Source of the DNA: Hyaloraphidium curvatum SAG 235-1 | Lineage: Eukaryota > Fungi > Monoblepharomycota | Assembly: GCA_025558095.1 (NCBI GenBank) | Contig: JAIVFI010000030.1 | Span: forward strand, 310,001-374,000 | Direction: 5' to 3' | DNA length: 64,000 nt | The notes under the pieces: model-generated | Told to the model about the DNA's origin: nothing | What the model saw: the letters and a program-made list of their open reading frames with translations, nothing else | Databases searched by the model: none | Shown here: positions 1 to 64,000 of the stretch, in pieces | How the letters are laid out: each line of letters begins with the position of its first letter | How positions within the stretch are numbered: position 1 is the stretch's first letter | Made by a program: the position numbers and the translations under genes

Positions 1-794
1 GCCTCTCGGCCGAGGCGCGCTGCTCCGCGTACGCTTTCTGCGCGCGCACGGCGAGCAGGCGCCACTGCAGCAGGCGGATGTGGGCGAGGTAGACCTGCTC
101 GTCCGAGACGGGGGGGAGGGGGGCGCGCGGGCGCGCGGAGGCGGGGGCGGGGAGGGAGGCGGGCGGGGCGGGGGACGGGGAGGCGGAGGTGAGGGCGGGT
201 TCGGGGGAGCAGGGGGCAGTGCCTGCCGCCGAGGAGGGGAGCAGGAGGGATCTGCCGGCGGACGGTCTGCCGGAGATGGCAGCATGCCGCGACCAGGAGG
301 CAGACGAGGGTCCGGTGGCGGGTCCGGCGGTGGGGCCGGCGGAGGGTCCGGGGCGCGGGGCCACAGGCCTCTCTGGCGGCCGCGTGGACGGCAGCGGCCT
401 CGGCACCACGCCCGACTTTGCGGCCACCGCCGGCCTGGCCCCACGTCCGGCGTCCGCGTGCGCGCGCCCCGGCTGCGGCGGCCGCGGTGCGGGCAGCGCG
501 GATCTGTTTGCCGGGTCGGGTGCGCTTGCGAGCGGCTTCGCGTTCGGCCGCTTCGGCGGGCTGAGCGAGCGCTTCCCGGGCGGCGCGGCGGCCTTCTGCG
601 GGGCGGCCTTCTGCGGGGCGGCGAGGTAGCGCGAGGCCACGTAGCGGACTGCCGAGAGGTGAGCGGGCGGGAGCGGGGGAGCGCGGGCGCGGGGGAGCGC
701 ACCCACCCTTCGGCGCGCCCGGCTGCCCCGACTCCGACTCGGCGGGGCTCGCGCGGCCCGATGGCGGCGACGCCGTGCGGCCCTCGGCGCTCAT
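1..794 (-). CDS. HAUS8: HAUS8/augmin subunit 8 (QWRF-like) protein, 3' end beyond window start
   Basis: Absent from the ORF track. ATG at 794 and a GT-AG intron at 649-706 give VRYVASRYL (the N-terminal 'SRY' motif of HAUS8/QWRF), then a Pro/Ala/Lys-rich linker, then HIRLLQWRLLAVRA (LQWRF-like motif). Confidence 0.65.
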   Translation of the reverse strand, partial: MSAEGRTASPPSGRASPAESESGQPGAPKGGCAPPRPRSPAPARSPLGSPLRGLALPRRPAEGRPAEGRRAAREALAQPAEAAEREAARKRTRPGKQIRAARTAAAAAGARARGRRTWGQAGGGRKVGRGAEAAAVHAAAREACGPAPRTLRRPHRRTRHRTLVCLLVAACCHLRQTVRRQIPPAPLLGGRHCPLLPRTRPHLRLPVPRPARLPPRPRLRAPARPPPPRLGRAGLPRPHPPAAVAPARRARAESVRGAARLGRE

Positions 795-892
795 CGCGAG
801 GGGCTGCAATTCGGGGCAGCCGACCTCGATCAGACCTCGATCACCAGTCGCCCGCTCTCCCGGCTCGGGGTCCTGCGGGCCCGCGGCGGCCG

Positions 893-1879
893 ATGTCTTT
901 CGGAGCACGCGGGCTTTCTTGCTTGGTTGTGCTGCAGCTGCTCGTCGGCCTCGCGTTCCTCGTCCGCTCTCCGGGCGGCACACAGCCCGGCGTCCCCCGG
1001 CCCGCCCTCCCCGCCATCGCGCCGGCACCCGATGCGCAAACCCCGGCGGACGCGTTCGAGCCGTTCCATGCCGCCTCACCCCCGGGCCCCGTGCCCCCCG
1101 GCTCCCGCCTGCGCGTCGCCGCCCTCGCCATATTCAAGGACGAGGCGCACGCCATGGAGGAATGGATTTCGCACCACCTCCTCCTGGAGGGCTTCGACGC
1201 CCTCGTCCTGCTCGACAACGGCTCCACGGACCGCTCGGCCGCCGTCGCAAACGCGACCGCCGCCGCCCTCAACCGCACCTCGGACGTGCACGTGCTCAAC
1301 GCCGCCGCGCGGAGCCGCCAGTCGGTGCACTACAACGCCGCCATGCCCCTGCTCCGTTCCCTCGCCGACGTCGCCCTCGTCGCGGACCTGGACGAGTTCC
1401 TGTACTCGGCAGACGGCACGACCGCCGCGGACCACCTCCGCGCCGCATTTTCCCAACCCGTCGCCCAGATCACCCTCCCCATGCTCCGCTTCGGCTCCTC
1501 GGGCCACGCGAAGCAGCCACCCTCGATCCGCAAGGGCTTCGTCCACCGCCGGCGGGAGCACCCCGCCGAGGACGCCCTCTTCGGCAGCCGCAAATCCGCC
1601 GTGCGCCTCGCGTCGACCCTCCTCTTCGTGGTGCACGTGCACCAGGTCTTCGGCGAGACGGTGGCGTGGGACGCCGGCGGGCCGGTGAGGCTGAACCACT
1701 ACCGCATACAGAGCAGGGAGTTTTTCGGGACGGTCAAAATGGGGCGGGGGGACGTGGCGGGCTTGGACAGGACGGCGGGGAGGGATTGGGGTTACTTCGA
1801 GAGGGAGGACTACAGGGACGTCGTGGACACGGGGCTCAAGGACAAGGTGGAGGCGTGGGAGAGGCGGGGCGGCCGATAG
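893..1879 (+). CDS. Glycosyltransferase family 92 / GT2-like type II membrane protein
   Basis: N-terminal TM anchor; AIFKDEAHAMEEWISHH, LLDNGSTD, DLDEF (DxD) and LNHYRIQSRE motifs; intronless. The upstream part of the 599-aa ORF is the antisense of HAUS8. Confidence 0.8.
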   Translation: MSFGARGLSCLVVLQLLVGLAFLVRSPGGTQPGVPRPALPAIAPAPDAQTPADAFEPFHAASPPGPVPPGSRLRVAALAIFKDEAHAMEEWISHHLLLEGFDALVLLDNGSTDRSAAVANATAAALNRTSDVHVLNAAARSRQSVHYNAAMPLLRSLADVALVADLDEFLYSADGTTAADHLRAAFSQPVAQITLPMLRFGSSGHAKQPPSIRKGFVHRRREHPAEDALFGSRKSAVRLASTLLFVVHVHQVFGETVAWDAGGPVRLNHYRIQSREFFGTVKMGRGDVAGLDRTAGRDWGYFEREDYRDVVDTGLKDKVEAWERRGGR

Positions 1880-2023
1880 CGCTGTTCGTCGGCGCTATGG
1901 AGAGAGGACGCAATCGGTGACGCGATCAGCATCTGCACCACTCTCCCTTCGCTGTCCCGCACTCTAAAGGGCCGTTCGAGCCCAATTCCCCGTACATCCT
2001 TGCCCCGCACTCGCGATCTCGGG

Positions 2024-2635
2024 ATGCCGGCCTCCGACCCGGTCTCCCTGCCGTTCCTCCCCTCCTCCGCGTCGTGGCACCCGTCGCCGCCCGCGTCGTT
2101 CCGCGCCCTCCCCGACGGCTTCTCCGCGACCGCGCCGCCGTCGACGGACCTCTTCCGCTCCCCGCTGGGCAAGCCGGAAAGCAGCAGCGCGCCGCGGCTG
2201 CTGTTCCCCGCGCCCGAAGGCGACTGGACGCTCGCGGCGGACGTCGACGTCGCCTTCCGGGGCGACTTTGACGCCGGCTGCCTCGTCCTGTTCCGTGGCG
2301 ACAGCTACGCCAAGCTCTGCGTGGAGCGGTCTCCCGCCGGCGAGGCCACGCTGGTCTCCGTCGTCACGAATGCGGTCAGCGACGACGCGACGGCGTTCGT
2401 CGTCCCGCGCTCGGCGGCGCGGCTGCGGGTCGCGCGCGTGGGGCCGGGGTTCGCGTTCCACGTGTTGGGGGAGGACAAGAGGTGGATCTTTCTGAGGCAG
2501 TTTGCCCTGCAGGGGGAGGGGCAGCTGCAGGCCGGCTTCCTGGTCCAGAGCCCAAAGGGGCCGTCGTGCGAAGTCGTGTTTCGCGGCGTTTCCTTCTCCA
2601 TGGAAACGCTCAAAGACATGCGGTCGGGCGTCTAG
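2024..2635 (+). CDS. DUF1349 / Ree1-like concanavalin-fold protein
   Basis: TDLF, FDAGCL, AKLCVE, SVVTNAVSDD and AGFLVQSPKG motifs typical of DUF1349. Confidence 0.85.
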   Translation: MPASDPVSLPFLPSSASWHPSPPASFRALPDGFSATAPPSTDLFRSPLGKPESSSAPRLLFPAPEGDWTLAADVDVAFRGDFDAGCLVLFRGDSYAKLCVERSPAGEATLVSVVTNAVSDDATAFVVPRSAARLRVARVGPGFAFHVLGEDKRWIFLRQFALQGEGQLQAGFLVQSPKGPSCEVVFRGVSFSMETLKDMRSGV

Positions 2636-3723
2636 CTCCACGCTGCCCGCCCGGACGCCATCTTGGCGAGCCAGCGCCGGCTGCAGTGCACCCTCACCTC
2701 CCCGCACGCTTCCTCCCCCTCGCCGAGGCCATGGCCCGCCCAGGGGTGTTGTTCCGCCCGGCGCGCGACCTCGTGCGCGATACCCATATCCGATAGCGCC
2801 CGCACGAGGCCCGACGCGGTGCCGCAGGATCGCCGGACCTTGGATGATCCCCACAGGTCGGCCAGCACGAGCGGGAGGCAGTCGTTCCCCAGCGGGCAGC
2901 CGCACGGAGCTTCCAGCGCCGAAAACGCCGCCATGCGCGCGAGAAGCCACCGCCTGGGATCGCGATCGCGGCCGCGGAGCGGCGGCAGCACCGGGAACTC
3001 GTGCGCGGCGGAGGGAGGCGGCCGCCGGAGCTCGGGTGGGGAGCGGGGCGGTGCCGGGCGGGGGAGCCAGAAGACGGCGGCCTGGGTGGCGGGCCCCACG
3101 CCCGGATCCCGGCCGGGGAGCGAACCGACCCCCGTGAGGGCGAAGCTGTAGCCGAACTCCCCCGCGATCGACCGCGCGAAAGACGCAAACTCTGCCCTGG
3201 TCCACTCGAACCTGTGGTCGTCGTGGCGCGTTTCTCCCGGGGCGAGCCCGAGCAGGTGGTTGAACTCGGCGTTGGGCGTCGTGACCACGGCGATCCGCGG
3301 CCTCCACCGTCCGAGCACCGTCTCCCCGACGCGATTCAGAGGCGCGGGGTCGAGGTGCTCGATCACCTCGACCAGCGTCGCGGCGTCGTACCCGCTGCAT
3401 TGCACCTCGTCCATCGGCGCGCGGACGAGGTCCACGCGGAGGGAGCGGTCCCGCGGTGCGTCGTCCTTGGACGGCCTGAGGCGCGCCGCCGAGGCGCCGA
3501 TTGCCGCGGCGCTGGGATCGATCCCCAGCAGCCTGCCCACGGATCCGTCGTTCGTGAGAAGATCTAAGAGCTCGCCGTCTCCGCACCCGGCGTCCATCGC
3601 GGATTCGACGCCGCCGTAGGAGCGGAGGGCGGAAAGGACGAGGGCGTGCCTCTGGCGGAACAGCGGCGGGAAGAAGGGCGTTGCGGGAGAGGGGTCCGGC
3701 GGAGTCGATGCGGGAAGAGCCAT
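2632..3723 (-). CDS. HEN1: Small RNA 3'-terminal 2'-O-methyltransferase HEN1
   Basis: FFPPLFRQR (FxPP), DAGCGDG (SAM binding), VEVIEHL, TTPNAEFN, RHDDHRFEWTRAEF and TQAAVF: the full HEN1 motif set. Start taken at MALPAST (3723). Confidence 0.92.
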   Translation of the reverse strand: MALPASTPPDPSPATPFFPPLFRQRHALVLSALRSYGGVESAMDAGCGDGELLDLLTNDGSVGRLLGIDPSAAAIGASAARLRPSKDDAPRDRSLRVDLVRAPMDEVQCSGYDAATLVEVIEHLDPAPLNRVGETVLGRWRPRIAVVTTPNAEFNHLLGLAPGETRHDDHRFEWTRAEFASFARSIAGEFGYSFALTGVGSLPGRDPGVGPATQAAVFWLPRPAPPRSPPELRRPPPSAAHEFPVLPPLRGRDRDPRRWLLARMAAFSALEAPCGCPLGNDCLPLVLADLWGSSKVRRSCGTASGLVRALSDMGIAHEVARRAEQHPWAGHGLGEGEEACGEVRVHCSRRWLAKMASGRAAWS

Positions 3724-3925
3724 CTCCGGGGATTCTCTGGTTTTAGCGACCACCCCGCGGGAAGCCGAAGCCAGAGAGTGAGTGAGGTGTCGTCTCCAGA
3801 ACTCCTCCGCGGCAGAACCCCTGCCTCCGTCTTTCTCCCACACCGAACTGGCGGCCGCGGGCATCTCCGAGCCGACATCGTCTGCAGAACACCCTGCTGA
3901 TACCGCAGAAAGCGCTCCTCCGGCG

Positions 3926-5620
3926 ATGGAAGGCTCGCAGCTGACTCCCGAGGCTCCGGCACGGACCGCAGCAGATGTTGGAGCCGGATCCCCGACCACA
4001 CCTGCACCCCCGGAGACCGATCTGGAACCCGTTGCTGCCATTGCAAATGGGACTCCTGCTCCCGTTGGACCCATTCCGGACCGGGATTCAGCACCTGCTG
4101 CCCCTGTGGACTCTCCCGCAAAATCTGCCGCCCTCGTTGTCTCTGCCGCGGACCTTGCCAACCCCCCTGCAGCAAGCAGTGCCACCGTTGCTGCTCCTCC
4201 TGCCAACAAGTCTGCGGTGGCAGAGGAAGCTGCCGCGGCGCACCTCTTCTCCCCCGCCCACAAGCGCCTGATCGTCTTCGTCGTCGCCTTTGCCGGTTTC
4301 CTGGGACCCATTGCGACAGCTTTCTACTATCCTTCCATGCCTCAGATTGCCGAGGATCTGGGCACGACGCAGGCTCTGCTGAATTTGACCGTCACGGTCT
4401 TCACGCTCGGTTTGGCCTTCTTTCCCCTCTTTTGGGCTAGCATGAGCGATGTCTGGGGCCGCCGCTGGATCTACATCTCCTCGCTGATCATCTTTTCGCT
4501 TGGGAGCGTGGGATGCGGACTTTCGCCGAACATTGGCGTGTTGATCGCCATGAGGGTCGTGCAAAGCTGTGGAGGGTCTGCGCTGCTCACTATCGGAGCC
4601 GGAACGATTTCCGACATCTTTGTTCGCGAGGAGCGAGGCAGGGCTCTTGGTATCTACTATACTGGGCCCTTACTTGGTCCTGCAATCTCCGCCCCGTTGG
4701 GAGGTGTCGTAGCACAGTACATTGGTTGGAGGGCGATCTTCTACATTGCTGCGGGGCTCGCGGCACTCATGTTGGGCGTGATCGCCATCGTTCTTCCAGA
4801 GACGCGGAAGCCGAAGCCGGGTGCCAAGCGCCGGCCGAACCCGTTCGCTGCTATGGTGTACCTGAAGCACCCCTTCATCTCTCTCGTGACTGTCAACGTG
4901 AGCGTCGTCTTCGGCACGACCTTCGCCATCGCCCCAGAGATTCCCTTCCTCTACTCGCGCTACTACAACACAAGTGATTTGCAGAACGGTCTCATATACC
5001 TCGGCACTTCGGCCGGACAGCTCGTCGGCACTGTGCTCGGCGGCTACCTTGCCGACCGGAACGTGCGAAGATGGAAAGAGAAGCGAGGCACCGTCATGGC
5101 CGAGGATCGTTTGCGGAGCGCTTGGCTCGGGAGCGTGTTCATGCCGATCGGCCTGCTAATCTTTGGCTGGACGATCCAGAACCAGGTCTACATCGCTGTG
5201 CCGATCATCTCACAGTGCTTTATCGGCTACGCCATGATGAGCATCTCAACGCCCTCTAACACTTTTTTCACCGACGCTATCTACTGGTCTCCGGCATCAG
5301 CGCTATCAGTCAACAACATGGTGAGGTACATCATCGGAGCCGTGTCGCCACTGTACACTCCCCCGGCCATCAAGGCCATCGGACCCGGCTGGTACTACAC
5401 GATCTGGGCGGTCGCCAACCTATTCGCGGGCCTCGCTATCGCCTGGGTCGTGCGGTACGGCGGGGCCAAGCGGCTGGCAGCCGAGCCGTGGAAGACTCTG
5501 GAGAGGGAAAAGGCGGAGAAGGATGCGCTCGAGAAGGTGGTCAAGGAGGGCGACGACGACGTGGTTGTCGAAGTTTCGAGGCCGGAAACGGCTCAGGCCG
5601 ATGCGGGACGTCAGGCTTGA
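3926..5620 (+). CDS. MFS transporter, DHA1 (drug/polyamine:H+ antiporter) family
   Basis: About 12 TM segments; SDVWGRR, GAGTISDIF..EERG, GWRAIF, LPET and EDRL motifs. Confidence 0.9.
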   Translation: MEGSQLTPEAPARTAADVGAGSPTTPAPPETDLEPVAAIANGTPAPVGPIPDRDSAPAAPVDSPAKSAALVVSAADLANPPAASSATVAAPPANKSAVAEEAAAAHLFSPAHKRLIVFVVAFAGFLGPIATAFYYPSMPQIAEDLGTTQALLNLTVTVFTLGLAFFPLFWASMSDVWGRRWIYISSLIIFSLGSVGCGLSPNIGVLIAMRVVQSCGGSALLTIGAGTISDIFVREERGRALGIYYTGPLLGPAISAPLGGVVAQYIGWRAIFYIAAGLAALMLGVIAIVLPETRKPKPGAKRRPNPFAAMVYLKHPFISLVTVNVSVVFGTTFAIAPEIPFLYSRYYNTSDLQNGLIYLGTSAGQLVGTVLGGYLADRNVRRWKEKRGTVMAEDRLRSAWLGSVFMPIGLLIFGWTIQNQVYIAVPIISQCFIGYAMMSISTPSNTFFTDAIYWSPASALSVNNMVRYIIGAVSPLYTPPAIKAIGPGWYYTIWAVANLFAGLAIAWVVRYGGAKRLAAEPWKTLEREKAEKDALEKVVKEGDDDVVVEVSRPETAQADAGRQA

Positions 5621-5869
5621 TAGAGGCGCTGGAGCACATCGTCATGGGCAATGTACTGATGCCCAGGGGAAGAAACTAGATAGATCTTGGTCACCCAATC
5701 ATGTTCGCACTGACGGATACAACAGATTGTGCACCGCGCGTCTATTCTGCAGCCCGAGGCGGTAGATGGGAATAAAGACGTTGTACAAGTTGGAATGGTA
5801 AGATTGCGCATGTCCATCTCGCCGACTTCGAAGTCTAAGAGACATAGTAGCACTCGTCTAGGCACTTCT

Positions 5870-7674
5870 TCATGCCGCGACCCGGAAGTTCTATAGGGCA
5901 AGCGACGATGAGAGAAGCAAACACAGGCCAGCATTCAGCACACCATGAACTGCCACGGGTCATCCCGGTCCAGATCTTCGGGGAACAGTTTGCCCCTGTC
6001 CTTAAGAGGCGTCCAGTCCGACGCCGCGCCGACCAGCTTGCCGAGGTACGGGGCGCAGACCTCGAGCACCCGCTCGCCGTCCATCTCGTCGGGCTCCACG
6101 AGGCCCCTGTTCGGATTCTCTGCATGACAGCACGTTCAGATCAGTAGCAAGCTGCTGCACCGAAAAGACCCACCGATCGCCCAGACGACGCCACCCAGCA
6201 CGCCCGCCGCGACCTGCAGGCTCGTCGCGTTGTTACCCGGGGCCACGGCCGCCGCCTCGCCGCATTCGAGCACGCTGCCGTACCACAGGACCCCGCCGTC
6301 CGCACACAGTAGCACCCCGAGCTCGTCGATGCCTCCCGGATGCAGATCGCCCACCACTACCCTCTTGGCCTCGGGCTCGGCGAGGTTCCGCCCCAGCAGC
6401 TCGTGCAGCGAGGCCAGCGCGGCGTCGCAGGGGTGGTACGCGTACATCACTGTGGGCCTGTAGCCTTCCGGCAGCTCGGGCGAGGGAGGCAGCGTCAGGT
6501 ACGCCGGGATCGAGACCGATTCGCCGTGCGTGATCAGCAAGCCGATGTACGGTCCCCACAGCGGCGTCCAGGAGCGCACGCCGACGGAGCAGCCGGGGCG
6601 GGCGAGGTAGATCGCGTGGCCGGGGCCGGTGGGGTGGGTGCGGCCGTCGGGAGGGAGGGAGGTTTCGTGGGTGCCCCAGCCGAGCTCGGACGGCTGCGAG
6701 GCTTCGCCGAGGAATCCGTCGACGGACCAGTCGTTCACGAACTCGAGCGGGCGCTTGGGGACCAGAGGTGCCTGGCATAACAAGGCATAGTGAATTTGGA
6801 GGGCTGGCCCCCTAGGTGCGCAAGATCATACCTGGGTGTCGCGCTCGGCAATCTGGATCACCTTGACGCCGAGCTTCCGAGCCAGTTCCGTCCAGACCAA
6901 GCGATCAACCGGCGCCGGCATCTCCGCGTCCATTCCCTTGCGGGCCGCGAGCTGCACCAGGGCCCGCTTGGCAAAGTGGCTCACGAGTCCCGGGTTGGCG
7001 CCGTGGGTGACGACTGCGGTGGCCCAGCCCCCTTCGGGCACCTCCTCGTCGCGCAAGGCGAGCATCCGCTCCCTGAACGAGTAGTTGGACCTCTCTTCGG
7101 GCCCGACGGAAGCGTCCGTGAAGCCGCCCTCCCACGGCTCGATCGAGGTGTCGAGGTACAACCAGCCCCGCTTCCGGGCAAGCCTGACGAGGTCGACCGA
7201 CGAGACATTGACCGACAAGTTGAGTAGAAAGTCACCACGGTTCGGGAGCAGGGCATCCAGGACCGCGACGTAGTTGGACTCGTCCAGCGGCGCGACCATG
7301 TGCCGTACGCCGAGCCTCTTGGCCAGGGGTTCGCCAGCGTCGTCCGCGGCAAGCACGGTCAGCTGCGCCGGGTCCATCCCCACGTGCCGCAGGAGCATCG
7401 GCAGCACACCCTGGCCGATGCAGCCGCACCCTAGCACCACCATTCGGGCGGCAGGATCCAGGCGCGCGTGCATGGTTGCCGGCAAGGGCGAGATGACGGT
7501 GGAGGCATCCGTGGAGGCCGAATGGGCCGATGCCGGCGAGGCGGGACGCAGGGCGGCGGCCGAGGGCAGCACATGGGTCGGCGGATGATTTGCTTCGTCG
7601 CCTTCGTCGCCGGCGTCCCCGGCGACCGGGGCCGTGGGCGCGCCCTGCTGCGCGGTGCCGTGCGAAGCGCCCAT
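5870..7674 (-). CDS. hss: Bacterial-type homospermidine synthase (3 introns: 6772-6831, 6120-6173, 5891-5943)
   Basis: LGCGCIGQG, YLDTSIEPW, HGANPGLVSHF, IAERDTQ, NDWSVDGF..E..QPSELGWGTHE, LITHGES, YRPTVMYAYHPC, GIDELGVL, NATSLQV; spliced C-terminus DPWQFMNFRVAA*. The start could be 7473. Confidence 0.92.
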
Positions 7675-8331
7675 GCTGATCTGCGGCCGGCAACGGCGGC
7701 GGCGGAGTGTTTCGGAGTGGGGAACCCGCCTCCGAGGGTCCGAGCGGGCGTCGAAACGCGGCTGGCCGGGTCAGCTGACGGCGCGGCCGGGGGCCGGAAG
7801 GCGTGGCGCGGCGGGCTCCACGGCCGGCGGAGCGACCGCAGGCGCACGCAACACACTGCGCGAGTGCCGCGGAGCGCCGAGACGGACCGCGGAGGCGGTG
7901 GAAGGCCCGGACGCAGCGAGATGCCTTCCGGATTCGGAGAGTCAACGCTGGCGTGGCGGTGCGGATGCGGTGCTCGGTCAAGGATCATCACTTCCGTCGA
8001 GCCCCCAGCAAGGCGATTCAGAACACGCGTCGGCGCGAGAAGGGTTAGGATGGAGCTTCATTGTTCCATTGGCGGTGCACTGCCGCGTCCCCTGTGCTCC
8101 AGCACGAACGACGGCAATTCCTGGGATCCGGGTCGCACCTGGTGGCGCATCCATGATGCATCTACGTCAATCGAAGACGCAATTGGCGTGCTTCATGTCC
8201 AGGTCTATCGAAGCTATCGTCCCCGTGCTCCATTCAGAGCCGTCATGGCCTTACTTCCTTGGTCGATTACCTTGCCACACTCACCGCGCATCGGCACCTC
8301 TGATCCCGGTTGCCGGCACCACAGAGCCGCG

Positions 8332-9111
8332 ATGGAGACTACTATGATTCAGACCTACGCGGCGGCATCGTGGTTCTCCCTCTTCAAGAACTTTGGTTTG
8401 AACCCGTCCCCCACGACCTACCGACCGCTCTTCGCCCCGGACGGCTCCGTCGAGGACGCAGGCGCGGCTCCCGTGCCTGCCGAACGCACGGGCGAAGCCA
8501 TCGCGCTCGTGCTCAAGCTGATACCGGACCTGAAGATCGACATGCGGCGGCACCGCGTCCGGGGAGACACCGTGTTTGTCGACGCGCACAACATGGGGAC
8601 AGTCCGAGGAACCGAGGTGGAATGGCCGGCCGTCTACCGGGTCCGGCTCAAGAACATGTTCGTGCACCGTGGGAGAAGGTTTTACGATCAAGCCGCCATC
8701 TTTCGTGCTTTGGCGCCGGACATGCCCACCTTACCAGCGCTTCCGGCTGGCTCCGAGGGACCGGCACCCAGCTACGGAACTGTCGTGACCGGACTGCCTG
8801 ACGATTTCGACGTATCTTTTGCCGAAGACTGCGTGGTCGAAGTCGCGGACCAGGCCACTCCAATCGCGCCCGCGCAGCTCCCTCACCACCTGGCCGGCGC
8901 CCCGTTCGAGGCCGTCGATTGGGCCAGGGACGAGCGCTTTGCCTTCGTCGAGTGGAAGCGCGGGGACATCCTGGGCGTGGATCGGCTGGAGATCCGTGAC
9001 GGCAAGGTGACTTCCTTCAGGAGGCTCTTTGACACGCTCGGAATGGTCGCCGAGATGGATCCCAAAATGCTGGAGCTGAGGAAGCAGTTCCTTTCCAACG
9101 AGGCGAACTGA
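8332..9111 (+). CDS. Tandem SnoaL/NTF2-like domain protein
   Basis: Two NTF2-like repeats (LFAPDGSVED...RRFYD; FAEDCVVE...FVEW...GVDRLEIRDGKV...FD). Confidence 0.7.
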   Translation: METTMIQTYAAASWFSLFKNFGLNPSPTTYRPLFAPDGSVEDAGAAPVPAERTGEAIALVLKLIPDLKIDMRRHRVRGDTVFVDAHNMGTVRGTEVEWPAVYRVRLKNMFVHRGRRFYDQAAIFRALAPDMPTLPALPAGSEGPAPSYGTVVTGLPDDFDVSFAEDCVVEVADQATPIAPAQLPHHLAGAPFEAVDWARDERFAFVEWKRGDILGVDRLEIRDGKVTSFRRLFDTLGMVAEMDPKMLELRKQFLSNEAN

Positions 9112-9582
9112 ACTGAATCTCTAGTATGCTTTTCGTGCAAGTACAAGAGTGTGGGCCTTCAGCCCCGTGAAAGGAGGGGGGAGGACCCGGTGAGGCAGTT
9201 CCTTCCATGTCCCGTGATCTCGGCCGCGGGAGCATAGATCTGCTCTTGAGGAAAGAGCTAGACGTAGTTGGTCTCAAGTGGAAGAAGGATGATCCTCGGC
9301 GGGTATGCAATCCAAGATGGTCTATTGTCCACACTTCCGTCTCGTCCCCCCGGGGGGAGTCGGAGTTCCACCTCTTCAGGCCGGTCAGGCCGGCTATCTC
9401 CTTTTGATCTTCTTCCAGCTCTAGTTTGGGCCTGTAGGCAATCGTCTTGACGACTGGAAGGGCGTCCTCGCCTTCTTCGTGTGGTCGACCCTCGTCCTGT
9501 GCTACTGTACCTCGGCGCCCTGTCTCCCTTGTTTGCCACCGCTTCCACCCGAGCATTCAACGGACATTTCAAGCGCGCAGCA

Positions 9583-10035
9583 ATGGCGTTCGTTCGCTTT
9601 GGCCACCCCGATTTTCTCTCCGCCTTTGGCGCCGCGTGGTCCTCGGGCGAGTCCGGCGCACTCCTCGCGTTCTTCACCCCAGACGCCGAGTACGTCGAGT
9701 CCGCCTACGAGACGCGCTACCACGGCCCTGCCAACATCGCAAAGTTCCAAAAGTTCATGCACGCGTTCACCTCCGAGACTCGCATCGTTTTCCTGAACTG
9801 CAACGGGACGCGGGACGGGTTCGCGATGGAGTGGGTGTGGTCTGGCGTTTCAACGGGGCCGATGGCCGTTGGCGGACGGGTGTACCCGCCGACGGGGAAG
9901 CCGTTCAAGGTTTCCGGCGTGGCGGTCTGCAAGGCTGCGGAGGATGGGAGGTTGACGTACCAGCGGGACTATTACGACGTGGCGACCGTGCTGCGGCAGA
10001 TCGGGGCGATCGAGGCGCCGCCTGCAAAGCTGTGA
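9583..10035 (+). CDS. SnoaL-like / ester cyclase family protein
   Basis: AW...LLAFFTPDAEY, EWVWSG, PPTGKPFKVSGV, GRLTYQRDYYD. Confidence 0.85.
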   Translation: MAFVRFGHPDFLSAFGAAWSSGESGALLAFFTPDAEYVESAYETRYHGPANIAKFQKFMHAFTSETRIVFLNCNGTRDGFAMEWVWSGVSTGPMAVGGRVYPPTGKPFKVSGVAVCKAAEDGRLTYQRDYYDVATVLRQIGAIEAPPAKL

Positions 10036-10178
10036 GAGAACTTAGTACGGCACTGCTACATGTAGAGAGCAATCGGATCATCTACGTTGGCTCTGGAACC
10101 GCCTCAGTCGCCGCTCTTCGCCCTGCCGGCCCTGCCGCCCGAATGCCTCGAGTCTTCGGTGCGGTTCATGCCGGCGAA

Positions 10179-11493
10179 CTACGAAGAAAGGGAAGACCTC
10201 CATCTGCGCAGCGCGATCAGCAGCTGCATGATCCAGACCACCACCGAGTCCCTGGCCTTCTTCGCCCACTCGATGAAGAACCGGGGCCAGCTTCCGGGCA
10301 GCCAAACCGTCGGTTTCCACACGACACCGGCGCCGGGTGCCGTCACCGCGATCGGCGAGATACCCTTCGGAGAGCCGGCGATTTGGGGCGGCAGCGGAGG
10401 GATCGGCTTTTGCCGCAGGTGGGCAAAGAAGTGCAGCGCCGCGACGGCGACCTCCTCCCCAGCATCCTCCTGCACGAAATCTGCGCAGGCCGTCAGCATT
10501 CTTTCGGAAGGCGGGAGCAAAGGACCCACGGTTGCACTCGTCGATGTAGATCACCCCCCATCCCTTCCCTTTCCCGAGCGTCTCGACGACGTACTCCATG
10601 TTGGGTGCGCCGAGGACAAAGTCGCGGCGCCCGATGGCGGCAAACGTCGGCATGGCGTAGGGCGGGAGCGCCCTGTAGAACTCGCGGGCGGCCTTGGCGA
10701 TGCCGACACCGGGGTAGGATTCGTCGGTCATGACGAGCTGGGGGAACATGACGGGTCCGGTCTTGTACTCGACCGACGGGAAGGGCGCTGCGTAGCTGTG
10801 CATAACGCGCGTCAGGATCGATGGATTCATCGTTTGGGCGGCCACGAACCCCCTGACGACCTCGGCCTTTCCCTGCTCCTCCATGGTGGCCCTCCCCATG
10901 ATCTGATCGACCGGAAGGTCCGGCGACGTCATCGCGGCAAACGCCCTCCACCTCATGAACCCGGATCCCACGTCGACGTCCCCCGTCGGGAGCCAGCCGT
11001 TCATCAGGATCAGCCTCGAGAAGACGCGGGCGTCCGACGGGGTGTCGGGCCGGTCGAAAGCGTGGGGGAAGGTCAGGCCCAGCAGCGATCCCCAGTCCTG
11101 GACCACGAGCGTCGTCTTCCGCAGGCCGAGGTGGCGGATCAGGTGCAGCGCGGTCTCGCGGTGGCGCTCGTAGGTGTAGAAGCCGCGCGATGTGGGCTTG
11201 TCGGACCTCCCGAAGCCGAGCCAGTCGAAGCAGACGACGCGGCGGGGCGCGTCTCCGGCGAGGAAGACTTTGGCCATCTTGCGGTAGAGGAAGCTCCACG
11301 TGGGCTCGCCGTGGACGCAGAGGAACGTCTCGGCGTCGGCACCCGCGGAAGCGGCATCATTCCGGAGGTCGTAGTATGCCAGGCGGAGGCCCGACTTCTC
11401 GCCGAGGACGAGGTACTGCGGCTCGTGCGGCCAGTCGACGAGGCCCTCGAACCGCACTTCCGGCGTACGGACGTACTCGAACTCGTCGAACAT
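10179..11493 (-). CDS. Haloalkane dehalogenase (DhlA/DhmA-type alpha/beta hydrolase), intron 10481-10529
   Basis: RTPEVRF, HGEPTWSFLYRKM, GFGRSDKP, QDWG nucleophile elbow; splicing restores the catalytic HFVQED. Confidence 0.88.
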
Positions 11494-11820
11494 CGCGACT
11501 GGCGATGTAGCTTCCCGCGAGCAACCCCTCGTTAGGGTGTTGCGCCGGCCCTTCTTTGATTATCCGTCCAGGCGCGTTTTACCGCTCCGTCTCCCACTCT
11601 CCATTTCGGAGGTTCCGGTTTGGGCAGGGGCATCGCTGCGGCGAGCACGATCGTGTCGTCGCCGGACCTTGTCTCCACCCCTGTCGGAACGACGTGATTG
11701 TAAGGTGACCGCGGTCCCTGTCGTAAACAACCGTGACGCGTCAATCTCGCGCCGCTTTGGGGTGCGCTGTTCCAGCGTACGCGGACGAGCGGCGACTGCG
11801 ACAACCTTCCGTAGTGGAAG

Positions 11821-12567
11821 ATGGCCTGGCGCGCCCCCCTCGCGTGCCTCTTCGCCGCGCTCTTCCTGCCGGCCTCCGCGGACCCGCCCCCGAAGCGCGT
11901 GCTCGCGGTGCTGTACCACCCGAGCCCGCGCGGCTCCTACACGGCCGCCGTCCTCGACGCCGCGATCGGCGCGCTACCGCCCGGCACGCACGTCGACGTG
12001 ATGGACCTCACGCGCGAGGGCTTCGACCCGCGCTTCTCAGAGCGCGACCTGGCGCACTTCCGCGGCGGCCCGCGCGAGGGCAAGCGCGTGCGCGCAATGC
12101 AGGCCCGCATCGACGCGGCGGACGCCATCGTGATCGCCTTCCCCATCTGGTGGTGGTCCTTGCCGGCAACGCTCAAGGGCTGGATCGACAGGGTGTTCAC
12201 GCGCGATTGGGCGTACAAGTCGGGCAACCTCGAGGAGGAAGGGCCGGGCGCCGAGAGCGTGGGCCTGCTCAAGGACCGGCCGACGCTGCTGCTCGCGGCC
12301 GGCGCCGGGCGGAGGGCCACCTTCGACAAATGGGGCTACGCCGACGCGATGCAGAGGCAGATCTCGGTCGGGATCTTTGGCTACTGCGGGATCCGCGACG
12401 TGCACCTCGAGCTGCTCCTGGAGGACGAGGACGCGGAGGCGAGGAAGAGGAACCTGCGGCGCGCGGCAGAGCTGGGCAGGGCGCTGCTGGATACCGGGAG
12501 GACGAACTGGACGGCCGTGGTATCTGACGGGGCCAGGTGGGCTCTAGCTGAGCAGATGTCTGCGTGA
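11821..12567 (+). CDS. Flavodoxin-like NAD(P)H:quinone oxidoreductase with predicted signal peptide
   Basis: HPSPRGSYT and ADAIVIAFPIWWWSLPATLKGWIDRVF; hydrophobic N-terminus ending ASA-D. Confidence 0.88.
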   Translation: MAWRAPLACLFAALFLPASADPPPKRVLAVLYHPSPRGSYTAAVLDAAIGALPPGTHVDVMDLTREGFDPRFSERDLAHFRGGPREGKRVRAMQARIDAADAIVIAFPIWWWSLPATLKGWIDRVFTRDWAYKSGNLEEEGPGAESVGLLKDRPTLLLAAGAGRRATFDKWGYADAMQRQISVGIFGYCGIRDVHLELLLEDEDAEARKRNLRRAAELGRALLDTGRTNWTAVVSDGARWALAEQMSA

Positions 12568-12747
12568 ACTTGGAAGCAGAGCAAACAATCCGATTCTTCA
12601 CTAAGTCCGTCACCGAGCTGGGAAGTTAGCGGGGCTCGGAAGCCAGCCGGAAGCGAAGGCCGCACAGGGCCGCACCTCCGAATCCTGCGCAACCATTCCC
12701 GATTCGGCACTCCCGCCCCTCGCCAATCCCGCCCGCACCGCCCCGCC

Positions 12748-14263
12748 ATGCCCCTCGGAGCCTTCGAGACGGCCCGCGCCATCGTCGCAGGCCGGACCAC
12801 GTCGGCCGCCGAGGTCGAGGCCGCAATCGCGCGAATCGAGGCCGCGAACCCCTCCGTCAACGCGGTGATCATCAAGGCGTTTAGCAGGGCCCGGGACGAG
12901 GCCAAGAAGGCCGATGAGGCAATTGCGAGGGGCGAGAGGAGGCCGCTTCTGGGCGTGCCCGTGACGGTCGGTCGCGTTCAGTCGCGGGGGGGACATTCGG
13001 GCTCACGGGGGACACGCAGGTGAAGGAGAGCAACAAGACCGCGGGGGAGCCGTACACGTGGGGCATCGCCGAGTTCAAGGACAATGTCGAGAAAGAGGAC
13101 GGGCCGCTGGTCAGGATGCTTCGCGCTGCCGGCGCGATCATCCTCGGCAAGACGAACATCCCTCCGTACCTCGGCGACATCCAGGTGGGCGTGTTCGGCG
13201 GCACGGGCACAGTTCATGACTCATGCAAAGTTCATTTTACAGACCAACAATCCTATTTGGGGCCGGACTGTAAACCCGTACAACCCCGGCCGCACCTGCG
13301 GCGGATCCTCGGGAGGCTCAGCGGTGGCTTTGGCGACCGGCATGGTGCCCTTGGAGATGGGCAGCGACAGTGAGTGCCCTCCGGCCAGCTCATGGCTCAA
13401 CCTGGTGACCGAGTGTGCGTCTTTTTCCAGTCGGCGGCTCTATCCGAACTCCCTCGCACTTCTGCGGGACCTTCGGCCACAAACCCACCCACGGCATCGT
13501 CCCCGAAGACGGCTTCCCGCTTACGGACGGCCACCCTGACGTCCTTTCGGTCGCTGGCCCGATGGCACGCAGCGCAGAGGATCTCGCGGGGGCGCTGGAC
13601 ATTGTCTCCACCGTACCCCTCGCCAAGCCCCGGTTCGCTTCCCTCAAGGGCGTAAGGATCCTCGTGATTACGCAGCACCCCGTTGCCAAGGCAATGAAAG
13701 AGATCGTGGCCGGGGTGGAGGCCGCCGCAGCGCGGGCCGAGGCGGCGGGCGCCTTCGTCAGCCGGTCGAGCGACCTTCTGCCCGACCTCGCCAAGTTGCA
13801 CGAGACCTACTGGCAGTTACTCGTCATGATCACAACGCGGGCCATGCAGCCCGTCGACGCCGAGGGGAAGCCGCCGTCGGCGACAAAGTACTTCGAACTC
13901 CTGGACGAGCAGGCGAGGGCCAAGCGCGCCTTTGCCAGGTTCTTCGAGTCGTTCGACTGCATCCTGATGCCCGTTCACGGATGCACCGCGTTCCCGCACG
14001 ACGACAACCCCAAGTTTGCCGAGCGGATTCTGGACGTCGACGGGGAGAAAGTTCCGTATACCAGCCAGTTCGCTTGGATCGGGCCTGCGACGGTCGCCCA
14101 GCTGCCTTCGACCTCCGTGCCCATCGGACGCGCCGCGGATGGGCTTCCGTACAACATGCAGGTCGTTTGCGCGAGCATGCGCGACCACGACGCCATCGCT
14201 ATCGGAGGGATGCTGGCCGTGCCGAATGCGATCGTTGTGCCGCAAGGGCAGGCCAAGTTGTAG
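12748..14263 (+). CDS. Amidase signature family protein (3 introns)
   Basis: PLLGVPVT|[16 protein letters not shown], spliced GSDIGGSIRTP, GHKPT. Confidence 0.9.
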
Positions 14264-15276
14264 CACAGCCAAGATGTAGCCGTGTCAGGTCGAGAGAGCG
14301 TGCGATGCAAGGAGAGAGAGCTGCTGAAGAAGCCGCTCGAACTCGGGATGGAAAGCCCCCGTCGATTGGGAGAAGCCGACGTGGCCCAACCAACCAAACA
14401 CATGCTCCGAGAACCCTCTCTTTCGCTGCCTGTTTCCATTGGGAGAAAGATTCGGGCCTTGAAAAAGTCATGTCGATTCCCTTCCTTTGCATCGAGATTG
14501 GCGTTGGTTACGCTCCCGTGTTCGTCCTCCGCAAACGGGCCAACCGCGGGTCTCTCCCTCCTCTCCCGTCCCTCGCTCCCCTTTCCCTCTTTTATATTGG
14601 CAGACGCACGACAACCCATGCCGCTGCAAGGTTCTTGGGCCGACTGCGGGCTTCTTCGCCGGCGCCGTGTCGGCCATCTTCTGCTGGGTTGGGGCTGTCA
14701 CCACCCTTGGCGACATGCGCTGACGATTCTACTCCTTACCGCCCAAAACAGCCAGCTGGTGCTCTCACGTGGTGCTGCTCGCGATCTACTTCGGACAAGC
14801 TCTTTGGCACCCCGGTAGGAGGCCAACTGAAGCGCCTGCGACTTGCCTGCTAACTGTGACCGCCAGATGGGTCTCTGGCGGGGGGTGGCCAGCGCGATTC
14901 CCATTTGAAATGATGTCAATGTTCTGAGTTGGGTTACAGAGAGGTGGGGGCGTCCTTACTCTATCTGCTTGGCGACTTCGTTCCTCGTCGATCAGCGGAA
15001 CGCCCGAATCCTGCCGTTGGCCGAGTTCGTGGCGTTCAAAGAGGCGTGGATGGCTGTCTTGTCGCAACATCTACCATGAAGCCTCTGCGCACGCCGAAAA
15101 GGACATAGACAAATAGAGATAAAAAGGCCGAGGGGTGGGGCGGAGGAACTTGCCACCCCGTTGTAATGGCGTCATCCTCCGAAGTTTGGTCAACGTCTCG
15201 CGACCTCCACACCCATTCTCGCTAGCGAAGTAGCGCGCCGTAGAGCGCTTCTGCTGCCCGCCGCACTCGCCGAACC

Positions 15277-16498
15277 ATGTCTCTCGCGTCCGTGGAAGCG
15301 GAGGCTCGCGCACTCGGCATCGAATGGGCGCCACTGGTCGCCGTCTCCTTCGCGGACTTTGAGCGGCGCAAGAACGAAATCGCCGAGGAGCTGCTGCAGG
15401 GGGTCACCACGGCCGGCTTTTTCTACGTGACGGACCACGGCATCCCGCAGGAGGAGGTCGACAGGATGTACGGGCTGGCGAAGAAGGCGCACATTGAAGT
15501 GTCGCAGGAGGAGCACGTGCGGTTCAAGACCTCGGCCGCCACCGACGGGAACTACGCCGGATACGTCGGTGCGGACGACGGGTCGAGCGTGGCTGCGTAC
15601 TACAACCTCGCCAAGCCCGGTTCGGGACTGGAGAAGCGGCTGCCGCCGGTGCTCGAGCGCGAGCTGCCGTCGCTGGACGATTTTCACCAGAAGGTGCTCG
15701 ACATCAACGACCGGATCCTGAGGGTGCTCGCGCTGGGGTTGAAGCTGCCTGAGGACTACTTTTTGAAGCTTCACGGACGAAGGACCGTCAGCGGCAGCCA
15801 TCTGCGATTGATGTGGTAGGGAGCGGATGGACCTGCAGATGCGCACTTTTCGATGTCTTACAGGCCGTGCTCTCGCCCGAAGGTACCCGGTTCGCGATGC
15901 GACAAAGGACGACGAAGTCGGCAACGTCCGCGTTCAGGGTCACTCGGACTGTGAGTAGCACATCTTCGCTCTTCGCCACCGCATCTTCTCATGCATGTCT
16001 TCGCATTCCAGTCGGCTCGCTCACGATCATGTTCGCCCCCCCCCCGTGGTCGCGCTCCAGGTCCTGGACAACAGCAACGATGCCGTCTGGCGCTACGTCA
16101 AGCCCGTCCCCGGCGCTCTGATCTGCAACATCGCGGATACGTTGCAGTTCCTCACCGGTTCCGTCCTCAAGTCGACGCAGCACCGCGTCACGAGGCCGCC
16201 GCTGCCCTCGCAGCAGAACGTCACCAGATACAACCTGCTGTACTTCCTGCGGCCCGACGACGACGTCATCCTCGCTCCCGCGCCGAGCCCGCTGGTCCCC
16301 GAGGATGCAAAGGCCCTGCCGGGGATGGGGACCAAGGCCGGGGACTGGGTTGCGGCGAGGGTGAAGCTGACGGTGCGGAGGCGGGAGCTGCAGGGGAAGG
16401 AGGACGAGCTCGCGAAGGAGGAGTACAACAAGATCCAGCGGATCATCAACTCGAACCAGGGACGGGCGAACCTGCAGGATTCGTTTGCGAAGCTTTAG
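15277..16498 (+). CDS. 2OG-Fe(II) dioxygenase, IPNS/DIOX-like (2 introns; apparent frameshift at C10 run 16036-16045)
   Basis: GFFYVTDHGI, HSD (HxD), NIAD.LQ, STQHRV, RYNLLYFLRP. Confidence 0.85.
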
Positions 16499-16662
16499 CT
16501 GCGAGAGCGGTGGTTGATTCGGATGAACGGTTCGTTCGAAGTGTATTCTTTCATGAACTTCAATCTTCGAGAGAGAGAAATGCATAGCGGTCGCCAGGAG
16601 GCTTGAGCACTCTGCAGCTCCTCTCTCGGTCCCTCCCAGCATTACTCGGCAGCCTCTAAGCG

Positions 16663-17683
16663 ATGCCCGGCACCCGCATGCTCAACTCCGACGGGCGCTC
16701 GCGCGTCGTGCTCATCACGGGCGCGAGCAAGGGCATGGTGCGAGGATGTCTCCCACGCGCGAACGCCGAGCTCATACCACGCCCAGGGCAAATCCCATGC
16801 CCTCGCGCTGGCCCGCGAAGGAGCGACGGTCGTGGTGACGGACATCCCCTCGCAGTCGGCGGCGGGACGTCAAGTGGTGGACGAGATCAATTCGAAGGGC
16901 GGGCGGGCGGCGTTCCTCGAGCTCGATGTGACCAACGAGGAGGACTGGCAGAGGGCGGCGGCCGAGGTCGAGAAGGCCTTTGGAGTTCTGGACGTGCTGA
17001 TCAACAACGCGGGGGCTGCATTTCCCGAGGAGGCACCGGAGGCGTTGAACTTCGGGCCCAACGGGGCGTGGCGGCGGACCATGTCGCTCAACCTGGACGG
17101 AGTGGCGATGGGCACCAAGTACGGCATTCAGCTCATGAAGAAGTGTGTTTTGGGCCGGAATCGTGGCAACACGAGCTGAATGGACTCATTGGTGGATAGG
17201 AACAAGTCCAAGGACCGCAAGAGCATCATCAACGTCTCGTCGACCGCCGGCCTCAAGGGCATCATCGGGAGCTACGCGTACGGTGCGGCAAAGGGAGGCG
17301 TGACGATCTTCAGCAAGAGCGTCGCCGTGTACGCGGCACGGCACGGGATCAACGTCAAGTGGGCCCGGTCCCACTCTGCCGCGCAACCAAGCTGACCTCC
17401 GGCATCCCAGCTCCATCCACCCGGGCGCGGTGGTGACCGATTTCCACAAGGCGGTGGCGATCGGCAACGCGAGCGCGGAGGAATCGGCGACGCGGTTCGC
17501 GGCGCGGGCGATGATCCGCGACCCGGCGAGGCCCGAGGACGTGAGCGGCATCGTGGTGTACCTCTCCAGCCCGGAAGCGGGCTTCGCAACTGGAGGTGGG
17601 TCACCCAGTTTCATGCCCTCGGGAAGGTCCTGATCCGGATTGAAGGTTCCTATGTCATCGACGGCGGACTAGCCAACCTGTGA
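16663..17683 (+). CDS. Classical short-chain dehydrogenase/reductase (4 introns)
   Basis: ITGASKGMG, LINNAG, NVSS, YGAAK, NSIHPG, YVIDGG after splicing. Confidence 0.9.
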
Positions 17684-17779
17684 ATTGGGCAACGTGCAAC
17701 GTCGAAGATCTATCAGTCTTGTGTACAGCTCGCGCAAAACATCTGGTATCGCAAAGTTGTCCATCTCCGGGAGGCGGAA

Positions 17780-18484
17780 TCATTTGCCCACCACGGCTTT
17801 CGCGGCCAGCCTCGCCCTGTACCACCGCGCAACGAGCGGCGTGAGGGCCAACGTCGCGCCGATCTCGAGCGGCAGGAGGAACTTGGTCAGGACGAAGGTG
17901 GCGGTGAACGTCGCGGGGTCAACGATCTTTGTGAGCCACTCCGGCACCACGGCCTTGTCGGGGTTGGCTTCCGGGAGCGGCAGTCCGAGCTTCTCAAACA
18001 CCGGCCGGAGTCGCGATTCCAGGTAGACGGCGTCGAACCCGAGGTACAGGATCGCAAAGTAGAGGGACCAGAAGACGCTCGCCGAGACGCCGACGTAGGT
18101 CACCGCCCCGATGACCCCGTACCGTCGAACGATGGAGCGGAAGGATTGGGGTTTCGTGGGTTCCGGATCGGGATCAGGGTCGGGAGGAGGGGCCGAGGTC
18201 GCGAAGGTCCGCAGGGGCCGAGAAAGCATGGTCCGGGGGAGCTCGAAACGCGTTTCGCGCGAGAATGGGCCTAGAGATTCTCGGAAAAGAAACCTTCGAG
18301 GAGTTTGGAGTGAAACGGATTGCCCGCCGGCGGCCGATGTGAGGGCTCGAGCGGGATCCCGGGCGGGGACGCCGGAGCGGAGGCTCGACGGGATCCCGGG
18401 CCGCAACGCGGCGAGTGAATCCGACGGCCGGGCAGAGCGTGCTAGCGGCGCATTCGTCCTCAGGAGGGGCCGAAGCCGGAGCAT
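17780..18484 (-). CDS. DUF1279/FAM210-like mitochondrial membrane protein
   Basis: Arg-rich presequence MLRLRPLLR; RYGVIGAVTY; TKFLLPLEIGATLALTP. Confidence 0.8.
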   Translation of the reverse strand: MLRLRPLLRTNAPLARSARPSDSLAALRPGIPSSLRSGVPARDPARALTSAAGGQSVSLQTPRRFLFRESLGPFSRETRFELPRTMLSRPLRTFATSAPPPDPDPDPEPTKPQSFRSIVRRYGVIGAVTYVGVSASVFWSLYFAILYLGFDAVYLESRLRPVFEKLGLPLPEANPDKAVVPEWLTKIVDPATFTATFVLTKFLLPLEIGATLALTPLVARWYRARLAAKAVVGK

Positions 18485-18598
18485 CGCGAGTGTTTGCGTC
18501 GGAGCTTGCGACGCCAGCCGCGGTTGCCGCGGCAGCGCGCCCGAACCGCACACACGTGGCCCGCGGCTGCTCGCATTCAGCCGGCTGCCCGACCGAAA

Positions 18599-19513
18599 AT
18601 GGCCGGCAATGGGAAGATCACGGTCGGCATCATCGACGGCAAGGTCACCGGGCCGGTGCTGTTCGAATGCGACGCCGGCGTCGCGCGGGGCCAGCTCAAG
18701 AGCTCCCCGGCGGCCACGGCCCGCGTCCGCGAGGCGTCGCTCGGCCTCATCGAGGACGAGGTGCATTCGCGGCCTTGGTTCTGCTACGGGTGCCGGAAAC
18801 CCGCCCAGGGCCTCGAGGCCACGGACCTGCAGGTGGACGCGGACGAAGGCACGCTCACAATCATCATGACCTGCGGGAAGGACAAGTGCGCCGCCATGGC
18901 CAAGGAGACGCTCGCGCGGGCGTCTGCCGCGGCACAGGGCATGCCTGCCGCAAAGGACGGGAAGCGCCCCGTCCTGACCCTCGTGCGCATCTTTTCAAGC
19001 CTTCCGGCCGAGGATTGCAGCTCCGGACCCGCCGTCGGGGACCAGCTTCCCGAAAAGGAGGTTCTCGTGCCCGCGAATCTAATGGAGAGGGGCGAAATCG
19101 AGGCCGTGATGGAGATCCTCGGTCGGACCGCTCAGCCCGCCGTCGAGACGCTGTTTGGCCGGCAACCGAGGACCTGCCTCATGTGCGGGACGGCCGCCGC
19201 ATCGAGCAGCATCATGCAGCACATCAGACCCGAGCAGTACCCGTGGGTCTTTGTCGTCGACGCCTATCCGCGCTGCGACGCGTGTGCCATTGCTGTCAAG
19301 GACCGTTTCAATGCGTGGTACCGGCACGAGTCAAAAGGAATGGCTCGTCGGTTCGCGAGGACCTGTGTCGCGTGCTCCAAGTCCACCACGGACCCCAAGA
19401 GGGACTTTCAGCGCTGCTCGCGCTGCGGATCGGCGTACTACTGCTCGCGGGAATGCCAGCGGCAGGATTGGCCGCACCACAAAGCTGCCTGCCGGCCGAA
19501 GGATGCCGCATGA
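18599..19513 (+). CDS. Cys-rich protein with C-terminal MYND zinc finger
   Basis: CVAC...CSRCGSAYYCSRECQRQDWPHHKAAC. Confidence 0.85.
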   Translation: MAGNGKITVGIIDGKVTGPVLFECDAGVARGQLKSSPAATARVREASLGLIEDEVHSRPWFCYGCRKPAQGLEATDLQVDADEGTLTIIMTCGKDKCAAMAKETLARASAAAQGMPAAKDGKRPVLTLVRIFSSLPAEDCSSGPAVGDQLPEKEVLVPANLMERGEIEAVMEILGRTAQPAVETLFGRQPRTCLMCGTAAASSSIMQHIRPEQYPWVFVVDAYPRCDACAIAVKDRFNAWYRHESKGMARRFARTCVACSKSTTDPKRDFQRCSRCGSAYYCSRECQRQDWPHHKAACRPKDAA

Positions 19514-19858
19514 GGAGCTTTCGCGAGCGCGGACGACGGCGCGGGATGTAGCGCGCTTTTGCACTTCTCGATGGTAGATCGTGGCGACGTGGCCCGACCG
19601 TACAGGAGAAATCGAGGCCCGATCAGCGGCATGAAATGTGCCCGAGCTGCTTGATGTCCTGATCCGGCTTGTTTCGCGGTAAGGACTTCTAGAACGGGTT
19701 GGCTCGAACGTGAGAAGTCCACGGCGTGGCGCAGGGCCGCAGCCACAACTCCGCCGGCAACTCCGCCCGCGTTCAGCGCAGCTTTCAGCGACGTCCTCCT
19801 CGATTCAGCGAGCGCGTATCTCCCGGTCCCCTCCAGTCCGACGCCCGCGCCAGCCAGA

Positions 19859-20961
19859 ATGCCCCGCCCGGGCATGCACTTCCAGGGCCACTTCGGGCCG
19901 ACCGCGCCGACCGACCCCGAGGTATCATCAAGGACGACCGCGAGGTGCGGCCGCCCACGGCGGCCATCGAGCACGCGGGCGCCCGCGCCGGCAATCGCAG
20001 GGTCAAGGAGCTCCTCGCGCGCATCGGCGACCCGAAGGCGCTCTCGGGCTGGGCGGCGCCGACCAACTGGCGGGTCTGCCGCGGCGTCACGCCGCTGCTC
20101 GCCAAGCTCGTCGCGCACGACCTCGACACCCCGGAGAACCTCGCCCTCCTCTTCGGCCCCCACGTCAAGTCCGTCGCGGCGGAACTGCACGATGCGAGGA
20201 TGTACAAGGACCCGCCCGAGGGCTCGCCCGCGCACGACATGATGGCGCCAAACATCGGGATGACGCAGAAGCAGCTGAACCGGGAGCTGGGCAGGGACTG
20301 CGACGGGTGCGGGAAGAAGCAGGAGTCGGAGGGGGAGTTCCGGCGGTGCTCGGCGTGCAGGCGGGCCGTTTACTGCGGGCCGGCGTGCCAGAAGGCGGAC
20401 TGGGCAAAGCACAAGCCAGAGTGCCTGCAGGCGCGCGGGGAAGAGGTAGCCGACGAGGACAAGCAGGCCGCCGAAGCGGCGCGGAAGGAGAAGGAAGCTC
20501 GCATGAACCGGGCCCACCAGGCAAGGATCGACGCCGAGCTCCGGGCTTTCGTCCCCGGCTCCCTTTCGCACGACTGCGAGGGGGTGGTCCGGGCGCGGGA
20601 TCTGCCCTGGTTTGGGGAGGACATGCTGGTCACCTTCGGGCAAAAGCACGGGATCGAAGGGGAGAAGCTGAACCTGGTGGTCATGCCCCCGGGGATCCCC
20701 GCGCAGAGGGAAAGGAAACGTTGCATCGCGTATCGGTGCGAGAGGACCAAGAGGGACCTGATCGTGTTCTTCACCCCGCTGTTTGCCGACGGCGGGGAGG
20801 GCACGCACGACGGGACGGCGATCGACTCGGCGTTCAGAAGGAAGGAGGCGTCGGACGACCTGTTCAAGGGCAAGCTGTTCGTCGAGGTCCCGTTGGGAGC
20901 GGATCCGGGCGTCCCGATGCTGGACAGGATAATGGATCTGCTTGCAGCAATGGCGGGGTAA
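19859..20961 (+). CDS. MYND zinc finger protein (5' end needs a +1 C at 19915-19918, or a later start)
   Basis: CDGC...CSACRRAVYCGPACQKADWAKHKPEC. No in-frame ATG early in the long ORF; ATG 19859 joins it if the C4 run is C5. Confidence 0.75.
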
Positions 20962-21047
20962 ATTCGCGCATCGTGTATTGCGCTTCAAGACAGATGCACA
21001 AGCCGTTCAAAATGGAATGGATCTGAAGACTCTGTCCAGCTTCAACC

Positions 21048-22676
21048 TTAAGAGGCACCAGCACCGCAAGACGCCGACTCGCCCGCCAAAGCGCCGGCCA
21101 CGATCCTTCCGATCATCGATGGGAACATGGGCATCCAGGAAAGCACCTCAGAAGGCGGAGGCAAGATGGCAAAGGTGATCGAGCTCTCGTGGCCGCGGTA
21201 CCCGCGCCGCCTGTCGCTCAAGGCGGCGAACCTCTGCTCCGCGCCCCAATCGTCGTCCTCGTCCTCGTCTTTCTCGTCATTCTCGTCGGACTCGCGATCG
21301 GACTCGAAGTCGTAGGCGTACTCGGGGGCCCGCCACGTCGGCACCGCGGGCTCGTCCTCGTTCTCGTTCAGGCGCGAGTCGATCGAGACGCCGGCCGCCG
21401 AACCGACGAGCCGGTGTTCCAGGAACCTGGCCATCCAGTCGATCCTGGTGCGGCCGTGCTCGTCGCGCCACGTCACGAGCTTGCCGTTGGACCACCAGAG
21501 GGGCTTCTCCCTGGGTCCGCCGCCCGAGAGCTCGTCCTCCTCCTCCGCATCGAGCTGCGCCTCCTCCTCCTCCGCGTCCTTGAAACCGCCGTCGCCGGCA
21601 TCGAAGTCGTGCGGCGGTTCCGCATCCCGGCGGCCCGCACAGAGGATCTTGTGCCTGTTCCAGTCCAGGCGCTGGCACGCCGTCCCGCAGTAGAAAGCGG
21701 CCTTGCACCGCGAGCACCGGAGCAGGTTGTGAGAGAGGTGCGTGCACAGGGGCCGGAAGCAGCGGTGCATGACCGAGGTGCTACGCACGACCTCGTCGGC
21801 CTCGGCGTCCAGCACGCTGTCGAGGACGTCCGTGCGGCGGGGAACGGCGCGGCGGAAAGGGCCTGCGGGGGCGCGCGACCCGCGCCTGCGGTCGTGCTCG
21901 GCGACGCGGAAAGCGACGCGGGTGAAGAGGCGCACGTGCAGGGGATCGCCCATGGCGTCCGAGGGGTCGAGGATGTGGTCCCCCATGCGAATGCGCGGGG
22001 ATCGGAGCTTCTCGATGATGCGCCCAGCGGCGGGGATGATGCCCCGTTCCGAGATCGGCAGGGCTGCCGAGGCGGGAGGCCGCTTGGGCTCGACGAAGAG
22101 CGGGATCTTGATCTCGCCGATGTCGCTCGGCGCCGTGCATCCAAGGATCCCGCTGTTGCCGGTGAAGTGCTCGTCGTTGTCGCACACCACATGGACGATC
22201 ACGGTATCGACAGTGCGCTCATTGATTGTCGCCAGCTCCAGTGCCAAAGTGAGAAGCCCGACGAGTCCGCCGTCCGGTTGAGACAGATTGGACAGCACGG
22301 TAGCCATGGCACCGCGGCCGTACATGATGAGGCCGGCCTGGGACGCCCAAGCGAGCACGTCGTCCACCCAGAGGCTGACGTGCAGCGTGCGGCCGTCGAC
22401 GCGCGCCTGCGAGAAGTCGAGGTCGACCTTCTTCGCCGCCAGCACCTCCCCGACGGCGTTCAGGGCCGCGGCGGCGGACTCCGCCGAGGGAGCGCCCGCA
22501 CGGAGGCGGTCGAGCGCTGCAGCGAGGCGGTTCACGGCCGCCGAGCTCGCGCCCGAGCGTTGGTGGAACGCGGTAATCATCGCGTCGGCGCTCGACGGGG
22601 CGCCGCGCGCGGGCCGCGCCGCGGCGATGGCGGCGGCGCGCTGCCGCTTGACGATTCCGATGGCCGCAGAGAGCAT
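21048..22676 (-). CDS. MYND zinc finger protein with acidic C-terminal tracts
   Basis: CFRPLC...CSRCKAAFYCGTACQRLDWNRHKILC. Confidence 0.75.
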   Translation of the reverse strand: MLSAAIGIVKRQRAAAIAAARPARGAPSSADAMITAFHQRSGASSAAVNRLAAALDRLRAGAPSAESAAAALNAVGEVLAAKKVDLDFSQARVDGRTLHVSLWVDDVLAWASQAGLIMYGRGAMATVLSNLSQPDGGLVGLLTLALELATINERTVDTVIVHVVCDNDEHFTGNSGILGCTAPSDIGEIKIPLFVEPKRPPASAALPISERGIIPAAGRIIEKLRSPRIRMGDHILDPSDAMGDPLHVRLFTRVAFRVAEHDRRRGSRAPAGPFRRAVPRRTDVLDSVLDAEADEVVRSTSVMHRCFRPLCTHLSHNLLRCSRCKAAFYCGTACQRLDWNRHKILCAGRRDAEPPHDFDAGDGGFKDAEEEEAQLDAEEEDELSGGGPREKPLWWSNGKLVTWRDEHGRTRIDWMARFLEHRLVGSAAGVSIDSRLNENEDEPAVPTWRAPEYAYDFESDRESDENDEKDEDEDDDWGAEQRFAALSDRRRGYRGHESSITFAILPPPSEVLSWMPMFPSMIGRIVAGALAGESASCGAGAS

Positions 22677-22808
22677 CGCGGTTCCGGAAAGGTGGTCGCC
22701 GGGGGTCGGACGATTTGGTTGGCTGATGCATGGGACAGCTGGCGGTCCAGACGCCCCATCACGAGCCGGACTTTGGAAGCGAACCGGCCTGCAGACTCAA
22801 TACAGTTC

Positions 22809-23720
22809 ATGGACGGCAGAGGAAAAATCGTGGTGGAGGTCCAGGACGGCAAGGCGCCCGGGCCCGTGCTATTCGACGGCGTGGACCTGGGGCTTCTCGA
22901 CAGCCTTTTCGACACCCCGGCTGCAGGCGCCCGCATCGCCGAGGCCGTGCTGGGCCTGCGGGCCTGGTCGTGCTTTGCGTGCCGGAAGCCCTCGGAGAGC
23001 TGCGAATCGACGGACTTCGGCGACACCGGCGGCCGGAGGCTCGTGAACGTTGTCCTCACCTGCGGCACGGAAAGATGCGCCGGCATCGTTCGGGACAGGC
23101 TCGAGCGCACAGCTGCCGACATGAGAGGCCTGCCTCCCCCCAAGGACGGCAAGTACCCTGTCCTCGCGAAGCTGCGCTTCGCCTCGGGGCTTCCGGCCGA
23201 AGACTTCAGCTCGGGGCCGACGTTCGGGGAGCAGTTTCCGCCGAGGGAGATCCCGGTACCGATGCGCCTCTTCGGGGGCGCGGACGTCGGGGGCGTGGAC
23301 TCGGAGGAGATGCTCGAGATCCTGACCCGGGCGGCCAAGCCCATGGTCACGGCCGAGTTCGCCCGTGTCGCGAGGAAGTGCATCCGGTGCGGCCTGCACG
23401 CCGACTGCTGCAACTACATGCAGAATTTGCGGACGGACGAGGGGTTCCCCTGGGTCTTCCTCGTCGACGTGTACCCGGCCTGCGGCGGATGCATGTCCTC
23501 CGTCACGCAGCGCTACAGCGCTTGGTATCGCTTCGAGTCGAAGGACACGCCGCGCCACTTCATGGGATCGTGCCAGGGGTGCAGCAGGGCATCTTCGGAT
23601 CCCAAGAAGGAGTTCCAGCGCTGCTCGCGCTGCGGGAGGGCGTATTACTGCTCGCGCGAGTGCCAGAGGAAGGATTGGCCCGCCCACAAAGGCGCCTGCC
23701 GGCCGAAGGATGCCTCGTGA
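22809..23720 (+). CDS. MYND zinc finger protein, full-length paralog of 18599-19513
   Basis: Shared GKI.V...DGK..GPVLF, KDGK.PVL, LPAED.SSGP, PWVF.VD.YP.C and AWYR.ESK blocks plus the MYND finger. Confidence 0.85.
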   Translation: MDGRGKIVVEVQDGKAPGPVLFDGVDLGLLDSLFDTPAAGARIAEAVLGLRAWSCFACRKPSESCESTDFGDTGGRRLVNVVLTCGTERCAGIVRDRLERTAADMRGLPPPKDGKYPVLAKLRFASGLPAEDFSSGPTFGEQFPPREIPVPMRLFGGADVGGVDSEEMLEILTRAAKPMVTAEFARVARKCIRCGLHADCCNYMQNLRTDEGFPWVFLVDVYPACGGCMSSVTQRYSAWYRFESKDTPRHFMGSCQGCSRASSDPKKEFQRCSRCGRAYYCSRECQRKDWPAHKGACRPKDAS

Positions 23721-24075
23721 GGGGCTTTCGGAGGAGCCAGGAAAGGCACGAGATGTTGCCAGGGCGTTCTTGCCTCTCTCCGTAGATCTTGCCGATCTCG
23801 GTCGAAAAGAAAGAGGAGATCGGCCCCGTCCGCTGCACAAAATGTGAGCTGCGTGATCCCCTGAGCTCGACGGATGCAACTATTAGGGAGCATGCCCCGA
23901 AACGATTGGCGAGCCGCGCGGCGATTCGGGCAAGCACCACCGAGCGGTGGCGTGGGGCACGCGTCACGCTCTCCCGCTTTCTCTTCACCCAAAGCTCTCG
24001 GAATCCGCGCCCATGTGCCCGCCTTCCGGTCGTTTCCTGCGAAATAAAACGTGACGCGGAGCACCGGCGGCCGCC

Positions 24076-26302
24076 ATGTTCCCGCGGGCGGCTCTGCGGC
24101 TCCTGGGACCGCTGCTCCTCGCCGTCGCGGCGCTGTCCGCGCTGCGCAGGGCACCGCCGCCCGACGTCCCGGGCCTGCCGCTCATGGTGCTCGACGGGAA
24201 CGGCAAGATCGTCGGCGGCCACGGCGGCTGGGATTTGGCGACGACGACGACGGTGGCATGGGACCTGCCGTCGCCGACGGCTGCCCAGCTGCGGCCGACA
24301 GAGAACTCCAACGAGCCTGTGTCGGCGGATAATACCCCGCCTGTCGACGCGCAGGTGCCAGTCGAGCCGCCTGCCGCCCCGTCCGGCGGGGAATCGGCGC
24401 TGCTGTCGGTGGGCACCGCCCCGGCGCTCGTCTGGCACCGGACCTTTGGCGACTGGAACTCCTCCGCGGGCGCCGTCGCCATGACCCTCCGCTGGGCAGA
24501 AGGCACGCCGGATCCCGCAATTCCCGGCGTCCTGCGGGCCGACGCGGTGCACTACCTCCGGATCCGGGCCGCGGGCGTGTTTTCGGCGCAGCTGCGGTCC
24601 GACACGGCAGTGGTGCCCGTCTACATACGGCCGCTCGAGGCCGAAGCCGAGCGGGTGTACTTGGCCGGGTCGGCGCCGCTGGTGACATGGCAGGACGACG
24701 GCGAACGGACCTACAACCGCTGGGGCGGGAAGCTAGCAGCGGAGCGCCCGCCCGGTTCCGCGGCCGAGGGACCTTCGGGGCGGCTGTTCCACCCGGAAAG
24801 GATACGAAAGGGAAAGGGACCCGCGGAAGCGCCGTACGACCCGTCGCCGGACGTGCCACGCGGCCAGGGATTCGAGCTTCCCTTCGAGGACCCCGCGACG
24901 GACGAGATCCGGGAGTGGGAGCTGGCCTTCCTCGTCCCAGGGGAGGACGCGGGCGGGGACGCCGAGTTCGAGCTGACGGTGCGCAACCTGGAACCGAGGT
25001 CGAGCATCACGGAGCCATGGATCTGCTCGGTGGCAATCAGCTACCAGGACGCGGACCTGCCAAAGTGGACGGCCGTCAGCGACTTTCTCCAGGACATGAG
25101 GTGGGATTGATTTGCTCGATTAGGCCGTACCATCACCTTGCTCAACGTTCCCGCCCCTCAGAGAGTACTGCGGAGCGGACAGGGAGCGGCGCGACTACCT
25201 GAACCGCGGCAACAAGTGGCCGGGCAGGCCCGACAACACGCCATACAACGCGTCGTATGTCTTCCGGCAAAGACTTCGCTTCGAGCAGCATGCGTCGCCC
25301 GACCGCAAGCGCGCCATCGCCGAGCTTTACAGCTTCGTAAACGGCGTGCCGCCGGCCCCGAATCCCGCCGGCCAAGGGTACCGAATGACGCGTTCCTCCC
25401 TTTCCTTCGGCCGGTGGCTGCTTTCTCCCTCTCCCAACTACACCGTCACCAGCCCCGACGTCTTTCCCACCCGCGAAACCTGCCCGCTGCTCTACTTTAA
25501 GGACAACCGCAGCGCCGTTTGCGAGGACCCTTCGCGTAGGATCTACCGCTACCTCCCCTTCGAAGCCAGCTCGCGCGCGCAGTGGCTGCCCATCCGTTGG
25601 CTCACGAAGCGGTGCCTCTGGCGGCAGCAGCCGGTGGTGCTGGGCGACTCCCTCGCGTCGCAGATCTACAACGGCATCTCGTGCTACCTCCGCCTCTACG
25701 CCGGCACGATGGACCTCTTCCTGGGCGCACTGGCCAATGCGCAGTCCTTCCCGGTCAAGTTCTTCCACCCCCTCTACCCCGACCGGGGCGGCCGCCTGCC
25801 GACGTTCGACGAGTACCTCTTCTACCGCAACTCGCTCCCATGGGACCGCAGCGTCCGCATCGTGCTCTGGCAGATCGGCGTCTGGCCCACCTCCTACTCG
25901 GACTCGCGGCTCTGGGAGCGCGGCATGGACCTCCTCGGCTCCTTCTTTGCCCGCGACCGGGACGAGCACAACCTGACCACCTACGTGGCCACCGTCACCC
26001 CCCCGCAGACGCTCATCGCCGACGGCGGGTGGACCAAGGCGCCGGGGTACCAGACCCGCGGGCGCGCGGCCAAGTGGAACTGGCTGCTGCGGAGGACGAT
26101 GCGGAGGTGGGGGGTCGAGGTGGTGGATACGTACGGGGTGCTGGAGCCGCGGTTCGATGAGAGGACAGACAATGCGCACTATTGCCATGGAGGTGGGTCG
26201 TTTTGGGGCCGGATCGGGTTGGGGATGGTGCTGATTGGCCGCGCTCCCGCAGCGGTGTTTGAGCTGGCGGCCTACGCGATGGCGCGGATATGTCCCGAGT
26301 AG
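24076..26302 (+). CDS. Secreted/type II SGNH PC-esterase (TBL/NXPE-like polysaccharide O-acyltransferase); introns 25101-25161, 25255-25332, 26193-26252
   Basis: Two GT-AG introns join ORFs 24076 and 25346 in frame. N-terminal signal; FGRW, WLTKRC, LGDSL and DNAHYC (GDS + DxxH). Confidence 0.7.
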
Positions 26303-27200
26303 TCTGCGTCACCGGAGATATCGTAGCATGGGACCAAGGCATACCATAGGGATGATTTGTAAGGTTCAGTTCATTCCCCTGACTATACCCGCCCTCTACA
26401 CCTTTAGGCATGCCCACGCCCAAGCTTCCACCCCATCCATTTGCGCTGGTGCTTTCCCCTGAAAGCTGACCAGAAAGCCATGAGAAACCTGGCTCCAACG
26501 GGTGCCTCGCGGCCGCGCCCGACCTGCAAACGGTCCTCAACCAAACGTGTTGAACCTGTTGGCGGTCTGCACGTTGATGATCTTTGCGCCACCATTCAAG
26601 GGCCCCTTGTGGATAACCACCCTGGCGTCGCACTTGACCGTCGTTGCCGTCCTGCCGTGGGCGTGCCCGCCACGGTCTTGCAGAGCTCGACCACGCCCTC
26701 GGGCACGTCGCAGTGGAAGTAGCTCTGCCGTGATGTTTCCCTCGATGTTTCTTGGTCACGGCCCCGATGTTGACGTCGCTCTGGCCGTCGATGGAGCTCT
26801 TGATGGTGTCCATGCCGTTGAGGCTGACGACGGTGACGGGTGCGCGGAAACTGTCGTGGGAGACGTCCATCTTAGGACGAACAGCGCGTAAGACACGACG
26901 GGTAGGGCGGACGCTGGGCATCCTTCTTTCGATTCTTCTTTTCGCGTCCGAGAAGCGCGATGCTCGTGCTGTCGGCAAACCATTACACGCGGGCATCTCC
27001 CTGGGAGGCCGGAACCGCGGGGCAGCGTTCCCGCTGCGGGCGACATCCGGGACCCGCAGGAACTCCAGGCGGACACAGAGCCCAGGATGAAGACAGCGGC
27101 GAGCAGCGTGGCCTCCGGAGCGCAATTTGATTCGGGTTCCGCTGCTGGTTCCGTGCTGTGTTTGCATGATGTCTCAAAAGAGCGGAGACGGCCACCCACA

Positions 27201-27716
27201 ATGACTACGCTGGTCCCCCACGGTGGGCGCGACGGCGACGAGGGCGCGTGGCCGCCGCACGTGCGGGTCGCGCGCGGGCAGCGCCTCGTGCCGGGGGACC
27301 CGGTGGTGCTCGTTACGCTGCCGTGGTGCGGCGGCGCCCTGTTCCACTCCGTGCCATGTGGCGGCGCCGCCTGTGGCGCGGACCTTAAGGACGCTATCGC
27401 GCGCGAGTGGAACCTGCCGAAGCTCAAGTGGAAGCACCTGGACATCAGGCTACTGCCCGGCATGCCCACGGAGCGCGACGTCGCTATCCTGGATACCATG
27501 CACCGGACTTACGCCGTGCCGGAAGGCTTCTTTCCCCAGCGCATTACGGACAATGACCCTTTCCCCGATCCATCGAGGGCTTTAGGCCCGGGATCGTTCC
27601 TCGTCGGCGCCATTGAACCCGATTGGTCGTGGCGGGTCAGCGCTGCTGACCTGGCCTGCTGGTTCGGGCTTCCTGTGTACGAACCATATTGTGGGCGGAG
27701 ATACGGCGCGTCTTGA
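27201..27716 (+). CDS. Hypothetical protein
   Basis: 171-aa ORF with coding-like codon usage; no family recognised. Confidence 0.45.
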   Translation: MTTLVPHGGRDGDEGAWPPHVRVARGQRLVPGDPVVLVTLPWCGGALFHSVPCGGAACGADLKDAIAREWNLPKLKWKHLDIRLLPGMPTERDVAILDTMHRTYAVPEGFFPQRITDNDPFPDPSRALGPGSFLVGAIEPDWSWRVSAADLACWFGLPVYEPYCGRRYGAS

Positions 27717-28136
27717 GCTCATGTAGTGTATGAATGGTGAAAACGGCAAAACCGCGTGTCCAGTCGTGATCTGCAAGCCGACTACAGGATTCCCGCTTGG
27801 TGTCGTCGATTCCTAGAGCGCTTCTCAAGACTCAATCGACCAATTTCTCTTTTACTACCTCGATTCGCCGGGCGCCGCTGGCCATGCGTCATGGCGGGGC
27901 AGGGACGTTTTTTTTTTCCTTTGGGAAGCGGTCTCGCGTCTCGTCCCTTGTCTCGGCCCTCGGCCCCTTTCCCTGCTCGCTCCTTAACCGCAGGCGACCC
28001 GCTGGACGCCCCGACAAGCAGCGTCGTCCATCTTCTTGTTCCCGCGCCCGCCCGCGCCCATTTTCCACGTCGTCGGCGCGCCTTTGTCGGCTTCCGAAGA
28101 ATCCCCGCGACGCCACACCTTCATTTGGCTCTAAGA

Positions 28137-29981
28137 ATGGACGCCGATTCGGAACTCAGAGGCCGGGCAGTCCTGGTGAGGGACGGTCCCAGAGATGGGG
28201 AGCGCGACGAGTCCCACCCGGATACCAGGTCCTCAACTCTGGAGAGCGCCGACAAAGGCCCTGCGAGTCCGGCCGATCAATCGGACTTCGCTGCCCTTGA
28301 TGACGGTGGCTCCGATGTTGCCGCCTTCCTCCAAGATCCCTTTGAGCGTAATCTGGCTCTCGATACGAGACCAACCGCGGACTTCCTCTCTACGAAGCGT
28401 CCCCAGATGGAGCCCGAATGGTTTTGCTATGCCGGTCCAAGATACATTATTGATACGACTGGCATTGGAAGTGGGCGAGGAGCGGGCTGGGCTCAATGGG
28501 GACTGGGAAACGACCTGGCCAACATGTTCGTTAATGTGAAAGCCTGCGATTTCTCCAGCCACCTTCGTCAGGTTTCATTCGCTGAGCTGAATGCACAACG
28601 TGGGCCCCATGGCTACACCATTCTGCACTTGGCTTGCCAACCAGAACTCAGTGCGCTTGATCTATCGAGAATCCGCGCCCTGCTGGAACATCCTGAAGTC
28701 GATGTCAACGCACGGTCTCCGGCTGGATTAACACCGTTTCACCTTGCCTGCATCGCAGGGAGAGAAGAGTTGGTTCGCACTTTCATTCAGTGTGATCGGG
28801 TCGATTGCAATGCCAAGGATCTACTTGGACGCACCGGCTTCGTCTTGGCGTGCTTGTACCGACGGGCCGCCATCGTTGACCTTCTTTTGGAGCATCCCGA
28901 TCGCGTTGACATGCTGCTGACCCCTGGAAAGCGCGTGTACATCGCTGACTTGATACATGACCAATCTATGGAGACGATTCTGAAGTCCAAACTGCCCCCG
29001 GCCTCCGATCTGTATGACGAGAGCATCATCGAACTTTTGTTGGATGCGTTGCGCCGCAGGGAGAAAAAGATCCGCCGGACAGAGAACACAAACAGAATCC
29101 TGGAAGCCAACGACGTTGTGTGGGATCCAACCAAGCGGCTCGGAGTCGGCGGATTTGGCTACGTTTACGAAGGAACGCTTTGCATGACCACCGAAGTCGC
29201 CGTCAAGGTGCTCCGAGATGAAGCTTCCGAGAAGCTGGCGGAGGATCTGCAGAGGGAAGTGAGGACTTGGGAAGGACTGGTTCATCCGCACGGTGGGCAA
29301 GGGCTCTCTTAATCCTCTGCATCCAGCACTGACTTGCACGCTGTACCAGTTCTGCCCCTGATTGGATACTGCGTCTCGCCACAGCCTTTGATGGTCACGC
29401 AGCTGATGCGCAATGGCAGCATGCGCAAGTATCTGGCGTCGCGCAACTGGGATTTCCAGATCGGGAAGAAGCTGCTCTTCAACGTCGTGACGGGCATGTC
29501 TTACCTGCACGCGCGCCACGTCCTGCACGGCGATCTCAAGTGCGACAACGTTCTTGTCGACCACGGCGAGGTGGCGGTGATCACGGATTTTGGCCTTTCC
29601 CGCATTTCACAGACGGTTGGCGGGACCGCTGGTGGTGGCGGGACAACGAGATACATGGCACCGGAGATGTTGCTTCAGGGTCATCCGATCCACAAGCCCT
29701 CGGACGTTTACGCTTTCGCTATGCTCACTTACGAGGTCATCAGTGCGGGCCGGAAGCCTTTCAGCGAGGCCACGCATGATGGGCAGATCTTTTACGCCCT
29801 GAGCCAGGGCGGGAGGCCATCTCGGCCAGTCGGCTCGCCTGATGATGACAAGGGGGACGAGCTGTGGGATCTGATACAGCGTTGCTGGCACCAGGATCCA
29901 TCAGTGAGACCGACGTTCCTTGATATCTATCACCAGTTGAAGAACATGTATGGTTTTGAGCCGATGGGCAGTCGGAGATAA
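28137..29981 (+). CDS. Ankyrin-repeat tyrosine-kinase-like protein kinase (intron 29293-29349)
   Basis: Three ankyrin repeats (GYTILHLAC, GLTPFHLAC, GRTGFVLAC); GVGGFG, VAVK, HGDLKCDN, DFG, YMAPE, SDVYAF, CW..DP..RP. Confidence 0.92.
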
Positions 29982-30333
29982 AGCTCCGGCTGAGGAGCAT
30001 GTATTGGCTCCCGCTTGCCGCTTTCACAACGAACCCGGTCGCGCCGCGAAGGAGATGCAACGAATTCGCTTACAGTGACGCATACATTTCTCGCGCCGAC
30101 AGGCACGGTTGCGCGGCTATCTACAGCTACAGTTTGCAAACCCCGGTCCGGCTCTTTTTGATGGCATTTTCGATGATCCGGCGCGCAGCACCTTCACTCT
30201 CCAGCACGTTGTCCGGTTTGCTCACGTCCTTGCTCGCGTCCAGGTATTCCCGATCCAGAGATCCGTCCCATCCGCACCTTCCCGCGCTTCCCAAAACCGC
30301 CTAACCGTCGTGCGAGGCAAGCCGCCCGCGGCC

Positions 30334-31014
30334 TCACCTCCCCCCCGTGTACACCAGCCTCATCCTCGCCCTGACCGCCTGGCCCCCCGCCTCGCCGGCG
30401 ATGTAGCTCCCCAGCCTTTTGCGCTCGTCCAGCTCCACCGACACGGGCGAGTCGGGCTCCTCGGCGTCCTCGCGGGGGAGCAGGAGGTACAGCCTGTACG
30501 AGGCCGGGCCGCATTCCAGGTGCGAGGGGAAGAGGGACTGCAGGTGGTGCTTGAGGTCGGCGGGGGTGTCGTTGGGGTGGGTCTGCCGGGCGGGGAGCGC
30601 GACAAGTCAGCGGGTTCCTGGTATGCGGCGGTGCAAGACGAAACGCACCCAGCAGCGCAGCACGAACCCCCCGCTTCCGACCTCGACCCACCACCCGCCC
30701 CTGGGCCCCTTGCCGCCCTCCTCGAGCACCACCTTGCCCATCTCCTTCCACGCGGCGGTCGACTCGACGTCGGGCAGGCGGGTCGGCGACGAGAAGGAGT
30801 ATGTGAAGGGCGGCAGCGGGCCCGGCGACGAGGGCGGGGCGAACTCGGCGTGCGACTGCGTGGAGCAGGCGCGGGAGACGGTGCGGAAGCCCTTTGTGCC
30901 GCCTGTGTGCACGGCGACGGGCTCCGAGGGGCGGCGGGCGGAGCCGACCAGGCCTCCGAGGCGGGGCGAGGCGGCGGCGCGTGCCGACGGCGAGCTCGGC
31001 GGATCGGCGAGCAT
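30334..31014 (-). CDS. Hypothetical protein, possible C-terminal ubiquitin-like fold (intron 30583-30648)
   Basis: Splicing gives FVLRCWTHPNDTPADLKHHLQSLF...RMRLVYTGGR*. Confidence 0.5.
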
Positions 31015-31489
31015 TTTGGGGCGCGAAGGGCGGCTGGAGCGACGGGAGGTCGCGGGGACCGGGGACCCGCTCGGCCGGGGTGCGGCGGCGGGGTTGATCC
31101 GGGCGGCGGGGCACGCGGCCGCGGTGGACGGCCGGGCGCGAGTCCGGGAAAGCGGCCGCGGGGCGGCGGCGGCCGTTCAGGCGCGCGGGGGCGTGGTGCT
31201 ATGCGCGCACGGGAGCCATGCGGGTGCGGCGCGCGCTGTGCGTACCGCGGCGCCGCTCGGCCCCGGGCGAGGCGGAGAGCGGCTCGCTGAGCGCGCGGGA
31301 ACGCGGGAGCGGGAGCCGGGGGGCGCCTTGGCTCTTTTCCGGGTGGCCGGAGGAAGCCAGCAGGAAACGAAGGACGCCGGGCTGGTGACGACGGTTCTAC
31401 CCCAACGCAAAACGATCACGCAATGCCGAAGGCGTGGGATTCACGACGGCCACCGGATATCAGGAAATCTCCCTCTCGTTCCCACCGAT

Positions 31490-33189
31490 CTAGACAGCCC
31501 CCGCCTCGATGTCCTTGAGCCGGATCGCCACGCTCTGCCGGTGCGCCTCCAGGTCCTCCACCTCGGCCAGCGCCATCACCGTCGGCCCCACATTGCGCAG
31601 CCCCTCGGCCGTGAGCACCTGCGACGTGATGTGCTTGAGGAAGGCCGCGGTGTTGACGCCGGAGTAGGTGCGCGCGAAGCCGTAGGTGGGGAGGGTGTGG
31701 TTGGTGCCCGAGGCGTAGTCGCCGCAGCTGATCGGGAGACGGTCAGTCCTCGCACGGCAAAGCGGCGCAGATCGGCCCACCTCACGGGCGCCCACGGCCC
31801 GACAAACACCGACCCCGCGTTCCTGATCCTGTCCAGCGCCTTCTCCGCGCCGTCGTAATACAGGATCAGGTGCTCGGGCGCGTAGTCGTTGGTGAAATCG
31901 AGCGCCTCGGCCTCGTCCCTCGCCAGGACGACGTACGAGTTGAGGATGCTCCGCGCGAGGATGTCGCCCCGCGGGAGGGTGGCGGCCTGCCGCTCGACCT
32001 CGGCGAGGATCTCGGCGACGCGCGCGTCGGGCATGCCGAGGGCCACGAGGACGGCCTGCGAGTCGGGACCGTGCTCGACCTGCGAGAGCAGGTCCGAGGC
32101 GACATACGAGGGCTTGGCGGTCGAGTCGGCGACGACCTGCATCGCGGGCAAGGGGTTTAGGTTCGCCGCATCGGCGGATCGCGACGGTACCAACCAAGAC
32201 CTCCGACGGCCCGGCGGGAAGGTCAATCCCGACGTTGCAGGAAAAGTCGTTCTGCGCGTAGAGCTTGGCGGCCGTGACGTACTGGTTCCCGGGGCCAAAG
32301 ATCTTGTCGACCTTCGGGATAGTCTCGGTCCCTGGACAACGGAGCTTCGATGAGCTTCCGTGGCCCCATCCGGCGGCAGTCCAACCCACCGTACGCCATA
32401 GCCGCGACCGCCTGCGCCCCACCCGCCTTGACCACCGCCACCGCGCCGACCTTCTCCGCCACGTACAGCACCTCCTGGCACACGGTCCCGTCCTTGCGCG
32501 GCGGCGTTGCCAGCACGATGGTGCGGCAGCCGGCCACCTGCGCCGGCACGCCGAGCATGAGCGCGGTAGAGGGGAGCACGGCGGAGCCTCCGGGGACGTA
32601 GAGGCCGACGCGCTCGATGGGGCGGGGGTGGCGGGAGCATTTCAGGCCCTGTGGGACAAGAACCCAGACTTGGTCAGCTCCTACAGAAGCCGACGCGAGG
32701 ACGCCGTCCCACCTTCATCGTCTCGACCTCCACCACCCCCTCCCTCTCCAGCTGCGCGGCATGGAACGCCCTGATGTTCCCGTACGCGACGTCGATCGCC
32801 CTCCTCGCCTCGTCCGTGATCTGGTACCTGAACGGCGGCCGCATCACCAGATCCTCCTTCTCCACCCTGACCCCATCGAACCGCTCCGTATACGCCGCAA
32901 CGGCCGCATCCCCCTCCTTCCTGACCCGCTCGATGATGGGCTCCACGCGGGGCATGATCTCGCGGGCGTCCATCACCGGCCGCTTGAGGAGCGCCGCGCG
33001 GGCCGAAGGGGAGAGGGAGGAGAGCCGGTGCACGGCCATGCGGGCGGGTCCTCCGGAGGCCGGAGGGGCGGGGGCGGGAGACGGGGCGGGAGGGGCGGGT
33101 TTGGGGCGGAGGGCGGCGAGCTGCGATTCGAGCTCGGCGATGCGGGAGAGGGCGGCCTCGAGGGTCGAAGGGGAGCCGCCGGGCGCCAT
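31490..33189 (-). CDS. hisD: Histidinol dehydrogenase, monofunctional (4 introns)
   Basis: [66 protein letters not shown]. Confidence 0.95.
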
Positions 33190-34352
33190 CGTCGGTCAAG
33201 TTCGCTGTACGGTAGAGGCAAAGGAAGAAGGCGGACGCCGGCTCGCGGGCCAGGAGCCTGGCGTCGATTGTTTATCTGCGCAGGTAGTGGATCCGCGGTT
33301 TCTGAGAAAGACCGTCGAAAGGCAATTGGAGTGCCGCTTCGCGGGGCTGGAAGGCAACGCCGTCGAGTTATGCTCTTTCCATCGTGCTCATTCGGCTGCA
33401 TGGCCGAGCGGGAGTCTTTTCCCGGCCGGAGAAGTCGCCGCCGCGGCAACGCGTTTTCTTCCTCCCGGCGCGTCGCCGCCCCCGCCTCCTCCCCGGGACT
33501 GTTCCAACCATGTCGTGCTGGATCCAGATAGAGGACCAATCTACCCGCATTCCCCGCCCTCCTCCTTGCTGCCTCTCAGCCCGCCGCTTCCCACCACCCG
33601 CCGAAGCCCGTAACCCGGCAAAGTAGAGGCCGCTCCCGAAAGTGGGAACGGTTTCGAGGACAGCTCGGGGAGAGCAAGGCAGATTATTCACCTCCGCCGC
33701 GCTGTTCCACGTGGCCGGGGTTTATTCCACTGGCCGAGATTCCGTCGCGGAGATTGGAGCCTGTTGGCTAGGAGACACCGGCGAAGCATGGATTCGGGCA
33801 TGATCCGGCACCGTGTAGAAGGTAGGTCCTACTGGGTTCTTCAAATTTCGTCTGCTGACTGCGGTTCCTCACAGATTGTCGTGTATTGCCGTCCAAGACC
33901 CGCCTCTTCGTCGCCGGATTGATCAGGAGGGCGTTGCGAGTCCCCACCTTTGCAACCCCCGCGGACCCCGGACAAAAGGGATGGGCTCCGCTGTTCAGCT
34001 GATGGGGCTTGTCTTGTATTAGCCGGGAACAGCGAGAGCCAGCCAATTCACCCCGGCCGCCGATCAGTGCGCGCCGTGAGTCTACGAGGCTGGCGAGATT
34101 CCACGTCCGGACAGGATCGCTAGCCGTCGCTCGCATTCGCTCAAAGTGTATCTCTAGCACCACGACAAAGATCAGATCGCACGAGAGCCGAGACCACTTA
34201 TCGCCTCGATCGGCGCCGTTGCGCAGTGTTTGCGGCGGGTCTTCGCACAGCCCCTGATCGCGGAGCGGAGCAAGTCTGTCTCCCAGATAGGATCGGGATC
34301 TCTTCCTTCAGCATCTTGCTCCGCACGTTGTCCAACTGCGCGAAGTGGGAGA

Positions 34353-35072
34353 ATGCCCGGCGCGAAGCGAACCGTCGAAATCGCCCCCACGACGGGGGGT
34401 TGGCTGCGCGCGCCCGCCGGATCTCTCGTGTCGGTCATCGACACCTCCGGCGAGCAGATCGCCGACTTCTGGGCTGTCAAGGCGGACTTTTCTGAATGGC
34501 TCGGCTGCGCACACACCCGCGGGGCCACGGGGAGGCTCTTTCCGAAAGTCGGAGAGCAGTTCTGGTCGACGACTTACAAGCCGCTGCTCACGTTCGTCGA
34601 AGACACGTCGCCGAGCGTGCACGACGCCCTCTGGAGGGCCTGCGATCCCGACCTGCTGAAGCTGGCCGGCTGCACCGACGATGCGCATCCGAGCTGCAAC
34701 ACCAACTTCCGCAAGTGCGCAAAGGAGTTCGGATGGACGCCGGAGCAGGTGATCGCTGGTCCTGCCGATGGATAATCATCATCGCCTGACGCTGCGAGGA
34801 TGCAGGTCCCGGATCCCGTCGACTTTTTCCAGAACACGCCGTTCGAGGGCGGCGAGATGAAGAGCCTCAGGCCCGTCAGCAAGGCCGGCGACAAGGTCGT
34901 CCTGCGCGCGGAAGAGGACCTGATCGTGATCGTGGCGGCCTGCAGCTGGGATATGAATGGTTCAAAGGTCAACGGAGACGTGCTGACCGGCATCACGCTC
35001 GAGGTCGAGGAGCCCGAGGGACCCGTGATCAAGACAGAGCTGGCGATGCCCAAGGGAGCTTTGTCTGTGTAG
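34353..35072 (+). CDS. DUF1989 (urea carboxylase-associated) family protein (intron 34749-34805)
   Basis: IDTSGEQIADFW, VEDT...HD....C, SC..NF, PDPVDFFQN, SKAGDKVVLRAEEDLIV..AAC. Confidence 0.85.
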
Positions 35073-35578
35073 CAGTCGGATGGGTCGCACGTCTACTGTC
35101 TAATCTCTTCACGAAACACTCAATATCGTACAGAGTGAGCACGGCTTCGTTTCTTTGCTTCCATGTCGGCCCGTGCCGTCGCGTGTCCATCCCACAACGA
35201 GCGATCGTCATTCGAGCAAGTGATCAGGGAGTCGTTTCTTCTCCTGCATCGCCATCTTTGCGAGCGCCTTCCGAAGCCTCTCGTCCTGCTCTGTGAGGTT
35301 CGACGCCTTGACGCAGACTTCGAGCAACTTGAATCCGCCGCCATCCGTAAGTGCCCAACGATTGCTTCCTCGAGCCGCACAGCCTCGATCTCGAGCTCTG
35401 CCTCTGCAGCGGGCACGTCTTCAGCGGCGTATAGTGGGAAGCAGAGTTCCGTCGAAAGCTTGTGCTCGTGTACATGGAGGGAAAGATTGCGGGCAGACGA
35501 ACCAACGCACGGGAGAAGCCAAAGGAAAAGACAGCAATAGATGATCACCAAACGGCAGATATCATGAGCAAATGAAGC

Positions 35579-36706
35579 CTAAGATGGAACCCTCGCCAAC
35601 GTCCTATTCCATTCATCGAGGTCGCAAGCCCAGGCGACTGTCGCGTTGGCCGATAGTACCGGCTGCGTCGCGCGCGTCCAGCTCCACATCCGCAGCGCGA
35701 GCACCGACAGTTCCAAGTTGAAGAAAAACGTAAGCACGCGGTTGCTGTACTGGTATTGCGTTCGGCCGTTCGCGATCAGGCCGCACGCGTTGAAGATCGG
35801 GGCAAGGACTGTCGGGGAGGTCAAACGGAAGGCAGTCCGACGCGCGACGTCTAACCCACCGCGATCCTCAGGAATATCCCTTAATCGGGCAAAGCTCCGT
35901 GTCACATTGACAACGAACGGAAGCGTAGTAGGTCCCGTATTGTTCAGAAGGAATCCCGGCGTCGACGCCAACCCGGCAAACGTTGCCGCGTCGGGGAATC
36001 GGGCGGTGACGCGCCCCCACTCCACGCCCCACGGTATTTGGGAAAAGGACCGGAGTGTCACGTTGAACCGCAGCGAGAGCTCCACGTTGGCCCGGGTCAA
36101 GTTCCCTCCAATCCGGTCGAACCATGGCCGGAACCGGGCCAGGTTCTCGATCCCAAAGGCGCCCTCCAGCTGCTCCTGGGTGTCACCCTCCCAGCTAGTG
36201 TTGCGAGGGGAAGTCCCGTAGATCCGCAAAGAGGCCAGCGAGGCGGCGGCCGCGTCTGGGGAAACCACAGGCGTGGTCGGCGTGCCAATGGCCAGGAGTA
36301 CGACCACGGCAGCCGAAACAATGATGAGGATGAAGTTCGAAAGGAAGTATAGAGCGTCTCCGGCTTGGGACGACAGGGGCGGGCAGCCTCCCCGTTTCCG
36401 TTTCGTCGGCTGCTGCTGGGGCGCCGCCGCCGGCGCCGGCGCCGCCACGGGGGACGCAACCAGCTCATACGGCGGCGGGTCATTGTTTGGCCGTCTCACT
36501 CGCAGGCCCAATTCCATTCCTTCCGGCAGCACGGGCCGAAAGTCGGCTGAGCGCGAGGTGGTGAGGGGCGCCGGGAGAGGCGCGGCGGGGTCCAACGGCA
36601 CGCCGAGCGGCACATTCGCGGTCGCGATAGAGGCCAGAGAGACCGCATCGCTGTCCGCGCGAGGCAAAGGCGACAGCGCGGGGGGCAGCGGCGGCGTGGC
36701 CTCCAT
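35579..36706 (-). CDS. Single-pass membrane protein with LEA_2-like beta domain
   Basis: Disordered N-terminus with PPPY, one TM, then beta-rich domain with many N-x-S/T sequons. Confidence 0.55.
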   Translation of the reverse strand: MEATPPLPPALSPLPRADSDAVSLASIATANVPLGVPLDPAAPLPAPLTTSRSADFRPVLPEGMELGLRVRRPNNDPPPYELVASPVAAPAPAAAPQQQPTKRKRGGCPPLSSQAGDALYFLSNFILIIVSAAVVVLLAIGTPTTPVVSPDAAAASLASLRIYGTSPRNTSWEGDTQEQLEGAFGIENLARFRPWFDRIGGNLTRANVELSLRFNVTLRSFSQIPWGVEWGRVTARFPDAATFAGLASTPGFLLNNTGPTTLPFVVNVTRSFARLRDIPEDRGGLDVARRTAFRLTSPTVLAPIFNACGLIANGRTQYQYSNRVLTFFFNLELSVLALRMWSWTRATQPVLSANATVAWACDLDEWNRTLARVPS

Positions 36707-37109
36707 TGTTTGTGTCGCCCAAATTCGTCTAGGGCAAGGCAAGGCGGCACGCCGCGCACCCAAGACGTCTCTCCCAAACTAGAAAACAGGAAAGGATCCA
36801 TCGCATCGACTGAGGCAAATCTCGGATCTGCGAAAGATGCAACAGCAGGACAGGTCGCTGATCTGTTGCTTTGCTCGACAGTGCTCAACCAGTGCGCGAT
36901 CCAGGGCAAAGAGAGGCCGTACAGACGAACTTTCCCCCAATGTGCAGAACGGTGCTTGCAGGAAGTACATCTTGTTCGACGATCCATCTTTTGGTTGGTG
37001 CCTAAACAGGGCGGAGGCGGGACGCGAGGGAAGGGTTTGTCGCTCCGCGGAACGTTCCACTTTCCAATCGCGCCTTGCCAATCGCCACGTGACCGAGCGG
37101 ACGGGCAAC

Positions 37110-38764
37110 ATGACCTCTCCCGAGCCGACTCACGGTTCCTTTCCGTCTTCCACGGCCGCGTCGGGCGGCTTTCTGGGCTTCCAGGCCGCGCGGCGCGCGC
37201 ACAATGCCGCCGCCGAGGGACTTTGGCGAGTTCATGGGGGGCTCTATGATTTGTCGACCTTCGACCACCCGGGTGGAAAGAGCTTCTTGGAAGACACGAG
37301 GGTGTTGTGTTTCGGTCGGCGTTGGGGCGATTCGCTGCTGACGTCCGCGCGGCAGGGAATGGACGTCACTGAGCTCTTCGAGTCGCACCACCTCGATATC
37401 GAGAAGGCCCGCGGGGTTCTCGACAAGAATTTTGTTCGGGTGAGTGTCGCTAGTGAACGAGCATCGAGCTGGGACTGACCCCGTGACCTCAGAAAGCGGA
37501 CTGGCCGCGAGAGAGCCCCCTCACCTTCAAGTCCGATGGCTTTTACTCGTACCTCCGCTCCCGCGTGTTGGCCAAGATCCGTGCGATTGGGCCTGGGCCT
37601 ATGAAGATCTCTCGCATTTTCGGCGACGCCGTGGCCGCATCGTTCGTTTTCCTGATGGGAGCCTCGGCCTATCTGCGAAGCCGGGCGCTCGCGCTCGTCG
37701 GCGGAGTCGCTGGAGGCTTCCTGATTGGGATCGGCCACAACTACGACCATCAAAAAGAGAACTGGCGGCGTCATTATCTTGATCTGTGCGGGAGCGCCCT
37801 CGAGGTTTTCCACGTCCAACACGTTTTGAGCCATCACGTGTACGCCAACACCATGCTGGATCTGGAGAACCCAAATGTCTACAAGCTGATTGGTCTACCG
37901 ATCGACGGCAGCGAGCCACCGGCCAAGGGGCCGGCCCCTTGGTTGATCTTCAGTGGGTGGTTGTTCAAAGCGGGCGACGTCCTCGGTTTGATCGGCTCCT
38001 CCTTCAGAGGCCATTTGCATCAATGCTCTGGTCGGGGCACTTACTTCTCCTCTAAGTTTCCTGATGATCCGGCGTCCCATCGGCTTTGCGCACTACTACG
38101 TTCTCCTTGGGATGATTTTAGCATCTCGTGCCTCTCCGGTGGCGTCCTCCCGCCCAACTGCTTGGGCTGTGGGGCTTTGGATGCTGGCAAAAAGCGCAAC
38201 GCTGGTCTTTACCGCGTCGGCCTTCGTGAACGGGCACCACGACGAGGTCACATGGAGGCAGAGCGAAGGGGAAATGCCGTCCGAGGAGATGAAGGATTTT
38301 GGCCTTTTCCAGATGGAGGTGACTGGAGACAAGAGGGAGACTTATCTGGTAACGATTTGCGACCTGCATGCCAGCCATAACTGACGGCTCGTGACAGATC
38401 AAAAACAATGTTTGGCGCACGATCGTCAACCTTACAACTTTGAGGTATGGACGCGATCCGCTTCCTTCTAGCTTCGCAGACTGACCAGATTACCGTCAGT
38501 GACCACACCATGCACCATCTGTTCCCCGCCGTGGACCACGCATACTATGGCCTTTTGTATCCCGAGCTAGCCGACGCATGTCGCAAGTTTGGCGTTCGCT
38601 TCGAGACGAGGACGACTGCAGAGATGGTCTCGGGCATGATCGCAAAGGGAAAGGGGCTGGGCGGAGAAGTTGTGCCCCGACGAGCCGGATGGGACGGGCG
38701 GTTCAAGGGAGGCTGGGTGGACGAAGCCGCGGGATTCGTCGACGCGCCGAAGAAGGATCAATAG
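37110..38764 (+). CDS. Cytochrome b5-fused desaturase-like protein (Cyt-b5-related), several introns
   Basis: WRVHGGLYDLSTFDHPGG and FESHH (b5 domain); His boxes GHNYDH, HVLSHH, HTMHHLFP. Confidence 0.85.
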
Positions 38765-38916
38765 CTAGGAGCCATAGTTGAATCGCAACCTGCGCTCGAG
38801 ATTCGTGGTGAGGTACCCACTCCCACGCTAGCGTTCATCGCACCGGGGGGGGCATTGATCGGTCGATCGCGTCCCTCGACTTTTCGCACATACCGCCGGT
38901 CCCGTCCTGGGAGAAA

Positions 38917-39756
38917 ATGTTGTCAGACTTTACGGACTGCCCGCCACGCGTCTTGGCGGCATGGACCTTCGTCATCGCGGCCGGAGGCGCTTATTACGCG
39001 TGGCTGGGACCGACCGACACCGGACGACCGCGGGCACCGCAGAAGTCATCGCCGCGGACGTGGACCTCGCCGTCGGCCTCCTCAATGGTTGTCTTCTTTC
39101 TTGCTCTGGTGACGGTCGTGCCGACGCTTGCCTATCTGTACTCCTTCGAACGCGGAATGGCTCTGGTCTCGTGGATATATCCCTCCCATCAAGATCCCGC
39201 CCCCTTCCTCGCCCGGAAGGAACGGATCTACTCGCACATGGTCTTTGCGTCGACGGCCATCCTGATTGGCCCGCTCCAGCTCTGGGCCGGGTTGCGGCGC
39301 TCCAGCGTCCGCCTCCACCGCGCCTTGGGCCTCGTGTTCTCGATTTCCGCCGCCGCATCTTGCGCCGCGAGCGTCAGTTATGCCGCGCACCAGGCGTACG
39401 GGAACGACGGTGGATTTGCCGGAACTGTCTCGTTCGGATTCATGGCGTTGGCTGTGTTGTGCTACGTGGCTCGCGGGTTGATCTTCCTTGTGGACGAGAG
39501 CGCGCGGGGCAAACGAGGACACGGGAGAGCGATGATCCGGGCCTACCTTTGCTTCCTGGGTGACGGGCTTTTCTTCAGGGTGCTGGCAAACTACTACTTG
39601 CCGCTTAGAACGGTCGGCAACGGGTACGCTGCGTGGACGACATCAATCTGGATCAGTTGGGCGATGCCGCTGCTCCTGTACGAGGTTGCCGAAGCTGCAT
39701 GGGACGCTGCTGGAGCGGCGAGCTCCTTGCCAGCGGGGACTGAGGCGGCGCGATGA
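38917..39756 (+). CDS. DUF2306-like membrane protein
   Basis: H.....LIGPLQL...LR.....LHR.LG and HGRAMIRAY motifs; multiple TMs. Confidence 0.7.
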   Translation: MLSDFTDCPPRVLAAWTFVIAAGGAYYAWLGPTDTGRPRAPQKSSPRTWTSPSASSMVVFFLALVTVVPTLAYLYSFERGMALVSWIYPSHQDPAPFLARKERIYSHMVFASTAILIGPLQLWAGLRRSSVRLHRALGLVFSISAAASCAASVSYAAHQAYGNDGGFAGTVSFGFMALAVLCYVARGLIFLVDESARGKRGHGRAMIRAYLCFLGDGLFFRVLANYYLPLRTVGNGYAAWTTSIWISWAMPLLLYEVAEAAWDAAGAASSLPAGTEAAR

Positions 39757-39837
39757 TAGCTTTTGCAGAATTCCATGTTTCTACCTCCAATGGAGATCAC
39801 CTCCCATCGCGGCCGTCGATCGCCGTGGTCCATCCCC

Positions 39838-41445
39838 TCATGGCTCGTAGTACGCCCCGCAGACATTGTCGGGCGTCACATAGACGCCCAACCCCCTCAG
39901 GATGCCAAACAGGCCCACCCCAAGTGTGAGCACCGTCGCGGCCACTGTCCGCACGACTCCGGTGTCCACCGTGACCCCAGCAAAGGTCGCCCTGAGCCTC
40001 GCCGCGCCGTCCAGGGCGGACCCAAGCACGCGCTCCTGGTCCAGCATCGCGTCTCGGAGGGTCGGCGACCGCGAGCCGAGACGAAGGAGGAGCACTCTGA
40101 TGCGGGCGCGAGCACCGAGGTGCAAGGATGCGATCGAATTCACGTGCGCATTCGCGCGGGCGACTTGGATGAGATCGATCAGGGAGAGGACGAGCCAGCC
40201 TAGGATCCCGATGAGCAGGTTGAGGGGGATGCACGAGCTGCCGGCGACGAACATGACTGCGCCGATGACCTCGAAAGAGAGGGCGATGAGGGTGGTGCTG
40301 CGGATCACAGAATAGGATGCAAATAGCTGTCGGAACACCGGGGCGAGGGTGCGGAGCAGGACAAGGTGGAGAGCGTCTTCGGGGTCCTTTCTTGGATCGG
40401 CGGCGTCGGCCTCGGCGTCCGGAAGTCCCGAGACGGCGCGGTTCACCGCCTGTGCGAAGCCGTCCACTAGCCCGGCGAGGGCGACGGCAAAAGAGCGGTG
40501 CTGCAGCCGCGCTTCGATCGACATGACCGCGAGGTTCTTCGTTGTCACCCGGCTCGAAAAAGGTGTCAGGAAATTGAATGTGAACCCGACAAAAAGGAAC
40601 AAGGCCGCGAGCGTCGCGCTCCACGCTTGGTGCCACGTGTATCCGGCCAGCGTCACCAACGCAGTGTAATACGGGAAGACAACGTAGGCGGGGATAGTGA
40701 AGAGAAGGAAAACGGCCGTCAGGAGTGGCCACAGCGCGGCTGCACGGGAGAGCTCGCGGCCAAGGCACGAGGTCAGGGTGCACGGGCAGAGCGGGTCGAG
40801 GGGCGAGTGAGAGATCAGATAGGATGTCTGACCGCATTCGGCTGCTAAGCGCAGCCACCGGGCGGTCTGGGCGAGGTCAGCGCCGTCCAGGCTGGCCGCC
40901 GAGACGCCAGCGGATCCCACGTCGACCGTATCCCTCCCCGGCTTACTTCTCTTTCCCTCAACGTCATCGTCCGCGTCGCCCAGGGCGCTTCCCAGGTCGG
41001 CTGCCACCTGGCGCGTGTAAAAGATGCCCGTGCAGGCGGTCGAGGCAAACCATGCAAGAATGGAGAATGCACCGGCGGCGGTAGACACGGCGAGGTCGCG
41101 CGACGAGAACCTGACGGGCCCCGCGGCGGTGGCTGGGAACGGGATGGAGAGCATCGCACACTGAAACAGAAGCTTCAGGAGAAAGTGCGGCAGTGTGAGC
41201 CGGCCGTACGCCGCGGCGAACGCCAGTCGGAACGTCTCGACGCGTCGCAGCGCCTGCGACGGCCCGCTGGAGAGCAGCTCGAGCAGCCGCGCGGCCGTCA
41301 GTGGGTCGGAACGGCGCGCAGATGCCGCGGGGTCGGGCGGGGCAGGCGCATCCCACGGCGGCGGAGGCTCGGACGGGGGCTTCGCGGGCAGCAGCACGAG
41401 CCATTCGAGTTCGCTCAGAGCCACGGGAGAGACGTCGGGAGGCAT
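39838..41445 (-). CDS. 7-TM protein, gustatory-receptor-like (7TMIC) candidate, paralog 1
   Basis: Seven hydrophobic segments, CPCxxxxC loop, CIP motif, C-terminal ATFAGVTVDTGVVRTV; intronless. Confidence 0.7.
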   Translation of the reverse strand: MPPDVSPVALSELEWLVLLPAKPPSEPPPPWDAPAPPDPAASARRSDPLTAARLLELLSSGPSQALRRVETFRLAFAAAYGRLTLPHFLLKLLFQCAMLSIPFPATAAGPVRFSSRDLAVSTAAGAFSILAWFASTACTGIFYTRQVAADLGSALGDADDDVEGKRSKPGRDTVDVGSAGVSAASLDGADLAQTARWLRLAAECGQTSYLISHSPLDPLCPCTLTSCLGRELSRAAALWPLLTAVFLLFTIPAYVVFPYYTALVTLAGYTWHQAWSATLAALFLFVGFTFNFLTPFSSRVTTKNLAVMSIEARLQHRSFAVALAGLVDGFAQAVNRAVSGLPDAEADAADPRKDPEDALHLVLLRTLAPVFRQLFASYSVIRSTTLIALSFEVIGAVMFVAGSSCIPLNLLIGILGWLVLSLIDLIQVARANAHVNSIASLHLGARARIRVLLLRLGSRSPTLRDAMLDQERVLGSALDGAARLRATFAGVTVDTGVVRTVAATVLTLGVGLFGILRGLGVYVTPDNVCGAYYEP

Positions 41446-41879
41446 CCTTGAAGTTGTGCGAAGTTGGCGGGTCCCAGCGCGATCGATCATCGTCCCCAAC
41501 CGATGTCATCCAGGGGAGAGTATGTCGGTGTAGGCGCCGCTCTCTAGCTCGTGCAATGCAGAATTGAAAAAGTCGTCAGGATTCCGGATGCGATGGTTTA
41601 GGTGCCAACGTGCCCGGTACCCGGTGCAGAAGTTGGTTTCGCGGCGAGGCCAATCGCGGCGAAATGAGAGAGCTAGAAAGAATCCCGCGAGTGGAGTTGA
41701 TGCCGAAGAAAGAGGCCTGCAGGAAGTATTTGGGGCTTTTTGAGGCAAACAGAGATTTGGAGAGCCGTGCGCGCCGCTCGACCGCTCGAACTCCAATCAC
41801 ACCGTCCCTGTCTCCCGAGGTCCAGGGACCGGGCAGTCGGCCCGGAACGCGCGCGCCGCTTCTGCCTTTACCTCGGAAA

Positions 41880-43887
41880 ATGCCGGACGAAGATGTCCCG
41901 CTCGGCGGCGAACGGAAAGACGGCGACGGGCCGGCGGCACCCGAGGCCGAGAGCCCCGGGCCCCCGCCGGGCCCCGCTCCCGCAGCAACGGACACTGTCG
42001 AGGTCACGCAGCTATACTCGACGGCTCGGCTTGTCCTCGTCTTCCTGAGCCTGTGCTGCTGTATGCTCCTGGTCGCCCTGGACGTCACCATAGTTGCAAC
42101 TGCGATTCCTACTATCGTTTCACAATTGCAAGGCGCCGAGCTTTATGGTTGGCGGACCTCGCGAACGACGGAGCTCGTCTGACATCGCATTCCACCCGTT
42201 CTCGCCCCGAATCGCGCTTCCAACGTGCCAGCCTGGGTCCAAATCGCCTACGCGCTCACCTCAACGGCGGTTCAACCCATCTACGGCAAGGCCTCGGACA
42301 TCTTCGGCCGCAAATCCACCCTCATCTTCGCCACCTCCATCTTCCTCCTGGGCTCCGCGCTGGCTGGGGCATCGACCAGTATGATCATGCTGGTCATTTC
42401 GCGGGCCGTGCAGGGGCTGGGCGGCGGTGGCACGCAAGCCCTCATCTTCATCATAGTCTCGGAGATCGTGGCCCCGAGGCAGAGGGGCAAATACCAGGGG
42501 ATGCTGGGCGCCGTCTGGGGTCTGGCTAGCGTGCTGGGACCGCTCATCGGAGGGCTCTTCACCGAGTATGTCGGCTGGCGGTAGGTCCTCATCCACGGCG
42601 TTTCGACTCCCCCTCACGATCTCCAACAGCTGGGCATTCTTCATAAATTTGCCCATCGGCGCGGTCGCCGTCATCGCCTGCATCTTCCTGCTGCGCGTGC
42701 CCAAGCGCGAGGTCCCGTGGCAGGAGTCGCTCGCTAAGATCGACATCGTCGGGATAGTGACGCTTCTTGTCGCGACCATTCTCACCTGCCTGGCGCTCGA
42801 GTGGGGCGGGAGGACGTACCCGTGGAACAGCCCCATTGTGCTGTCGTGCCTCATTGTCGGAATCATTTTCTGTGGGTCGGTTCCGGCGCCGGTTGAGGAA
42901 TGCGCTCACCGCGCGGCGCGCAGTTCCGATCTTTGCCCTCGTCGAGATCAAGGTCGCCAAGGATCCCATCATCCCCATGCAGCTCTTTAGCAGCCGCAAC
43001 TACGTGGGCGCGGTGATCGCGGCCTTTTTCCACGGCGGCGTGCTTTTCTCCCTCAGTTTCTACCTCCCCCTTTGGGTAAGTGGACCAGCTGATGTGCGCA
43101 ACTCTTCTGACCGCTCCGCAGTTCCAAGTCGTTCGCGGCCAGTCCGCCACCCTCGCCGGCGTCCTCACTATACCTTTCATGATCAGTGTTGTCTGCCTTT
43201 CGATCAGTTCGGGCCTTTTCATGTCCAAGACAGGCATCTACGTGCCCATAGCGCAGGGCGGCGCTGTTCTTATGACAATCGGCCTCCCCCTGATCGCCAT
43301 CTGGACGCTCTCGAGCCCGACGTACCAGGAGGTCCTCACGCAGATCCTGACGGGGATTGGAGTCGGCGCCCTGCTGCAGACCCTCATCCTGACGGTGCAG
43401 GTCAACGCGCCCATGAGGCTCATCGGGCCGGGGACCGCATCGGTCATCTTCTTGCGCACGCTGGGGGGCGTCTTTGGCATCGCCGTCTTCGCGACCTGCG
43501 TCAACCAGGTCGTGGCGGACAAGCTGGTGGCGGCGGGGTTGCCCCCCAACATCAACCTCAACGGTGTGCAGAACCTGCCGCCGGAGCAGAAGCAGGCGGT
43601 GCAGCAGGTGGGCCCTTTCTCGCCGGGTGCGAAAGCGAGTTGCTGATCGGACCACACCTCCCCAGGCCTACGTCGAGGGACTGCGCCTCGCGTACTTCGT
43701 GCTGACGGCGTTCGGCGGCTGTGCGATGCTCGCGACGTTCCTGATCCGCCACGTGCCTTTGAGCAACATGATGCAGACCAAGCGGGGCAACGTGGACGAC
43801 AAGACGGCCGCGAACGCGGCGGCGGCCGCGGAGATGGGCGAAAAGGCGGACGGGGACGCCAAGATGCCGATGGTTGCGATGGAATGA
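41880..43887 (+). CDS. MFS transporter, DHA2/MDR 14-TM family (5 introns)
   Basis: LVALDVTIVATAIP, YGKASDIFGRK, RAVQGLGGGG, GPLIGG, WAFFINLPIG. Confidence 0.92.
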
Positions 43888-44079
43888 GTGTCTTGATTCG
43901 TTGATTGATTCCAAAAGGAGAGATACTCCAGAAATGATTGACTGATTGGGTGAATGGTGAATGGTTTCTCAGTTGCTGTGCAGGCTCCGCCACCTCACCT
44001 TGCGGCAAGCGAACACAAAGGACCGCCAGCGCGCCGCGGCCATCACTCGAAAACAACCACTGCTATCACCGCTGCTGCC

Positions 44080-44454
44080 ATGTCCCGCAAAACCATCGTG
44101 ACCCTCCGCATCCTCGAGGACCCCACGGGCGTCGGCTACCCGTCTCTCAAGGAACTCGGCATCCTCCGCGTGCACGTGGGGACCACCGTCCGCGCCCTCC
44201 GGGTGCTCATCGCAGACGCCATCGAGACCGGGGCCATCAAGAGGCCTCAAAGCACCCGCTACGGCTTGTGTGACCCGCGCACCGAGACGTCGATGTTCGT
44301 CTCCGGGTTGGACATCCACAAGGGCGGCGACGAGGGGAGGACGCTGCGCCAGGCCGGGATGAAGCCGGGCGGGAGGTACAAGCTTCAGTGGACGCCGTCG
44401 CGCGAGGCGGTTTTCAGCGCAGGTCGCTGCTGCAGGAGGGCTGGGAAGGACTGA
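44080..44454 (+). CDS. Small hypothetical protein, possible ubiquitin-like fold
   Basis: TTVRALRVLI and RTLRQAGMKPG resemble UBL patterns (TV..LK..I; TL...G). Confidence 0.45.
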   Translation: MSRKTIVTLRILEDPTGVGYPSLKELGILRVHVGTTVRALRVLIADAIETGAIKRPQSTRYGLCDPRTETSMFVSGLDIHKGGDEGRTLRQAGMKPGGRYKLQWTPSREAVFSAGRCCRRAGKD

Positions 44455-44683
44455 ATGTTCTGTCGGAGCTTGCGGGGAGGACTTGCCGCGAACGGCGGGG
44501 AGAACTGAGTCGTAGAAACTCGCACCACTGTAGATCTTGCTCATTTCAAGCATCTTCGTCTTAAGCTTGTCCCGTCCTGTCCTGTCCAGAGCGAGCCGAG
44601 CCCGCCGAGAGCTGAGCGCAAGGTGGAGTAGGGACGCGGGTCCCAGCGATCCGTTTCCGACCTTCACGTACCCCCCCAAGAAG

Positions 44684-46251
44684 ATGGAGAACATGGCACC
44701 CTCGTCGTCGCCCGACTCGTACGAGGCGCAGCGGGCGCGGAGGATCGCCGAGAACTCGCGGATCCTGCAGAGTCTGCAGCTGGAGCCGCTGGCCGCACCG
44801 CCGCCGGCCGCGCCCGCCAAGCGGCCCGCGCCGGCGAAGAAGCGCCGCGCCGAGGAGCCGCCCGCCGAGCCCGAGCCGCGGCGCGTGTCGCTGCGCAAGC
44901 TGAAGCTCGACCCCGACGGGAGCGAGGCAAAGGCCGTCGCCGAGCGCGAGGAGGCGAAAAGGCTTGAGGAGCTCGAGAAGATGCGGCGCGTGCCGGGAAA
45001 AATCGAGCTCAAGGACTTTTACCTGCCAGAGGAGGACGCCGAGGCGGAGCTGGGCGCCCTGAGCGCGCTGCTGGGCGCCGCGTCGGTCGACGGCGAAACG
45101 CAGGCCCCGAAGGCCCCGGCCCACGCGCCGAAGCTGGTCATGCGCGACGGCAACCGCCAGCGCGCCACCAAGGACCGCATCTACTCCATGGCCATGCACC
45201 CTTACACGGCCGAGAACCGCGTCCTGGCCGTCGCCGGCGACAAGCAGGGCGAGGTCGCGCTGGCGTGGTGCCCGCTGGACCCCGAGCCGCAGGCCGAGGA
45301 CGGCACGGGAGGGCGGCTGCAGCAGATCTGGACCTTCAAGCTGCACAAGCGGCCCGTGACAAACCTCGAGATCGCGCCGGGGAGGCCGCAGAGCGTCTAC
45401 ACGTCCTCGTACGAGGGCTCGATCCGGCGCACGGAGCTGGCCACGCTCGCCTCGGACGAGCTCTACGGCAACGACGGCGAGCTCATCACCACCTTTTCCA
45501 CCTCGCCGTCGGGTGACCTGGTCTACTACGGCACGACCGAGGGCACCGTATCGCTGATTGACCTGCGGGCCGACAACAAGCCCGTCACCGAGTACGCCCC
45601 GCTCTTTGCCCGCAAGATCTGCGGCATGCAGCTGCACCCGACCGAGCCGCACTACCTCGCCGCCGGCTCGCTCACCCGCACGTTTTCCGTGTTCGACGTC
45701 CGAAAGCTGCCCTCCTCCCGCTCCTCCAAGGAGCCCGAAGCGGTCTTCGAGTTCACCCACGGATATGCTGTGTCTTCCTGCTATTGGAGCCCGGACGGGA
45801 CGCGCATGGCGAGCACCAGCTTCGACGACACCGTCGGGCTGTTCGAGTGGAAGTCGTCGACGATGAAGAAGATCACCCAAATCAAGGTGGGTCCGGCGGG
45901 CGCAGCGTCTCCAGCTCCACAAACCTTCTCCTTGCTCCGCAGCACGACAACCAGACCGGCCGCTGGGTCACCAACTTCAAGGCGCGCTTCCTCTCCCCCT
46001 CTTCGCACCTCTGCGTGGGCGGGATGAAGCAGACCCTAGACATGTACTCGGCTGCGGACGGCGCAACGGTGGGGAGCTTCCGATCGGAGGACGTCACGGC
46101 GATCCCGGCGGTCGTCGCGCCGAGCCCGAGCCTGGCTTACGGTGAGTGACTTTCATTGCCGCGCTGGAAAGGAGCGGGGCTGATTGGCATGCTAGTGGTG
46201 GCGACGGGGAACGCGAGCGGGAGGATCGAGATATGGAGCGAGGCGGCGTGA
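44684..46251 (+). CDS. CMR1: WD40 DNA damage-binding protein CMR1/WDR76 (2 introns)
   Basis: YEAQRARRIAENSRILQSL, RIYSMAMHP, AGDKQG, HDNQTGRWVT, GNASGRI. Confidence 0.88.
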
Positions 46252-46464
46252 AGGCGAACGACAGCCTGGGCCGGTCGTGGGAAGCGAAGGAAGAGGAAGA
46301 GCTGGTGGTTGTCATTGGGCCTGTACACCGCATCGACGGATCCGCGATCCTGAACACCTCCAACGCCGTCTGCTTTTGTCGAAAGAAAGTCCGAGTCCCA
46401 TATGGTCCGAGACCGCGGCGGAGCCAGGTCCGCTCCGTCATAAACCCCGCCCCGCGAGCCTGCC

Positions 46465-46824
46465 TCACTTGGCCGACTGGTTCTGGTTGATGTACTCGAG
46501 CGCGAGGATCATCGCCGTCGGGATGGCGATCATGGCCGCGCCGCCCTTGAGGTCGAACTTGTCCCTCAGCCCCACGACGACGAGTAGCTCGCCGATGTAG
46601 CTCAGCTGCGCCGCGCGGCGGGCCTCGGCCGAGCCGATGGCCAGCGCGGCGAAGCCGCGGATCAGGCCGTGCGCGGGGAAGCCGGCGTTGATGGCGCGGA
46701 CGCCCTCGGCCGAGAGGGAGGGGAAGCTGTCCTGCACGGCCTGGCCGGCGCCGGTGTAGGCGAGGGCAAAGTCGAGGAGGGCGTTGAGCGCGAGGGCGTA
46801 CTTGGTCACGGTGACGGCGGTCAT
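46465..46824 (-). CDS. Small multi-pass membrane hypothetical protein
   Basis: 119 aa, strong GC3 bias, about four hydrophobic stretches, HGLIR...SY..E pattern. Confidence 0.6.
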   Translation of the reverse strand: MTAVTVTKYALALNALLDFALAYTGAGQAVQDSFPSLSAEGVRAINAGFPAHGLIRGFAALAIGSAEARRAAQLSYIGELLVVVGLRDKFDLKGGAAMIAIPTAMILALEYINQNQSAK

Positions 46825-47205
46825 TGTGTCTGCGGAGGCAGGTGGAGGCCCGGTGAGCGACCGCCCTCCGTGCGTCACCGCCAGCCGGCGGTGCGCCGCG
46901 GATCGAAGCCGGAACAACGTACGGACCTTTCGGGTCGCGAAGGGAGGGACGGAAAGGATGCGGGGGACAGTCGATTTGCCGCCGGGCCGATCGCGGAGCC
47001 GGCCACACGCCTTTGGCGGCCCGTTCTCAGGGTCCATGCTAGACACGCTGCCGAGGGAGCCGAACTCATGCGAAAGAGCAAAAGAAAGATGGATTGAAAG
47101 GTGGCAGGGACATTGACACTTCGACCAAGGACCTCTATTGTCGTCCAGAGTGAGGCCTCTTTTCCTTCCGCCGGGATCGGCGACCAGACCTCTAGTGTTC
47201 GTCAT

Positions 47206-47910
47206 CTAGGCCTGCTTTCCGTCCCCAGGTTGATCGGAGCCGGCAGGATTGGTCATTCTGGGGTTCAGATTCTTGGGCTCGGTGCCGCCTGGTCGGAAGA
47301 GTAGAGTAGGATCAGCAGCGGGATGCGATCCCGGGTCGCCAGAACGCACCGTCCGCAATGGTGTCACACGCGTAGTGCCACCGCAACAGCTTCCAGACGC
47401 CGTCCCTTTTCTCGAAAATGGCGTCGCCGATAACCGGGGTGACCACATCGACCGGCGGCCTCTGCGAGTTGATGTTGAACACAATGCCCTGCTGGACCAG
47501 CCTTATCCGGTCCGCGGACTGCTCCAGGAAAGTCGTCGCGCCCTCGAAATGCCGCCTCTGCATCCGGTGCGCGCGAAAAAAATCGTGCCGGTGCCGCACG
47601 CGCTTCATGTCGGGGTCGAAAGGGCCGCCGCTGGAGAAACCGACGCGGTCTTCGCCGTCCGGAAGGAGGAACGACACTGCGGCAAGGCAAGAGGCGTCGG
47701 TGGCGTGTCCGTCGCGTCAAGCATCGCTCCGGCGTGTCTCCCGGATGACCCACTCTCCGCCTCGGGCCAGAAGCACTGATCCCGGAACGCCTCGTACGCG
47801 TTCTCGTCGACGTAGAACTTGTACGCGGAGAGCACGTTGACGCATGCCATCCTGTCCATCGCCGCCTGCGCCGCGTCGACGCCGGGGATCGCGCTGCTGC
47901 CGGCGAGCAT
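47206..47910 (-). CDS. SnoaL_4 / NTF2-like protein (2 introns)
   Basis: DR.AC.N.L.AY...VD N-terminal helix, RRH, FEKRDGVWK after splicing. Confidence 0.7.
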
Positions 47911-48312
47911 CGCGGCGCCATAGTGAGGATGTGAGGGCGACGGCGCGCGGGAGAGGACGTCCTGCGCGGGGCGCGAGGACGCCCACGGGGCGCCGGGCTG
48001 CGGGAGCTCCATCAAGAGATGGCGGTGTCGTTCGCAGGCTCGGACGAGTGAAGTCGTGGAGTCGGTGGAGCGGGCGACCTTTTCGATGCCGCCCGCCGGA
48101 ATCCGCTTGACAGACACCAGGGCCACGTCCATGGCTAGGACGAGCAGAAACGTCCAAAGAACATTAATGAAGTCATTTGGGTCTTTGCAGCAGTTGATCG
48201 GCTTTCGCAAGGAAGAACGGCGACCGCCGCAGCTCTCCAACGTGAGACGCCGTGGGGTCTTCGACCGGTCAAGTGTCGCCAAATCCGATCCATTATCCAA
48301 CCGTCTGGTGCT

Positions 48313-48726
48313 TCACGCCTTGGGCGCCGCCATCTCCACGAACTCGACCACGTTCCCGTCCGGGTCCCTGACCAGCGCGAGCCACACCCCCGGGAACGCC
48401 TCCCGCCTCGGCGCGTCGAACTTGACCCCGGCCTCCTCGCACGCCTTGCACACCTCCTCCAGGTTGTCGATCTTGAAGGTGATGTACCGGAACCCCAGGC
48501 CCGCCATGAGCCCGAGCTCGCCCGCGGCGGGCACCTTGGCCGGGTCCCACAGCTTGAGGTCCGAGTCCCCGAAGGTGAGCCGGTGCATTATCCCCATGCC
48601 GGGGATCTCGAGCTCGCCGGACTTGGGGAGGCCGAGGAGGTCGCGGTAGAACGCGAGGGACTTTTCGATGTCGGAGCAGATGATGCCGAGGTCCAAGGCC
48701 TGCTTGGCCGCCTTCATTCCGGGCAT
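48313..48726 (-). CDS. VOC/glyoxalase family protein
   Basis: SDIEKSLAFYRDLLGL, YITFKIDNL, VRDPDGNVVEFVE. Confidence 0.9.
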   Translation of the reverse strand: MPGMKAAKQALDLGIICSDIEKSLAFYRDLLGLPKSGELEIPGMGIMHRLTFGDSDLKLWDPAKVPAAGELGLMAGLGFRYITFKIDNLEEVCKACEEAGVKFDAPRREAFPGVWLALVRDPDGNVVEFVEMAAPKA

Positions 48727-49140
48727 TTCGTGTCCGGGAGGGGAAGAGAGGCACAGAGAGCGAGGGCGAGTGGAAGTTGGTTGAAGGCGGCTAGAACCAG
48801 GCGTGCAGGAGGGGCAAGGGAGACGAGATTCGACACCGGGCCCGTGGGAGACAAGGTGCGCGGAAACCAGAAAGCGAGACCAGGATCCGAGGGGAGCAGG
48901 CAAAAGCAAGTCAGACGGCTGAATGTGACTTGGGAGCATCGTAGAATCTCACGTTTGCCTTGAAGTCCGATGGAGGACGCGGTTGCTGTTTGTGGGGACC
49001 GGATGAAAGGAGTCGCCGGCGAGTCCGACGCCCAACCTGCGCCAATCCCGACTCGCCGTTCAAGAGCCCTACAGAAACGCTTCATGAAGCTCAAGCTATG
49101 TAGTATGGTCAAAAGCATCTCTTTGGCTTTTTATCTTCGC

Positions 49141-50045
49141 CTAATCCCAGCGGTAGCTGTCGCCGTCGACGCCATCCACGCAGACTCCGAACTCGATCAC
49201 GCAGACGCCGAACTTGTTCTCGCCAGCGGCACCGATTTCGGCCCGAATCCCTGAGAAAGCCTCGCCCTGGCTCTCCAGGCCCCTCGGCCGACCCCCTGTT
49301 TGGTCCGTGAAGGGGTTGAGCTTGGCGTAAGTTTCGTGGATCTGAGTTCGCGCTCGGCATCAGCTCTGGAAGAAGCGGACGCCGGCTATCCAAATCCCAC
49401 CGCGATCACGACCTCCCAAACGGTGACGAACTCTCCCTTGGCCTTGACGGTGATATGGTTCCTCCCGTTCTCCAGCACTTCGTGGTAGGTATCCCAGCAA
49501 GCTTCACAGCAGTCCGGATCGCCCGTCGTCATAGTGCGGACCATGCTGGAGACGGCTTGATCGGAGAAGCGCAGCTTCAGCTCCGTCACCGCGGGCCTCG
49601 TCGCCGGCTGGTCGCGCACCGCCGAACCGCCCAGCTGCACGAACTCGGGGAGCAGGTAGCGGTTCTCGAAGAACTTGGGCTTCCTCGTGCCCATGAACGA
49701 GACCCAGAAGGACTTGGGCTTGCCCGATTCGTCTTCGTAGTAGTCGCCCCAGTCGACCTTGCCCTTCCTCGGCCAGTAGGGCCCGCCCTGCGTGGGGTCG
49801 TTCCCAACTGCCCACGTGGGCACAAGCGCGGAGCCGACCGCGAGCGCGGGGTGGAACTCGCACGGACCGTCCGAAGAGGGTTTGAGGAAGCAACGCGCGG
49901 CGAGGGAGGCGTCGGCGTCGATGGCGGCGGCCCACGCGCGACAGACCCCGCGCGCGCGGAGCACGTCGGGCAGCAACTGAAGGTGGCGCAGAGTCTGTTG
50001 CAGAAGCTCCGGCACAAGCAGCGGGGAGGAAGCGGCGGCGGCCAT
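49141..50045 (-). CDS. F-box protein (intron 49342-49400)
   Basis: LLVPELLQQTL..L...DVLRARGVCRAW...I F-box; spliced exon 2 ends ...DSYRWD*. Confidence 0.75.
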
Positions 50046-50133
50046 GGTGGTAATGAGAGCGGTTGTCGGCGGGATGGAATCGGTGACGCGCGTCCCGTCA
50101 TCAGTCGGAGAGGACCACCTTTTCATTCGTCCT

Positions 50134-51590
50134 TTACGAGTACACAGGGCAATACGTCTCGATCGTGATGCCGACGCCCGCTCCCTTGAGCAAGGTGAAC
50201 AAGCCCACGGCGACGGAGAAGACTGTAACCACCAACGCCCTCACGAAGCCCGGGCCCACGTCGATCCCCGCTAGCCGGGCCGTGTAGGGCGCACCGTCCG
50301 CGCACAGGCGGAGCTGCACGAGGCGGGCTTTCAGGGTCGGCAGCGCGGGGTGCGCCGGGTCCGCCGAGGCCGCGAGGTCCGCGAGCTGCCGCTCGGCACG
50401 GGCAAAGAGGCGCGAGATGCCGTGCACTTGCGCGTTGCTGACAGTGAAGCTGAACAGCACTATCAGGAGATCTCCGAGGGCGAAAATCGGGTACGCGAAG
50501 TTGAGGACGGGAATGCAGGCTCCCGTGGTTGCGAAGATCACCCCAAAGACGAAAAAAGGCCAAGACCAGCAGCGTTGGGACGGCGACAAAAGCTTCCAGT
50601 GAAGACAATCGGCTCTGCCACTCCGCGGCGAGAAGGGCGTGAAGCATGGTGAAAGGCTCTTCGGCGCGGAGATCCGCACAGGTAACGGCAGCTCCAACAA
50701 AAGTCGGGTGCGGTACCGAGCAACAAGATCGCGTAGGGCGAGAATGACCGCTCGCTGGTGCAGGCGAAGAGAAAGCTCCAGTGTTTTGAATCCTGGTCGG
50801 ACGCTGAGGAAACTGATCGCGTACCAAAAGCTGTACACAGCTATGAGAGCAATGCAAACGGCGGCCAGCGCAGTGCTCCACGCAGTGGACCACGTGAGGG
50901 AAGAGAATGCTCCGAAGAGGCCTGTCCAGAGCGGCAGCAAGCCGCCGACCAAGGAAGCGCCGATAAGGTCGTAGAGCATCTCGAACACCTTTCCGGCACC
51001 CGCAGCCTGGGGAATTGCTCCCGCACAGGTCGTAGCGGGGCACGGGCATAGGTTGCTGTCCACGCTCGCGTCCGAGTTGTGAAGCAGGACTGCAGCGAGG
51101 GCTTTTCGCGGACGATCTCGGACCAGATGGCAAGTTGTGCCATGGAATGGTGCCGTGGGTGGATGGCACGCTTGATCGCAGAATCCAGAGCAGGTGATGA
51201 CGCGATGTTCGCCAACAAAACCAGAACGAAAACTGCCGTGGTAGCAGCTAGTTGAGGCGTCCCGAAAAGCGGAACTGCCGTACGAAACGCAAATCCCGTT
51301 GAGATGGCGAACGCAATCTCGCATAGGAGCATGAGAGTCACGATCAGAAGGTGACTGACAGGGCCGGAGAAGAACTGGAGTTGCACGATTCTCTTGAGCA
51401 GAGCGGTTGGAAGCGCGGCGAGGAGCCACGCGCGGGTAGGCAGACGCGCCTCGCGAAGGTCGGCGGCAGGGTCCGTGGGAAGCGGCGCCAAAGGCGAATC
51501 GTTCGGCGGCGGTTCAGGAAACAGAAGTAGCCATTCCTCCGGGGAGAACGAAAGCGGTGCCACGGGCGGAGGTGCCTCTGTCGTCTCCAT
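50134..51590 (-). pseudogene. 7-TM GR-like paralog 2 with three frameshifts (pseudogene or assembly errors)
   Basis: Homology to 39838-41445 is spread over three frames, with shifts near 51103, about 50695 and 50552; no premature stops otherwise. Confidence 0.6.
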
Positions 51591-51776
51591 GCGGGCGAGT
51601 TCGAGCCCAGCAGCTGGCAGCTCGGGAGACAAGCAACGCGGGCCAGGGCACGCTCTGGAACTGAGCAGCACTGGCAAAGCACTCCCGCTAGCAGGAATCG
51701 GAGACGGCCAGAGGACAGCTGAACACGTTTGAAGGAGGGGTTTTCCGCAGAACCTCAACCGCAACGCCGCGCCGTC

Positions 51777-52612
51777 ATGACGTCTCTCTCGCCGCGCCGG
51801 CCGCTGGAGCCGCGCGGCCAGCGTTCGTCCCTTTTTGCTCCGCCGTCGCCCGTGCGGCGGCTCGGCCTCCCGTCGTCCCCGCCGGGCCCGGCCGCCCCGC
51901 AACCCGCGCCGACGCGCCTTGCGCCGCCGCTTCCCCCGAATCTCGCGCCGCACCCGGTCGACGCCGACACCGTCGCCGCTCTCCGCGCCCTCAACGCCCG
52001 GCTGCTGCCCGTGTCGTACAACGACCGCTTCTACGCGGAGCTGCTCGGCTGCCACCCGCCAGAGCTGTCGCGCGTTGTGCTGGACGCGGCCGGGAACGCC
52101 GTCGCCGCCCTTTGCGCGAGGCTGGAATGGGATTATCCAGTGGTGCCGGGGGAGGGAAAGAGGGCGATGTTTCCGCCGCACCCGAACGCCCGACCGCGGG
52201 GGCCGCTCCGCGTGTACCTGATGACCATTGGCGTGGACCCGACGATGAGGGGAGCCGGAATCGGGACGGCATTGCTGGAAGGCATGCTGGAGCAGGCCGC
52301 TAAGTGGAAGGACGCCGGGGTGGGGAGGGTGGTCCTCCATGTTTGGACCAAGAACGAGGAGGCGGTCGGGTGGTACCTCAAGCGCGGCTTCAGCAAGGTA
52401 GGCAGCTGATTTGGAAGGGACGATGGACTGTTGCTGACATCACATTCTGCCGGTGCTACCCACAGGTCGCCCTCGAGAGCGGCTACTACTCGCGCAACCG
52501 CGGCGTGGAGCCGCCCGACGCCTGGCTTCTGGAGCACCCGCTCGGAGGCAAGCCCGCGCCCGAGTGCGGCCCGCGGGAACTCCGCACGGACGAGGACGAA
52601 GAAAGTACTTGA
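51777..52612 (+). CDS. NAA50: GNAT N-terminal acetyltransferase, NAA50-like (1 intron)
   Basis: LPVSYNDRFY, YLMTIGV, RGAGIG, LHVW..NEEA..WY..RGF, YY...DAWLL. Confidence 0.75.
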
Positions 52613-52851
52613 GCGCCTGTCGGTGCCGCTCGGCCGCTGGATGCGGCGCGAGGCTCGGGGCGCGACCCGGACTGGAAGTTCTTGGCGAGGTACCCGCTAT
52701 GTATGTCGATTCCCGATCGAGATTCCCCTGTATTGTGTTTTTGCAATGCAACGCAGTTCGATGAACAGAACGAATGATTTCACTGGGCACGACAGTTCGC
52801 GAAGAAGGCTATATACACATTCGAAGAGTACAGTAGAGAGACGCTCCGGCC

Positions 52852-53877
52852 TCAAGCGGATTCGGCCGGGCCGGCGAACTCTTTGTTGTACAGCCTCCGC
52901 ATGGTTTCGACGCCCTTGAGGTCGTCCACGTACTGCGCCAGCCTGGTGATCTTGCCCGTCGCGGGGTCGAGCATGATGCGGTACATGGTCTGCGTGACCT
53001 TGACGGGGAAGAGGCCCTCGTTGACGACCTCGGCGCGGACAACGGCAGTAAAGGGCTGCGCGGGAGAAGGTCATGGCCTTCCAATGAATCCGGCCTGCCG
53101 GGGCGACGGACCCACCTCGAGCGTGTACGGCTTCTCCAGCATCTTGACCGATTTCATCCCGCCGTCGAAGCTGGCCTTGACCAGCGCGTCGCCTTCCTTC
53201 CCCTTGCACACCTTGAACCACGGGGCGATCCAGACGGCGTCGTCGGCGAACATCTCGGACAGCCCGGCGGCGTCGTGGGCGTTGATGAGGTCGAACACCT
53301 TGTGGAGGGCCGCCTGGGCTTCTGCTTCGCCCGGGATCGGGCCGCCGATGATCCTTGTCATGACGTCCTGGATCGTCTTCACGGCCGAGGCGTCGGTGGG
53401 GTCATTCACGCCGATGCTGCGGACCGACTCGAGGGCGTCGTTGACAAAGTTGATGGAGTGCGTTCCGTACGAGGCCTGGATCGCAGAGGCGAGTCAGCTC
53501 AAACTCTTAGCAAGCATCGGCTGAGAACTCACGCGGCCGCCGGCGCCATCGTTCATGGTCAGGGTGAACTCGGAGACGACGCAGTGGATTCCCGGCGCGA
53601 CGTCCATGACGACCACGGGGCCTGCCCTGCGCTCGTACTTGAGGTCAAAGTCCTTGATGTATCTTTTCAGGACAGTGGTAATCTCTTCCTTGCCCGCCAT
53701 GATGCCTGGAGGGGCGTGGGAGTCAGAGCTTCTCCAGAATCGTGCACCGGGCAACGCACCCAGCGAGCCGACCATGCTGCAGCCCTGGGCGTAAGGGCCA
53801 ACGTCGGCAATGCCGGCGTTGAGGTTGTCGTAGGCGCGCCGTTCGCGCTCGATGAGCTGCTCGCGCGTGGGCGACAT
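52852..53877 (-). CDS. Tandem NTF2/SnoaL-like domain protein, copy A (intron-containing)
   Basis: MSPTREQL...; FADDAVWIAPWFKVCKGK; paralog of 54276-55321. Confidence 0.7.
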
Positions 53878-54275
53878 GCTTCTCGAGAGGCGCTCGGAGT
53901 CAGAGCCATGCGTGCGGCGGCGGGGCCGCGTGTGCGACGGAGAAGTGCTCGGGACGCACCTTGGCCGTTGCTCGAAGGTAATGAAGTGCTTTGCAGTGCT
54001 AGTGCTTCGGAGAATGTTGGTGAATGCTGTGCGAGTCACACAGACGAGATGGATGTTGATATCAGATGGAGCGCCCCGGAACATGCCGGCGGCTGGAGCA
54101 TGATTCACCCTCGACGACAGCATGCCTGGCACTGACTTTTGAGCAAAGGCCCAAAGAAATGAACGGAAAGTGGAGACGGGGTAATGATGCGATGATTGAC
54201 GGCATCTTGGCGGCACACAGCGCCAAGGAAGGACAAAATCGAACTCTACATGCAAGATTCGGTCGAGTATTCTGC

Positions 54276-55321
54276 TCAGGCCGACTCCGCCGCGTTCGCG
54301 TAGTCCTTGTTGTACTGCATCCGCATCGTCTCGACGTCCTTGAGGTCTTCCGGGTAGTTTGCCACCCTGGCGATCTTGCCGCTGGGGGGCTCGAGCGACA
54401 CCATGTAGAGGCTCTGCGTGGTCTTGACGGGGAACAGACCCTCGTTCATCCACTCGGTGCCGACGACGGCGGTGAAAGGCTGCCGAAGGGGAGTGAGGCA
54501 AGTACAGTTGTGCACGCCGGTGGAGCCCACGGTGAACGAATCGGGTTCGCCCAACATCTTGACCGACTTGAGGCCGCCTTCGAAGACGCTCTTGGCCAGC
54601 GCCATGCACGCCTCTTTGCCACGGCACACTTTGAACCAGGGCGCGATCCAAATGGCGTTGTCCGCCAGCGCGTCGGTGAACCCGGCGAGGTCCGCGGCGT
54701 TGGTCAGGTTGACGAGCTTGCTGAGGGCGGCCTTGGCTTCTGCACCTCCGCGAGGAGAACCACCGTCGATCCGCGTCCTGAGCTCCTTGATCGCGACTTT
54801 GTCTGCCGAGTTGATCGGGACGCTGACACTGCGGGTGGCCTCCAGGTTGTCGTTGAAGAAGTTGATGACGCGAACGCCGAAGGCGACCTTCGAACACAGA
54901 AGCGACAAAGAGTGCAAAGAGTTAACAGCAGTTCCGAACATGGCCTCCGCATTCAGATGTTTACCCTTCCTCCGGCACCGTTGTCGGTCGACCGCACGAA
55001 CTCGGACGCGACGGCGTGGATCCCCGGCGCGACGTCCGTGACGATGTCGGGGCCCGCTGTGCGATCGAACTTGGTGTTTCGCTTCGTAGCGCTCTCTGTC
55101 AGGACGGCAACGATCTCGTCCTTGCCGACGAAGATGCCTGGACGTAGGAGGCCGCTCGCGGAGCTGTTCCGGCGCAGACGCGGAGCTTCTCAATGCTTAC
55201 CCATCGCCGTGTGCACCAAGTGGGTGTCCTCGGCGTACGGACCATAGTCGGGGATCCCGGCGTTGAAGTTGTCGAAGCCGCCCTGCTCACGCTGAACGAT
55301 CTCGTTGCGGGTCGGGGCCAT
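54276..55321 (-). CDS. Tandem NTF2/SnoaL-like domain protein, copy B (intron-containing)
   Basis: MAPTRNEI...; LADNAIWIAPWFKVCRGK; both copies end DLK.VETMR..YNK..A..AESA. Confidence 0.7.
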
Positions 55322-55951
55322 GTTCTGCCCGAAGATACGCCACAGTCGCTCCAAGGTCTCGCAGCATGGGTGGGGACGGCTCACTTTTCGACAATGAGTA
55401 CTCTGCGGTCGGGAGATGCGTTGCGGGTTGGACAAGTGTCGTCGAATGGACGGTAGGTGAGTCAACCCGATCGATCGGGGACGCTCGCACAACCTTTCGG
55501 AAAAAGAGAGCGGGAATCAGAGATTCCCAAAGGGCGCGATGATTTACAAAAGTCACCATGTTCAGGATGGACGGATGTCGGCTTTTGTCCGAAGCCGAGC
55601 GCATGATGCTCACCCGCGACGCTCGCGTCCAAGGAGCCCAGACCCCTAGTCAGACAACTTGAGCAATGTAGGTTGCAGAGTACGAGCCATGAATCCTTCT
55701 CCGCTTCCAATCGGGAATCTGGAAGGCTTCCATCGGTCCGGGTGAACTGGCTGGACCCGGACGCCAGCGGCGGCTCTTTGCCACAAAGCTTCGCCCGCAG
55801 CACCGTCTCCCACTCCACCGCCGAGCAAGTCGGCGCTCACCGACGGCACGGGCCTGCCTTCGAAGCAAGCGCAGTCTCCACCGCGGCGCCTTCGGAGCAC
55901 TCTCCGACCGAACGTGGCCCCTGAAGTGCTCCGGACCGTTATCTCCGCACC

Positions 55952-58334
55952 ATGGCGCCCTCCGGCGATGCGACGGGCGCGGCAGCCGAGCCCATTGTGG
56001 ACTTTGACAACCTCGGCTTCGATCCAATAGCTCTCCGCCGCAAGTACGATGAAGAAAGAGACCGGCGGATCAGGCCGGACGGAAACGTTGGTTCTCGCCG
56101 ACCGCGGCCGCCCGGATCCCCTGACGTCCTTCAAGGATCAATACGTCAACATCTCGGACTTTTCCGAGTACCTGGTGGACCCGTATGTCCCCCACATCGA
56201 GCGGGAGCAGCTCCATGACGAGGTCGACGTGCTCATCGTCGGCGGCGGCTTCGGTGCCCAGCTCGCGGCGGTTCGGCTCCAGCAGGCCGGCGTGGGGGGC
56301 AAGCGGGTGCGAATCGTGGAGAAGGGCGGCGATTTTGGCGGGACGTGGTGTGGGTCCATCTTTGGCCGCTCCTTCTTGCGAGCCTGATTCGAGAACACTG
56401 TTGCAGACTGGAACCGCTACCCCGGGGCCCAGTGCGATATTGAGAGCTACATTTACCTTCCCTTGCTGGAAGAGACAGGCTACATGCCCGTTGAGAAGGT
56501 AGGCCCTCTTTCTCTCTGGTTTCTTGATCTCTGATCCTGGTTCCTGCAAAGTACACGCGCGCAGCCGAGATCCTCGCGTACTCCAGGGTGATCGCGGAGA
56601 AGTGGAACCTCTACGACCAGGCGATCCTGCAGACGGAGATCACGGGTATGAAGTGGGAAGAGGCATCGTCGCGCTGGGTGGTGACCACGAACCGGGGCGA
56701 CGAAATGCGCGCCCGCTTCGTGGCGCTGGTCTCGGGGCCGCTGCACCGGCCTAAGCTCGTTGGCGCCCCCGGGATCGAGAGGTTCAAGGGACACAGCTTC
56801 CATACCTCCCGCTGGGACTACGAGTACACGGGCGGCGGGCCGAACGGGGGCCTGGACAAGCTGAAGGACAAGCGCGTGGGCATCATCGGTGCGGCGCGAC
56901 AGCTTTCTTCCCGTGCTCCCGATTGCAGCTAAAGCTGTAAACTGCAGGCACCGGGGCCACCGCCATCCAGTGCGTCCCGCACCTCGGGGAGTCGGCCAAG
57001 CACCTCTACGTGTTCCAGCGCACGCCGTCGGCCGTGAGTGCCAGAGGCAACAAGCCAACCGACCCGGAGTGGGTCGCGTCCCTCAAGACGGGGTGGCAGG
57101 ACGAGCGCAAGACCAACTTCAACAACATCATGGCACCGAGCATGCATCCCGACGACATGGTCACTGAGGATCTCGTCCAGGACGGCTGGACTAGCATCTT
57201 CACGGTCTGTGGTCTTGCAGGCGCGGACGATACCGAAGCTGACGTTCGACGCCGCCAGATCCTCGCCCAGGCCGCCAAGACGGCCCCGTTGGACCCCGCC
57301 AAGATGGCCGAGCGCATCCAGCTCGCGGACTATATCGCCATGAACCGGATCCGCGACCGCGTTGACCTGATCGTCAAGGACAAGAAGACTGCCGAAGCGC
57401 TCAAGCCGTGGTACAACTTCTTCGTGGGTGTCTCCGACGCGATGGTATCCTGGCCTCTGATGCCCGTCCCGCGGATGGCGTCGTTGCTCCTCCCGGCAGT
57501 GCAAACGGTACGTCATGGCCTTCGTATCCCACCACGCACCCCTTCCTCACACGATTGCAGCCCGACATTCAACGACGACTACCTCCCCACCTTCAACCGC
57601 CCCAACGTCACGCTCGTCGACACCGCTGGCAAGGGCATCGAGCGCATCGAGGAGACCGGCGTGGTCGTGGACGGCAAGCTGTACGAAATCGACTGCCTCG
57701 TCTACGCGTGCGGCTTCGAGGTCGGCACGAGCTTCTCGCGGCGGTGCGGGTTCGAGATTTACGGGAGGGACGGGGTGAGCCTGACGGAGAAGTGGGCAGA
57801 CGGGTGCAGGACGCTGCACGGGTGAGTCGTTATGCGTTTTGCGGGCGTGGAGGCAGGACTGACTTTGCTCGGCCCCGTGTCGCCCAGGATGACCACCAAC
57901 GGCTTCCCCAACGCCTTCATCTTCATGCTCCAGCAGGCCGGCTTCACCGGCAACGTCCCGCACGTCCTGGACGAGCAGGCCCGGCACTTTGCCTACATCG
58001 TCAGCAAGGCGCTGGAGCAGGGCGCGAAGGAGGTCGAGTGCACCACCGAGGCCGAGGACGCGTGGGTGGAGGAGTGCGTGAACAAGGCGCAGCTGCGGAG
58101 GGAGTTCCTTCAGGCCTGTACGCCTGGATGTGGGCATTCCGCCGACTTTGCAACGCCAGTTCGGCAACTGACGATACGACAACAGATTACAACGACGAGG
58201 GAAAGCTGGGCAAGTCGGCGCTCATCGTGGCGCGCAACTCGCCATACGGGGCTGGATCGCAGGCGTTCATTCGCCTGATCAAGGAATGGCAGAAGGAGGG
58301 GAACATGAAGGGGCTGAAGGTGACTTTGGAGTAG
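55952..58334 (+). CDS. Type I Baeyer-Villiger monooxygenase (CDMO/PtlE-like), about 8 introns
   Basis: [33 protein letters not shown] fingerprint, IIGTGAT, FQRTP, CKRP, ACGF, CTPGYYN.EG. Confidence 0.92.
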
Positions 58335-58449
58335 ACCTACACGAGTTGATTTGCATTGCTTTGGATTGGATTGAGCAGACCAGGAGGTACTTATACACAG
58401 AACAAGCCGAAAGTAATACAGCGGTCTCAACCGCACTGGCGACCCTTGA

Positions 58450-60107
58450 TCACACATCCATCACATACGCAAGCGCCTCCTCCATGCCAGGCTCCGCGTC
58501 TACCACCGGGATCCCCCCAAAGTTGCACCGCAGCACCGTCCTCCTCAGCGCGTACGCGACCGCAAACATCGTCTCGGCGTCAGCAATCCCCTCGCAGCCG
58601 TAGATGTTGAGCTCTCTCAGGTTCGGGAAGGCCGCGGCGAGGGCCACGATGGATGCGTCGTCGACGGCGGAGAGCCCGGCCACGGAGAGGGAAAGAAGCG
58701 GACGGCGACTTCCGGTGAGCGCAGATATGGTTGCCGACGACACGGAGGTGAAGGAGATGTCCAGCTCGGCGAGGTTCCTCGCGGACTTGACGATGGCTTC
58801 CACGGAGGCGTCCTGCATCCGAGCGGCGGGCCCGGGTAAGCCTCTCGCAGGGAGGCGGCGAATGCCCGACCCACCGTGATTTCGGTAGCGCGCAGCCTGA
58901 CGACGCGGAGCCCCGGATTCGCTTCCGCAAGCCTAACCACCGCAGCGTCCGACACCTGCGTGAACCCCAGGTCGAGGAGCGCGAGAGAGGTCGTTTGCAG
59001 CTCCGACAGCGGACCGTCCGAGATGGACGTGTTCCTGAGATCCAGCAGCGTCATCTTCCGGGCCTTGGCGAAGGCGGAATGGAAGGCTCCGTCGCCGATC
59101 TCGCCGCAGGAATGGAGCCTCAGCCTCGTGATCGAATCGACCGAATCCACGAAACCACGGAAGTCTTCGTCCGCAAAGGCGACGATCGGCATGCCCAAGT
59201 CGGCTCCCGCCTCGCTACGAGTCCAGGGTCCCAGCAGAAGACTCTCGAGGGAGCGGGGGCAGCACGACGCGATCGCGTCGAAGGGGCTGGACATTTCGAG
59301 CACGCCGGACACCGACAGGGTCTTGAGTTTCGGGAGTCCCTCGAACACCGTGATCCAATCCAGCACATCGCAGTCCGCGTTGTGGGCGAGAAGGTGTTCG
59401 AGGCGGGGGTCGAGGCTCGTGAGGAAGTCGGTGGCGTGGAACAGGGCGCTTCCGCGGATCGAGACGGACTTGAGCTTCCGCTGGTAGCTGAGGTTGCAGG
59501 CGATGGTCGCCAGCGTATCGTCGTCCTCCAGGTCGGTGACCACAATGTCCGCGCGTCGGAGGGCGTGATTGAAAGGAACTCCCCTGCCGCACACCATCGC
59601 CGAAACCCCCTTTTCGAACAGTTTGACGCGATCCGACTCGGTGCCCGTCCGCCGCAAGTACGAGGGGGCCTTCTTCTTCGACACCTCGAGCTGCACGCAT
59701 TCCCAGATCCTCGGCGACGCGACCTCGAAAAAGAGCCAGCTGACGCGGCAAAGCTTGGCCGCGAGCTTCCTGCGCGGCAGGCACCAGCAGCCGCAGCCGA
59801 ACCGCTCGCACGCGTCGCCGCAGAACGGAGAGTCCAGGTGGGGGCACGGCGGGAGGGCAAAGCTCGCGATCATCCGCAGGATCTCGGGCGGCAGGCGCGG
59901 GCTGCCGGGGTTCCCCGCCTTCTGCCGGGTTTCGGCGTTCTCCGAAGAGGGTGTGAATGTGCCGAACACGCCCTCCGCCTCGCCGTCGGGGCCGGCGGGC
60001 CGGAGGAAGGCCTCCAGCCGGGGCTGCTGCGCCGGTGCCGTTGACGTGCCCGCGCGGCTTAAGTCGCGGCCCGGACGCGCGGCATCGGTCGACGACTGAG
60101 CAGGCAT
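58450..60107 (-). CDS. F-box/LRR protein with PIP-box-like motif and Cys-rich F-box insert (intron 58813-58874)
   Basis: RLPPEILRMIA...LCRVSWLF....RIW; LRRs such as LDLRNTSISD, LDLGFTQVSD, LDISFTSVS. Confidence 0.85.
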
Positions 60108-60196
60108 GGATTTGAGGACGTGCGAACGGCGGCGGTGCGGGGAGGGAAGGGGGGGGCGCGCGGGGCGAGAACGCGGTTTTGGTGCCACCACCCGGA

Positions 60197-61816
60197 TCAA
60201 CCGGGGCAGACGGCGTCCATGGTCACCTCGACGCCGAACCCCCTGAGCACCCCCCACACGCCGAACGCCACGGTCGCGAGGGTAATGTACAGCGTCCGTA
60301 TGGCCCCGAAGCTCACCACGAACCCCAGCACCTTTGCCCTGCTGTCCCCCACGCGCAGGTGCGACCCCAGCACGGCGTCGTGTGCGCGGACCGCGGGCGC
60401 GTGGGGGGAGAAGGGGCGCAGGGAGAGGAGCTCGCGGAGCTCGCGGCGGGATCGGGCGACGAGCTCCGCGACGGTTTGGATCTCGGCGTTGAAGGTGGCG
60501 GCGTTCCAGAGCTCCCTGCCGATGGTGGCGACGTTGTAGAGGAGGTAGAGGAGCATCCATGCCGGGATGCAGCGGCCGATGAACTGTTGGAGGGCACGGC
60601 GTCAGTGGGCGGGGAACGAAGGGAGGGTGAGGTCGACGGGTGCGAAGAGGTGCTCACCGCGCTCAACGCCGAAAGCAAAAGGAGCACTAGCATGTAAAAT
60701 GCCCAGACCTGCGCTGTCCACACGGTTCTGAAGTGCCGTTTCCATGAGGCACCCAGCAACGCGAGAAGTTCCGCGTACGCCATCGGCGCCTCGGGTACGT
60801 CCGCGCAGGCGCCCTTGTCCAGGCCTGCGGCGCACGTGTCCACGAGCTGCCCCAGTGACAATGACAGCGCCCGGAACCGCAGGCGCGAGGTGAGGCGCAT
60901 GATCGATGGGTGTGTCGTGCTCACCGCGAGCACTTCCGTGGCGATCATGACTGACGAAAGCACTGGCGGTGCAGGCGACCATCAACCGTTTCATACGGGT
61001 GGAACAAAAGGGAAGCCTACCGCCGAGGACATTGAGCACCGCCGACCACGGTTGGCTCCAAGTTGTCGGCCCTAGCGTCACCAAAGACGTCCATAGCATG
61101 GCCAGCTGCGAGACCAGGCTGTGCGAGGTCCTGTACACGAGCTCCGACGTTGCACCCCAGAGCAAGTTCCCCGGGGTGGAGCCGCCGCAGCCGAGGCGCG
61201 CACAGGGACACTGCGAGTCACCGTCTCTGTGCGCGGTCAGCGCCGCCGGCGTCCTCGCCTCCGGGCCTCCTTTCTCCGACCAGTCAAACAGCTGGGCCCA
61301 GCGCACGAGGCCCTCGCGTCCGTCCACCACCAAGGCGTCGAACGATTCCATCCCGGCGCGAAATCGATCCCCGTATGGAAACGTGGATCCGAAGCGGCGC
61401 TTCATGTTGACGACCCAGGCCAGCGTGTGCACCAGGTTGTATATCAGCTGCAGCGCGAAACCGAGGGCGATCTGCCGCGTCCCGAACGAGCCGGCGCCGA
61501 ACGGCCACGCGAGGGCGAAGCAGACGGCGAAGGCGAGCGTCATGGCCACGTAGCGCGGCGCCATCAGCGGCAGCGTCGCGCGCACCAGTGCAAACTGGAA
61601 CGCCGCGAGCCGGCGCACCGCGGGAAACGGCCTCAGCTCGGCCAGCTGCTCCGCGGGCGACTGCGGCGAGCGGACATCGCCGGCGGGGTCGGCCCACGCC
61701 ACGGCGGCCGCCGACGACGCGTCGGGCGCGGGCAGCGGCCGCGGGAAGAGCGCCGCGTACTCCGCCGGCGTGAAGAGCCCCGGCGCCGCGCGGGGCGGCG
61801 CGCGGGCATCCTCCAT
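60197..61816 (-). CDS. 7-TM GR-like candidate, paralog 3 (introns 60963-61020, 60584-60657)
   Basis: FTPAEY..LFP.P, DPA, CPCARLGC, TWSQPWS, GRCIP, C-terminal AKVLGFVVSFGAIRTL...CPG. Confidence 0.7.
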
Positions 61817-62267
61817 CGGAGGCGTTGTCAAGACCCCGGCAAGCGCTGAGTTGCTCGGCGTTTCCGCGAGACCGGCTTGTGAACGACCCCTGGGGCCCGG
61901 TGGCAAGTGTGACCCGCACAGTGACAGGTGACACACCTGACCGACCTCATGTTTCATGTAGTTGATCAGCTACCGCTTCAACGAGGACTCTGGTCCCTAC
62001 AAGATGTCGCCAGATCAAAGGTCCATCACTCCCTCAAGAGCCTCCTCCATGCCGTACTCCGCCTGGAATTCAGGACGCGCAGAAGCCGGGGGAGGCAGGG
62101 AGGTGGGTTATGGCGGTGAGGAAGTGCGACGAGCGGTGGCAACGTCACGCAGAGTGAGTCCGCCCCGCCCAGGCCGAATGGCGCCAACCAGCACCCCCGG
62201 ATTCATTCGCAGCCCACCTTCGAGCCTAGAGTATACAGCGATGACTCCCTGCTGCAACCGCCCGAAT

Positions 62268-63942
62268 CTAGTAGAAGTCGATCACGCGCCTCAGCGCGTC
62301 ATCCAAACCCGGCTGCCCCTCGGCGGCGGGGACTTCGGCGATGTTGAGCGAGCCCAGGGTGCGGCGCAGCTCGTAGGTGACGGCAAACAGCGTTTCGGGC
62401 TCGACGATCCCGCGGCAGCTCCCGATGTCGAGCGCGTGCAGACCCGGGAACGCCGCGGCGAGGAGGTGCATCGAGGCGTCGTCGAGAGGCAGGGAGGCCA
62501 GGTACAGAGAGCCGAGAGCCATCGTAGTCGAGTGCAGGAGAATCCTGATGCCTGTTTCGGTGACGGATGTGAAGGAGACGTCCAGGTAGCGGAGGCTTTT
62601 CGTATGCTTGACGAGGGCCGCGATCGTGGCGTCCTGTTTCGAACACGTCAGCACCAAGCCCGCCAAGAAAGCAGGCCGAGGTGCTCACGCCGATGTTGGT
62701 GCCGCGCAGCTTGACCACCAGCAGCCCCGGGTTTCTTTCCACCAGCCGCACGACCGCGCCGTCGGCCACGGCGGTTAAAGTCAGCCCAAGCACCGTCAGG
62801 GAGGTCGACTGGAGCCTCGCCAGCGATTCGTCCGACACCGACGTGAACCCGAGGTCCAGCAGGGTCATCCCGTCCGCCTTGGCAAACGCGAGGGAAAAGG
62901 CGGCGTTGCCGATCTGGAAGCAGAACTGCAGGCGCAGCCTTTTGATCGCGTCCACCCTGGCGACGAACGAACGGAAGTCCTCGTCACCGAAGCCCAGGAT
63001 CGGAATGCCTTCCTCCCGCAACTCCTCGCTCACATCCCAGGGACCGAGGAGCAGGCTGTCGAGGGTGCGAGGCGAGCAATCCGCAATCGCAGGGAAGGGC
63101 GTGGGCCCTTCGAGGGAACCCGAGATGGCGAACGTTCTCAGCCTGGGAAGCTTGAGAAGGATCGCGCTCCATACGGTCGGACTACAGTCGGCGTTGTGCG
63201 CCTGGAGGTGCTCGATGGTCCCGTCGGAACAGCGGACGCTCTTCCAAAGGAGACCGCCGGCGTCGAAGTGGCTCTCGGCGCGCACAGAGAGGGTCCGCAG
63301 CCCGTTCTGCCCCGAGAGAACGTTGCTGAGGCGGTCGAGCGCAGAGTCATCCGTCCCCGGGTCGAGGATCACCTCGACGCGGTTCAGCATGCGGCCGGCA
63401 TGATGGGGCGTGCGGCGCGCCAGGGCATCCATCCCGTCCGCGAATAGCAACAAGCGATCCGACTCGGTCCTCCCCGCCCCCGTCCCGAACGAGGTCCTCC
63501 TGCCCGAAAGCTCGAGGTCCGCGCACCCCCAGATCCTCCGCGACGCCACCTCGCAGAAGAGCCAGCTGACGCGGCACAGCTTGGCGGCCAGCTTCCGCCG
63601 GAAGCGGCACGGGCAACTGCATCCGGCGCGCTCGCACGAGGGGTCGCAGTACGGCTCTTTGCGGAACGAGCACGGCGGGAGGGCGAGGTGCACGATCATC
63701 CGCAGGATCTCGGGGGGCAGGCGCGGGCTGCCGGGGTTCCCCGCCTTCCGCGGGGTTTCCGCCGCGTCGATGACGGTGGGGAATGGAGCTGAAGCGCCGT
63801 CCGAACCCTCCGCCCCACCCTTCGGGCCGGCGGGCGCGAAGAAGGCCTCCATGCGGGGCTGCCGCGCCGACGCCTTGGCCGCGCCCGGGGCCCCCGAGTC
63901 GCGGCCCGGGCGCCCGACATCGACAGTTGAATGAGCAGGCAT
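62268..63942 (-). CDS. F-box/LRR protein, paralog of 58450-60107 (intron 62634-62688)
   Basis: Identical KAGNPGSPRLPPEILRMI, RRKLAAKLCRVSWLF and SLLLGPW; same intron position. Confidence 0.85.
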
Positions 63943-64000
63943 GCGCGTCGATGGCGCGGGAACGGCGGGGGAGCGGGAAGGAAGGCGGGACCCGCGGGAC

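Follow-up and report, generated by a model that had tools for sequence, protein, structure and literature searches.

A large family of seven-transmembrane proteins with a predicted insect odorant/gustatory receptor-like fold in the fungus Hyaloraphidium curvatum

Three loci in a 64,000-nucleotide stretch of genomic DNA (the window) belong to a family of roughly 400–450 genes that appears specific to Hyaloraphidium curvatum, an early-diverging monoblepharid "chytrid" fungus. Structure models of family members resemble insect odorant and gustatory receptors (ORs and GRs), and the family probably constitutes a repertoire of ligand-gated channels. A family profile (A1) was built from 20 paralogs and run against the window. 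It matched three loci only, 39838–41445 (copy 1), 50134–51590 (copy 2), and 60197–61816 (copy 3), all on the minus strand, and all three are genuine members of one family. A preliminary description of the window had proposed three divergent paralogs in a fungal host. The divergence is borne out by the pairwise identities to copy 1, which are 29% in copy 2 and 25% in copy 3, and the host is indeed a fungus. The gene structures in that description need revision for copies 2 and 3: two of the loci are intact, and one is frameshifted yet transcribed.

Copy 1 (39838–41445, stop codon included) is an intact single-exon gene encoding 535 residues (HMM E 2.6e-179). The database model P0001 spans residues 98–535 only. 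The nearest relative of copy 1 is a gene on contig C17 (59% identity in the genome search, 57% by tblastn). Copy 3 had been described as one open reading frame, but it consists of three exons separated by introns of 58 and 74 nt. Exon 1 (61021–61816; HMM E 3.3e-39) encodes the N terminus to the start of TM4, exon 2 (60658–60962; E 1.7e-12) encodes the TM4 extension and TM5, and exon 3 (60197–60583; E 1.1e-40) encodes the CIP turn, TM6, TM7a, TM7b, and the stop. Intron 1 (60963–61020; GT..AG, phase 1) has the donor G/GTAGGC at 61020, and intron 2 (60584–60657; GTGAGC..AG) is in phase 0. Both junctions match the database gene model P0084, which is copy 3: the three exons are 100% identical to P0084 residues 1–174, 176–276, and 277–404, respectively. 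The copy 3 exons and the copy 2 frames were searched as separate pieces, and P0084 stood in for copy 3. Current gene models cut the N termini of family genes short, and Pfam is blind to the family.

Copy 2 had been taken as an intact frame, but its N- and C-terminal parts lie in different frames. The 5′ part in frame A (51093–51590; HMM E 7.6e-14) runs from the N-terminal cytosolic region through TM1 and TM2 into the TM2-3 loop, as far as ...REKPSL, and is 54% identical to residues 2–156 of the closest paralog, P0134. The 3′ part in the other frame (50134–51087; HMM E 6.9e-46) encodes the LLH..CPC motif, TM3–TM7, and the stop, and is 54% identical to P0134 residues 163–480. Three-frame translation against P0134 places the break at 51088–51092, where five nucleotides separate the two parts and P0134 has six (two codons), as expected if one nucleotide was lost or an equivalent change occurred. 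Copy 2 is probably a young pseudogene because of this frameshift. An RNA contig (depth 129.6) covers 50132–51739 and is colinear with the genome across copy 2, with neither a splice nor a difference, frame break included. Rescue of the frame by a GT..AG intron (approximately 51171 to 51091, the only pair found by eye) was rejected. This intron would remove sequence that codes for a helix and is conserved in P0134, and the RNA contig leaves it unspliced.

The size of the family was estimated by two routes. A global profile search of 1.84 billion representatives (50% identity clusters) gave 453 matches at E ≤ 1e-3 and 396 at E ≤ 1e-10; 10 of 10 sampled matches were H. curvatum singletons. A 33-place DNA pattern for D..CPC....C matched the genome 257 times compared to 4 times for a reversed control. 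The motif is carried by 59% of full-length members, and the 257 matches therefore correspond to about 430 genes. The family thus comprises roughly 400–450 genes in 32 Mb, with copies clustered in tandem and occasional stops or frameshifts. A first look at the genome gave 698–866 candidates, with 87–90 strong matches among those scored. These counts agree with the large lineage-specific repertoire that had been proposed from the window, and the profile matches support lineage specificity as far as HMMER can see. A word-based protein search with a single sequence, an alignment, or the C-terminal region as input retrieved nothing beyond the two nearest paralogs from H. curvatum; low-complexity words saturate its candidates, which makes it uninformative on other taxa. 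The three copies in the window are not one another's closest relatives, since better matches (the C17 gene and P0134) lie elsewhere. A segmental duplication behind their approximately 10-kb spacing was also rejected, since tblastx matches outside the family genes are weak and short.

Topology was assigned from hydropathy and the positive-inside rule. Copy 1 and the family average both have the seven hydrophobic segments of the preliminary description (residues 86–106, 120–140, 240–260, 276–296, 382–402, 409–430, and 497–518 in copy 1). The anticipated alternation of short and long loops was also recovered: the TM1-2, TM3-4, and TM5-6 loops average 13, 15, and 6 residues compared to 91, 80, and 66 residues for the TM2-3, TM4-5, and TM6-7 loops. 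The K+R content is 8.4 in the N terminus and 10.2, 9.3, and 8.4 in loops 2-3, 4-5, and 6-7, compared to 1.1, 0.2, and 0.1 in loops 1-2, 3-4, and 5-6 and 0.2 in the C-terminal tail. Because the positive charge is concentrated in the N terminus and the long loops, these values support a predicted N-in/C-out topology with seven TM segments, the inverse of GPCRs. A GPCR-like N-out orientation or a different TM number would have contradicted the original proposal; in this approximation the charge distribution is opposite to N-out, seven segments were obtained, and no GPCR appears among the structural matches. A signal-peptide-like hydrophobic stretch is absent from the N terminus, as first noted; this region is Pro-rich with one 7-residue hydrophobic patch only.

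The motifs originally noticed in the three copies are present family-wide in the paralog alignments: EW..L.P, DPA, H...D..C.C....C, TW...WS, SC.P, N432, and the helix before TM7. The H-x3-D-x2-C-x-C-x4-C motif (residues 213–227 of copy 1; 40765–40809, minus strand) lies in the TM2-3 loop, which is assigned to the cytosol because it is K/R-rich, as had been suggested. Among 111 paralogs, conservation is 100% for H213, 95% for D217, 100% for C220, 99% for C222, and 100% for C227. It is a candidate metal site, probably for Zn in a structural or regulatory role. The TW...WS motif (residues 270–276; 40618–40638, minus strand) lies in the short extracellular TM3-4 loop, where TM4 begins; its two tryptophans, W271 and W275, are invariant in A1 (20 paralogs) and 86% conserved in the second paralog alignment, A2. 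Cys405 (40231–40233, minus strand) is 99% conserved and sits in the six-residue extracellular TM5-6 turn within the SC.P motif, and Cys529 (39859–39861, minus strand) is 97% conserved in the extracellular C-terminal tail. In the copy 1 model, Cys405 is part of a short strand (405–407) that runs alongside a C-tail strand (522–524). A Cys405–Cys529 disulfide is possible and may lie at the outer pore mouth. Both the H/C/C/C motif and the extracellular Cys pair are unique to this family. TM7b (residues 497–518; 39892–39957, minus strand), the putative pore-lining helix, has the lowest entropy of the TM segments and contains R499 (94% conserved), T507 (98%), and R517 (88%). Entropy in the paralog alignment is 1.66 bits for TM7 compared to 2.8–3.2 for TM1–TM6. 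This conservation follows the OR pattern of a conserved TM7 and variable TM1–TM6.

The structural match to Orco and GRs that had been put forward was found with two independent models. The AF2 model of copy 1 (ma5edc8897a83) has a pLDDT of 86 and a pTM of 0.83, and the P0134 model has values of 93.8 and 0.92. The top 17 Foldseek matches of the copy 1 model are all insect GRs or ORs, and the top 15 of the P0134 model are all ORs or GRs (probability up to 1.00, best E 1.6e-3). Every OR/GR representative in the PDB is among the top full-length matches of both models, and the other structural matches cover at most about 45% of the model. The Foldseek E-values fall short of 1e-3, and against solved structures the TM-scores reach 0.2–0.43. 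A structure search of the ESM Atlas gave cnidarian and arthropod clusters with TM-scores of 0.50–0.69. The first Orco structure is more recent than the AF2 weights, which makes recall of the fold from training unlikely. The hallmarks of the seven-transmembrane ion channel (7TMIC) fold were taken from Benton & Himmel 2023 (PMC9998090), and the single-chain ones are predicted for the family: an N-in 7TM topology, longer inner loops, the TM packing, extensions of TM4–TM6, and a split TM7. In copy 1, TM4 is a helix at 274–297 that is continued by a helix at 305–339, and helices 359–403 (45 residues) and 408–456 (49 residues) each contain about 21 hydrophobic residues. Model secondary structure and hydropathy together indicate that the long TM4, TM5, and TM6 of copy 1 and P0134 would project into the cytosol as an anchor domain. 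TM7 of copy 1 is split into helix 461–484 (TM7a, which has no hydrophobic peak), a loop, and helix 495–518 (TM7b); the corresponding P0134 helices are 412–425 and 442–465. A tetramer prediction (four copies of residues 276–525, alignment unused) gave a score of 0.00 with an uncertain fold and is evidence neither way.

None of the sequence methods detected a link to GRs, ORs, or DUF3537. A Pfam scan of 20 members gave no match to 7tm_7 (PF08395), Trehalose_recp (PF06151), or 7tm_6 (PF02949) at E ≤ 10, a further scan gave none at E ≤ 1, and family members did not match DUF3537 (PF12056). Whether run on the three copies or on 20 paralogs, Pfam gave sub-threshold noise only, such as DUF2269 and GlfT2_domain3, and a profile search of the PDB sequences was empty at E ≤ 10. 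The GR/GRL TM7 motif, (T/S)Y-hhhhh-QF (TYhhhhhQF), is absent from the family TM7, whose consensus is G..RT..VT..TV.VGLW..LRG.GV, without Y or QF. The protein-language-model neighbors include DUF3537 (0.91–0.92) and 7tm_7 (0.88–0.89) clusters.

The resemblance to ORs and GRs could be convergent or reflect generic helical-bundle geometry, in which case the family would be a new and unrelated 7-TM class, for example of transporter or lipid-handling proteins. That is improbable given that both high-confidence models place all PDB ORs and GRs on top, that the N-in topology, the long TM4–TM6 extensions, and the split TM7 all coincide, and that the embedding neighbors independently point to DUF3537 and 7tm_7. 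The copy number, clustering, and occasional broken frames would also fit coding sequence of selfish or repeat origin, for instance a gene from an active or domesticated mobile element. However, the paralogs have retained open frames and invariant residues at only about 25–30% identity, which indicates long-term purifying selection. In a six-frame comparison of the three approximately 10-kb segments, matches beyond the genes were weak and short. The flanking genes are ordinary (WD40, F-box-like, and LRR), and Pfam identified neither a transposase nor anything else in the family proteins or in four unmatched flanking ORFs between and beside the copies. A mobile origin is consequently very hard to credit.

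A reading that shares the fold and ancestry of GR/OR/GRL/PHTF-type proteins with our interpretation, but not the ligand-gated chemosensory function, is unlikely yet deserves more weight than these two. The proteins would then be constitutive or leak channels, organellar channels, channels regulated by metal or redox state through H/C/C/C, or non-conducting receptors or scaffolds, and the expansion would stem from other selection, such as self/non-self recognition or defense against parasites or viruses. The fold evidence is equally compatible with it, and an invariant H/C/C/C motif on the cytosolic side points to regulation from within the cell. H. curvatum is a non-motile, non-flagellated planktonic cell, which counts for this reading and against some 430 chemosensory channels. 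In published surveys, genomes outside animals carry between one and a dozen 7TMIC genes, and a function has been demonstrated for none of these proteins (PMC7746228, PMC9998090). The long TM2-3 loop (about 91 residues) also recalls the Class-B, PHTF-like 7TMICs, which combine 7TMIC features with a long intracellular TM2-TM3 loop (10.1101/2023.08.30.555482). In contrast, the language-model neighbors are Class-A types (DUF3537, 7tm_7), and variable TM1–TM6, a conserved TM7b and anchor, a tandem fast-diverging repertoire, and pseudogenes are the signature of a chemoreceptor family.

Among known proteins, the nearest counterparts include insect ORs and GRs (Orco, MhOR5, AaegOR10, AgamOR28, BmGr9, DmGr43a, DmGr64a), cation channels that are tetrameric and ligand-gated. 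The proteins of this unicellular fungus have no detectable sequence similarity to them and are 100–150 residues longer. The extra length lies in the N-terminal cytosolic region, which is conserved (EW..LLP, DPA), and in a TM2-3 loop of 90–100 residues; the invariant H/D/C/C/C motif in that loop and the conserved extracellular Cys pair are further additions. Further counterparts are the GRLs of unicellular eukaryotes, including the chytrid proteins SpunGRL1 and SpalGRL1, and plant DUF3537 proteins, which were proposed as 7TMICs from topology, loops, and predicted fold (Benton et al. 2020, PMC7746228). The H. curvatum family is likewise non-animal and assigned on these three grounds. The TM7 motif is also largely missing from the chytrid GRLs, which keep only one of its four positions. 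Gene counts are 1 in Spizellomyces, 6 each in Thecamonas and Vitrella, and 4–12 in plants (PMC7746228). These 1–12 genes compare with about 430 in H. curvatum, and the Cys motifs are found in the H. curvatum family only. Chytridiomycota and Blastocladiomycota are among the groups with 7TMICs in the survey of Himmel et al. 2023 (preprint, 10.1101/2023.08.30.555482), whose searched passages make no mention of a large fungal expansion. No literature linking Hyaloraphidium with gustatory or 7TMIC receptors was found.

In the mechanism we favor, the subunits would sit N-in/C-out in the membrane and associate as tetramers by way of an anchor domain in the cytosol, to which TM7a and the long inward extensions of TM4, TM5, and TM6 would contribute. 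The strongly conserved TM7b would line a central cation pore, and the highly variable TM1–TM6 bundle would form the ligand pocket of each paralog. The repertoire would then be a large set of ligand-gated channels that sense environmental or nutrient chemicals. More tentatively, H. curvatum might hold the largest non-animal repertoire of 7TMIC ligand-gated channels (about 430), expanded independently of the insect ORs and GRs and used as a chemosensory or environment-sensing array, in which the Zn(His-Cys3) module and the disulfide couple gating to the intracellular metal or redox state; we consider this full version somewhat doubtful.

Several traits of the family are typical of receptor repertoires: the ligand-side bundle varies, the putative pore helix is conserved, genes stand in tandem clusters, and there are young pseudogenes. 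If the interpretation is correct, these approximately 430 genes would represent an independent, massive radiation of the insect chemoreceptor fold in a fungus; on the full, more doubtful version, large ionotropic chemoreceptor repertoires of the OR/GR fold would not have been invented by animals alone. Because the microbe can be cultured, its hundreds of natural variants would also provide a resource on the gating, ligands, and His/Cys module of non-animal 7TMICs.

The A1 profile, built from 20 paralogs that all belong to the Hyaloraphidium curvatum genome, was searched against the six-frame translation of the window and matched at three loci only. Copy 1 (39838–41445, minus strand) is a single open reading frame of 535 amino acids. 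Copy 3 (60197–61816) consists of three exons (61816–61021, 60962–60658, and 60583–60197); of its two GT..AG introns, the first is 58 nt long (phase 1) and the second 74 nt (phase 0). Each exon is 100% identical to the database protein model P0084, with exactly the same junctions. The preliminary description had placed three paralogs at these positions; all three stand as family members, but copy 2 (50134–51590) is broken by a frameshift. The motifs it listed as shared are real and common to the whole family. Identity among the window copies is 25–29%, none is the closest relative of another, and the ~10 kb lying between them is not duplicated.

The frames of copy 2, like the exons of copy 3, were used as separate queries and were not joined. 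Frame A runs from 51590 to 51093, ending at codons for ...REKPSL, and the second frame runs from 51087 (...LLHNSD..CPC) to a stop at 50134. P0134 (54% identity), the intact paralog nearest to copy 2, aligns colinearly across the break (KPSLSLLRHD), where 5 nt (51088–51092) stand opposite two of its codons. A contig derived from run X1 is colinear with the genome over 50132–51739 with zero splices and zero differences. The run is RNA, since its contigs over neighboring genes show GT..AG or CT..AC joints of 59–162 nt. The two frames, the 5-nt break, and the unspliced contig show that copy 2 is transcribed yet frameshifted; the simplest reading is a pseudogene of very recent origin.

X1 contigs carry CT..AC joints at 47676/47754, 48790/48953, 49341/49401, and 53055/53116 and a GT..AG joint at 52395/52464. 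These joints fall within 47600–53500, and therefore several intron-containing expressed genes surround copy 2. The gene at ~51930–53475 has an X1 contig on the plus strand with joints of both kinds. The gene directly 3' of copy 2 on the same strand (49386–50126, minus) has a weak F-box-like match (PF12937, E = 1.2e-4; 22.2 bits, below the cut-off of 24.3) and an intron at 49342–49400 seen in RNA. An open reading frame 3' of copy 3 (58617–60100, minus) combines a weak, sub-threshold LRR_4 match with an F-box-like LPPEILRMI stretch, and the interval from copy 1 to copy 2 contains a gene for a WD40 beta-propeller (44537–46027, plus; PF00400, E = 3.4e-10). The ~65% GC content gives rise, all along the window, to long spurious open reading frames that overlap real genes on either strand.

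The database model P0001 is copy 1 beginning at Met98, and P0084 starts at an internal Met within TM1 of copy 3 (residue 92). The N-terminal cytosolic region, which is conserved, and some of TM1 are missing from both (window 41155–41445 and 61546–61816); upstream of their starts the reading frame stays open and the family profile matches. Many other gene models of the family may share this truncation, since numerous proteins of 340–440 amino acids appear in the hit list.

H. curvatum belongs to the monoblepharid "chytrid" fungi and is a planktonic unicell without a flagellum that was formerly classed as a colorless alga. Its genome spans 31.9 Mb in 55 contigs at ~65% GC, and the window covers positions 310001–374000 of contig C30. 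The genome search gave 87–90 strong matches out of 698–866 first-look candidates, mostly full-length and without internal stops; a minority contain an internal stop. When 1.84 billion representatives clustered at 50% identity were searched by profile, 453 proteins scored E ≤ 1e-3, of which 396 reached ≤1e-10 and 266 reached ≤1e-30. The closest database proteins bear the name "hypothetical protein DFJ74DRAFT_..." with H. curvatum as the organism, and 10/10 sampled proteins (ranks 1–150) were single-member H. curvatum clusters. A degenerate DNA pattern for D-x2-C-P-C-x4-C matched the genome 257 times compared to 4 for the reversed-pattern control, and the exact motif occurs in 74 of 126 full-length members (59%), which gives ~430 loci, one per ~75 kb. 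This estimate accords with the global count and leaves little room for HMMER-detectable relatives outside H. curvatum. The family is almost certainly real and this large, and the large fungal repertoire proposed from the window is borne out.

Motif matches are clustered, with four in 28 kb on contig C1 and five in 33 kb on contig C5. Tight tandem or head-to-head clusters lie at C1:703987–732069, C5:783992–816931, C12:54783–70568, and C14:39173–40937, reaching 4–5 copies in ~30 kb. On contig C10, a near-identical pair on opposite strands (808992 and 813173) has identical 33-nt motif DNA, a sign that it was duplicated very recently.

Family-averaged hydropathy resolved seven segments at copy 1 residues 86–106, 120–140, 240–260, 276–296, 382–402, 409–430, and 497–518. 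Mean K+R counts are 8.4, 10.2, 9.3, and 8.4 for the N terminus and the TM2-3, TM4-5, and TM6-7 loops, and 1.1, 0.2, 0.1, and 0.2 for the TM1-2, TM3-4, and TM5-6 loops and the C-tail. This gives an N-in/C-out arrangement, opposite to that of GPCRs. On the outside the loops are short, at 13, 15, and 6 residues, and on the inside they are long, at 91, 80, and 66 residues. Hydropathy and charge thus agree with the topology first described, and the Cys-rich TM2-3 loop lies on the K+R-rich inner side, in the cytosol as proposed.

Sequence searches gave no family match to Pfam 7tm_6, 7tm_7, Trehalose_recp, or DUF3537 even at E ≤ 10, and none between the family profile and PDB sequences; the GR motif of TM7, TYhhhhhQF, is absent from the family. 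Protein-language-model neighbors (DUF3537, 0.91–0.92; 7tm_7 and GUR clusters, 0.88–0.89; ciliate TM proteins, 0.96) were the only sequence-derived pointer and count as a lead, not a test. The AlphaFold2 model of copy 1, computed with the 20-paralog alignment, has a pLDDT of 86 and a pTM of 0.83. All 17 of its top Foldseek matches in the PDB are insect GR/OR proteins, although weak (best E = 0.018). Structural comparison (coverage in parentheses) gave 11.0 for MhOR5 (318–329 of 377–381), 10.6 for AaegOR10 (330/375), 10.2 for Gr43a (330/374), 10.1 for BmGr9 (338/379), and 9.8 for AgamOR28 (344/396). A replicate model of P0134, ~26% identical to copy 1, used the 111-paralog alignment A2 and reached a pLDDT of 93.8 and a pTM of 0.92; its top Foldseek matches were 15/15 OR/GR (probability up to 1.00, best E = 1.6e-3). 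The corresponding values were 13.2 for Gr43a (327/381) and AaegOR10 (345/375), 12.1 for ApisOR5-Orco (300/319), 11.5 for MhOR5 (330/377), 11.3 for BmGr9 (308/391), 11.0 for AgamOR28 (330/396), 10.5 for 8z9a_A (336/406), and 9.1 for Gr64a (311/407). An ESM Atlas structure search returned cnidarian and arthropod clusters (TM 0.50–0.69). The anticipated structural match to OR/GR was thus recovered from both models, and the family very probably has the fold of the seven-transmembrane ion channel (7TMIC) superfamily. None of the outcomes that the preliminary description named as refuting it (a GPCR-like N-out topology, a TM number other than seven, or the lack of a structural match to Orco/GR) was observed.

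The qualitative 7TMIC hallmarks of Benton and Himmel (PMC9998090) were found. TM4 is prolonged by a cytosolic helix (305–339), TM5 (359–403) and TM6 (408–456) are helices of 45–49 residues that are hydrophobic over only ~21, and the cytosolic helix TM7a (461–484) precedes the membrane helix TM7b (495–518). Over 111 paralogs, TM1–TM6 are highly variable (2.8–3.2 bits), and conservation among the helices is strongest in TM7 (1.66 bits), matching the conserved pore/anchor and variable ligand-binding half described for ORs and other 7TMICs. The long TM2-3 loop of the family recalls that of Class-B PHTF-like 7TMICs.

The cytosolic TM2-3 module H213-x3-D217-x2-C220-x-C222-x4-C227 is conserved at 100, 95, 100, 99, and 100%; with a single His and three Cys exposed to the reducing cytosol, it is a candidate Zn site. 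Two extracellular cysteines are also conserved: Cys405 (99%), within the TM5-6 turn of 6 residues, and Cys529 (97%), in the C-tail. Both models give short strands to the turn and the tail, which makes a putative Cys405–Cys529 disulfide near the outer pore mouth plausible. The N-terminal cytosolic region conserves EW..LLP, DPA, and R..PLT, with P20 of copy 1 at 99% in 111 paralogs. In many members, the spacing of E-W-L-x-L-L-P (copy 1 residues 11–20, window 41386–41415) matches that of acidic dileucine signals ([DE]xxxL[LI]), which bind sorting adaptors; a role as such a signal is speculative.

GRLs number one each in two Spizellomyces species and six in Thecamonas and Vitrella, and plants have 4–12 DUF3537 genes (Benton et al. 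2020, PMC7746228). The superfamily was widened by structure (Benton & Himmel 2023, PMC9998090; Himmel et al. 2023, 10.1101/2023.08.30.555482), and the passages searched in these two papers report no large fungal 7TMIC expansion. A full-text literature search for Hyaloraphidium or Gonapodya together with 7TMIC-type receptors found nothing. Within the known superfamily of 7TMIC folds, this family is best regarded as a new branch, orphan in sequence and hugely expanded.

From the fold we infer the successive steps of oligomer, conductance, and chemosensation. The family protein would be a tetrameric cation channel with its pore lined by TM7b and its subunits held together by a TM4-6/TM7a anchor. 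Ligands bound within the variable TM bundle would gate the channel, and the H/C/C/C module may modulate it. That the family forms ligand-gated channels is, in our judgment, an evenly balanced proposition.
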